Position numbers and translations under genes: made by a program | The notes under the pieces: model-generated | Seen by the model: only the letters and a program-made list of their open reading frames with translations | Database searches by the model: none | What the model was told of the DNA's origin: nothing | DNA from: Fimbriosthenelais zetlandica | Taxonomy: Eukaryota | Length of the DNA: 64,000 nucleotides | Reading direction: 5' to 3' | Assembly: GCA_977030845.1 (NCBI GenBank) | Contig: OZ365116.1 | Location: 20,274,001-20,338,000 of the forward strand | Shown: positions 1 through 64,000 of the stretch, piece by piece | How positions within the stretch are numbered: position 1 is the stretch's first letter | Layout: every line of letters starts with the position of its first letter

Positions 1-111
1 AACAAATCAGTATAAAACATCTTTGAAGTTTGCGGTAGGAACATACCCAGGATGGGTCTGATAATTATCAAATTTAAATAGAATTGATTGGGAAAGTGAG
101 TGAGGACGCAC

Positions 112-317
112 CTTTTCTACAGCCTCGTGCATGGAGAGTCTGCCCTCCTTGACTAGCAGCATGAGCTCTATCCTGTCCTCGTCAGGCATGGTGATTTCAC
201 TAGCATTCAGATCTCCCTCGTACTGTTTGTATACATACTTTCTAGGCGGCTTCTTCCTGAACAGTCTTCCTAGTGTTAAACCCTTCTTTCTCAAGTCTAT
301 TTCACCCAAGGGATATT
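112..317 (-). CDS. SASH1: Exon 6 (YPLGEIDLRKKG...ASEITMPDEDRIELMLLVKEGRLSMHEAVEK), phase 1-0; gene continues beyond the left edge
   Basis: Acceptor ccttgttcttacag, donor AAG|GTGCGT. Matches recalled human SASH1 [32 protein letters not shown]. Confidence 0.92.
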
Positions 318-1225
318 CTGTAAGAACAAGGAGAAACAAAGAGATCAATGAAACTCAAATACATGTACTGACTAGTAAATGCATGAGCTGCTTTCTAGAG
401 ACATTATAGAACACATTGAAAACATTTCCATTCCTACACAAGGTGGCTGGTTATTCGTGGAAGTAATCTGAACTATAAAATATGTAAAGGGAAGTCCCGG
501 GTGGACTATTCTGTCTAGTCTAGTGCTGACTGTGGGTGAGATTTTCTCACTGGGAATATTCTGACTATATTTTTGATATAATCCATGAGCTAGACTGCCA
601 TCTCGGTCAATAAGGCATCTCTAGATATATTCGCAGCAGAAAATATTCACAGTTCTACTATATATGGGAATTCTCTTATAAAAATCTCCACTATATTCCT
701 ACATAACCGCAGTGTAGTTTTTAGAAAGAAATACATATATGAAATGAAAACATATTTTTAAAGCCCAGATATGAGGTACAAGAGATGGATGTCCTCTACA
801 GTGCTTTAGGTAGCGTACATTAAGATTCCATTAATCTTATTAGGGACGTCCACATGGACACTGCATTAGGAGCACATCAATATAACAAAGAGAGACAAGA
901 ATACAATGTCAAATAGATCCTTACATTCTAGAAAACTGGAGAATTGTCTCTTTTTATTGCTACAAAACTATCATACATTTCAGATTCTATTGCCTGTCAT
1001 TGCCAAGCTACTGCCTCCAACAAAGTTTCTCCAATTTAATTGGTAGCATTGTTTGGTTTGCATAAGCCCGTGTTAATGGAAGTAACAGAATTGGGAATCG
1101 ATCAAATGATTTGATAAATTCAGGGATCCATCAATAACAATAATTCCCACTTCACATTGTTCCGTCCTATCACCGGAACCCACCCCTCAACTCCCCTCCA
1201 ACCCCATCCCCATCTACATTGTCAA

Positions 1226-1243
1226 CCCCCCCCCCCCCCCCCC
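1226..1243. repeat. C18 homopolymer
   Basis: Direct reading. Confidence 0.9.
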
Positions 1244-3478
1244 AACCCACACTCTAAGCACGGACTTGATTCGCTAGTAATCAATCCTCGTCACTCACCC
1301 GGTGCTTTGCTGGAGAATTGAAGCTCCTTCCTCTTCACCAATAAAAGGGACATTTTTAAGGGACGAGCAGCTCATTGCCATGCATTAGAGGGACTGGGTG
1401 AGCTTTGAAGGGGAATCTCTCTGCTTTCCTTTGATATAGAAAGGTTTCACTTTGCTTATTCAGACTCACACTGAGGGCTAGCCATAGCAGCAGTAGCTCA
1501 TATGAGAAAAGAACGACAGGCCATGCATGTTTTATGTCAATCAGATTCCCCATGAGTTTATTCCCACGAAAAAAACACAAGGCTTGTTCAGGAGTGACTA
1601 TCACATCGTCCACTATATCTTCTACTCTTTTTTCATATATTTGGTTCTATTTTCTCTATAAATAGACAGGAAAAGGTCAATATATAATCCACTCTTGCTG
1701 AGGTGGAAACCAGTCTAAAAGGATCTTTGCCCTTTTCATATATTCCTGATGATTATGAAGGAAGGAAAGCCAGCCATCAGGTCTAATATAAGTTAATTCA
1801 TATTGCAAAGTGGTAATGTTCCCAGTTCTCATTATTTCTCGGGGGAGGGTCTAACTCAGTTATGAGATTGAACCAGGCTCCAGACCTCTGCTACGCGGAA
1901 ACTATACACGGTTTAAGTCAAAGCCTTTCAGGGAACAGAGAAAGTATTTATTATCTATGTTCACCACTGACTTTTCATTACTTGTCAGCATTATACTACT
2001 GTATAAGAAGCAGGTGTTCTATAGATCAGTACTGAAATGCATGTGAAAGGTTTTAATTAACGGAGTTAAATGTATAAATGAAGCTGGGGCAGGAATCTAG
2101 TCTAATATGAGGAGTTTTCTTATCGTTCAATTACACGGTCTGGAGAGTGGAAATTCAATCGCCTCACACTAATCCCACTCCGCTTTATCAAGCCCGGAGA
2201 GGGAAGTAAAAAAGTGATGTAATTGCTAGAAAAAAAGACAGTGAATTGAGGCCTAAATCAATAGTGGGTCCTGTGACTCATTATCTACGTTACCAACAAT
2301 CAGAAGCTGACATTCTTAATGGTTTAATAAACACTGCCATACTTCATCACAACCCAGCCAGGCATCATGGTGATTATCCAGTCTCCATCATCCAGCCCTG
2401 GTCAATAGAGTGTGAAATTAAATCACCAGTTATCTAATACAGCTTACATTTCCTTTGGAATTGAAAAAAGAAAAAATAAACTCAGAGAAAGTATCTATAC
2501 TGATAAATGTTTAAATAAAACGTAATAAATTGTCAGCAAAAATACTTGGATGTTAAAGAACACGAGTGTTTCATTTTCACAAAAACTGCAATCGCCAAGT
2601 AAATACAGACTGAGTGACCTTTGGAGGAACAGGGAAAGAATCTTTAAACTTAATGGTCACTCTTATTTCAATCTGAGCACCAAAAGGCAAGCTTTTAAAC
2701 AGTGGTAATTTAAACTTTTGAAAGATGTAAAGTGTTCGTGAGGAAAAGCAATAGAAGTTCATTTTAAAGCAGCTCGCCCTCAGTGGGCATAGCTCTCCAA
2801 TATAGTGCACACATTTCCTTTGTTCCTTGAGTGCATTTTAAAATCTCAATCAAGTTGTAGAGTCATAATGGTTCGTTTTTAAACTATTCCCAGTAATTTG
2901 ATTACTAAATTATTAACCACAGAATGCATGTTTTAGGAAGGCAGCTAGATATATGATTTGCTGAATGGAGGTTCCAAAAAAAGATCATTTTGCAGAAGGA
3001 ATAATGTTTCATGGACAAGGACAGTTTTCTCTCCACTGATTGATAGAGTGCAGTAATAGTGATTTAAGAAGAAATATTGTAATGCTCCTTGGCTAACCAT
3101 GCACACACTGGTCACAAACATCAGCAATAAAATGCTGACTTTTATCAAATTTTCCTGCAGCCTGCCGCCCACAGAATGGATGGAAGGAGAGGGATAATGA
3201 ATTTCACATTATCAAATTTCAAAAGCACCGTCTGAGAGCATTTTGTTTTTTCCGCTTAAATTGAAAATGCAGTGCCTCTAAATATTGTATTGAATATTTG
3301 ATTGGATTTCAAGTTGGAGTTAAATTTAAGAATGTTTCAGTCACGCACGAGGTGTAATGTGACTTAAACTTGTTGGATTTAAAGTGCTTGTCCATGCGTC
3401 AGCTTATCAATGGTCATTTTAAAGGATTGTGTGGCTTCAGTTCATGGTCAATTCTTATATATTCTTATCAGTCCTTAC

Positions 3479-3528
3479 CTATAGGTCCTTCCTCACTGTT
3501 CTGTCGTGCAGGGGGTAACAAAGGTGAC
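3479..3528 (-). CDS. SASH1: Exon 5 (SPLLPPARQNSEEGPI), phase 2-1
   Basis: Strong acceptor ttcctttttctttgtccag, donor TAG|GTAAGG, 50 nt. Supplies exactly the phase 2 to 1 shift needed between exons 4 and 6. NSEE resembles recalled SASH1 NSED. Confidence 0.82.
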
Positions 3529-5610
3529 CTGGACAAAGAAAAAGGAAAATACATTTTACAGTTGATAGTAAATAGTTTATTATGTCATAGTAAAATATCA
3601 CGATATTCAACTGTGGTAATGTGTAATATTTCTATTAGAACCCAATCATATACTTGACAAAGCCTCTAGGATATCACAGTAAATATCAGGACTATCCTTC
3701 TAAACACGTCTTGCTGAAGATTCGTCAGAGAAGACGAATGGCTGATGCCAAGCGCCAGATAAGTAGACATTCTTGAACAAGAACTAATGGCACAGAGGTA
3801 CAGTGGCAGGCGAATACCAGACCTTTGTTACTAACACAACAAAGCAATCAGGCTTTGGCAAGTTCTTAGGCATCTCTAAATCAACTACAGACCCCTATCA
3901 TGTGTCATGTTTGCCAACTACAATGCCTCAGCCATTTTTCTTATATAGAAACAGAAGGATGAAGCAAAGCTTTTTCAATGCATATAGCCATCTCACAAAG
4001 GGCTTTTGATATACTACTTACATGTCATATTAAGTTAATTGGACTTGGATATAGATTACAGACCTGCATAAGATGTTAAAGCAAAGAGAAAATTTGATTC
4101 TAGGAGGGTACAGTCTTAAAGATGGGTAACTATATAACCTGAACATGAGTTATTTTTTCGAGTCGGCCAGTTTGAAGGCTACAGATCTATAGGTTCACTC
4201 TTCTCATTTACACAAAGGTCCAGCAGCGCATCCATTCTTAGACTATTCTTTACTTCTTCTCAGCGAAAGAAGGCTGGCTCTTCTCCCCTCTGAATCCATT
4301 CTAATGACGTTAGGGCCATTTGTGAGGAGGGATACTCATTTCACGATACGCCACAGGAAACATACAGTATTAGAGGGTCACATAGAAGATGAAAAAAATG
4401 CATTTTCTTAACTTTTACTTTTTGTAGTCCTCCCGCAATATCAAACAATCTCATAGACATCACTACCTAGTAAATTATTTATTTCTCGATGCCTAAGAGA
4501 ATTCTGTTCTCCTACACTAATCCCCCATTTCCATACCCTACTTCCGACTGGTCCAGGTCTGCTTCTAGCCATGACTTTAGGTTTCACTGTTAAGTCAATA
4601 GCTTGACACACACATTTTGATGAGCATGTGAAGGTGTGAGATGAAGGCCATGTCATGAGATCTCTACTTGTGCTCACCCTCCACTCACATCACCCCATAA
4701 TGACCACTATAAATCCTCATCAAATTTAACGACCAGTCTCCATGCCTTTATCCACCGGCCCTCACCAGACTTACTCTAGAAACTACGGCATGGACGTGCA
4801 TAATATAAGTCTTAGATTGAATGTCTCAGAATTAGAATCACAGCAGTAGTCAAGTTACAATTTTTCCCTGTCTGATTGTTTAGTAGACTGCGGCTAAAAT
4901 AAGAGGATATGGCCCAGCTACTCGCTTTTTAAGATGCAATGAAAAGCTGTGAGATTTCCGCTAGTGACTATATGGTTGGAGGAGGGGTTGTTAGGCTAAT
5001 GATAGGGTCTATAGATGACCAGTGGGACATGTTTCTTACAACCATAGACATCCAATTGGTACCAATAGATCAGCCATATCCTTCCAACATACACCCAACT
5101 CCAACGGAGTGGCTCTGAGCAGGTAACAGACTAATACTCTTGCTATAACGGTGGCCTCCTCAATGATCGCTCTCTCCCAGCTTTTGACTCATCCCCTTAA
5201 CAATCAACTTAGTTAAGTAGCCTGACTTTTGTGTATACAGGGATAATTTCAACCCATTCTCCAGAGAAGTCTCTCTGAGCAAGCTATTATACATAGCACT
5301 TTGGACTGGCTGGGATCTTAGCCTCTAAGGAAGTACAAGTGGGAAGATGGCTTGTCTTCTGTTCAATTGACTATAGATTCCATCTCTCACAGAGTGTCCG
5401 CCTCTATTCTATGTCCTCTGGTCATGTGACAATGTGCCGGGATTTTTCAGAGAGCTATTATCTTGAGCAGTGAACGTCACTGCCACCTCACATATGTCTC
5501 CCAGATAGCACTGAAAGATGCCATACCTCAACAATAAAGGCAAAAAATGAGCTGATCCAGCTTGTTATCTTTCTACCAGAATGAAGTATGTAGGTTTTTT
5601 TACATAGATT

Positions 5611-5700
5611 ATTGAGGGATGGACATATAGCATAAGCTCGGTTCAGGTAATATATTGAGGGATGAACATATGGCATAAGCTCGGTTCAGGTAATATATTG
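5611..5700. repeat. 43-bp tandem duplication (2 copies)
   Basis: ATTGAGGGATGRACATATRGCATAAGCTCGGTTCAGGTAATAT at 5611 and 5654, 2 differences. Confidence 0.95.
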
Positions 5701-8700
5701 TCCTCAGTTCACCTGGCTACCCCTTCTATTCAGGTGATGGATGGGAGGTGGGCTCATAATAAATATTATTCTTGGAGATTAGCGCCATATTTGTTCATGG
5801 TAGTTGGTCCTGGCCTGAATAATGGCCACCTGTTGGAAGTCCATGGCTGGAGAGGAGGCCTGCAACCATCGATTGCTTGATGGATGAGTGTGTGAGTATG
5901 TGGCTGTGATAGATACATGGGGCAAGGCTTGACAGGCAGGCATCTACTGCTAACTGATACAGCTTGATAGACGATCAACTATAGAGTTTAACTCTTTCAA
6001 AAGCCTGGTCTTTTTTCTGGACTTAATGAGGGGATTTGATCAGATCAGAAATGTTATTCCCTTCAGAATACAAGACCAAATGGTCTGCACTTATGATCAG
6101 CCCAGCATGGAAGCAGAACCCATTTGTCTGTCACCTATCATTGAAGGCAGAACCACCCAGTCTCCCTCCACTGCACAGACACCAGAACCTCCACTTTTCT
6201 CACTTAATCTCACACAAGTACGTGGCTACAGGGACAGCCATTAATCTGCCTGGAGAGATCCTTCATTCGTCTAATCCCATGAGGTTGGGGCTGGGAGAGG
6301 GCAGACTAATTTGACGCGGTGTGAATATTAACATCACGTCTCGTTAGTATAAAGGCTCTCTCTGGTCCTGTTTAAGCTACTCCTGGGACTAGTTCTGTAT
6401 GCATGGCATATCCCTGTGTTTTATCGTTAATGCCAGAGTCAGTATGAAGAGATGGCTACTAGATGGTAAAGACAGGAGGTAGAGGAGGCCTGGTGACAGT
6501 AACAGATTAACTCCTGACTACCACTCTATACCAAGCTCAGCCTGCAGATAATCTCTCATCTCACATCACCCTCAATGCCTCCAATTCCTGCCATTGAGGT
6601 CTTACTAGCCGCAATTTAGTTGGACTCACAGGGCAATAAATCAGCCACAAAGCCATAGGCTGGGCTCAGTGGAGGTGATAAGGAACAGAGGTGAGAGAAG
6701 TGATCTTAGTACTGATTGAATCATGGTGAATGATTGTGCATGGCCATGATCCTTCACCACCACTGGCATATTGCTAATTCTATTTATAAATTTATGTAAG
6801 GCAGTCAAAGTCAATTTGAGGTATGGAGGTTAACATAAATTTGAAATTTTAAGGAGGAGAATAGCCACGAGATGTTAACATATGGAGAACTTTTAGTCTA
6901 TTTTAAGCTGGACTCAATCTTCAAGGTATTTCCCTAACACCTAAGACCAAGAAATATATAATCTGACAATCTTTCCAGAAAGTTAGATCGCATATATTTA
7001 TTATCTACACCCCTTGGGACTTTTGATAATGGATGGCTGCACCAGAAGGATGTTGGAGAAGGGAGATAATTAAATCACCATGTGATATATTCCCATTAGT
7101 ACCATAGCAAAGATAAAAAAGTGTGAAACACATCTAACAAAGGCCACAGTGATATATGTCCCATCAGCACATTAGACATAAAAGAAACTCAACTAAAAAC
7201 AATGAATCACTCATTAAATCAAGCGAGTAATGAACTTAACACTGAGAAATGTGAATAGGCAATATGCAGGCCTTGATGCTTCCACATAAAAACTGCCAGC
7301 TTGTCCTGTTATTTCCGCTCATATCTATAATAATCTATTACAAGGCAACCATTTATGTTTTATTATGGGAGGAAAGCAGGCCCATGAGGCTAGTTTTTCA
7401 TCACATTCATGGACATAGCTCATATCGCTATCATCTGTTCATATCAGACAATGTAATATGAAGTGCTGCCTACCCTGAAGCACTGAGTTAGCCAGTATTA
7501 AATAGAGTAGGAGTCACATAAAGAATATATGAATATGAGGCATTCATTCCTGGTATGATATTTATTTAATATATATTCCAGAAAGGAATTTCATGGAATT
7601 AAATTTAGTTGATTCTCCGAGGCATTCATACTTGGTTAGAAATGATTGGATTCGCCATTCATTCCCTTGCAATAACTGTGAGTTGTGCACGGATCGCCTG
7701 CTTTTGTCTTGACATGGAAGTCACTTTAAAACAAAGCAAAAAATCCAAGCTGGTGTGAGGAGACTATGCTGCTGATGGATGTGTTAATCTAAACAACACA
7801 GAAAATCTTTCTCACCATGAGGCTTTTGGGTGTGTTAATGTGACTGCCATAAAAGCAATCAGACAAATGCCACGGGAAGAAGGGAATGGGTTGAGGGAGG
7901 AAGGCATTGCGATGACAATCACCTTGGAAGGTGTGTGTTGGGGAACAAGAAAATACACTTGCAGGCTGATTGGCCAGCTGTATGGGGTGTAGGGTCCTTA
8001 CTAGTTAACGGTTATTACTAGTGCTAGAGATGCACATAAATAATGCTGGCCTCCTATAGCCACATAAAGCAGTGGAACGACTTCTACTGCGTGCATTTGC
8101 TTTCAGCATAATGAAGTCACACAGTTAGCTTATGACCTTTTGTTATAAATTGCTCTAAAACTGCCCTTTGTATCAAAATTTAAGCCCCCAGGAAAGAAGA
8201 CGAGCTAGACGGAGTGACATGTACATAAAGTACACGAAGTACAGACATCAGAGGGTTGTACCTCCACCACATAGCCACTCTCATAGAGCACCAAACAGGC
8301 ACAATAATTACCATCCCCCGGCCGGGGAGGATCCATTTAGAGGGCTTTTTCACTCGTCACACTTGAGGCAGTATAAAAAGTGGCAAGGCAAGCTGGTTGT
8401 TCCCACATTGTCCTCCACCATTCCTCGCCTTGGCCAAGTGACAGTGGTGTCACACCATTATCACAAATTGTTTCCAGGCCTGCGCCAACATTAGCCAATC
8501 GATGCTAAGTGGATTTGATGCTTGTTGAGAAGGGAAGGGATGGAGAAGAAGACCATATTGCGATCTCTGTGCAGCCAGGCCCGAAATGACAGAGTTTTGG
8601 AAGTGAAAATACATGGTTTTAGTGGAAAGAGCGTGTACTTATCGAAGGTGCCCCATTAGCCTGAGGGAAGAACAGCTATATAGGGGAAGAGATAGAAAGT

Positions 8701-9221
8701 AGGCACAACATTACTACATTCCCAATCTAAATTTAGATGGATCTTCATGAAGATTTTATATTTAGAGCAATTCTTCAAGATTAGGTGCAATATGCCTATA
8801 GTATTATAAACCATCATTCATTCAATTTTCATTCTATAAAGTCTAATCCCAAGCTGGGAGCTCTGTTAATCTTATCCATATGATTAATTCAACTTTCCCA
8901 GAAGCACAAGGTCTGTGAACAGCAGAGGGGATAAGTGGTCTTTACGACTTGCTCAGGGAAGCATAAAAGCTCATATGGCGAGTCAAAATCAGAAAGAGAA
9001 AACAGGCTGAGACTAAATACAAGGCAAATATCATGAGAGAGTCAAGCAATAAAGAAAATGCCTTTAGATCTGACAGTGAACAGCCTAATCAAAACCACCA
9101 ACAAATGTTAACATAGAGCTGCCAAATGATAAAACAGGTTTATGTGTGGCTGATAATGATGATGAGAAGGATAAAACAGATAGTTGTCAGACACAGATAC
9201 AATCCCCAATCATCAAGACGA

Positions 9222-9235
9222 GTTGCCATGGGAAC
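9222..9235. promoter_or_regulatory. RFX X-box motif GTTGCCATGGGAAC
   Basis: Fits GTTNCCATGGNAAC exactly. Confidence 0.4.
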
Positions 9236-11084
9236 TAGGAGCCACGTCTTTTCTATAGTGACTGAGGCACCCCCTTCATCAAGGTAATTATATGTGGAGG
9301 GCCATGCCAGGCTGCCTTGATAAACAAACCTATTAGGCCTGATGTTGGTCTTATTAATTGTACCGGCCTTTCATCCTAGCTGTAATTACCCAGTCTGTGA
9401 TCACGACTTATATCATCTATAGATCCCTTATCTCCTTTACCTGTCTTACACTTTATTTTTTTATGACTATAACATTAAGGGGCAATACATATATGGTATA
9501 AAACTTCATGTGAACCCACAGGGAGCTATTGGCCTATCCATCAGCCTTATATAACCAATATAAACCGCAGGTTTCCAAACCAATTTGTGAGAGAAACTTG
9601 TAGGTAAATGGAGTGGAATTTGATACCCCAACATATGACAGAATACCAGGCTTTTCTATGTATACATGTGATATGGCACAGGAAGTAATCTGTTGTTGGA
9701 CAATGAAATATATTGACTTGCTTTAGGACATATCTGCAAATAGAGAGGACAGCCCACATTAAAACTGGCTACATCATCTCATCTCTATCATTTAGTCTCC
9801 ATATCAGTAGAAAATGTAGAGGAGGAAAGAAGAGTGCTTGAGTTCTGCAGTTAGGTGAAGTTCACCTTTCAATTAAACCAGTATCATAGATCGTGGGAGG
9901 CCATTCTCCAGCATTGGCAGAGTAATCTGCACTGCAATCAGGTTAAATATCCAAGCAGATGGATCTTATTCTACCCCGGTTTGCTTCCCGCTCCTTCCAG
10001 ACTAGAGAAAGGAGGAGGATGGAGTAATGTGGGTTAATTGTATTGGCCTGCACATAGATCAGATTGCCTGATGGCAGTGTGGGGTGGTGGACAGTCATGC
10101 CACCACAATACTATGATCAGGGTGGCATATGGTCACCAATGGACCATCAGTCATACACACGGTCACCGTGCCACTTGCTTGCTTCGCCATGGTTTAAATG
10201 GCTTTCATGCATCGATGGTCTTCACTGCATAGAATCGCAGCTCCATACTAGCTGCAATATAACTCGAAATACAAAATAATTTTCATCATCTACCTTTATA
10301 GAAGTAACCAACTTATATGAAATAAATAAAAGTAAATAAATTCAGAAGGTTTGAATGGTGTATTAAAATAACAGAATATAGGGTAGTTTATACAGGATTC
10401 CTTCAGCACTGGGGCAGTAGTATAATGTACACATTATATGGAAAAAATCCAATATAGCGGTCAGTGGAAATCCCCTTCATTCACCGGCTATTAACCCATA
10501 AAAAGCCGCCTGCTGGGGGGACTCCATCCGGGAATATGGGGACAAGGGATGGAGAAAGGTGAATGTAGGTAGTATACGGAAATGCGACCAAGTATCAGGC
10601 CACTCTGGGACAATGACCGCAGTAAAGCTACTGTGGGAGTTATCCAGTCATGCAGTTTTGGATCATTTTTGATTCACTTTGATTCATCTATATCGTTTAG
10701 ATAAGAGTTGTGTCTTAAGTGAGGGTTTTCTGTTTATGATATGTTCAAATGAGAGTAACTAGCTGTTGGCAGCGGTGAGTGACCAATAAGCAATGACCTG
10801 GAGGGACATCTGTTAGCACAAGCTACTGGTCCAGAGATAAGTAATATAGCAATAGTGGTCAGAGTGAGGACCAATGATTCCTGCTGCTCTAGTCAATACT
10901 CGCCCTGCCATCACAGATATCACTATACAAATACACCAACTCCCCACGGAAATCACCTCCTCACGTATCTACCTACACTTGGCCATTATTTCGTTTGCCT
11001 TTGGGATAGACTGATTGAGTATACCCGATTGGATCCAGAAAACTCCAAACATTCCTGCCTTGCCTTTCCTATGATTGTTTCAGT

Positions 11085-11123
11085 ATTTCGGGATAAATGA
11101 CAACATTTCGAGATAAATGAAAC
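11085..11123. repeat. 20-bp tandem duplication ATTTCGRGATAAATGA
   Basis: Copies at 11085 and 11105. Confidence 0.85.
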
Positions 11124-14100
11124 AAAACAAACTATGAGTGAATAAGAAAACTGTCACCTGCGAAAAATTCCAACGAATGGAACAAAATATGTCAGTACAT
11201 ATGTTAGACAGCCAAATGACAGCTCCAAAAATATATGAGCTTATAGCTTATTAGGTATCAAAAATTAAAGCGAGGAGGGAAATCCCTAAAGTGCAGTGTA
11301 GGGAAGCATTAGTGGGAGGCGATAAAGCTGTTGGATTTAGCCATGATGGAGACGCTTATTATGATTGGAAGCATTAGAGGTTGGAGCCTGGCCCTCAACT
11401 CTCAATGACAGACATGCGCCTCTACAGGATTACACCATGGACAGGCAGGAGGCGGGATTAGTGCCCGCAGAATCAAGCCTGTCACTTTGTATCATAGTCT
11501 GAGATTAGTATCAAGAATCTGTCGATATCCCAGCCTTACATCGACAAGACATACACCTCCAGATCTCATTCACTGCTTCCTAATTGAGGGTGAAATGTAA
11601 TCGATTGAAACCATTATACAGTCAGTGTGAATGCTGGCAGGCTGTAATGAAATTCCCATTCCATATACAATTATAGCTTACTGTCCTCTTACATGTTTTT
11701 ATATCCAGCATGTGGATCGTGAATGTGCAGGTATATGTGTGTGAGTTTCTGGTAGCCGAGCCTACAGAACATTAGTGATTTCTCAATGTTCTGGGTTAAG
11801 AAGTGTGTTTTTCATACAGCTGCATACTGTTGAACATGTGAGATTGTGTACTCAGTATGTTCACGTCCTTCATGTTCATCTATCATTGATTCACCAGCTG
11901 GTGTCTACATGAACATGTTAGGCTTTGTGTGTCAATATAGCGCCTGCAGGGACAGTTCCTCCTCACTGCAGCTACATTCTCTCCTGCTTCCATCAACCAA
12001 ATAGCCTGCCATCCTACACGTTGTTTGCTCAATGTGTGCTCGTCAAATAAGACTGACTATACACTCAAGAGGCTTTGGGACACGTTGGCACCATCATATA
12101 TAGAGCTAGAAACATTGTACTTATGATTAAGATAATAACCTTCCTCAATGTTATACCTGCAAAGATGGACTCAGTATATAAAACCCATTTCAAAGGATAC
12201 AGTCTTCATGACTAGTTGCAGTAAAGCAGACACGGACTCATAAGATGGCTACATGATGTAGAAGAATGAAAAATATACATTCACAAGTTCTTAAGAGCTC
12301 TAGCATACCATATAATTAATTAACACATACAAGTATAGTGCACGACCATTCCATAGATATTATTTCGATTGTAATGCTCTAACAATGTGACACCTTCACG
12401 CGCGCCGCGTATATCATTTCTATAAGGGAAATACAATACTTCTACATGGGATAAGCCATTCCATGCCTGCATTCATATATCTTAATGTAAAATGTCTCCA
12501 GAGAACTGATATTTTTTCATCCTTGAGAAAGCATTTTGTATGCCTTCATCTCTCCAAACACTAATCCTTACAATCCTCATTTGTAGCCAGCAATGGTGAT
12601 GACAGTCTCATATACAGTGTGAGTTATGGAGAGTCTTAATGAGGATTACCATGTCTAAATTAATTAACGTCAAACAAAGGCCAAACGTTTGCGGATGAAC
12701 CGCATTTGAAAACTATCACTAAGGAAAGTTCTCACTACAATATACTGCTTGGACTGCCTTCTGCGGAGACAAGTTTGAATAATAAGTGAATATTTATTCT
12801 GTTTAGACATATGGTTGTGAAGGAGAATGAGTGATTGGTAGGGCAGTGTCAGTCATCTACAGAGGGCATTGTGGACCATCAGTAATGAATGTGTGTGTTA
12901 ATAATGGGGCGGACATCTCAAAACGGATCAAATAAAGGATGATTTAATGCGCGTTCATCTCATTAGTCGTGTGATAATCAGACTATAGGGAGGTAGACAA
13001 TGGCTACTGGCCACCCCTCAAAGCACCTCCTCCCGACAACTCATACCACAATGTGTTAGTCTAATTGAATTGCTAACCAGGAGGGAGGGTGGGGGCAGAT
13101 TTGGCCAGGATACACTAGGCCAAAGCAATGCCTGAAAAGGAATGACCACAGACTTCCCTTCATGGTCGAGGAAACTGTAATGAATGCATAATGAAGTTAT
13201 TTAGATATAGGCGGAAGATCATCCACAATAAGCTTGGACTATGTGTCTTCTGAGAGACAATGGGAATGGGAATGACCTACTCAGGGAAGCGGAAATGGAA
13301 CTGTTGGTTTTAACCATCCTTTTAAACATGTTTTAATCCCTCAGAATCCTTTTAAAGTGAGCAGCAAATCAGCTATATGCCTTTTAATACAGGTCTCACG
13401 TACATGAATAATGACTTAACGCTGACAGGAGAAGCCCCAGGGCCAGCAAATAGACTTTTAGTCCTGGCTACATTCGTTCATACCTCGTGAAAAGAGAATA
13501 GGTTCATGAAGACCTGTGATACATGAGCAACAAGGGGAACACTTTGATGTTGTATAAAACGTTCAATACCCTGATCTAATCCCCATCCCTTCATACCTCC
13601 ACCATCCCTCTCACCCATTCCTACCATCGATCGTTAACTGCCGACCCATTGCTTCTATAGAAGCAATGCCTGAGGAAAGGGCCATGTAACTTGAGGTTCT
13701 CCCTCACAAATGTGTCATGCAGCCTGTCCTCGTCACGTATAGGTAAGCTTTTGATGTATTTAAGTATCGAATACTTGTCGCATCAGGCTGTGCAATCCTA
13801 GATGTGAAGACAGAGACATGCAAGGAAATCGTGAGGAGAGAAGAATATAAGGAGTTTGGATAAGAAAAAAGTGTCCTCGATGAAGGACATGGTTGTCCTC
13901 AAAAAATAATAATCAGCTTCTAATGCCTCTAATTACTGAGATTAATTTTAATCTCCATTCATCTTTCGCCCTTTAATGTAACAAAATTTCCAGCTTTATC
14001 TTCAGCGAACCATAGAAATAGTTTTGAAATAATGTCCCTCAGGTAATGAAATTTCGAGGAAGGGCCCATTTTTAGGCTGTGGATCTATAGGACGGATGTT

Positions 14101-17100
14101 TTGAGCAGAATCTGTCCATAATAGGCGATCTGAGCATACAAACGCCATTAGCTCGCTCATCTGCCCGGCAATGGAGGCTGATTTTTTCCCCTTCGTCGGG
14201 GGACTTTTAGAGTAGCAGCATCGCTGACAGCTTGGTAATGAAATGGATTAACTTAAATAGGAGGTTTATTTTTATAAGAGGCCCACAGAGGGCGGAACCA
14301 GCTGATGTGAAATGATAACGGCGGCGTGGAACCAGCAAATTGTCACTACAGCAAGGCCCTTGTTCCCACAGAAACATCAGGGAAAGTTTTATTCTTTTTG
14401 CTCTAAATTCTTCAGCGGGATGTACATGAAATATTAACGGGTTGATTTGATTCAGCCCATGAAGATGGGTTCTCCCACGTCCATTTAACTAATCTACATC
14501 CACATCTCCCATCTCCTGCCCGGCCTTGACCACTCCCCCCATCCCAACTCCCTGTACTCTGTCCACAAGATTGATGGGGAGAAGGAGAAGAGGCTGAGGT
14601 AGTAAAAGCACCAGACATCAGCTTTTTCACATGGCGGCCATCGTTGGAGGATTACCCACATATCCACCATAACCCGGCCTCATCAGCTGCTTGTCCGCCC
14701 ATTTCAATATCTTGGATTTTGCCTCTCTTCGCCAAGTAGCCCAATAAAATGTGACTTGGCGATCCATTGATGAAAAGACTGCTTTGCTGCAGAATGACTG
14801 ACAATGATATATTGCACGAGACAACTCCAACTGAGGTCAAACTTTATCATAGATTCAGCTTTTGGCATCTTCCCAATTGGCTCTTTGTGCCTATGATTGA
14901 AGGCTTCCAATTACTAATCAACCACATTTGTTCAGAGCAGGGATGTACAATTTCAGAAATATAGAAAGCAAAGGAAATCAGACTTATCCCAGAAGAACAT
15001 CTAGACTGCAGCGGGAGTGGGAATAGAGATGGAGGCTGAGAGAGGAAGAAGAGGGGAGGGGTCTGATGGGTGGGGCTGATATTGATAAATTGCTCTGGCC
15101 TTTGATTCTTCCAATCCCCCATCTCACACAAACACCCTATCCAGTTAGGAGACCTGCCTCAGGAGGACGGTCCGGCCCGGGTCGGACATGGTCTAGGCAA
15201 TCTGTGGATATTCCTTGGGTCAGCCTGTCCAGTCTCTAATGAGGACTGGGAACCAGTTAACTCTTCAGAGAGGTATATTTAAGTGGTTCGGAGCTTATAA
15301 AATGTATAAAGAATTACACATCGAAAGCATTACATTTTTACCATTCACTATCTCAAACTTCTTGAGCTTCATAGACTTATAAACTATAGCCTGGAAACCT
15401 TCATAAACTGACCCTTCAAAGTAAAACTGAAATAGACATTTCATCCAAAATAGTGTCTATACACTCAGCCTATTAAAATAGGTATATTTTATATATATTA
15501 TGATAGCCAAATCAACAACCAAGGACAGAACATATGGCAGACATACTAGAGGAGATGGTGGGAGAGAAACTGTAAAATCACAGGGCTGGTGGGCAGTGGG
15601 CTGTGGTCAATTTATTGATTACACCAATAAACTGATCAGGTCAGTGGTGGCCAATCTTAATGGTAAAAGGTTCCAGGAAAATCAGCAAGCGGCCGCTTTA
15701 CCTTCTCTCGCCGGAATCAGGGCCGTCTGAGATCCTAATGGCTGCCAAAGCATTTGAAACCATCAGCAGCACTTCCAATTAGAATCTACTCTCTCTCCAA
15801 CCACCAAGTTACCAAGCTATCGTGTGGGATGGAACTTCAGGATAACTATTGAATACAAACTGACAAATATTCAAGCAATTCAATTGGATTTGAGAAAGAT
15901 GCTTAAGTCATCTGGAACAACAACAGATTAGATCAAGAGACAACAATGGATCGAGGTAAAACTAAAAGGAAACGATCAACAATTAGGATGTTTTCATGAA
16001 CCCCAAAAAACTGTGAATTTGCAGTGCTCATATAACCTCACTGTGCAGTTGTGTATAGGGTTAGAAATAAAAATTGCTAGCAGCCTCGTCACTTTCAGGG
16101 CCAGCATATTCGGATGAAAATTGATGTTCAATAATGAACCCTAAAAAGGGCAATATAGAGGTCTCTACGCGGAAAGCTGAGCCCTTTCATGGCATATTCC
16201 TTTGGGGAGCCATTAGATATAGAGGCAGGAAGTAGGAACCTCTCACAATTCCCAGCAAGCAATGCCTCTCCGGGGAGGAAAGTACTCCCTGCTGAAAATC
16301 GATGGAACCAAAATTAACACGCACATATTTGAGTAAGCGCGGGCTGGCCATGTGATTTGATGTAATTTCCGGTTAATGTCAGTATGTGGATATATTCCAT
16401 TCATCCTGCACACATTCTCCTGACAGTTCCCCAGCAGTCAGCCTCCACCACGCCCCGTGGGCGGCTTTCTTCTCCATACCCACAACAATCTATTTCATTT
16501 CTCCCTTCTTGACCCTCCCCGGCCTTTCTTCGATCGGCAGAGATCCCGGGATTCTATCGCATTCCGTCCACCGGAAGTAACAAAAGCAAAGCCCCAGCAT
16601 TTCCAGGTCCTGACCTTGACCTGGATTCATGGATGACATTTGCCTCGTTTTTGGTGTTGGGATGGACAGGTGACCTGTGAATTTTCTAAAGCTTTTGGTG
16701 AAAGGGGCGGCCATCCTGCCCAGAGAGGCTCAGCAATAAAGAGAGAAGAGGCAATCAATAGAGAGGATGACAGATGGACTGTGAACACAATACTGAAATA
16801 CAGCCCCCTTACACAAGTCTGCTATGACAGGCTACATTGACAGGAGAAGGCATAGAAGGCCCAGACTCAGCTAAAATACCCCAACTCCCAGTTTTTAAAT
16901 GCAGCCCTGTGTGGCACAAGATTCCAAATAAAATATCTTTTATTGAAAACATGCACTTCTAATGGACTTGATTTTAGCCCAAGTTGAAGATATCACATCA
17001 AGGAGAAATCACAACCTTGAGGCTAAGAAAACAAAGTGAGCTGAGCATGTTTTCAGATTTAATCTTCCCATCTCTCAGTGAGGAACATCTGAGGAATATC

Positions 17101-17347
17101 AGGCTATTTTTCCTCCAACCATCCTTCAATTGAACAGAAGAGTTTCATATCATGGCGCATCAATCGGGCCAGAAGAGGAAGAGACAAAACTTCTAATGGC
17201 CCCATGGGATTACTTTTTTCTTCGGATGCTGAAAATCAGAGCAGCACTGAGAGGAGGCAACAACAGATCTCAAGGATGATATCACTACGCCTGGCACTAT
17301 TTTTTGCCATGGACTGAGGCTAAGATCGCAATCAGACTGTGTCTTAC

Positions 17348-17415
17348 TTTGACCAATTGTTCCTTCTTTGAGCTCTAGCTCTCGCAATGCTCCACTTCAA
17401 AGCTTTGGTATCCAT
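17348..17415 (-). CDS. Candidate alternative first coding exon of the SASH1-like gene (MDTKALKWSIARARAQRRNNWS), phase 2
   Basis: Kozak accATGg, 22 open codons, donor AA|GTAAGA, same phase as exon 4 so it can join exon 5. No transcript evidence. Confidence 0.5.
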
Positions 17416-17421
17416 GGTAAC
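17408..17421. promoter_or_regulatory. RFX X-box motif GTATCCATGGTAAC
   Basis: Fits the recalled consensus GTHNYYATRRNAAC and contains the candidate alternative ATG. Confidence 0.45.
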
Positions 17422-17429
17422 AGAGATGT

Positions 17430-17445
17430 GGGGGGGGGGGGGGGG
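17430..17445. repeat. G16 homopolymer
   Basis: Direct reading. Lies 15 bp upstream (minus-strand sense) of the candidate alternative ATG. Confidence 0.9.
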
Positions 17446-18284
17446 TGCTCATTGTCAGAGAACCAGACAAAAGTCCAATGCCGCGTAACAAACACTAACG
17501 CTAGCGCCGGCCCCAAGTGAAGTACCAGCTCTAACCCAAGATATTGATGATCACAACCATTTCGATCCTTTTCAGACTATTTTTCCTGGCATCCATTGCT
17601 CTCTCCATACTGTTACAACTGTCCTTTAAAGAGGTCCTGCCTATACAATGATAACTTTTCAGCAAAGTTACTGAAATGTAACTTCAAGCAATAGTCAAAT
17701 TTCACAATGATCAAGACCAGAAATGCCATTAAAGCCATGGCATTCCCATTAGCTCAGTGAAAATCATAAGACAAAGATTAATGCAAGAATTAAAATGTTT
17801 TTTATCTGCTCAGATTTTTCTCAACCTAAAACTGTCTAACCACATTTTCTAACCTCAAGATCATTGGATGCTTAAAGACTCTGCTCCCTCTCTGCACTTA
17901 TGTTCACATTCAGTGAGAATGTTGCGTGAGAATACAGCCAGATGCTCATCTTCCGACTAATAATGATGAGATATTTAATATCAGCTCCACAACCTTCCCC
18001 GTGCAAGCAACACCCACACATTCCTTCAGCACATTTATCTAAGAAATAAAGCAACGAGGAACCAGGAGTATAAGCTCGCAGTTTCATATTGCACCAAGTA
18101 ACTGGGGACAGCAATTGAAAAGAATCCTAAACCATTTTCATGTTTATGGTGAAAAACAAGGCAAATGATTAAAAGTTACCCACAAGTTCTGTCGTAAGGC
18201 AAACATGACAACATGATAATGCTTTTTAGGCAAGTTCCTTCATGTGATGTAGGAGCTGCTACAAGTATCACATATATAACTCAC

Positions 18285-18355
18285 CTAGATGAATGTGAGG
18301 GAGACTCGCGCTTCAAAACACTGAGACAATCAGGGTCCTCATACAAGGTGGACGG
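18285..18355 (-). CDS. SASH1: Exon 4 (PSTLYEDPDCLSVLKRESPSHSS), phase 0-2
   Basis: Acceptor tgttttgtctttccag, donor TAG|GTGAGT, 71 nt open. Too short for the ORF track. Confidence 0.82.
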
Positions 18356-18690
18356 CTGGAAAGACAAAACACCCAATTTATAATCCCGGTGGATAATTTT
18401 ACTCGATTCTGTACAGGCTTTTGTAGTACCATAACAATAATAGTGTATATTTTTTCTAATCTTCAGAACTTGATCTTACATCAACACGGTGGCATGTATC
18501 AGGGGGATTAGGAGATAAGAAACCTCTTAGCATTATTTTGACATTTTCTAATCCATAATCCTTTAAGTCACGACTGAAAAGTGACACATATAATCCTGCT
18601 TGTCATTCCTTTAGTGGAACAAGAACAAGAGAGGCCAACAGCCAGTACAGATAAGTCAGAGGAGAGCTTAAAATGTGTGTGAATACTTAC

Positions 18691-18795
18691 AGGAGGACAT
18701 GAAGGTAGGGGAGGAGGGACACTACGGTTAGCCTGACCATAAACACTAAACATCCGGCATGGTTCTATCTCTCCATTCTCACTATCTCTCTCGGG
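18691..18795 (-). CDS. SASH1: Exon 3 (PERDSENGEIEPCRMFSVYGQANRSVPPPLPSCPP), phase 0-0
   Basis: Acceptor tttattgcag, donor CCT|GTAAGT, 105 nt open, phase-compatible with exon 2. No homology recognised. Confidence 0.82.
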
Positions 18796-18953
18796 CTGCA
18801 ATAAAGTAACCTTTTATAAGCATTTACATGTAGAAAAATCATAAGAAATATCGGATATGAAGCTTTTCTTATAGGAACACATTTATATAAGTGTCAAAAG
18901 GAAAGGCAGGTTAAATATCAGAGTATATATGATTAATTAATGTAATAACTTAC

Positions 18954-19088
18954 GGATGAGTCGTGACCATTGGAGGTGATGTATGATTCCTGTATTTCCA
19001 GCAGTCGTAGGAAGACGTCCTGACTATGTGTATTGAGGTCCTCAGCATACTTAAAGGAGAGCAGCTCCAGGTTCTGACTGGAATCACT
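18954..19088 (-). CDS. SASH1: Exon 2 of SAMD5-SASH1-like gene (SDSSQNLELLSFKYAEDLNTHSQDVFLRLLEIQESYITSNGHDSS), phase 0-0
   Basis: Acceptor ttttattttcag, donor TCC|GTAAGT, 135 nt open. Aligns ungapped to recalled human SASH1 [32 protein letters not shown]. Confidence 0.9.
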
Positions 19089-22000
19089 CTGAAAATAAAA
19101 ATATTCCAAAATAAAAAAATTGTCACAATACTTTCTTTCAAGCAGAATTCCACTGGGATTCCTGCTCCCACCCACCCCTCACCCAACCTTCTAGAACCAT
19201 CCATAAGATTAGTGACAAGCCTATATTTCCTCCGTCAATAAATGTCAGAATTTGATGATTTGAGGGAGAGCCTCTCACTACATGAAGGGCAGACCGTATC
19301 TAATAGGGATGACAATCGATAATGGTCCGTCAGATGGCAGTACCTGTCCGCTAGGCATGCTGGGAAGGGGCTGTGGTTAGCACGTGACGAGATAAAGCCT
19401 GTGACTTATCCCGTCATGGCCACATCAAAGCCCGCCATAATGTCTACTCACCCTCACTCACAGCTCCAATAAACACACTCCACTCTGGCTGAAAAAGACC
19501 CCTCTTCAAATTAGCTGAGGGCAACTCAATACTTCAGAAGTCGGGGTATTTTTTGCTTGCCTTTTACATTTGACATTATACTCTATACTCCTGACTCTAA
19601 CAATGTCTGTATGAGGTGGAGGTATGAAGTAAGCCTGTCTGGAGGGGGTGTTAGTATGTAATGTCAATGTTCCCTGCTCCTCATTCCCTCTTCATCCCCC
19701 TCTCTCATCCTCAGCCATCCCCTTATCTTGATGCATGTTTTCCTGCCACCTTATCACATGCTTGACATTCACTGAGCAAAAAACCTAAACCTAAGAGCAG
19801 CTCAACACGTGCTCTTATTATATAGAGGGCAAGGTTAGCATTTATGGAAGTGGGCAAGCATCCCCCACAGATTGGCTTCTGCCAGTATGGTTCACCTCGA
19901 ATAAGATAAATATAAGACTGAATTGTGACAATTCATAAAAAGAATTATGCATGTCTAAAATGGCGTATGAGAAAGCAATAACAGAATAATACAAGATTGA
20001 CCAGCCGTAGTTCCCAATAGGGTAGGAAGCCATTTCAAGGCTGGCATAACAAAACAGATCTGTCACTGTCTTCAGTGAGAGGCATTCACTGCCACACGAC
20101 CTAGTCATGAATATTTCCATCGCCTCATACTTCGCAGTCTTCATTTGTTTTTGTTTCAAATTGATCTGTTCCCAGATAATCCATACAATTAGGAAAGAGA
20201 TGAACCGTTGGTGAAATAAAATGAATGCAAAATATGGGAGAAAATTCTCCAACGATCTGTTGCTTTGTGGAGACAAAAAGAAAAAGGGGATGGTGCCCCT
20301 TCGAAGGGAGCTGGAAGAGATTTGTAAATTGAAGGGAAGCATCACCTATCGTGTTGTGTTTGATTGTCGAAGAAGAAAATCAGGCCTGAGGAACCTGACA
20401 AATAAAACACAATGCATCCTATCTGTAGCCTTTGAAGGGATAACGCACTTCATGATAAATACAAAGCTTCAATAAGGAAGCAAAATAACTTGAAGCAATC
20501 TTCTCTCTGCTGTCTGCAATGTACAGCCTTACCTCTGCACATTGCCCCCATTCATAATTCTTCCCTTTGTCTTCACTGACACGGTTACTGACTCAAATAT
20601 TTCCCAGTATGTATTGAAACAATTTAGAAGTGGGCCTATCAGTTTCAGGTTTATACCCATGGGGTATATTTTGACACAAAACGATAATCACCCTTTTGAT
20701 GAAATAGGTCATTTTCTCACGATAATGTTCAAAGTTTCTTACTTGGCCGGGGGGCGGGGGGATGGGGGTGGGTGTATAGAGAGAGGAAGACTTAGAGGAT
20801 TAAAGGCCGGGTGTTGCATGACTCCATCATTAAAACATAGGGGGAGTTAGCAGTCCGTTTCCCCTTAGGCCCTATGGTAATTTTCAGCGCTGCATAATTA
20901 AGGGGCGGCCCAGGGATATCACCATCTCTGATGTGGAGAAGGTGGTCTCTGGGCGAAGGGGTGGTTTATTTTTGCTGGTATCATTACAATTATAGCTAAT
21001 TCACTGTGTCAGGCAATGCATTCTGGTGGTAGGTTTTGGGACCTGAGGGACCTCCGGCTATATACATGCATGTGCAGGCATAATGTGCATATAATATCCT
21101 TCAATATAAACAATATATTATCATGGTTTCAAAAATGGCAAGAAGCAACAAATTAAATCATAAAACTTTTGTTTGTAGCCTACTGCTAATCAGGCAGATA
21201 TGTCACTTATTAGTCCAATTTAGGAAAAAGAACTCAAGCTCTTAACATTGCTTGAGTATGGTTAATGAATGGTGAAGCCCTTTAATCTGGCCTTAGTTCT
21301 GAGATGGGTCACCTACATCACCTAGGCCTACATGTCCGAAGACACGGGGGAGTTTTTGTTTATTTAGCAGTAAAATCAGATTATACGCCGTTCATCTTTT
21401 ACTCGTGTCACTCAAAGTGGATCAAGCTTACAGAACAAAAAACTCCCAAAGGATGTTAACGGAAAAGGTAGGCCTGTTGTTTATTACAAAGAGGTCAGGG
21501 AGGGGGATTTCGGTTCAATTATTTACCAATTTTACTTTATTTGAAACTTTATTTAAAAAAAGAGTCTTATTCGTCTCTAGGCAAATTCTGTTCCTGAGAA
21601 CGATAGACGACAAAGGATAGGAATTAACAGAGCATCGTCTCTAGCACAAATGAAATAGTGTCCTTAGAAACTTGACATTTTCCTACTTTTTACCCTTCAT
21701 GCTTCTTTTTTTACTTCAGAGTAATGTGCACTTAATGTAATCAGGCGGTGGAATTTAATAATCCCCCTCTATAGTCACTGATGAGCAGAGAAGCTCACGC
21801 CTTGAGTGAGAGCAGCTCCCTCAAAGGACCTAATTCTCTCTGTAGCCATATTCCACACACAAAAACACACACTCAGGCCTGGCCTGGTCAAAGAGAACCC
21901 AAACACTGCAGACTCCCAACACAAATGCAGTTCATTGGTTTGGGAGAAATGATATTATATGAAGGAGGAGGTCCCCGGTCGGCTGGCATTGTTGGGCTGT

Positions 22001-23762
22001 CATTTGGCATTTCTTTTCCACCTCTCCTACACGGCCCACTTTACAGTCAGGAGGAAGCATGAGGTCTGAGTGGCCCTGGTCCAAGGAACAGCAAAGGGTG
22101 GAGACTTGGACCAGTTGCTGGTTGACCAAATGATATAGTTGGGGTGTATTGGGCCCCATGTCCAGGTTCTGCATATATATCAAATATATTTTATCAAGTA
22201 TATGCTTGAGGAAGCTATTCAAGTTCAAATGTGAAACCGGGTACCTATGTTATTTCATATGAGAACATCCATACCACTTTAAAATGTCCTGTACAGTACA
22301 CAGAGACATGGCTAAGATCGCTTAATGTGAGATAATTGCAAAAGAAAATGGCGTACTCCCAAAATGGGAAGAAACCAAGGAGACTTCATCCATTGAAGCA
22401 CAGGGTCTGATCACTGATCCCTGCTGGATCCTTGAGAGGTCTGGGGATTGACTGAAGGCAGTCAGGACCTGACATGAGAGAGGTGAAGGCATTGAGGGGG
22501 AAAAGGACGAGGTCTATAAGTAATCAGGAGAGCAGGTTCCTGCCTTCTATAAGACCCTCGTACTAGAGCAGAGAGGTAGTTGCTCAGAGAGACAGGCCAG
22601 ACATGACAGAGGGGAAGGACAGGATCAGTTCACCCAACAAATAACGCACTAATTGTGGGTTTGATGGAAAGCAAACAAACCGTAATAAGCAACGCGTCAA
22701 AACTCAAGATGCTGATGGAGAAATAGTGAAGGGCTGGAGGTTTTGGCAATCTCTTAGTCGGGCAAATTGAATTTCTCTGGTTCTTTAGCTGGCGGGTCAA
22801 TATTTTCGAGTTCAAATTGTACTTGCTGTTCACCATGACTGAAATTAAAATGCCATTTGAATTTTAAATATTGAACTGTATAGATAAGTATGTTTCATTC
22901 ATCTGAAAAAGTCATCCTTTAATCTTCCTTTCGTTTGACGGAGGCAAATGTTACATGCATTAAAACAGGAGATATTAATTCATTGATAGGATTGATCATA
23001 TCTTCCTCCGACGAAGAGAAAGGCTTTTCCAATTCTAATTGTAAGACAATTTATCATAAAGGTTGCTTGAAATCTCCTGAACTGAATCTTTATGGAAGTT
23101 TCTGTGTAATGAATAGAACAATTTGCTTAACAATGGCCAGACAGCCATCACTTCCAGCTGAGTGGAAAAGTAGCTTAACCAGTGCAAAATGTTTAAGTCT
23201 TAAATGCTTGAGTGCACCACTCAATCCAGATCTCCTGCTCATCCCACGAGGAAAAGTGACATTTAGCTGTTCAATCTCTTAAAAGATTGACCAGGGAACG
23301 TCCAAGCAGGATTGAGAAAAGTACTTGTTCTTTTGAAGATGACAGGCAAGTTCTTGGGTTCATTCTCTTTATGTCTCCTCTCAATTACACAAATAACACT
23401 CTACAGCATTGTAGCCTCGGTTTCTGGGCTCAGCCTCGATCTGATGCGCATCTACAGGAACCGGAAGTGGATCCCAAGACGTCACCTCCAGGGATCAGGA
23501 GGAAGGAACCCAGAAGAGGGATTGACTAAGGCACTTCTCCCTCAAGAGGGGAGAAAGCTGGGCCCAGGGGAAGGTTTTTCACTGAAGCAGAGCTCAGACT
23601 GAGAAGATCTTGGCATGGTAACACTGGCACATTGCAGGCCTTGATTTTCTCTCCTTTTGAAAGACATAAAGAGCGACTTTTTTCACCAGCTTGGGATGAA
23701 TAGGCAAATCTGGGTGGATCCAGGGAGAGGAGACAGGGTCAGAAAAGAAGTCGAGTTGACCC

Positions 23763-23782
23763 AGGCAGGCAGGCAGGCAGGC
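23763..23782. repeat. (AGGC)5 microsatellite
   Basis: Direct reading. Confidence 0.9.
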
Positions 23783-26700
23783 ATGTAAAAGCATTTGAGG
23801 CAGCTGGACTGGTCCCCACGGATAGGCCTATCTGAAGCTATTTGGTCAGATTCATTCCTCTAAGATTCTCTCATATTTTCATTTTAACCAAATAACACAA
23901 TGTGAATATTTGACATTGAAAACTGTTGAATGGACGATCATAGTCTCAGTTCTGCCCACTGACCTCCACACCTGATCCTGATAGAGTGTGAGATGAATGA
24001 GCAGATAAATAGAGAGAGCAGTAGACCTCTTAACGTCTCATCTCATTGACGGCCACCAGAGGGAGGGAGTGAGCAGGCCCGGCAGCCCACCAGTGATTAA
24101 CCTGCCCTATTGACCTCTAAATCAGTCCGCCAGCAGGCGCGTCAACTCCCTCCTCCTTCAGGTAAATCACAATACATGACTGTAAGCCGTCAGGCCTGGC
24201 CTCTCAACGCTTCTCTATGCTGATCAAAGTCACCAACGACATCTCTAGTTCATACTTTCATTCAACATGTCTATATCACTTCACTTCTGGACATCACCAA
24301 TTGGTTTATATCTCAGAATGTTTTATCTGTTTGGCATATTGTTCTGATTTCCACCTCTTATTGAAGGACCTGTTGAATAGCATATCCGTGCAAAACAATA
24401 ATTTCCAATCTAATGGAGATTTACTTTTGCAGACAGACAATTATGAGATATTGCCTTGAAATGGCTGTAAAGGCTCATCATTACAGGCATGGCCTCAGTG
24501 ATACACAAAACTCACAGACGAAATTCCTGCCTGATGACATGTGAAAGAAGATGATGAGATTGGGTTTAATGGAAAGTAAATCGAGGTGGAGAGGGAATTA
24601 CTGCAGCGGGGAAGGTCAGAGCCTCAGATTCCTGGAGAGATTCCAGACGTGATTGATTCAGAAGAGTATACTCCTGAGAAAGGCAAGTATCGAGAGGGAA
24701 AGAAGGAGAAAGGGACGCAAAGAGAAGCAAAGAATTAAACAGGGAATATCTAAACACAATTATCTACAATGAATTTTGTGTGAAATGAACTCTGCCACTA
24801 AAAGCACTAAAACACGTCTTATCTAAGTGGCTCTTTTTAGGACGAATCAAGTGTTTTGTTTTACTTGTTCTTGACATCACACAGTCACTTCCATGTATCG
24901 GTCATTGAGACTGGGATAAATAGCCCCAACTCTGACCCAACTCCACCTATAGTCTCATATAACATCTCAGAAAACATAAATAACTAAAACTCCTATCATT
25001 GTCACTCCCCTGTCGGGGGTCTCCTCCCCAGATGGAATCTGAGTAAATGATACGATGACACTGCTGTGTGAATTATAAATGTTTCCAAGAAAAGTCACCA
25101 TTTTTCACTGGGGAACAGCAAGCATATCAATCTCTGGTAAAACAACTGTCAAGCCATTAAACAGTCGACCCCGATCATTGGAACAAATAAGGTTTCACAC
25201 TGGGTAAGTGGGTTGAGTATAGACTCACAGGTTCTGCCTGTCTATAATGAGCAGCTCAGCAGCGTGACGAGCTGGTAATAGGGTTTCCATGAGTGAATGT
25301 TGACCCTACAAATAATGTATCAACCCCAGCACCCCAGGGAGCGGAGAGGGAAGGGGAACCCTCACTGCTACATAGCCCACTTTAAATAGTTCATGGATTT
25401 TCCAATGCAAGTGATAGGAAAACATGAAGGGATGTCCTCTATTACTGAAGCTTTGGTGTTGAGCACCCGGGACAAGTACCCCCATGATGGAGGTAACCTT
25501 TATAAGAATCAGACATCCCACCACAAGCTGTAAATCACCACAGATATTTTAGTAGGGTACAAGCTTGGTTTCCCCATAGGTTTACCTCATAATGAACAGT
25601 TACTACCATCCTAATATAATTTGTTATATTTTTCCTCACCACAGTGTGGGTAAGTAAATGGGTTCAACATGTTAGAACAGAGGGAGAAGAGAACCACCAC
25701 TGTGGGCATCTCAACATGATTTATATCCATGTTTGGAATATTCATGATTTGATGACATAAATCATGAACCAAGCAGTCATGAGTAATGCCTTAATGAGGG
25801 TCATGTAATCAGGATGTGTATAAATCATACTGTATTAATATCTATCTCATCTAACATCTCACACCCATGTCTCACTAAACATGCTTTCATCCAGTGACAG
25901 ATCTCTTTGAAGTTGAAATAATAAATTGAGCCCACATCTGGAGCATCGCATTAAACCTGAAAACGGTTGAATTATTTCAGGGGAAGAAAAAAAGAGTTGC
26001 TTTAATGTAGGGTTTGGTAAATAAAAGTGTTGTATTGGTGACATTTGACACGACGCCCATGATCCTGGTGGAGGGGAATGTCACTATCAGTGACGTCATC
26101 AGTTCTGGGTTATCACGTGACATGTGACCCTCTCACGTGACTAGGATGTTACATTTATACCAGTCGCACCATAAAAAGTGGCCAATTTTTCCCAAATAAA
26201 AACACATGTATCAAAAACATGTATAGAAAACGGGCTTTCTTTAAAGGAGAAGGATATGAGAGTTGTTGAGGGACGTCCAGTGACCTGGTTTGTAAGGAGA
26301 GCTGATGTGATTGATGGCAGGGGAAGTTAGTGTGAGTTTCTGATTGAGTAGGATGGCAATGATTGAACTCTTACAAGTCTACAACAGAGAGAGGTCCACT
26401 GAGGGGTGAGAGAGTAGACCTCACTATGACCTGTCCAAGCAGAACAGACAAGTCATCGTATTCTTTGACTTGAAATTACTTTCAAATTCAGTAATAAACT
26501 TGTATATAGCCATAGACCAATTAAAGGTCTATGATATAACTTAGAAAACATTTAAGACTAATGCTTATTCTAAGGCATATAATATAGTCGCGTTTGTATA
26601 GAGCTCATGGGGGGCGGTGATTGGGGTCTTGAGTGACTCAGGGTGAAGGATGAGAGTCACTCACATTACACAAGTCCCAGCATGCAACGCTGTAAGTAAC

Positions 26701-29280
26701 GTACAGGAAGAAAGAAGACGGAGTAGCACAGGTTGTTTCATGTTTCATTTTTCAAGTGCTTCAAACTCTCTACAAAACAAAACGCTGGCATTCATCTGAA
26801 TATACAGAGATATACTCCTACAATGTATGGTCTATCTCCCTTCATATAAGCCCCGGAGATAGTGTACAGTGCAACCTTTATATTCACAAAATAAGATAGG
26901 TGGGCTAGAAAAAAGTACAAGGTCTCCAGGACCTTATATATAACTATTTCATTAAGACTAATACTTGCTGCCATGGCCAATAAGTCGAGGGATGCATTAA
27001 AAGTTGGCTAACCTACTTCATTTTCCTGAAAGCTGGGATCCTGGATTTTGTCAGGAGATAATAAGATAAACAGAAATGGCTAGGGATAAGAAAAAGCGCA
27101 TGTTCATGAAGTCCAATTCCAGCTCGAAGCATTTACAATATTGGTAATAGGCTGGGAATTGAATTGTGCAGCAGGCTCGTATATGAAGGTTTTAAGCTTA
27201 ATATACTGGTTCCATTACACCTCCTGCCCTCCCAGCTAAAGCACTAATGTGTGGGTCTGCTCCTAGGTTAAAAGAGTATATAAACTGGTGGCAAAAGCTA
27301 GCCAGGGATGCTACACAATGAGAGGTGGGGAGAATATACTGACAACTATGTCCAACAGTCCTCCAAATTATTCGCAACCCTTTGTCAAATATGAACAAAG
27401 GTATAATTTAGGAAGTATTTTGCAGTGAAACACAAAAAAAATTAAATAATTATTGCGAATATAGGTCAAAGCTCAGATTCTGAGCAATAAATCTTGATTC
27501 GTTGTGTTTTGAAGCCAGCATCACCAGGTGTTCTCAGTCAGTCACACCTCCATTTCCCTACTTGTCACTTCTTTCACGCTTCCAATATCAATGGTTAATA
27601 CCACACTTGATGCCTGACAGACCCTGCTAGAGCTGCTCTCTGAACTGAGAGGAAGTGAGCAGGAGGATGAGGGGAAGTAGGCAGAGAGGACGAGCGAAGA
27701 CGGATGGGAACCAGGGGTGAGTATCATCAACAAAATGACATAATGCTGCACCTCATATTGCTGCTATAGTCTTCTAATGAATCCTTCCCCCATCCAGAAC
27801 TTCTTTATGCAAACTAAATATCCTATTATGTGGGAAATTAATTTATGATAACATACGAAAATTATACGGAATAACAGTCGCTATATAGGACTTATTTAGG
27901 TAATAAAATAATCTGGAATGCACACTGATTTTTGAATCCAGCCCTGGGATTGAGTGTGCCTGATACAGACATGCTTTGATGGAGGCCAGGTTAAAGGTGA
28001 AGGCTGACATGTAGTCATCCTTACTCATTCATCACGGCGCCGCTTTGATCCCTCTACACTATACCTCCTACAACCCAGCCTCTTCCTCCTATTTCTCTCA
28101 CTCCTTGCCCACTAATAGGGCGTTTACCAGGGGACATATTTATAGAATCACAGTACTTATGACTTGGGGTACTGGTCAAATGAGTCTCATAATATAACCT
28201 GGAGCCCTTGGTGAAGTATTTACTCCACTCCCCTGGCAGAAAAAAGGACGGGTCCTCCCTTGGTAACTCCAGTCTGAGTCACTCTCACTGGCCCTGTAAC
28301 ATATGAGCCAGTCCTACTGGTATCAAAGTGGGAGGGTTCACCAATGTCACCAGCACCCCTCACATCAAAGCCAGGGCTACTACACTCCCTGCCCCAGCTG
28401 TCCTCTGTCACTATTCACATTCACCAGTACCTCCTTCCCCTTCCCCTCCACATTCACCCCAACCAATCCCTGGAGACATCTAAGGTCTTACGCTATAGTT
28501 AATTTCCCTGATGTACTAACTGTACTTTCAAGACTTTGCTCTTGTCACAGACTTTATCTTAATAGAAGACCAACAAATCACACTTTGGTCAGATTGATAC
28601 AAAAATGTCTGTAAATGTGACTGACAATGTGACTGCCCATTTTAGGGAGGTGACAAACGGGGGGATGGCTCCCAAACATTCATGAGATGGGAGGAACTTT
28701 CGGGCAGGGAATGGGAGATTTGATCTACAAAAGAAAGCATGGGTAGCACATACTTAATGGAGTTCAGCGTCATGTGTAAAATTTTACAATGAAACGTTTT
28801 CAGGATCATGAGTCCAGACTTGATGATACACTTGAAAGATTGGAGACCTAATCGGTAGGACATCCATGCAAAGTGAGAAAATTTTAAGGCTGAGTTATTT
28901 GGTGAGAGGATCTCTAGACAGCTGCATCACAGTGGAGGGATTTTAATCGAGTGCTCCTTGTTAGGATGTGTCAGTGACTGAAGAGGAAAACCTCCACTTC
29001 CCCACCTAATCGTGTGGGAACAACAGTCCTCATCCAAGCTTCAATTGATTCCCTTCCTAAACTTGTCAGCGCCCGATCCTGCCCATCGCCAGCTCATCAC
29101 AGGATGCCTTGATATTGTTCCCCAACTTTTTCTCGCTTTATTTCTCTTTTTCACCAGCCAGAACTCTTTTGACAAAACCACCCTGTAGTAATTGGAGCCT
29201 CTCGGAGGTGGCAGTGGTAATTGATGCTCTGTTTGGGGTTTTTAGGCCAAGGTTGGCACTTTCAAAGCCAGCAGACGACA

Positions 29281-29430
29281 CACACGTGTGTCCCTAACCC
29301 ATTGGCTGTGCAGTTGTCGTCTGCATCCTGTCACGTGCCTTATGACGTCATGAGCGGCAGACGTCAGGCATATGACGTGACGCGCGTGTGGCAGAGCGTT
29401 GCTGTGTTGTGACGCGCGTCGACGCGTGGT
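29281..29430. promoter_or_regulatory. CpG-dense CRE/E-box cluster in intron 1
   Basis: CACGTG x2, ATTGG, TGACGTCA, GACGTCA, TGACGTGA and GACGCGCGTC within 150 bp. Confidence 0.5.
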
Positions 29431-32400
29431 GGGCTTAGTTATTTATTCACGGCCACCGTGGAAGCTCCTTTCATCACTGATCAATACATAAGTCGAACAA
29501 ATAAACGGGTCTGGTTTTATTTCAGAGATGAGGGAATGGGAGGAGGGGACGCTCAGGAGGAGGTCGAGGTGAGGTCCATGGGGGTCTAACCACACTCCAC
29601 ATCATCCATGTTGGTGGCCTTGTGTGACCTCAATGAAAACGACCTACAGCTATTATTAAAACCATCGAGAAACTCTTGCCAGTATTTGATAGATTTTAAA
29701 GCATTTGAATATGATTGAGGCATCTTGGATTTATACCTGTTTACAATGACAAATCATGCTAAATCAACAAGGGTCCAAAAACTGTATTCAATTCCCAAGG
29801 CTATTCATAATTGACTACAAGCATCAATGGGAAAATAATTCACCATCTAGACTTTTAAAGCAGTCATTCAATAACATTAAAGTATTGTTATGACATGGGA
29901 TCAAATCAGCAAAAAAATCCATGGATTCACCTTCACCCCAAAAAGGTTCATGAATTTTTAAAATGTCCATGCCATGATGTTCCTGCCATTCATCTTGTCA
30001 TGCCATGCCTCACTACCCACTTTTCAAGCCATTTGAAGCCTGCGTGACTCAGAATTGACTTTTTCTTAATCAACAGAGAAAAAAAGAGACGCAACGTTTT
30101 GATTATAAATACTTCAAACTGAAAGAGGGGCCTTGTGGAGAGACTCAAACCTGTAGGTCGATACTTTAGTTTCATATGAGTCAATTGGAGGGAATTTTTA
30201 AGTTATTCTTCGCCTCTAAGAGATTGTTACGCGTGCCATGGAGAATAAAGCAGGCAGTAGTAGAGATTGTATGTGGAGGGCTCCGGGCACCTACTCCGGC
30301 CTGTCTATGTACATACAGGTGATGATGGGTGTAAGAGGAATGTGATGCACTCATCAGTGACTAAAACCTGCCCCAAGCCCAGCTGAAAGCCAACCGACAA
30401 CGTTACAATATAGTGCCAGCTGAAGGCTCAATACTTATACAAGCGGGGTGCATGAATGAATGAAAAGTACCTCCTAATCTACCTACAATATTTATATTGA
30501 ACGCGTTAAGATGGCCTTGGCATGCCTGTTAATCATTCACAGCAGGGGGCACATAATTATTACGATAGGAACATTACGTAAAATGTGTACATCCCCTCCT
30601 AAAGTAATAAACAATGAGAACTCCCATAGATGGGAAACTAACACGTGCGCCAGGAAGAGAAAATCCTCAGCCCAGATATGCCAGCAAGCCTCGTAAGAAA
30701 TTAGCCTCAGTCACCCACTGTAAATGAATGTTTTTATCCCATTAAACGTTATCTAAGCTCCATGAAGGACCTGTAGAAACTAGCTGTATATCATCCTTAG
30801 AGTAAATGACTAACATGGCTTTGTATCAGCAAAAGTGGAGATGATTTCAGCATTGTGAGGAAAGAATTTCTCCATTCATAGGTCCATTAGGAAGATAAAT
30901 TCTCGATATACAATTTTGAACCTATAGTAACTGTGAACCACAGCATTTGAAATGCCATATGAATCATAAGTTGGTTCAGAATATGTATGTATACAAGTAC
31001 ATCAGATTGCTTCTTAAGGACATGTCAGACTCGTTAGTTTGGTGGTTGGTACACGTACATGATTGAAGATGGATGGTATAGTATGTACATGAACACTGTT
31101 ATCTGAGGGAGAAGTATGGCTGCTATCATATGGTGGAAGGAGATATGACAACAAGCGTGTAGTATAGGAGTGAGACAGCTGATCAAACACTTCCTCTCCC
31201 CTCCACCATCTCCTCTCACAGTCTTATCTCACGAGACCAGATATCCCGGCACATTGTTAACATGTACGATACATGTACACATCTCTATGTGAAATCTCCG
31301 AGAAACAAATTCCATCACAACGTGAGAAAAAGACCAGGCAACCATATAAAACAGATAAATACAGTAATACATCCGCAAGGCCTCTGCAACTATTCTTGTA
31401 ACTAATTTTCAGTAGAGAGAATAATGTAGAGAGATTAGAATTTAACGTGACGTTTCTTTCAGGGCTAGTTAGAGGTACAAGTCTATACTCTATGCCAACA
31501 TGTTTTCAATGTAACACATCAAAGGCTTCCAGCACTGAGCCAGTCTAAACATAAGGTGGGTGTGAGTATAGGCGGGCACGAGTGGGCCATGTTTGGCCTC
31601 CGTTCCCATTGATTTCCTTTCTTAAATGTGACGCGCCTGCGCACACGCTCCTGTCACATGACATCCGGACTGAGCACGGCATGACGGGAGATCACATGTT
31701 ATTCCACCTCAATCTGCTCCTCATTAGCTGGCAACTTTTTAAACTGACATTGATGAATATGCTAAAAATTAAAGCGAGATCTCTCCACTGGGGGTTTCTC
31801 ATCTAGTTCTAGGCATATTTCCATTTCGATTAATGTAGAAATACAACTTGATATGGGAGTTTTTATGCGTGCTTTACTGAGGAGTTTCTTATTTTGAATA
31901 TGACTTATTTTCATATTTCTATGCACCAACCATGTTCATGTGAACCTACCGCAGTATTCACTCATGCTTAAGAGGAACACACACACATACACCATATGCC
32001 TGAATGTTTCAGCCATTAGTAAGTGCACCCTGCTGGGCTGGAAGGAAAACAATCTTTTAAGATCAAAGCGTTGAGAACACCAGGCACGCTAACTGCAAAT
32101 CGATCTGCTTATTACTCTATGTTTCAACCACAGTCTCAGGATGAAGGTTCGTGCAATCATTCTTACCACTACAGACTCACAGACATGATGGAATAGCTTC
32201 AAGCCACCAAAAATCAATACTCTGTGATCGACGTTTTAGAGACTGTAAAAAGAAATAGGAGCTAAAAAATACTGTCCTAAATCTTCATAAACCATGCTTC
32301 TGAGCATCCTAATTTAGAGCAGCCAGGAAGCACTCATTTGGTTTTGATTATAGACCATGTTTAATGGTCGGCATGGCGTGGCCAGGTTCAGGCCCAATTT

Positions 32401-33442
32401 TTCTTGGAGGTTCAAGTTTCTATTGGAAGCACGTGTTGAACGTGTGACCAGGGCCAAGAACACAGGGACTAGTCATTTGGCTTGCCATAACATACTTATC
32501 TTGTGTACACCCAGAAAAGTAAACTCCCCCACTACTAGAGAAATCTATATTTTAAGCGTGTATAAAATGTAGTCAAACTAGTGAAACACAAATTGGGAGG
32601 ACCTACATGGACTGTATAAGAGGATCAAGCACTAATAATCAATGTAATGTATTCGGCTGTTCCGTAGGAAAATCCTTACAGCTTTTAAGCATTCGCATAC
32701 ATTTCCATATTCCTCCACTTCCCTTTTATGCACATACTTGGTAAGTCCATACAATCGAAGAAATATTCTTCCCATTTGAGCTCTTTTCCCCGCAATTGCT
32801 TAAATCATGAGCAGAACTTTCTGCCGTGCTCCTGTTTGTAATTCAGCTGGTGGCATGGAAATCGGGGCAGACCTCAAGGATACTCTATTTAGTAACTCTA
32901 CTATCCTTGCAGACCTCCTGAATATGTCCGTCTATGACCACCATAAAGGGTTCTATAAGCCTTGAGGGAGTCTTTATTTTTCCACAGTGACATTAACAAT
33001 TCATGAAATACTCCAGACATAGCCAAGTAACAGTCACTAGGCCCTTGACCCCCGATCCTCAAGCCCCATCACACATGTAGGGTTCTCGGGCATTTTGTGA
33101 GAGCGCTATTAAAGGTACAGACCTTTACAATGTTTTCCCCAGGTTTTAGAGAATGGCTCTCAGTGGATCAAATCACAACCATCAGGTTGAATGGTGAGGG
33201 ATCCTAACTTTGACAACCCTCAGTTGACCCTCCCTGAAAATGCGTTCTGAAAACAAACAAAAACACAGATGGTGTTCCAATGGCTCACTTTTCGAAACCA
33301 CAAAACATGCAGAACTTTGCACGCTTTCAGGAACCAAAAACTCAGAACCACCGTTGGGCTTTAAAGGAAAAAGAAAACCGGTCCCTAAATGAAATTACTG
33401 GTAAATGTATTCGCTTTTGCCCTTCGAACCCGAGCGAGATAT

Positions 33443-33470
33443 CGCCCCCTGGTGGTGACTGAATTTGCAT
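33443..33470 (-). promoter_or_regulatory. CTCF-consensus motif next to an octamer motif
   Basis: Minus strand CCACCAGGGGGCG at 33455-33443; ATTTGCAT at 33463-33470. Confidence 0.5.
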
Positions 33471-36400
33471 ATGGCAGGGCAGTGAGGGGTAACATAAAAC
33501 AGATTCCTGAGAGTGTAATTCAATTAGAAGTAGAAGAGACCCACAAGCATATTGCCCAACTCTGGATCACTTAGTAACCACCAAAAGAGTCTATGGGTCT
33601 TCCTCGATTCGTGACTAAATTTAGTTTAAAAAAAATATTATCCGTTCCCTTTCATTGAAGGTCTTTCCATAGAGAGGAGAGGTTTTGTCTTAGAGGCTTT
33701 ATATTGCATGAAGATACATCAGAGTGAGATCTGACATGTTCCAGACCAGGCCTTTATGTCGGATCCAGGCTCCGTGGCAGCTGTTTCCTCCCTGCCACTC
33801 TTCCACATATATACCCTGCGCCAAGGCCTTCACTACTGGCACATCAAAAGCTACAAACCAAACCTAATGAACTTTCTTCTTGAATCTAATGGGTCACAGA
33901 GTATATTTCCATCCTCTCACCCACCCATCCACCCACCACCACCACTTTCCTCTTCTCAACCCTTCTACATAAATCACTCAACGAACCCCACAAAGTAAAG
34001 CCTTCAACTAAGAACTATCTATAGACTTACAATTAGGTTTCACTGTCAGCAGTTTTTAAACAGTCTTCTTAAAATCTGTGGCACGTTCATTACAGATTAA
34101 AACATTATTGTACAGCTTAAATATCGAGATCCAAAACGATGCACCTTTAGTCAATTCACGTTATATGGAGTGCCAGTAAAAGGTATGGTTATAAAAGAGC
34201 TGCCATGGGGAGATAAATGACTACAATCAGCGAGTCATACCCATACATCTCTGTCATATGGTATATATATAGTTATATGTCATACATATTCATCACCGTG
34301 TCTAACATACGTGCCTGGAGTGTAAACAGGACAGGTGAGTGTCCAGTCATGGATTATAAGTTGGGTATATATTATATTCATCATGTACAGCTTGTTGACC
34401 AGTCCTCCTGTACACCACTCTCATACACCCACCACAAACATCTAACCTCATTCACCAAAACTTATCCTCAATGCCCTCTTTCAAAAATTCTCCTACGTCT
34501 TAATTCTTTCCAATATTTTTTCAATTTTAGTTTTAAACTACGTCAATTCATCGCATTCTCCACAAGAGAGTACCTGTATACTCAAATTATATTCTACCCT
34601 ACCGACGAAAGCAATTTATTTTATTTTAATCTTTTTTCTCACTTTTCTTCCGTTTCCTCAGCCACCTTCCCTTCACACAAAATAATGACCCTCTCCATCA
34701 CCTGGAAGAGCCAGAGCGCCCAGAGAGAGCATGGCGCCCCCCGCCTCTCAATAGCCACTAACTGCTAATTAAGACCCACAAGATGAGAGGGTTTTTACCC
34801 ACCAAATTAGGACCCTCCTGCTGACCCATGTTTTGGACAGAACAAAAAGCCCTTCTGGGAAATTTTTGTGTGAAGGTACTGGCCACTGCCAACCCATTTC
34901 TTTTCAAACAATTAAATTTCCACGCATTCAGTCATGGGCAGTTTATAAGGGAGTCTTTCTTCAAAAAAGAAACTTTTATAATTAAAAGTTTTATACAGTC
35001 ATGTCTGTATAGACTCCATACTAACTGGTGAAGCTAAAAATAAGTGGCTATAAATATGCAAGAAATAATGGTACGTATTGGTCAGGGGTCTAAGAGGTGA
35101 GCGGTGAGGTCCTGTCATTACTGTCCACTTATCTTACTGGACGTTAGTGGTCATCCGCCTCATTATCTCATACACCTGAACTGACCACTACACCGAGCCA
35201 TCGACCCACCAGAAAATAACTCTGCTTCCTCTTACATGCTTTTGCTTTTTGTTGGTGCGGTTGACTTCTTATTATTTGACTTTTCTATGGCCAGAAATGC
35301 CACATGTAGTCAATGACCTACAGCAGTGTGCTGAATGTTCGAAAATATATTTCTATTCAGCAGTATTCTTTCCTATATTTTATATATTAGAAGGAAGTTC
35401 AGATAAATATCCATTGATGTCAAAGACATCAAAATTATAATTATGATTTACAAAGTATTGGCAAGATTAAATCTCACAAGAGACAATAATTGTTAGGAAG
35501 ATGAGTTGAACCTATTTTCCACTGTATTGTTGGGCATTTCAGAGACTATCCCCAATAGGAAACTAAACCAAACACTTTCATTTTTGTTGAAGGGCTTCAT
35601 TGAGATAACAGGTCTGATTCAGCAATGGGCAACAACAAAGCAGGTGGAACCCCCCGCAGAGAACTAGAAAACAGGGCCCAATAATATCACAGTGGGGGGA
35701 ACAATGGCAAGGGACAGTGTGCGCCATAATTACAGATGACAATTGTAATAAAAAGTTGGAAATCAAAGCTGCGAATGATACCAATCTATAGTAAGAGCAC
35801 CTGGCAGGCACGTAGCGCGGTCCCAGGCTGGCCCTGCTTAATTAATGGCCCTAAGGGCCGGAGGGCATTTTATGGTGACACATATGTTGACAGGGGCCAT
35901 TGCCATTCAGCCCCCTTTCCTCATTCCCCATTCAAGTTTCTCCATTTGATCCTGCAGTGGTTTCCCCAAGGACCATAGGGTAGCGAGGCACCACTTGCAG
36001 TGGACATTATTTGCTGACTGTAGCCTCGGGTATTGTTCATTACGTAACAAAGGATTCACTTCTATCACTGCCGCCTACAAGGGTCCATCCCTTTTCCTTT
36101 GCTTTCAGTCTCTCTCTCAGTCGCCAGTGAAATAGATACTCTTCTACACTGGTTATATAACCCTGGTCATTAAAAGTAATGATCTAATTAAAGTAAGCTA
36201 TTCAAGGGTAGAAGAAACTCAATCTGATAAAGCACAGGGACTTCTGGTCGTTTCATCAGACCAAAAACACAATTTTCACAGTTCTTTGATCGTTTATTGG
36301 GAGTGTGAACACCCCCAGCCTCCTCTATTATTACATACACCCACGATGAACACTTCTGATAAAATTGAGGACATTTTTTGTGATGCATTATTCCAGGATA

Positions 36401-39400
36401 GTGATGAGAGGAGAGTGGTGTCCGGCCCGGGGCACCCTCACACATCTCTCCCTCCACTTGTAATTGCTCCCCTCCCCCAAGCAATGGCACACAAAGTCCC
36501 ACATTACTGCCTTGTTCACCCACGCCCTGGGCGCCCACAAATATTGGCTTTCACAGCATATTGCTTATTCATGGAAAGGAAAAAACTCTCCAACAATTCA
36601 ACCACAACTTCCACAACAACACTTTTAGCCAGTGTGTCCCTGTTTGGTAGTGACTTCAGGCTGCAGTTTCTTAAAATAAACACTTTTGAAATAAAAATTC
36701 ACCAAATGTCAATTTATATGAATTGTGAACTCATTTTTAGAGGATTTCTATGCTCTTTTCTGTGCAAATGAAATTCATTGTAATATATTTGCTCCCCCTA
36801 GGCTAGAGAGTGAGGTGATGAAGTGGAGAATTGCAGCCTGGCTTCTTTTTTCTGGCCTGAAGATTTTTGATGAGTGTTTAATTTGTCCAATCTCATCTAA
36901 TCTCGCCTAATCTCTCACCTCATTAAACTCTCCACTCGTTATTAATTCAAGACGTTTACACTGCAAACCCTGCCCAACATCCATTCATCAAGAAAGCGGG
37001 TCAACACAACGCCTTTGCTGGTAATAATCAATGACCGTAAAGAAATCCACCATCATATTAGCATGGTAACATGCTTTGTCATGATGAAATATAATATTAT
37101 TCACTCTTCAAAATATCATGTCAATTTTATAGTTATTTAAACCCTCTACAATGACTACAATTAACTTACTGGATAAAATGAAGGATAGTCGTATAAATAA
37201 ATTGAAGGGTGAAATGAAAACTTAAGTAGGCTATACAAAAGTCTAAAGGTCTTAGAGTACGTATAGGCCTTGTCCATGAGACTCAAGGGCAAAGGTTCGT
37301 AAGGGCAAAGAAAAGGAGACTATAAGTGGAGTCCATAAATGCTAGAGGCATGCATGAAATGTATGAAGAGTCAGACTCCAAACCATTAGTGAAACATTAA
37401 AGTTTTCTAAAACTCATATAAATGAGTGAGTTCAGAGTATATGAGAGTTGAGGTAAATCTAGATCGTAGAAGCCATCATTCCAGAATGTTAGTAGAGGGT
37501 TCTTACTGACATGAGTGTGATGCTTGTAATTATGTCACTAGCAGAAAAGTTGATTGCATGAATGAATATGGCAGATATAGATCTAAACTTTCCACTAGGG
37601 AGCTTAATACAACTCTTCAAGAGGGCCCCACCCGCTTTCCACCCTCCAAGGAGGTGCCCTTTAAATATAAAGGAATACAAGAGTTTTGAATTCCCAGCTG
37701 ACATAGAGAAAAATATCCCCGAATAAGAGATGAGAATCTAATAACTTAAAGAGCCTAGAGCTAATCTATAACAAGGCCTTATATAACGCAGATGTAATGT
37801 AATGGGTGAGCTGCGCTAGAGGCTATGTATTAAACAATCCATTTATATGTATGATACATTACATATAAGTCAATGATGTTCAACAATAGGCGAGCATAAA
37901 ATAGATACACTCTTTCACTGACAACAATACCCATCCTAAGCTGTAAAGACAGCTGGTTTGGCCTTCATATCATATTCATATATCAGTTCATTTTTGTCTG
38001 TGCATTTAGAATGAAACACAGAGGAGGAATACTGAGGGACAAATGGATACTGACTCTTACATCATTATTCATATGAATGTCTTTGCGTTTATTCTAAGGG
38101 GAGATTCAAAAAGACTTTGAGGAATCTGTATAGCTGTGGCTTTATCATCTCAACAGGGATGTTTATGTTATGAGAGATGAGATGACAAACTGCCATTTCC
38201 TGCCTAATGCAGCGTCCTTCTGGCAGGAATGAAGGAGTGAGGGTGTGTGGTTGGGGGTGGGGGCAGAAGCCAAATCAGAAGCAGGAAGTCTGAGGCAGAA
38301 GCAACAATCTTTGGTACATGACATTTGATTGTTCCAAATAACCAAAAACTCTACCTCTATAAGGCTTTTTCTCAACATTAGGAGGGGTATAGATACCCTT
38401 GTCTGTTAGGTTCCTTCTCTCTCTCTTCGACATAAACAAAACTAGGTTTGGATTTCAGGCAACGGTGGACAAAGTGGACTTTTTTGGCAGGGAGCAACAT
38501 GATTCCAGACCAAAGGGTAAACTAAGTCGAGAACTAAAGGCCAGCATAGCATGAAAACGTGTAGTGGAACTCTGCAGACATAACTTGAAGAGATATCACT
38601 CACCATTGAGAGAAAGGTCAGTTCTCTCTGACTGGCAAGATTCTATATTTGCACTGATAAATACCTGATAACTGTAATAAAGCAAGTGCACGAGTGTCCC
38701 CTTTATGAGGTAGACACTGGGACCTGCCTTGAAGGACAGAATCCTCTGTAATATGTATGAGTGACAAATGTTGATGGTTTATATTTCACGTGTTGGGACA
38801 TAATCCACTCCTCTAGGGTGGAGAAAATATATCTCACAGCTTCCGGCTCTCTACAGCAGTCCCACCCCCTGTAAAAGGTGTCAGTCACCTCCACCCCCTC
38901 CTTCTCTCATCCCCGCCCGCCAGGGGAACCACTATCTCCCGTCCATGTGCTGGGATAAAGCATGTAACATTATAGGTCGTTCACACCATGGCGATTAGCC
39001 GACCAGGGCTCTAATCCCTAATATTATATTAATATCCGTTTGCAGAACGAATCTGCCATAACACGCAGGAAAAATATGTATAAAAAGCTGAGGCTGATTG
39101 ATGCAATAGCATTGAAGGAAAGAAGATGGAATGAGGGAAGTTAAGGCTGTGAAGGCTGATTGGCAAAGGCACAATAAATTCAGCCCACATCACGAAGGCA
39201 AATACAGAAATAGACCGAAATGATGCAATTATCACATAATAGAATCCATCTATAACAACATTGGCGAGTTGGGGAACAATTTGTAAGAAAGCAAACTAAT
39301 TTATTTCAGCTCAGGAATCGTGAATCTTTGATTTGGCCGCCACACAATCAGGGTAATTAGCAGATAGCGCCTGTCCTGCATGCAGATCATCAAGTTTTTT

Positions 39401-42400
39401 CAATTCTGGGCTTCTTTTCTTATCAGGGAGAGGGTGGGAGGCGCGTGGTGTGATCGGACGGGGGTGATTCTTGTCAAGATAATAGATTCATGATGGAAAA
39501 GGAACAGATTCCAACCACGTGCACTGATTACAATTAGGTGAGAAGCTCAACTTGAAGGGAGTTTGTGGGAGGAGAATTCCTCCCCAATTAAATGTGTGTG
39601 GGCATGTCTTGGATTAGGTTTGTCACTGACCAATCTGAAGACTTTATTGGAAAATGTATATATATCTGAATAAAGTGTATACGACTGCTAAAATGGTTGA
39701 CATTTTATATAATAACTTCAATTAAGAATGTGTCAGCAAACACACATCCAATCCTGACGCCTGACTGTGCACCATGGCATGGATGGATTTGTGATTTTAG
39801 TCTGGATAATACATTCATTATTCTGAAGCAGCAGAATCCTAGTCTTCCTCCTCATTTATCCTAATTAGAAGAGCGCACTGGTACATGTGAGAGGAGGAAT
39901 GAACAAGAGAAGGAAGACGTGGAATCTATCCACTTGATTAAATTGGGAGAAGGTACAAATCTGATTGAATTACATAACTAATTACAGGCTTCTTCAATCC
40001 CATATAACTCAATTTTTCTACCTGGAATACCTAATAATTTTCCAGAAGATCAACTTTGAGGTTCCTTCAGGCATGAGTCTCATATAAATGGGTGGACATA
40101 GTGAGCTGTATATATGAGTGAACCAGTAGTGAGGGAGCAGCTCAGAGAGATGAAGGAGCAACTGGCGACTGCATGTGGAGGTCAATCAATGAGCTCTATA
40201 CCCATTGTGTTTGAGTGACTAAACATAGAAGCTGTACCTATTGACTCCGACCGTAACTATAGGGTCAGACATAATGGGTCCCGACTCTGTCATATTAGAC
40301 ACTTAACCCATGTTTTGTGTAGGACTCTGGACATTCCCAGCCCAGATGATAGAGGACTACTGGGTAATATCTGTGATAAGACAACGGATATAGTTAACAT
40401 CGGATATAGTCCATCAACTTTCCCATGATCCCTATACTATCTTCCCATCATCAATAAATCAGTTCTGGACATTGTCCTTTGTGGATATGAATGTACCAAG
40501 TGCACTATCTTAGTATAAGGATCTAGAACTGATTCATAAGGTAAAATATCCAGCGTGTTATTAGAGCAATCAATAATGTTGCTTGGTGTGGGGAATACAC
40601 CAGTGGTGGTGATCAGTAGTGATGAATGTCTCATTGATTGTTCCACCATGAGGGCATGTAGTGGAGGAGACAATGTGAGCTGTCTCATCAGTTAATAATC
40701 AATAACACCCAGTTCTACACCTCCCTATTACAAGGTCCTGCTGCGCCCACTCACAAAACACTTCACCTCTCACCAAAACCTGACAGTCTATTCACCCAGA
40801 GTGATTGAAAAACCAAACGGAGGAGGACTACATGCCAGTGCCTTTAAGTCAGCAATTGACTGAGAGAGTGGGCAACATGATAGAGAACAAGGCAGTAGCC
40901 AGTGTGTATTGGTCTGGAGTCAGCATGCCTGCGGGCCGTGGACAACTTCCTTCTGATCGGGTCAATAAGAAGGGAGGAGGAGTTGGGGTCGCTGGCTGCT
41001 CCCACCCGCGGCCTTCTTTAGACGCCCCATTAGGCACAGGAGTGGGCAGTAGAGGGCAGGCCTGTGTAACCCGGAAGTGTGGGGTGGATGTCCTGGAGGC
41101 TGAGGCTGCAGGACGTACAAAACACTGGTGCTACATTACCAATACTCGCCCAGCTCCCGATAGGCGGCGCCCCAGCCGTTATTGCTTCTATCCAGTCAAT
41201 ATTTGCCAGTAATCAGAAGATGGCATCGGGCAACAGGCCACATCTCGCCTTTTATCGTCAAGTCTCGCAGTTGGCTTGCAAGCGGGAGATTGGTTCTGTG
41301 ATCGGCTCATTGGCCCCTAAAGCCCAGATCAGACTCGCGCGCTTCTACCAATGGCACATGATACTTTAAAATGCCCTCATATCTTCAGGATCGCAGCGTG
41401 CAGGAACTGTGGCCCTGCTGATATTTTATTCAATTTGGCCTGATTTATTGCTCCAATGGCCAAGGTTGTACATTCCATTTGGTGGGCATAGCTCATCAGC
41501 ATAATAATTGGCAAGTAGACTAGAATGCCCTTCTCAGAAAACTCTTTTGAGGTGATCATTGCAAGACAAATACTCATCCAAAATTCACAAGCGATGGTTC
41601 ATAGGTGGCCATGGCTATGATGACTGAAATGAACCTATAGGTCTAGGTCCTATATTGGAAAGGAATAATGGAAACTATCCAAAACATTTTGTATATGGGA
41701 AGTGGCAAGTCTATAGTTAGGAGGTGGGACGTACAAGCCTGCATGTTAAAGGGTCATATATAGCAGGACTTGACGCTGGGTTATGGTGAATCATGGCGGT
41801 GATAATTAACCTGATCAGGCACAACTGACGTGCCATACTTAATCACCAGATTACCTCCAACTGATAGTCCGGATTAAAGCCTCTAGTAATGCATTGTTCT
41901 ATGTATGGGAGCAACTGATGGATTAGATGACCTCAAACATATGGCAATGTCAGTGGGTGGTTTGAAAGCACCAAAATACATGCAGTCATATTTTAATGTT
42001 CCACTTCATCACATTCCAATCCATATAACCCACCATATATATCCTGCCTAGAGATAAAAAAATAAAGAGGCATGGTAAATCAGAACTATCTTAAAACCAT
42101 TTCTTATTGAGTAAAACAAAAAAGCAGTTGGTAAGAAAGAATGGGTATATGGTTTTTATACCACAAAAGAAGTTGTTCTGAATCTGTGCCATCCATTAAG
42201 CTTAGCGTGACAATGCCACACTGTATTATATGAATGAGTGGTCACGGAGGATCATATAGTCAATGTCTGTCCTCATAACTCCACATAAATACTATAGCGG
42301 CCTCATTTCTGAGGACATGATTCACAAACGCCACTTTCCATATACTACTTTCACTATACTACTCACAATCATCATTCAATAAAGACACCGCAAGTTATTA

Positions 42401-44133
42401 AACTTCCTTCAGGAAAGAATATCTTATGGGGCAAGAAATCACCTAAAATACCACCACATGGGCTACAGGGACACAAGGAAACTTATTTGTTCAGGAGGAC
42501 TGGCTAGAAAGAGATGTCTGGGTGTTCTCCAATCGATAACATTGAGTGCTAAGCAGCAGTCAGCGCCCAAAGCTGGAGTGCACACAAAGTAATGAATAGA
42601 TAACATTAGTGTCAACTCATGTGGACATGCTGATTGCTACATTAATCATATCTATCATCTCTTCTCCTTTCCCACCCATTTTACAACGACACCCATGCAT
42701 GTACACTGAAGGCGTTTAACACTTCAACTGGTAACCAGCCCTGGGCAAGCCTGCATGTCCCATTCACAATCATCATAGCAAAAATATAACGGGCTTCTTA
42801 TTTAGGTTGACCGAGACTTATCGATAATACCTCATCTGTTCAATTTCAGCCAAGCGCCAAATCTCATGACAAATCTATGCAAAGAGGGTTCCATAAAAAT
42901 GATTTAAGATCAACTGGAATGGAGTTATTGATTTTTTGTTCCTAGCAATTGGGGGTTGGAGTGAAAGGGTCAGTTGAATTAGGGCCCTTTTATGGGGGGG
43001 GGAGCAAAGGGGGAAGAGGGGGTTGGTGGGGTATAGTGGGGAAGGAAGTAGGCTGAATGAGTAGTTAGGGTTAACCTAGTGCAATGAAGATTTTGATGCT
43101 GGGGGTCAAGTGACGTCATCGAATACTTTGACAAAGCAAATATCCTGTGTGTCCATTCGAGTGACGGGCGACACACGCAAGGGCTTAATGCAATGATTCA
43201 ATGGTAATGTAGCTAATGCTTACTGGATCCCTTAATGTTACATTCACACCCAGTCAAATTATAGAAGGCTGTCAGGCAGTCATTGCATTTCCTTCAGTCA
43301 GTGACAGTCCTACCACCAGCTGCTTCATTCCATTAAGGCACCATCAACTAATCCACAACCTGTACACAATGCTTCATTCAAATACATTCAACTCACCAGT
43401 CTTATTGCCACTGAATGCAATCATATCATGCTTTGATATCACTACAATGAAACAACTGTATAGGCCTACCATTCCCTCACCACTCCCCTATAATATTAAC
43501 TCCATATACACGATGGAAGAACCACTAAAATCCGCCTGGGAAGTAGGCCTATAGACTACAGTAGCAGGTTTTAAAATCAAAGCCTTGAGCAAGTCTAAAG
43601 AGACAGAACGAGAGTAGTAGGTAAATCCTCCGTCTGCCTCTATCTTTAAGTAGCAGACACCAGGGATATAATGAGCCACCATTTATGAGAAGAGGGATGA
43701 TCCCTGGTGATGAGTCAATGGGTGGAGATACGTGTCAGGGGGATATACATAATACGGTCAGATGAATACCGTATTCCCTCCACCCACCGCCTGGCTATTT
43801 TCAAAAGTTTAGGGGCTAAATACATCACCATGTTAAATCCTGGGCAACATATTTGTCAGGTACATGTGCCTTACAATGACATACCAACACTTGAGAGGGG
43901 AGACAGCCCAGGGATTGAACTGCCAACACTTACTAAATCATTAGATGACCTTCCATCCTTTCCCTATATATAGCTAAGTTATTTGAAAACAGGTGTTTAG
44001 ACAAGGCAATACGGTAGGGGTAAGTGGTGAACCTTGGGACGAGTGGTCAGTGTCAGTGGGCATGCAATCTGTGATAACCTGATATCATGAGGACCACGCC
44101 TGGCTGTCAGGGTGAATCAGGGGGCCTGCTGAT

Positions 44134-44148
44134 GGGGGGGGGGGGGGG
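44134..44148. repeat. G15 homopolymer
   Basis: Direct reading. Confidence 0.9.
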
Positions 44149-44280
44149 AGGCTGGCTGAGCTGACCTCATCATAATCAATATTCAATAAGGCAGATTGTC
44201 TCCCTTCTCTAACCGATAAAGACGAGGGACAGTCGTCAAAAAAGGCCCTGTATATAAAAGTGAGGTGTGGGTGTATGGAA

Positions 44281-44490
44281 TACAGTGCTTCTCCCCTAAA
44301 GCGATCAACTTTGGGACTGACCAATGAGAGTTTTTACTCTCGTTGGACTGACCAAGCTTCTATAAGGTGGTGGTCGTTTCAGTGGGGTATTATAAACATA
44401 TACGGTATATATATAAGAAACAGGGAACCTGACACCATGGTCCGTTCAAGGGGTGGTCGGTTTAGCGGACCACCATATGTAAATGTACCG
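44281..44490. mobile_element. Possible degenerate Tc1/mariner-type MITE relic
   Basis: Starts TACAGTG and carries GCGATCAAC, GGTGGTCG (x2) and GGACCACC motifs resembling TA-CAGT MITEs. No matching right terminus was found. Confidence 0.3.
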
Positions 44491-45224
44491 GTATATAATT
44501 AGTATGTATCAAGGGAACTAATGGCTAAAGATTATTTGCAATTACACTATATCAAAATGATTTTATCGGACCATTTCTGCCTGTTCAATTATATTATAAA
44601 ACATTCTCATCTGAAATAAATAAAAGCTAAGGGCAATAAAGAAGCCACAAAATTTGAATTAACTGGTTGTTCAAGCATGGAACCAACAGCTTTTGTTAGG
44701 AAAAGGGCTTGTGGTGCTTCATCAAGTGAATTAGGAGTAGTAATGAGTTAATAAGCATATGGGGGCGGGTATCCCCTAGGGACAGATTACAGAAGATAAG
44801 TTCCCACAAGCATGCAACACCCCCATACCCATACTCTCAAAAAAATTGTTCATCATCACTTTTTATCCTAATTAGATAAGACTGGTAATAGTTTTTCCCA
44901 ATTAGGACCTTTTTCTCCAAATGCATGGTTTTAAGATTTGATGTCCACATGGGGATGACCTTTTTTAAATATTACATCAGATAATTCTGAAATTTTAATG
45001 GGATGGCCACAACTTTAAAACTTCACTGTAAACTATGTAGATGAGACAGTAACATTGTAAGGATGGAGATGGGTGATTTGGGGCTCATTAATTTATCTTT
45101 CCTAACAGTCGTCCAAGAATGAAGTGAGACACAATTAATTCTGCTAGAAACCTCAGCTTGAGCCTGGGGCAGATGATGACCTTCAAGAAAGTAGCAGACG
45201 ACATTTAGATCAATATTTACAAAC

Positions 45225-46247
45225 CTTGTTCAGGTATTTCTCCTCGGTAAGAACAATGCTATCCGCCTCCAGCTTATCCCGTACAATAGCCATCAGCTGT
45301 AGGCGGGTAAAGGTCACCAAAGTTTGTTGTCCATCCAGGTGTGGATGGACGGGGTGTGAAACGTTCCTTCCACCAGGGCATGAACCACATGGGGTCATTG
45401 TACTGTTAAAACCCACATCTTCTCCTAGACATGCTTGGCAAGGTGGGAGGGGAAGGGGCACCCCGACCCGACCTGAGTGTATTGACGGGAAACCTCCAAG
45501 GGGAGGCAGTGGAGGTGGAGGGGGAGGAGGTGGTGGTGGGGGTAAAGGTGGCTGGTGAGGGTGAGGAGAGAGAGGGATACTGGAGCTACCCCCTTGAAGA
45601 AGCCCATTACTGAGGGGTACGGGAACTGTCAATGGTCTATGAGTGGGGGAGAGCCAAGCTGGTGTTACATTACCACTACTTGGTTGAGACCCCCCTCCCC
45701 CTCCAGCACAAGGGGATCCAATAGTAGTCTGTGCCACCCCACCTCCATTATAGCCATTCACAACACAGACAGGGGAAATATTGCCTAGAACTGAATTCTC
45801 TACATAGTTAGAATGCACAGGACATCGACTAGGAGAAGTTGTAGCAGCTTGGATTGTGTAATTATCACCACTTCCATGGGGCCCACTTTCAGGGAAGCCG
45901 CCATGGGATGTCCTACCATTGGTGACAATATTGTGGTCATGGTCTAAAGACCTTTGCACATAATGTAATCCACGTGTGGAACCAGTGTATGGCCCTAGGC
46001 CATTGACTCTCTGATATTCAGGGTCCAATGTAAAGTATACAGCAGTGCCTCCATGCTCCCGGAGGTGTTGGACTGCAGCTAGTACTTCCTCCCTGTGATC
46101 AACTCGTAACACTCCAATAGCGTCCAGATCCTCAGCACCAATCTGTTTACATATCTCTAAGTCATCGTACCCATTGTCTAAGAAGGACTGTGTATACTGC
46201 ACCATGTTCAGTGAACGTAGCCAGTTCTCTACTATATTGGCATCCAT
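45225..46247 (-). CDS. SAMD5: Exon 1 of SAMD5-SASH1-like gene: N-terminal SAM domain, long Gly/Pro/Ser-rich linker, SAMD5 C-terminal block (341 codons, phase 0)
   Basis: [46 protein letters not shown] matches the recalled SAMD5 SAM domain. AVYFTLDP and [32 protein letters not shown] match the recalled SAMD5 blocks. Donor AAG|GTTTGT at 45225/45224. Confidence 0.93.
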
Positions 46248-46440
46248 GTTGCCTCCAGTGACGAGGGGTAACTGTTTTGTTGTTGTGCGTTATTTGTGAA
46301 CTAAACAAAGTTTGGTCGGTATACTTGCTCCACATGGTGTGGGAGTGGCGTCTACCGCACGTCTGTACAGAATCATAGATGGAGGAGTAGAGCACTTGCT
46401 TCACTCCTCACCCCTTCCCTACTCACTGCACCAGAGTCCC

Positions 46441-46551
46441 CCTAGTAGCGAAACCATAAACTAGCAACTCGCATTGAACAGAGGCGCCCTCTACCCCCTA
46501 GTAGCGAAACCATGAACTAGCAACTCACATTGAACAGGGGCGCCCTCTACC
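46441..46551. repeat. 56-bp tandem duplication upstream of the SAMD5-SASH1 start
   Basis: CCTAGTAGCGAAACCATRAACTAGCAACTCRCATTGAACAGRGGCGCCCTCTACC at 46441 and 46497, 3 differences. Confidence 0.95.
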
Positions 46552-46712
46552 GTGGTTTTCTGACACTTCTACTCAGAGTAGTAGATACAGGAACTATTAT
46601 ATGGGATGGTTGGTATTGAATATCTATTTTATGATTAAAAAAAATCAGAATCATAAATGTGATTCAGATAATGCCCTTTAAATTTCACAAAAAAAATATA
46701 TTATGAATATAT

Positions 46713-46718
46713 TTTATT
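46713..46718 (-). terminator. Candidate polyadenylation signal of DEAF1
   Basis: First AATAAA I found on the minus strand downstream of the stop (about 1.35 kb 3' UTR). Unverified. Confidence 0.35.
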
Positions 46719-47035
46719 TACAATATGGCAAAGACTGACAAAGATATGGGATCAAATTGCAATGTTTGAACAACAAAGTCCTAGTCAATTTTCATAGTCA
46801 ATATCTGGCATTAAATGCCATCATCAATATAACATGTCCTAATAAACGCCAATGACTATGAACGTACGAGACTGGGTCAGCGTTTAGTATGTAGACGTAA
46901 AGAGAGGAACAAAATGTCACCAACTGACACACCATGAGTAGAACATTGAAAAGTCTGTACATGGTGACAATTATTAGTTATTTAATAACGATTCATCAGC
47001 GCATAGATATGAACGTCAACTTGCGCTGTATAAAT

Positions 47036-47066
47036 AATTATCATCATTATTATTATCATCATCATT
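47036..47066. repeat. Imperfect (TCA/TTA)n trinucleotide tract in the DEAF1 3' region
   Basis: Direct reading. Confidence 0.8.
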
Positions 47067-48057
47067 AGTATTTAATTATTGCTCTCAATAAAACTTTCTC
47101 TGGGAGATTCAAACTATTTTAGTGCTCCAGAGCCATTGGGGTTGTCAATAAATATTTCTGAGGCGTAAAGCACTTGGTTTATAGAGAATAAATTTACCTA
47201 CATTATTTTGTGCTTGAATTAGAGGGAACTCATAAAGGGGATGCGACCACGACATGTGAGTATCACAATGTTTTCAAAGAAATCCAAATTTCTTCAAATG
47301 ATTTACATTTCTCAAGTCCAATATAATTTATGAAAATAGCACAAAACAACTATGCATCGGCCTTACACCATGGAAGAGGAATTTCTTGCGACCTTAAAGT
47401 GAAATGTTTGAGGCATAGAAAAGCCTCTGGGATTGGTAGAGAGTTGACAAAATCCAACCTCCTATCAAATTCAATCCTGAAAGGCCCCGAGTTGAATTTG
47501 CTTTCCAGGACTCACTTAAACTAGTTTTCGTTTTTCAAAGTTTCTTGTTTTTTATCATTTTACACCAGATTTCCTCTCCGATCTCACCGCCAAAAATAAA
47601 CCTTCAACAATCAGGGAGCTATACTGGCAATATTCACGATAGAGAATATTACACAATTCTAAACACTTGAAGTGTACTGTGTTATATTATTATGAAACCA
47701 GTTTGCGTGAAATTAATACAGGGACAAGACCCTGCCATATAACACGTAGTAATGTCAACCTACCATGGATCATATAAATACATTTCCAACAGACACTATT
47801 CAGATAATTATTGAATTATAGAAAAATGTAATTGCAAAATAGAACATCTTAAAAATAAAGCAACAAACAGAACACTTAACTATGTCATGCAAAATAATCT
47901 CTTCCTTAAAGTAGAACTTACATGTCATGAATCTTTACAACTGATCAGCTGTTAAACTCAGATATATGCCAAACGTAGCGTCTAGAAAAAAAGGGAAGAA
48001 AATTAAATAAAAATATTGATGAACCTTGACATGGCTGACTAATATTTAGAGATCATG

Positions 48058-50706
48058 TTACTCCTTCTCTTTGTCAGAGTCCTCTTGCTCTTGCATTATA
48101 GCTTCTATAGAGTTTTGTGACGGCTGGCCGGACCAAGACACAGTATAAGAGAGACCTTTGTCTTCTGAAGTAACAACGTTGACACCTTCTAGTTTAACTT
48201 GCATCTCAGCTCGAGCCTGAGCCAAGGCTTGCTGTACAGCAATGTCTTTTTGTGCTCGTTCGTCCATGACAGCCCTGGACAAGTTCATCTGAGCTTCGAT
48301 ACGAAGCGTGTTGACGGCCTGAGAAGATTATAAAGACAGCACTTTAAATATCTACTCCAGCCTTTTCATCCTTAAAATATTTTACTAGAATATATTACTG
48401 TGAATGAGAAGCCCAAAGCACAGACTAAGCCAATGCTTATCGACTTAGAGGCCATCTCAAAAGTTTTTCTCTAAATTTAAGTTCTTTAATTTGGAGCCAG
48501 ATCAACACCCCACCTTGAGAAATTTTGATCTGGTCCCTTATGTATTAATACAATTTAAAATGGGGAAGACTCTCACCTCATTCTTTTCCTTATCACACTG
48601 AGCTTTCTGGAGTTGTAGCGCCGTCTCTTTGGCTGCTATACTCTGAGCTTTGGCTTGTTCAATCTGGGCTTTTAGTTGAGCAACTTGTTGTGACAAATTG
48701 TTGGCTATCTGTAAATGAAAAGAACAAAGCATTATTATATAAAATTGAAATAAATCCTATCCTATGTCCTTAATATATGATATGTTAAAGTCCGAGCTCT
48801 ATACATGTACTAAAAAGTTAGCAGAAACGTTTACTGGTACTTACTTCCTCTAGTTGCCACCATTGCTTTTGTTCATTGACATCAAGGTTCATGATAGGAG
48901 AAGATGACTTTGGTGCTTGTTGAGGCATAGGTGCCATAAGGGCTTCTGAAATTACATCAAATATTACTCAAATTCTAATAAATTTATTAGCCTAGGCAAA
49001 TTTACTACAGAAATGTATCTACATAATATTCATCTACCCACTTTAATTAATTAACTTTCTTACCATATTGTCCACCAGGTACAAGGTTTCCCTGGGCATC
49101 AGTAGCTGCCGTAATAATTTGGATCGTCTCTCCATTCTCTGCTCCGTTCACACGAACCGTCTGGGCATTAGAAAATGCCTGAGGTGATAAAGCAACCACG
49201 TGCATGGCTGAAAAACAGAAATATCAAGTATATAGAAACATATTATAAAATATCCCCAATAAAATAACTCTTGAAACAGTCCATATTTGGATACAGCATA
49301 AAAAACCAACTTATAATGAATGTATTCTTTCACTGAGAGTATATGAAGATTACGGTACTGTAATTAATTTCAGATCAAACAATCAAATCAGAATATAGGC
49401 AATGCATACATTCCTTCCCGTCAGCAGTGGTAACAATAGCTGTGGGAGAGTTGGAGCTAGAGGGGGAGGACATACGTTTCTTTGGAGTATGTATATTCAC
49501 TGTTGAGTCACGTTTACGTCGCTTATATGGCACGAAGAGTCTGACAGGTCCAGTCTGAAAAGCAATAGTGTATTATATACTTATGAATTCTTGACAAGCA
49601 TATATAACATAAATGTAATACATTTTTACATATTTTCCAACGTTTTTTTTAGGAGTTAGGGGGGCGGGGGTGTTCAGTAAGGAATACTTACCACTGACTC
49701 GTCATCACAGCAGGCTGCACACGTACATGACGTAGCATGAGGTTCAAGAATACCGTCTTCTATGAGACACTGTAAGGTACGACCACCGTAACGTATGCTA
49801 CGTTTCCAGTCTTTACTACTAGCCCGGCCACACACAGCTTCAAACTCACTAGGTGTGTACCAGTTATCATCCATCTTTATACATCTCCCTCGTCCCCCTG
49901 GAAGAAAAGTTACACAATAGACTCACACAGGAGGCATTGAATACCAGTCACCAGAATGTGGCACTTAAATTAATTTTGAATGAAGTCTGGAGGTAAAAGC
50001 TATGACCCAGACTGTGCCTCGAGCCCGCCACCAGGCTAGGCCTAGCCCTAACCCAAAAGATGTGACCGAAATAAAATTAAAATGTTAATAAAATTAGAAT
50101 GTCAATACACATGCAGGAGCCAAACATTATGCTTGTAAGCCTTGTGTAAATCTATGCCTATGGGTAGGCTAGGGTCTAGGCCCAAAAGGTGAGACCGAAA
50201 TAAAATTAAAATGACAATAAATTTAGAATGTCAATACACATACCTGAGCCAAACCTATGTTTGTGTAGATCCCCATTGGAGCTCTTACATCGTACAGGTA
50301 ATATATCTAGGTGTACAGCGTCGTCCCACTGGTATCTCAGGCCTCTTTCCCGACTGTTAGGTGTAGATGGAGTAGGGGGAGGGAGGGGAGTCTGAGGGGC
50401 CTTCCCTGACACTGCCCCAGTCAGTTCTCCTAATGTTTGATCATGTATCACAATATGAGTGGTTTTAATACCAGCAGACTGTAACTCAGCTGTAAGTAGT
50501 CCCTGTGATGTTGCCACGAACACTTGGTCATGGGCTAGTCGTGGCGGGTTAGTAGTGATGGTCACAGTGTCATGTTGACTATCATCTGAGCCATGTGTTT
50601 CGTGTTGTTGTACAGTCGTGAATGCCGAATCGTCTCCATTCGGAAGCTCCTCGGAAATGTCTACCTCCGACATTACGGAAACTTCCCCACTCTCGTTTGC
50701 GTCCAT
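48058..50706 (-). CDS. DEAF1: DEAF1 homolog (SAND domain with KDWK, zinc motif, NLS, coiled coil; no MYND), 483 aa. Exons 50706-50244, 49897-49692, 49554-49410, 49207-49064, 48945-48845, 48708-48577, 48318-48058
   Basis: [85 protein letters not shown] followed by [14 protein letters not shown]. All six introns are GT-AG with consistent phases (1,0,1,1,0,0). Total 1452 nt. Confidence 0.95.
50034..50263. repeat. Diverged ~129-bp tandem duplication spanning the DEAF1 exon 1/intron 1 boundary
   Basis: 50052-50135 aligns to 50181-50263 (CCCAAAAG..GACCGAAATAAAATTAAAATG..TTAGAATGTCAATACACAT..GAGCCAAAC). Confidence 0.9.
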
Positions 50707-51120
50707 TATTGGTTCCTTAGACTTTGCACCGCCTTTAGAAGTCACGATTCGTCATGTTAATCCATTGTTTTAGCCCAAATACCGACCTTGCTCCATTATT
50801 TTGCAGAATAACTCGCGTTTGTTTTCGCTTAATTTCGGTTCGGTAATTTCCGCCTCTTTTCGTTGAACAAAATGGCGGCGATAGCCTCAAAGCCTGAAAA
50901 TCAAAGACATCCATATAGGTTTCTTACTTTTCCTCAACTATCAGCGTCTATAGCATCAAAATATACCTAATTAATAATATCGTTAACCATACAGGATACA
51001 TAGACAGATTTATCGTTTGTTTTAGAAAATGTCCTTTGAGAATCTTTGTTTGGAGGCTATGTCTGTCTGTGCGTCAGACTCCAGAAGCAAATGAACGAAG
51101 CCAGCTAAAATGACGTGACA
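50707..51120. promoter_or_regulatory. Bidirectional promoter region shared by DEAF1 and PATL1
   Basis: 414 bp between divergent start codons, locally CpG-rich. YY1-type CAAAATGGCGGC at 50868-50879, TGACGTGA at 51111-51118, TTCG cluster at 50824-50862. Confidence 0.85.
50839..50853 (+). promoter_or_regulatory. Candidate DEAF1/NUDR binding site
   Basis: TTCGGTAATTTCCGC versus recalled consensus TTCGGGNNTTTCCGG (2 mismatches). Three more TTCG cores lie within about 20 bp. Confidence 0.55.
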
Positions 51121-54100
51121 ATGTCTAGTTTCTTCGGTTTTGATTCGAATGTTCCGGTAAATATACAGTATTATTCATTTATTGTGTATTATAGTATTAG
51201 CCTAATTACTGATCAATGTAAATAATATCAGTACTTCCCTACCTTTCTTGATACCGTGGTTTTTTCCGCGTGCAATCTGGGGGCACGGTGTCGGTGGTGC
51301 AAGCCAACGTGAACGGGTCGAGTCACCCAACGGGGGCCAACCTCATTCTGTACCCCGATTTATAAAGTGGTTGGTGGGGTGCTGGTGGGAACTTAAGTTG
51401 GTTATGCCACGATCCCAATCCTTGTAGTTTCACTTGAATCACCATGCTGCTATTATCTGATACTAGTGATAGAATAACTTTGTCAATGCAGTGTCAATGA
51501 CAATGACATGTCATGTGTAAATGTTTATCAGTTCTAGACTTTAGACATTAAAAATAAATGCCACCCTTTTTCTCCAGTCGCTCGGGGCGGGCAAGTTCGA
51601 AGACTTGGAGCCCGAGCTTCCGGATGATGAAGATATTGACGATGTGAACGATGAAACGTTTGGAGCAGGAGCAGTCTGTAAGTCCATACCTATGTCTATG
51701 ACTATGATCACTTGAACTGATCAGTCCTGTGATAGATTAATTAAAACTGTTACATGACATTCTCGCCATGCGAATAGAGTCACCCGAGGTCAGACATTCC
51801 CTAAAAATGAAACTGAAGAAGGCCTCCCACCAGGCCAAAACGTCGTTATTGCAAATGTACAACAATATGCCTAATTAAATCCCCAAAAATTTTAAACTGA
51901 CTGTATTTTGGGAGTTCTGGTGTTTTTTCAATTTTTAATTCCTTAAAAATGTCGCATTGTAAGCTTTAAACGAATTTAGTATTCAAATTTTCTTAAATGT
52001 TTTGCTTTTAGTCGGAGGAGACTGGGAAGTTGAGCACGAGAAGTTAGCAGAGGAGTTAGAACACTTCAAATATGGGGTAGACGGACACATAGTGACAGGC
52101 AGTTCCAACCATGGCCGTCCAAGGAACAGTTCAGTCCGTGAGGAAGAGGAGGCTTACCGTCAGGACTTCTCTAATAACTACACATCACAGGAGGTGAGTA
52201 CAGACTAAATACACATTGATTTAAACATTCACTAGAATACTCTCTTTATAAATAATACCAGGTCACATGCTACAATTAGGGCCAACAAAAATTAGTAATT
52301 AAACAAATATATTTCATTCACATTTGATGAAATGTATGATCCATGATGATTTTGTTTTGCAGGATGACCTGGAGAAGAGCCTATCACAGTTGGTGGTGGA
52401 TGACGATGATATTGATGATCCGGCCATCATGAACTTATCCAAGAATAGACCCATCCCTCAGGTAAACCCCAATACACACACAGGCTGTATTTGGATAAAT
52501 TATCTAAGTGGAATTTTTTATTTTATTGAAAATCATGTAAACCGATATATCGTATTTTCTCTTTTCAATATCCATAGAAGTTCTTTGTGGAAATATTCTA
52601 ATTAATGTCACATGTGTACACTCTTCTGCACTAGAAATTAAGTTAAGAATGGCTTTACTTTTTAAGGACTGCCTTACACCCAACCTAATACCTGTACATA
52701 CATTTGATGGTGCATGTAATTCCCTCTAAAGGGGAAGAAAACACTAGTATCATGTAGGGTTTTATAAAGGAAAAAACTTGATTTATTTATCCTGAAATAC
52801 ATTTGGAAAATTATAGAATATTTAGATATTTATTTAAAGAAAACATTTGATCTTGGGATCAATGACGTGTTCACTAGTGTTTTCTTCCACTTTAAGCCAA
52901 TGGTTCGTGAATGAATACATCAACCCATTTGGTATTAAGACCTATATATGTTTAAGTCAAGTTTAAAATGCCGGGAGCTGCTAGGAAATGAATAATACGT
53001 TATAATAGTCATGCATTCCTCAAGCCAGACTGAGCTTGTATTTAACTAATGAGCAACTCCTGGTCCTCTTACCCTCTATCCCGACCTTTTGAAACGTTAT
53101 GATATCACTAGTTCATACTAATGTCCCTTACCACCTTGACTGTGATGCTAGTAACCGCTTGTAAGCTTGCCACTAACTTTAAGACCTTCCTACTGGGTTG
53201 CTCAGGTACCTAGTTATTTCATACAGGCTAAGAACACCAATCTGGACAACTTGTTTGGTCCTTCATCGCCTCCAGCTTTCCTCAACACAGAGCATTTGGT
53301 AAGTGGTAAATCATCATCGAAGTATTTCCAAGACATACTTGGATTACAAAATGTCCGCATCACGTCCTTGGATTATGATGCTATAAATTTCATGTACTTT
53401 CATTTATTTAATTATAAGAATTTCACAAGTGTTCACTCGTTCATTACCGTTAAGAAATTGTTATAAATCTACTCACCAATATTTCATTAAACACTTGCAC
53501 ATTGTTGAGGTTATATGATGCACTAAATAAGATCATAATTTGTTAGTTGAGTGTGTTGCCCATTTATGTTGTTAACTAAATGAAATAATTTTGGGTGATT
53601 AGGTGTCCCCGGGTAAGACCAACATCTGGGGATCTCCAGTAACCAAGGAGAGCTACATGGAAGCTACTCCTCCTAATGAAGATGCTGGGATCAAGAACCT
53701 ACTCAGCATGCTCCAAGGTCCTCCAAAACAGCAACAACCCTTCCAGGTGATTGTTAACAAATTATCTATGGCTTCAAATATGGTTATCCACAATTGACTT
53801 TTAGTAATTTTTGAGGTGGTTTTCATGTCTTTAATTAATTTTCAGGACCCGTCTATTGTGATGGCGGGTAAGCCGACCCAGCTGCTGAACGCGCGCAGTG
53901 TGGACGAGCTGGAGATGGAGATGATGGGAGAGGCAGTGAGAGGTGGAGATCACCACCACAAGAAACCTATGAGACCCATGACAGTGGAGGAGCTGGAGAG
54001 AGAGATGAGAGCTCAGCCTATACCTGTACCCCATGGTGGACCCCCCGGTCACAACCATCAACAACATCCTATAGGTACTCCCCCTCACGGCCAGTACATC

Positions 54101-57100
54101 CAACAAAACATCAAGGTACATCCATCTTAACCACAATTTTTAAATTTAAATTTTTAATGTTTAATATTTCTATATTTTGGAAGAACTGAAACCTGATTTA
54201 TAACAAACTTTCTCCCTCTAACTGTAGTGTAAAGTACATTATATTTGATAAAAAAAATCCTGATTTATATTCAATATTCTGGAAGAACTGAATGCTGAAG
54301 CAATTTTCTAAAAAATACTAAAACTCCTTTGTGTTGTTGCAGCCCCGCCCGCCCGTGGGTAACCATGTCGGACCTCGTGGCAGTGGTAGCCCAGGTCAAC
54401 ACTTCAGCTCCTCGCCTCACGCTCCAGGCTATGGTCACTCCTCAGTTCCTATCACCATCGCCAAGCGTGGCACCCCTCCCCCTCCCGGATTCCACCAAGG
54501 TCGGTTCTCATTTTGATCTTAGAAATTACATCCTTTACTTGTCTGACATTATATTCACCCACCATTTGCCGTCTTAACCTTACTTTCTTTAATTAGAATT
54601 TGCCTTCCTTTAATTAGAATTTGCCTTTCTTTCATTACAATTTGCCTTATTGTCCTGGCTTATTTATTTAATGTGTGTAGTGTAGTGGTAGTGTACTGAT
54701 CCTTGCTGGCCTTGTAGTTAATCAGTAGTTATTGTGACGTCTGTAGGTATTGTGTCGTCTGTAGCTTTGTTTGCTGGCCTTGTAGTTATTCAGTAGATAT
54801 TGTGTCGTCTGTAGCTTTATTTGCTGGCCTTCTTTCAGCGTCCAGATGTGCCTCACCTCTGCTTGCTTCCTTCATATTGAGAAGTGCCTCACCACAGTTG
54901 CACCCCCCTGTTTCCTCCCCATCTCCTATCATGTTGAGGAATTCACTAGTCTCCCTTCCTTCCTCAACTACTGCCCCTTCTCTTATATTGAGAAGCTCGC
55001 CCTCCTCCCCTTCCCCACTTAATCTTATAATGCACCCTTCTCTTCCCACCCATCATTCTGTGCCCACTCTTCTCTTAGGAACCTCTCCTCAGTTACAGAA
55101 TAATCAGAGGGCCACAACAGTCCTGGTTCAGGCCAAGCCCCCGCGCCCCCCTACACCCTTCCCTAAGTCCAATCCACTGGCGTTTCTCCAGGGTCAATCC
55201 ATGGTTAATTTCTCCCAGCACCAATCTATACCATCAGGGAATATAGCAACCAGTGTCAGTGGGCAGGGACCAGCGTTATCTATTAAAAGTTCACCCCCAC
55301 AGTGTGGACCTGTGATGATGGTGAGAGGTGAGAATATAGCTAACACTCCACCAGTATGTGGAGCAGCTCTGATCAATGCCATGGCTCCACGAGACTATGA
55401 ACCTAGACAGTTCATGACACCTGAACCAGCCAGAGGCCGCTCCCCCCTAGCTCAGAAAGTCGTATTTAATTCCTTGCCTACCAACCAGAAAAGAATGCGT
55501 CCGATGCTGTCTAAATTGATCATGCCTCCTACAATCAGTACTCTGGTTGAGATGGCCACCCCTCTCACAGCCACCCCCGTGTCAGGTATGAGAACCCCAT
55601 TCGCCGCCTCCACCCCCCTCACCACCACCAATATCACCGCTTCCCCATTCAATGACAGCGGAGTGGTTCTCTCACCCGAGACTAAGAAGAAGCTCTTAGC
55701 CGCTCTCACCCAGAGACTGCTGTCTCCTGATTCCACGTTGGGTATGTAGCTAGCAGCAAGATGTTACCGTTGCTAGTTGCAGAATGTTGATGCATGTGTT
55801 CTTTTCAATTTCAATGGTTATGGGTTTTTGATTTTTCAGAATATGTTCCAATTTGAATTGTTCCTAATTTATTTTAAGTGGAAAAGTAAGGTCCTAGCGT
55901 CCTAACATTTATAAGGAATATTAACTTTTCTGTTATGTTTATAAATATATTTTCTACATTGTATTACAGTAATCCTGGTGTCTTTCTGGACTCTTTCACT
56001 GTATAACTATTTTCCACGTCACATATAAATGCATAATATAATATCTTTTTTGTTTGTGAACTGCTAGGTGATATAAATTCTGAAGATTGTAGTATATAAC
56101 AACTGTTCTTTATTCTAATGAATCTGATGTGAATTAACAGGTAGTCCTGCCGATCGATCCGGACCACCTAGTGGACCCGGACCCAAGGACAGGAATATGC
56201 CCCCCTTCCTCTCCAACACCCCGGTGCAACAAAGGTGAGAATAAATATAAAGTACCTTGAGTCTATACATTATATTTCCTCATTTAAGTAGCAGAATACT
56301 GTACTCTAGATGTAGTAAATCATTTTATGATATGATTTTCAGGATGCCCTTCCCCGGTGGTTTCCCTAATGACATGCGGCATCGCGGCCCCCACCCCCTC
56401 CAGGGACCTCCTCCACCTCGAGGCCACCCAATGTTCAAGTGAGTTTTTCACTTTTCAATATAGTTCAATTTCCAATATTATATAGTTCAATTTCCTTGTT
56501 AAATGACCCTGTATTTATTAACTTCTTTTCTTTATTGCAGCCAAAACCGGCCTGGATTTGACCCACGTTTCCAGAATGGTCCTAGACCCATGGGTGACCG
56601 CTTCCCACCGCCTGGAGAAAGATTCCCACCCCCTGGGGACAGGTTCCCACTTCCTGGAGACAGATTTCCTCCTCCTGGGGAGAGATTCCCGCCTCCTGAT
56701 GATCGGTTTGGACCTCATGAGCGTCATCAGAATGGTGATTTCCATGGCCGTCATCCGGGTGACCACCACATGGAGCGTGGACGTGGAGGATTTAACCACA
56801 TGGACCGAGGCCGGGGCTTCCCGCCTCGTGGTGGTGGTAGAGGTGGCTTTGATGGTCCACATGATGGTAGGATGGGCTTTGACATGCGGGGCCGGGGTCC
56901 CATGCCGCCCCATGATATGAGAGGTAGAGGTGGCTTTGATATGAGAGGCCGCGGCCGTGGCTTCCACCATCCCGGCTACAGATGGAGACAGAATTCACTG
57001 GGTGATGACGAGGAGTTCGATCATGGAGAACGGGACGAATACGCACACCTCATGACTCAGAAAGAAAGAGACTGGATCATTAAAATCCAACTGATGCAAC

Positions 57101-59214
57101 TTCACACTAGCAATCCTTACCTAGACGATTACTATTACACTGTGAGTGTCATCCTTAAAGCTTTTTCCGATTCACTTATTTAATTCTGCTCAATTGGGAT
57201 GAGCAGAACTGGATGAATTTTGAATTTAAATTTTGGTCCAATTGACTAATGACTCACATAAATGACATCCTATTTCAGAAATGGCAGATGGAGATGCTCT
57301 ACCGGGAGAGAGCGGCCAAATCTGACAAGAAGGGAGAACCCAAATTGGTGCTACCTCAACTTGCCAAGCTCGATTCACGAATGTACAAACCAGGTAATTT
57401 TAACTTGAGTTTTACTAACCCAGATCTGCCAAATCAGCGAATTGTACACTTGTTAATATTGTGTATTTATTGCATTATCTGCCGTGTGTTTTAACTGTTG
57501 CTGTCTTGTTACAGTTCAGTTTGAGGGATCACTAGGCCGCCTCACCGCGTCCAGTGTACATAATCCACGTCAAATTATAGACGTCAAGATGAAGACCAAC
57601 ACCACGGAGGAGGAGGGCAGGCACAAGGAGGTCCGCCGCTTTAAACAGCTCCTCATCAACATAGAAAAGGTACGTCACCAACCATAGATACTAACTCAAA
57701 ACAAGAAGCTTTTTATCTCTTTTTCGCACATTACTTTCCATTCCCCAGTGACCAAAATCTATCCAGAAAGAGCTTTCTAATCTATTTAGTAGATTTTACA
57801 GAATAAGTATATATGGTTTAAATAGTTGTTTTCAATGGCATATTTTTTATTTTACAGAGCTACGACCTGTTACTGGACATTGATGACGTAGAGAAGCGAG
57901 CCATGGCGTTACCTGAGGATTCCCGCCCACCAATGTTTAAGGAGCGGGCTCAGAAGATCGAGGATCTGTATGGACGGTTATACCTGGACGGCAGGGAAGA
58001 CACCACACTCGTACAGCTCATTATGGTCCGTAAAGGTGCCAAACTGGTGGCCAGAACCGTACCCTTCCTCAGCCGGGTATGTGTATTCAACTAGAACTCT
58101 ACTTAATCATTTTGCTAACAGTGTCTTCATCCCAGAAATTGCTGACAATTATATAAAAAGAAAATTCTTATAATACAAAGGGACTCGTATTTTATTGTTG
58201 CTCACTAATATATAATTGCTCAATAATTAGTTGGTTCAAATATAAATATTTTGAATAACAAAAATGAAACATTTTATTGGCTTATTCCTGCAGGATCAAG
58301 CGGTGAACGTTGTGGTTGCAGTTCTACAGAACCTTCCAAGCATTATCAAACGGGAGCAACCGGACGAGGTACGACAACGCATCCATTTATAATATTTATT
58401 TATTTAATCATTATTTATGTATTTATTTATTTGATATTTCAATTAATTAACCTTGTCAAACGTTGAATTGTTTTTGGTAATAATGAGTGTTGTTTGTGTG
58501 CAGGTGATGGCCCAGCTCTTCCAGGCCATGGCCCGGGTCATCACTAATCTGGATCTAGAGACGCTTGTTCTACTCAGTAGCGTCTTCACTCCTAATGCTG
58601 ACACAGCAGCTCTACTATCAAACATACTGCAGTCAAAGGTGAGAATACAATAAGCCTCTTCTCACCTCTTACTGAAACAAAATAATGCCTTTTGTGCATC
58701 ACAGTTTTTCTTTTCTTTTACAGTTGAATTTTAAATTTAACATTAATTTATTATTATTTTCCAGTTTGGGTCGTCTCTGGTTTGGTCTGTCATTAGTCGA
58801 GGGGAGATCATCTTCCGCACTGTATCACCGGTTGATCTGGATGCCTCCTGCCAAAAGTCTTGGTGAGTGATCACATATTTATACCCTACAGAATCAGGCA
58901 TCGAATAATTTAAATATTTATTAAATTAAAAAAATAAATGGAAGTAAATTGCAATATGTGAATGGTGAGTAATGAGTATATATATTTTCAGGTCCGTCTA
59001 TGTGAAGATGGTGGGTGAGGCAGCCTGTCAGACATCAGAGCTAGCTCAGCCCTACTACATCTTCCCCACCGTACCAGCATACCTCCACCGACACCTGGGG
59101 GTGAATATGTCAGGTAGTATGGAGGAGCGGATAACATCAGCTCTCACTCCCTGTACACCGCCAGCCCTCGACGTGCAGCCTACCACCCCCCAGGTGGTCC
59201 AGGTCTCCTCCTGA
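51121..59214 (+). CDS. PATL1: PAT1 homolog 1 (mRNA decapping activator, P-body scaffold), 1257 aa with all exons. Exons 51121-51156, 51578-51677, 52012-52193, 52363-52461, 53227-53298, 53603-53746, 53846-54115, 54343-54499, 54839-55741, 56141-56234, 56343-56438, 56541-57141, 57279-57393, 57515-57669, 57858-58076, 58294-58368, 58504-58638, 58765-58862, 58992-59214
   Basis: Pat1 hallmarks: MSSFFGFD start, [104 protein letters not shown]. All junctions are GT-AG and phase-consistent. Total 3774 nt. Confidence 0.96.
52730..52891. mobile_element. Non-autonomous DNA transposon (MITE), TTAA-type target duplication, Kolobok-like termini, in PATL1 intron 4
   Basis: 19-bp terminal inverted repeats AGGGGAAGAAAACACTAGT / ACTAGTGTTTTCTTCCACT (18/19 match), flanked by CTAA and TTAA, AT-rich interior, 162 bp. 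Confidence 0.75.
54588..54648. repeat. 21-bp tandem repeat x3 (TTTAATTAGAATTTGCCTTCC-like)
   Basis: Direct reading of the intronic sequence. Confidence 0.9.
54703..54838 (+). repeat. ~50-bp tandem repeat (about 2.5 copies) ending at the acceptor of the PATL1 cassette exon
   Basis: TTGCTGGCCTT recurs at 54703, 54771 and 54821, with a shared GTAGTTA.TCAGTAG.TATTGTG.CGTCTGTAG body. Confidence 0.9.
54839..55741 (+). CDS. PATL1: Large symmetric (phase 1-1) cassette-type exon of PATL1 encoding 301 aa of Ser/Pro/Thr-rich sequence
   Basis: 903-nt open frame, acceptor ccttctttcag, donor TGG|GTATGT. Both ends are in phase with the flanking exons. No recognised homology. Confidence 0.72.
56593..56697 (+). 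repeat. Coding 21-bp repeat x5, G[DE]RFP[PL]P, in PATL1
   Basis: [35 protein letters not shown]. Confidence 0.95.
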
Positions 59215-59308
59215 CAACTCTAAGTCACAACTGCTGCCAACATGGCCAACAACAACAACATGCAATCACCACTAAAGGCCGGGTCTGTACCACTTGACAC
59301 CAGCCACC

Positions 59309-59378
59309 TGACGTCACTTAACGTCAAGAATGACGCTGGGTAGTCATGACGTCACCTGTGAACCAAGACGTGACGTCA
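59309..59378. promoter_or_regulatory. Cluster of three perfect CRE palindromes just 3' of the PATL1 stop
   Basis: TGACGTCA at 59309, 59347 and 59371, plus TAACGTCA at 59319. Confidence 0.45.
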
Positions 59379-61868
59379 CCTTCCATATTCATAGTGTAAA
59401 TCTTGCTACTACTGTACGAGGCAGCAAAACAACAGGAATCCATGGCAACTAACGCTGATGCATGAGGAGGGCATACAGAATCCAGTTAGTGACTACTTGT
59501 GTAAACTCAGTGAATTAAAGGGTCAGTGAATCATTGTATTGAGGTAATATATAATATTATCTAGGACCAGTTGTAATATTATGGAGAAAAAATATATTGT
59601 CATTTCTTTTGAAAATAGAGGTCAATTGGCTATCATGAGATATTCGTATCTATTTATCCATATCTCACGTCCTATTAAAGTTAAGTTTTTTTAAGGGACA
59701 TGAAGGTACAAAATGTCCTATGATTTCAATTATCAGGAATAATTTAGATTGTTAGTAAAGGCCAAATTATCTATTGCTAAGTGAATACCCTTGGAAGGGG
59801 GTTGAGTAGAGAGAGCTGCCATTTAACTTTGATTTCTTTTAGTCACATGATTTACCATGAATATTGGAAGTTTATCTCCCTAACTAATCACCCAATGTCA
59901 GTGTCAGTTAGAACTGGATTTAAACTAGAATTTACTTCTATTTTTCACCCGACAGTTGACAGTATGTAGAAAATCTGTTACTCTCCAGTCACACATTAGA
60001 TGTTCACCTGCCGCGTGTACAAAGTACAAACACTTCAGTTCTTTATTACTTATTGTTTAGATTTTTGCTTGTCTTTGAATGCTGCCTATTTGGAGCTAAT
60101 CACCAATAATTGCTAGCAATGAACACGGGTTTCCACAGGTGCTAAGTGTGCATATTATTATTATGTAGTCATTATTCTCATGCATGACAGAGGTTCTTCT
60201 ATTCCTTCCAAGTGTGAGCTGAATTTACAAAATGTCCTTTTGTGTAACAAAGCTTGGTATTGGCTTGGAAATATGATTATTTCCTAAAATAACCTGCTAT
60301 TGATTACTTGAGACCCAGTATTCTGCTATCTGAGGCTCATTTCATAATGACCTCATTATGGAACGGTCGCCTGGATGCTATCAAGCACAAAATCTTCATT
60401 TAATTTCCTTTGATGGTCGGCCAGCTTATACTTTCCTGGTGAAGATAACCTTAATCTTGCATGGTTTAGATCATATATAATAATGTCTAATGTGTTTATT
60501 TAAACATGTCCTGTGCTCTCCGGCGGAGATCTTCATCAAGTGCTCGACTAGAGGCATCTTTATTGTCACTGAAAAAAAATTAATGGATATCCACATAGTT
60601 AATTCAGCGGTCAACTATGACCTGTTCTATGTGTTGATGATCCCACTAAATCTACTTTACTTTTCACAGGGAATGAATATAACCCTGATTTTCTTTTGAA
60701 GTTATTATATTATCATCTAATTGGAAGTTATGTGTTCATGATTTAGAGTTCTGTTGATATTATCTTCTATAACCAGAGTCAAGGCTAACGTTCCTGTTAT
60801 TATTACCGGTACCCATTTAAAATTTGAATTGAGTTTGAGGGTTTTTTGGACCCCTTTCCCTCACTAAAATATGTCAAAAGTGAAGGTCTATTCTTTCTAA
60901 TATTTCAGTATGAATTAACTTTGTTTCGAAATGTACTATAGGTCGGTTTCTTGTTAGATTGAGGAGAATTTAGAATTTTATTTTGGTGTTTTGGTCACAT
61001 TTCTTTGTTGCAAACGAAACATGCTCCTATTATGCCTAAGCCATGTTGTGTATTTAAATCCAGTGGATGACACATTTACCATGGAAGAGTTGATCATGTA
61101 TGATTGGATGTCTAGTATTCAGTGTGTTATTTTTTACATCATTAAGGCGGTTAATCAGATGTTTTTCTTTTAAATGTTTGGTCTGTATTGTCTTAGGCTG
61201 ACGCCGAGGAGACCCGTTGCTATGCGCTATTGAAATTTCGCAGCTAGAATGATAGATTTTCTTTTTTCAATTATTACACTTATACTGCGCAAGGGGTGTG
61301 GCTTGAAAAAGAAAATCGAGTGAAATCATGTAGTTTGGTTTTTGAGGTTTTGTGCAGGCACACAAACGCTTCAGTCAAGGCTTACCCAGTTACTTATTTG
61401 AAACAGAGCTCTAATGCTTTAATCTGACACGATGGCAAAAGAGCTTGGGCATCTGGATTCGGATGTTCCATTGATAAATTGAGCTTAACAGTGAACTGTT
61501 GGGGGTGCATCTCCGGGGGTGGGGACAGTAACGATCAAAAGCCAACAGCAAAGTGGAAACATTTTGTTTGTAATTTTCTGTATAATTTAGGCTAAATGGA
61601 AAGTCATTTCCGTACTCGAAAAAAATCCTTGTCAGGATAATATGATTTCCAGGTGTTTGGAACTTTGTGGGAGCAATGTTTATTTGGTAGCTATGTTCAG
61701 CTGGTCTATTGTTTGGCCTGATCATAGAGGTGAAATTGTCCCCAGTGGCTGTGGCAATGCTTGTGATGATGTAGAATGGAAAAGGCACACTTGGATACTA
61801 CGTGTGTTTTGATTATCAGAATTTGTATTATGATAATCCAATTATGGGAATGTGTACCTTAACTGTGG

Positions 61869-61906
61869 GGCGACATATGTTATGCCCAGGCGACATTTGT
61901 TATGCC
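61869..61906. repeat. 20-bp tandem duplication GGCGACATWTGTTATGCC
   Basis: Copies at 61869 and 61889. Confidence 0.85.
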
Positions 61907-62306
61907 TTAAAACACAGACAAAGGGATGCTTATAGCATTGGATCCAGTCTTCGCCCGTGTTATATATATCCATAACTAAGAACAATACTTAATGCTTTCT
62001 TTATCTCGATGTAGAATTTCTTAAATTTATTTTTTGTTGTAGATGACTAATATGTGCATCATTTCGATCCAAGTATATTGTGAATAAACCATCTCTAATA
62101 GATTTGATACCTCTACGAAGTTAGTCCCTCGACCTGCCGTATGCCCATTTTCCGGCTCAAATTCTCGGTACCGGTAATCAACATCTCTCGCTTGAGCCAA
62201 GGATAGTTGCTTGAGCCTCGGCCGACTTCTGAGACTACTGTGACTACAGAAAATTTTAATTAAAGACGAAACGTCATTTCATGTTGATTTCATATCGCGA
62301 GGCAGA

Positions 62307-62340
62307 GCTCCCCCTAGCGGAGTGGAGAAGCGCCCTCTGA
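62307..62340 (-). promoter_or_regulatory. Two CTCF-like motifs between PATL1 and the LRMP/KASH5-like gene
   Basis: Minus strand CCGCTAGGGGGAGC (62320-62307) and TCAGAGGGCGC (62340-62330). Confidence 0.45.
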
Positions 62341-63786
62341 ATAATTTCGACCGTGATTGGCTGACGGCCACACGGCTGGCTATAATAAATGAGCATTCAA
62401 CCCACGGTCTTCTACCAGGAAAGCTTGTGAGCTGATTTAGAACATATACCAAACATCTCGCTATAGTTATATTAATTTTTTTTAATCCGAATCGGCCAAT
62501 AAAGGAGGGCCATGGCCCGTTATGGGAAGTCGATAAACATGATCATGCTTGCATGGCTTGGATCACAGACGCAGTGAGTGACTGAGATCCAAGTACGGTA
62601 GGCCTATTATGGGAAATCTGTATCAGTATAGACCTATATTGCAGAATTAAAATGGGAAATCCAAATTTAACATGATTTTCCATGCAAATACGGATCATAA
62701 CACTATGTTTTGGTGTCATTTTCGAAGCAAAAGACGGACAAGATCCGACAAGCTCAAAATATAAACAAACTGATCCCGCGGGAAAATGGAAACGAGGCTG
62801 AGTGACGTCATCGCTGAGTATTATGGGATATGTCAAATGATCCAGGGGCCAGACTCGCGAAAGCACAAAGCACATGTGTTGAGTGCAGTTTTCACACGGA
62901 AATATGCAATTAACGTGCTCAATAAGTAGTGTCACACTTAAAAAACTCGAGAAGATACGAAAGATCAACTTTGCAGCTTTGTTACTGTCAATTTGTAAGT
63001 AGTTATTTGCTTTAATTTTGTCTTTTTCTGTCTTGTGTTGATCATACGCCACCATGTTGGGCGCTTGACCTGAGGCTAAGGTGAAACCCTGAGATTTGAC
63101 AGCATTTTGGAGAGTGAAAACATTCAGTTATCCCACGGAAAGTTACCAAATTTTGATAAGTGGGCACTAGTTTACCTATTGTTAAAAAATATAGTCACTA
63201 TTTCGTTACTTCGGTTACTCCGAGCCAACATTCACAACCTGTTGATTCTGGTAGTGGTACACGAGTTGCTTGGCCTTGCCCGGCCTTACTGAGGCTTAGC
63301 CAAGGGCCAAGGCCAAGGGGGTTTGATCATATTTTTTGGTCATTATTGAAATATTAGCCTATGATATCGTTAGATAAAAGAGCCTATATATAATACAGAC
63401 AATTCTGAATGAAGTATCCTGTAACATTGTAATAGGTCGGGTTCCCACTTCCACTGGTTCTACTTCAATCCAATCATTGTGACCATTGACATTGTGCATT
63501 GTCATTGATCCTTGACCATGGCTTGACCATGTGTCATTTTGTGAAATGCCTACCTTGTTACAATCTGATATAATAATTAGAAATAAGAGAACCGTTTTGA
63601 ATATCATCACTCTGACTTTGTGCCTCATACAATTTTGTGTCCTTAATTAATTAGATCTATATGGATATATATATCTAGACTTATAAACACATTTTGAACA
63701 GGAATTGGACAAAATTTGTTATGTAACATGAATGTTATTCTAATAAGGTCGTATTGTAATTCAGAATAAATTTACAAGTGGCCAGC

Positions 63787-63951
63787 ATGATGGAAGAAGT
63801 TTTCTTCAGCGATGAGAGTAATACCTCTTTAATCACACAAGAGGAATTCTCTGATGCACTCTTCCATAACTGTGATGTAAAGAAAACAGGCCGGGTCAAA
63901 GTGGCATCCCTTATAGAGCTCCTGAAATTCTCTACTGACCACAACCCTGAG
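63787..63951 (+). CDS. First recognisable coding exon of an LRMP/IRAG2-KASH5 family protein (N-terminal EF-hand-like domain); continues beyond the right edge
   Basis: EEFSDALFHNCDVKKTGRVKVASLIELLKFST resembles recalled KASH5 EEQILNSTFEACDPQRTGTVAVAQVLAYLEAVT. Acceptor at 63764/63765, donor GAG|GTAAAT. An upstream coding exon cannot be excluded because the frame is open to the acceptor. Confidence 0.75.
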
Positions 63952-64000
63952 GTAAATTAATGTAGATTTTAAAAAACATGAAAATATATTTGAAAGTACC

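Follow-up and report, generated by a model that had tools for sequence, protein, structure and literature searches.

A putative single gene joining SAMD5-like and SASH1-like exons in Fimbriosthenelais zetlandica suggests a splice ancestral in Bilateria

Human transcripts that join SAMD5 exon 1 to SASH1 exon 2 are in frame, recurrent and occur without copy-number change (PMC5352057), and their junction has been confirmed by RT-PCR and Sanger sequencing (PMC5352057, PMC7653769). This chimeric transcript has been reported in chordoma, ganglioneuroblastoma, grade I meningioma and BCOR-ITD CNS tumour, and in tumour papers up to 2026 SAMD5::SASH1 figures as a novel fusion that may be oncogenic. SAMD5 is absent from a 2026 review of SASH1, in which conservation is discussed for vertebrates only and the helical bundle beside SAM2 is named among the open questions (PMC13467429). 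Public annotation implies that SAMD5 and SASH1 form one unit, and we found no explicit statement of this in the literature searched. The form with SAMD5 exon 1 is annotated in mammals as a SASH1 isoform, including a primate isoform in which the SAMD5 exon end (..PPYSRK) continues directly into SASH1 sequence, and in Xiphophorus one exon 1 leads to both a 180-aa SAMD5 and a 1,057-aa SASH1.

We compared these proteins with a gene, here called locus A, on the minus strand of a 64,000-nt stretch of F. zetlandica DNA (the window, to whose positions all coordinates refer). Vertebrate SASH1 isoforms whose first exon is that of SAMD5 (Sapajus apella X5 (P0265), Struthio camelus X6-X9, shark SASH1a X1/X2 and Lampetra fluviatilis (P0034)) share with locus A an N-terminal SAMD5-type SAM domain, an exon 1 ending ..PY..K in phase 0 and a complete three-helix domain over the joint. 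Their exon 2 starts DGSxGN(I/L) and is followed downstream by an EITMxDEDR motif, the latter common to locus A; they then go on through SPIDER, SH3, SAM1, a second helical domain and SAM2 to about 1,100-1,480 aa, and none of these further parts was found at locus A. Human SAMD5 (Q5TGI4, 173 aa) comprises the SAM domain and the first helix, and its exon 1 ends at the same position as that of locus A. It is annotated with its own short terminal exon, whereas exon 1 of locus A has a 240-residue low-complexity linker and is modelled as running into SASH1-like exons. Arthropod SKIP (Shal K+ channel interacting protein; for example Epargyreus SKIP isoform X6, Artemia SKIP and Drosophila biarmipes isoform X4) has the same N-terminal SAM and complete helical domain as locus A but, unlike it, carries an SH3 domain, together, in the two proteins scanned for it (Epargyreus and Artemia), with a C-terminal SAM. 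The features of locus A are as follows.

45225..46247, minus strand: coding part of exon 1; 341 codons, ATG at 46247, end ..EEKYLNK in phase 0
46059..46238, minus strand: SAM domain of SAMD5 type, exon 1 residues 4-63
45225..45302, minus strand: first half of the three-helix 'SASH1 homeodomain-like' domain, residues 316-341, profile positions 6-31
45210..45224, minus strand: exon 1 donor (AAG/GTTTGT, GT at 45224-45223) and read-through tail, VCKY and a stop
19089..45224, minus strand: intron 1, about 26.1 kb
18954..19088, minus strand: exon 2; 45 codons, phase 0 at both ends, SDSSQNLELLSFKYAEDLNTHSQDVFLRLLEIQ.., acceptor ttttcag/, donor /gtaagt
18691..18795, minus strand: exon 3; 35 codons, phase 0 at both ends, end ..RSVPPPLPSCPP, donor /GTAAGT
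112..317, minus strand: SASH1-type exon, the last in the window; enters in phase 1 and leaves in phase 0, ..KKGLTLGRLFRKKPPRKYVYKQYEGDLNASEITMPDEDRIELMLLVKEGRLSMHEAVEK, donor GT at 111-110

Exon 1, which the initial annotation had read as SAMD5-like from end to end, ends EKYLNK in phase 0 at a GT donor at 45224, as stated there. Residues 4-63 match Pfam SAM_1 (E 5.9e-14) and SAM_2 (E 2.4e-13), carry the SAMD5-type signature NGYDDLE(I/V)CKQIG..DLDAIGV and share 62-75% identity with the SAM domain at the N-terminus of SAMD5/SASH1-like proteins. We found 813 relatives at E <= 0.001, the best named being SAMD5 or SAMD5-like, and over its full length the exon is 74% identical to an ORF of a related species (P0001). 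The exon ends in phase 0 after a helix (KL..D.I.L...PY..K), at the same position as primate ..PPYSRK/ and Xiphophorus ..APYTHK/. The open reading frame itself (45210-46247, minus strand, 345 aa) comprises exon 1 plus the read-through tail, and a stop just four codons past the donor, together with the short 'SAMD5-like' proteins annotated in many invertebrates and the alternative first exons known in hemichordate and shark, would suit two separate genes: a single-exon SAMD5-like gene ending at the 45210 stop and a SASH1-N-like gene whose separate promoter and first exon would lie somewhere in the 26-kb interval. We consider this arrangement unlikely. Each product would hold half a three-helix domain, exon 2 contains no in-frame ATG in its sequence, and many of the short database proteins come from simple ORF calling that carries the frame through GT.. 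into the intron (P0001, P0181, P0386). Moreover, the phase and position of the joint are kept from this genome to mammals, and both forms may coexist as isoforms, which is compatible with one gene. No ORF of at least 150 aa with a recognisable product was found in intron 1.

Support for the joint between exons 1 and 2 comes from the domain that it completes, SASH1_Homeodomain (PF26285). Precomputed PF26285 matches are recorded for homologues, and for locus A we used a home-built profile of the C-terminal copies of the SASH1 helical domain from 12 species, which includes no N-terminal copies. Scored apart, exons 1 and 2 reach 7.0 and 6.2 bits on this profile, and the read-through protein, whose end falls mid-domain, reaches 7.7 bits; joined, the two exons align profile positions 6-60 to residues 316-370, ungapped, at 20.0 bits. 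Of 535 candidate acceptors, the one at 19088 ranked first (24.7 bits against a mean of 12.6, SD 1.4; z ~8). In the AlphaFold model of the hemichordate N-terminus, one helix (119-133) precedes the joint (145/146) and two (152-163 and 167-188) follow it, with mean pLDDT per 10-residue block of 82-96 over residues 111-180. Helix 1 of this model corresponds to 45225..45302 at locus A, and exon 2, which carries the second half of the domain, supplies the other two helices, so the splice completes a fold that neither half forms alone. The human SAMD5 model in AlphaFold DB aligns with hemichordate residues 1-141 only, at 49% identity. Exon 2 opens with SDSSQNLELL, and its proposed ungapped match to SASH1 was borne out: K/SDSSQNLELL aligns with DGSKGNIDDL, exactly at the residue where the isoforms of shark and of hemichordate that differ in their first exon come together. 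The human exon boundaries given in the initial annotation agree with this convergence point and with the primate SASH1 isoform. From these sequence features we infer that exon 1 (46247-45225) is spliced to exon 2 (19088-18954) in this species.

The same fused layout is annotated widely. A SAMD5-type SAM exon runs into SASH1 in scorpion, beetle, butterfly (SKIP), Drosophila, Artemia (SKIP), spider and millipede; in scallop, cephalopods, annelid, brachiopod, nemertean and hemichordate; and in lamprey, sharks, ray-finned fishes, frogs, reptiles, birds and at least six mammals. Against Argonauta (E 2e-21), Owenia (4e-20), Lampetra (9e-19) and Lingula (4e-17), the joined model aligns collinearly and in one piece, starting at the end of exon 1 and reaching the last exon. 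Most of the fused database proteins are Gnomon or similar automatic models, and could accordingly be artefacts that merge neighbouring genes and are uninformative on ancestry; we regard this as highly improbable. The profile, built without N-terminal copies, sees a complete domain only in the fused forms: short SAMD5 proteins cover positions 5-35, SASH1 proteins with an alternative first exon cover 30-70, and fused forms cover 5-70 at 38-42 bits. Exons 1 and 2 also agree in phase and spacing across distant phyla, uninterrupted ORFs on short contigs cross the joint (P0231 and P0016, on Logan contigs of 2.5 and 4.8 kb, consistent with spliced cDNA), and the human junction has the RT-PCR and Sanger confirmation cited above. 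One of these contigs (L021) also bears an unrelated gene on the opposite strand.

The proposal that SAMD5-like and SASH1-like sequences form one ancestral unit is upheld by the widely annotated fused proteins and by the three-helix domain that straddles the joint, and the comparison shows human SAMD5 and SASH1 as the likely two ends of one old transcription unit. A clean split in vertebrates, which the initial annotation also proposed, does not hold, since the SAMD5-exon-1 form is still a mammalian SASH1 isoform and Xiphophorus makes both products; SAMD5 seems to be an alternative first exon that has an alternative end of its own. As to the suggested gain of an internal SASH1 promoter, a first exon that bypasses the SAM exon occurs in a hemichordate too, so such a promoter may predate vertebrates.

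Beyond the joint, exon 3 ends ..PPPLPSCPP, and RSVPPPLPSCPP is identical, with the same donor position, in a paralogue (locus B); PPLPxCPP is also found in Pomacea, Aplysia and Octopus proteins. The exon at 317-112 (ASEITMPDEDRIELMLLVKEG) matches SASH1-family proteins, as had been expected of the downstream exons. It contains no stop and shares 75% identity with paralogue B and 46-52% with the SASH1-like proteins of Pomacea, Aplysia and hemichordate, and its SLY/SASH N-terminal motif (..EITMxDEDR..LM..VKE..) aligns with shark, lamprey, hemichordate and mollusc SASH1-like proteins. Its donor, GTGCGT, implies at least one further exon outside the window. A model of six exons and 530 codons was confirmed for exons 1, 2, 3 and 317-112 with their splice signals but not for two small middle exons (121 bases needed), which neither comparison with paralogue B nor a molluscan middle-region profile recovered; chance alone supplies 16,951 open exon pairs in the interval that are flanked by AG/GT and add up to this length, so phase consistency of the middle exons carries no meaning. 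Nor did the proposed leftward extension lead to SH3 or further SAM exons. We searched the window and the 60 kb downstream, which other genes occupy, by tblastn with eight family proteins and with SH3 and SAM exons taken from a third paralogue (locus C), and neither an SH3 nor a second SAM exon turned up; the SH3-then-SAM order of SLY/SASH proteins was not found at locus A in this search. For SPIDER (SLY, PF12485), the 81-aa last exon gave no Pfam match, and a six-frame genome search, in which controls were also silent, gave none; SPIDER occupies 513-659 of the lamprey protein, well downstream of the region covered at locus A.

Locus A is one of three same-strand paralogues on one chromosome, each with a SAMD5-like exon upstream of SASH1-like exons. 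Whole-genome search gave the following contents.

Locus A (the window gene): no SH3 or second SAM exon found
Locus B: a C-terminal SAM exon, no SH3
Locus C: SH3 and SAM exons, the only locus with an SH3

Paralogue B has the same phase-0 donor (..PRQK/GTAGGA), phase-0 exon 2 and exon 3 end. With SH3 and SAM exons not found within 60 kb and the middle exons unrecognisable, locus A might have arisen by duplication of a full SASH1-like gene (B or C) and be truncated and in decay, unexpressed or non-functional as a whole. This is quite improbable, since exon 1 has an unbroken frame of 341 codons, with 74% identity to an equally unbroken ORF of a related species, every checked splice site and frame is intact, and the last exon retains its stop-free similarity to paralogue B. 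In addition, the same short layout recurs in a separate Pomacea gene, for which five isoforms are on record. Locus A appears to be such a short form and not a full SASH1: Pomacea canaliculata LOC112565676 (X1-X5, 518-542 aa), Aplysia LOC101859605 (partial) and Octopus 'SASH1-like isoform X3' are likewise short, without SH3 or second SAM, and share its order of SAM, long linker, three-helix domain, PPLPxCPP and KKK..GRF(L/F)R..YKQ..EITMSDEDR..VKEGK. The molluscan proteins also contain a middle exon with the conserved pattern S..ERC..L..HL...NY.A.DG and end in a tail, V.KFEEE..; neither was found at locus A.

Taken together, the window probably holds the 5' two-thirds or more of one minus-strand protein-coding gene, whose 3' end would lie outside it, and the SAMD5 exon 1/SASH1 exon 2 splice is probably ancestral in Bilateria and persists in vertebrates. 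Transcription would start upstream of 46247. Exon 1 would encode the SAMD5-type SAM, the long low-complexity linker and the first helix of the small three-helix domain, which is the Pfam SASH1_Homeodomain and the 'SAM-like helical bundle' of the SASH1 literature; removal of the 26-kb intron would bring in exon 2 with the remaining two helices, and later exons would add PPPLPxCPP and then the EITMxDEDR..VKEG motif of the SASH1 N-terminal region. 'SAMD5' would be the first exon used with its own short ending, and canonical 'SASH1' uses another first exon and so begins mid-domain. The N-terminal SAM plus helical unit may mirror the helical-domain plus SAM2 unit at the SASH1 C-terminus.

The tumour transcript junction is the same as the joint modelled at locus A (PMC5352057), and its conservation from invertebrates to mammals argues for a normal splice within one unit; the recurrent tumour SAMD5-SASH1 'fusion' therefore probably re-uses an ancient normal splice. 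We lean towards the view that the joined form, the only one with an intact N-terminal SAM plus helical domain, represents the original protein of Bilateria, and that normal vertebrate tissues still produce it. If true, tumour SAMD5::SASH1 would be a physiological isoform, not a rearrangement, and in cancer genomics it should be filtered or read as a normal splice of neighbouring parts. For annotation, locus A would count as one gene, not two, in a family with a recognisable layout. The comparison would also give the SASH1 helical bundle a second, N-terminal copy, inside which the usual SASH1 construct would begin.

The genome of Fimbriosthenelais zetlandica has a size of 447 Mb, and the window contains no N. 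The initial annotation had joined six exons here into 530 codons of a single gene. Four of the six count as real with proper signals, since the open reading frame (ORF), splice signals and phases are present at exons 1, 2, 3 and 317-112, but the other two (121 bases together) were not found. The features of this gene, hereafter locus A, are as follows:

46247 to 45210, minus strand: ORF of 345 aa, made up of the exon 1 coding part and a read-through
19088-18954, minus strand: exon 2, opening with SDSSQNLELLSFKYAEDLNTHSQDVF after ttttcag, with donor 18954|gtaagt; 45 codons, phase 0 at both ends
18795-18691, minus strand: exon 3, ending ..RSVPPPLPSCPP|GTAAGT
317-112, minus strand: SASH1-type exon, entered in phase 1, encoding ..GRLFRKKPPRKYVYKQYEGDLNASEITMPDEDRIELMLLVKEGRLSMHEAVEK, with its donor at 111

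The SAM domain occupies residues 4-63 of the 345-aa ORF (Pfam SAM_1, E = 5.9e-14). The coding end of exon 1 meets the donor AAG|GTTTGT, where the read-through adds four codons before a stop, and exon 2 lies ~26 kb downstream. Upstream neighbours of the gene include a minus-strand ORF at window positions 50206-50745 and Pro/Gly/Arg-rich ORFs on the plus strand at 54802-57183.

To assess the splice from exon 1 (last base 45225) to the exon 2 acceptor (19088), we used the helical domain that SASH1-family proteins carry near the C-terminus, directly before SAM2. This domain is named SASH1_Homeodomain in Pfam (PF26285), and human SASH1 residues 1092-1170 are described as a “SAM-like helical bundle” in a 2026 review (PMC13467429). 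With a profile built solely from 12 C-terminal copies, joined exons 1 and 2 aligned gap-free over residues 316-370 (20.0 bits); scored separately against the same profile, exon 1 reached 7.0 bits and exon 2 reached 6.2 bits. When exon 1 was joined to all phase-0 acceptors in the rest of the window, acceptor 19088 ranked first of 535 (24.7 bits vs a mean of 12.6, SD 1.4). The acceptor in second place, at 41532 (21.7 bits), was rejected as a hydrophobic chance match. Cephalopod, annelid, lamprey and brachiopod proteins also aligned with the joined model, each in one collinear stretch that ran from the exon 1 end through the last exon (E 2e-21 to 4e-17). From these sequence comparisons, we infer that exon 1 is spliced to exon 2 in Fimbriosthenelais zetlandica. 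The contigs of P0001 (on L020, from a close relative) and P0386 (Pomacea, Logan) are uninformative on splicing because the ORFs of both merely run past the donor into the intron. The contigs of two further proteins, P0016 and P0231, carry uninterrupted ORFs and may derive from spliced cDNA.

Next, we searched 1.8 billion representative proteins and found many of 780-2,240 aa with an N-terminus matching exon 1. A Pfam scan of eight such long proteins detected an SH3 domain in seven and a second SAM domain in seven. Fused forms, in which the SAMD5-type exon continues into SASH1, are annotated in arthropods (scorpion, horseshoe crab, spider, millipede, barnacle, crab, Artemia, where it is named SKIP, beetle, wasp, mosquito, Drosophila and butterfly, the last again named SKIP), in lophotrochozoans (scallop, freshwater mussels, cephalopods, an annelid, a brachiopod and a nemertean) and in deuterostomes (a hemichordate, lampreys, sharks and teleosts). 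The SAMD5-like part of a lamprey protein (Lampetra fluviatilis, P0034) matched 1,000 long proteins (E ≤ 1e-12); the 120 matches listed are named as isoforms of SASH1 from paddlefish, sturgeon, bowfin, characins, frogs, lizards, turtles, many birds and six mammals. As the fused proteins are mostly automatic predictions, they might be annotation artefacts; we rejected this explanation, given that the complete helical domain is recognised only in fused forms and that the phase and spacing of the joint are alike in distant phyla. The human sequences that the initial annotation gave for the end of SAMD5 exon 1 and the start of SASH1 were both borne out by SASH1 isoform X5 of the capuchin Sapajus apella (P0265), which reads across the joint. 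Among the Logan contigs with an uninterrupted ORF, L021 (SRR21676452, 4,817 nt) encodes 1,130 aa arranged as SAM, helical domain, SH3, SAM, helical domain. In its 3′ part, the opposite strand has a short-chain dehydrogenase ORF; a chimeric assembly or an overlapping transcript may account for this.

Isoforms that differ in their use of the first exon locate the joint precisely. In Xiphophorus, a 180-aa SAMD5 and a 1,057-aa SASH1 isoform have this exon in common almost residue for residue; apart from their opening residues (MCTQGAN vs MSQGAN), they agree until they part directly after ..APYTHK. Where sharks and the hemichordate use a different first exon, their isoforms enter the shared sequence at exactly the same point (DGSKGNIDDL in the hemichordate). 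The C-terminal-only profile divided accordingly.

Matches to the C-terminal-only helical-domain profile
Fused mammal, bird, fish and hemichordate forms: profile positions 5-70 or 5-75, 38-42 bits
Xiphophorus SAMD5: profile positions 5-35, 23.8 bits
Hemichordate form with alternative first exon: profile positions 30-70, 15.4 bits

In the AlphaFold model of the hemichordate protein, the N-terminus forms a confident SAM domain followed by a disordered linker (72-108). One helix (119-133) precedes the joint at 145|146 and two (152-163 and 167-188) follow it, with 10-residue block means of pLDDT of 82-96 over 111-180; human SAMD5 aligns with the model only up to residue 141. Because the profile halves split at the joint and the model places helices on both sides of it, the exon boundary cuts one small predicted fold. 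A fold divided in this way is difficult to account for if the joined transcript was not the original product. In SASH1a isoforms of sharks (P0036, P0171 and P0173), the SAMD5-like exon ends ..SKLILKMKNKQQRGSKHPSANKK and scores are low over the first half of the helical domain, where profile matches do not begin until position 22-28; in sharks, helix 1 may have decayed. Fused SASH1 isoforms of Cervus elaphus (P0267) and Equus caballus (P0286) have an extra 16-residue insert (VSDVFSSLLQGVVICL or similar) between ..PPYSRK and the start of the SASH1 part; this is presumably a micro-exon, which would break up the helical domain.

The missing middle exons of locus A (121 bases) gave no signal with regular expressions for the molluscan motif, with tblastx and blastn of locus A against its paralogue, locus B, or with a profile built on the middle region of molluscan proteins. 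In the interval, we counted 16,951 chance pairs of open AG/GT-flanked exons of the required total length; therefore, phase consistency is unable to identify these exons. At the 3′ end, nothing was found by tblastn with eight family proteins, by tblastx with locus B 3′ exons or in a search with the SH3 and SAM exons of locus C, and a motif search did not detect the V.KFEEE tail. A genome-wide search for Pfam SPIDER was without match, its controls being equally silent. The SH3 and SAM exons that had been expected further along were not found across the window and the next 60 kb downstream, a stretch that holds unrelated genes on the same strand. Some 4.1-5.0 kb ahead of the window (L002, minus strand), three ORF pieces resemble a small membrane protein (..GALAMRALGYGTLWAIGGVGLLCFGVWKL.., ..LGGVGVVSLAAGFGYALGLAKKK..), and this gene leaves limited room for the 3′ end of locus A.

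Three loci of this layout were found in the genome, on the same chromosome and strand.

Loci of the family on chromosome C27
Locus A, 20.27-20.32 Mb (window): exons 1, 2, 3 and SASH1-type exon; without SH3 or SAM exon downstream
Locus B, 14.16-14.28 Mb: exons 1, 2, 3, SASH1-type exon and C-terminal SAM; without SH3
Locus C, 11.03-11.23 Mb: exon 1, SASH1-type exon copy, SH3 and SAM

Exons 1 and 2 of locus B meet in phase 0, with ..LPRQK|GTAGGA closing the former and IEVGGKLDELTKKFSSELKTHYHHVLDAL opening the latter, and exon 3 has the same end as in locus A (..PPPLPSCPP|GTAAGT); the EITM (SASH1-type) exons of the two loci are 75% identical. A search for copies of exon 2 found only that of locus B. 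Locus B (G000:C27:14150001-14290000, L022-L035) is a full paralogue that also has two large Ser-rich exons. We looked for an SH3 there and detected none, although the linker ..RPRPKTVDELLARLGIQ, which normally comes after SH3, is kept. The exon 1 ORF of locus C (L016, G000:C27:11224323-11227775) tracks the family up to ..DAYGEGKLALTTYPR and diverges afterwards, pointing to an additional intron where A and B have one continuous exon 1. Locus A appears to be a short paralogue without SH3 or a C-terminal SAM. Its layout resembles that of Pomacea LOC112565676, a separate short snail gene with all five isoforms at 518-542 aa.

A human transcript joining SAMD5 exon 1 to SASH1 exon 2 in frame was reported in 4/5 chordomas with unchanged copy number (PMC5352057). 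It recurs in ganglioneuroblastoma (PMC7653769) and in four benign meningiomas (PMC6489307), was reported in a BCOR-ITD CNS tumour as well, and has an entry in most fusion databases (PMC11852724). In the literature searched, we found no paper linking this transcript to gene ancestry; databases already imply the evolutionary and practical reading, but it appears unstated in that literature. The main point of the initial annotation, that SAMD5 and SASH1 were one ancestral gene, stands, but neither a clean vertebrate split nor a full SASH1 at the window locus does. The window gene is unremarkable within its family, which public annotation already models. A true split of the SAMD5-SASH1 unit has not taken place in vertebrates, and the bypassing first exon may be older than vertebrates, because one is also present in a hemichordate.
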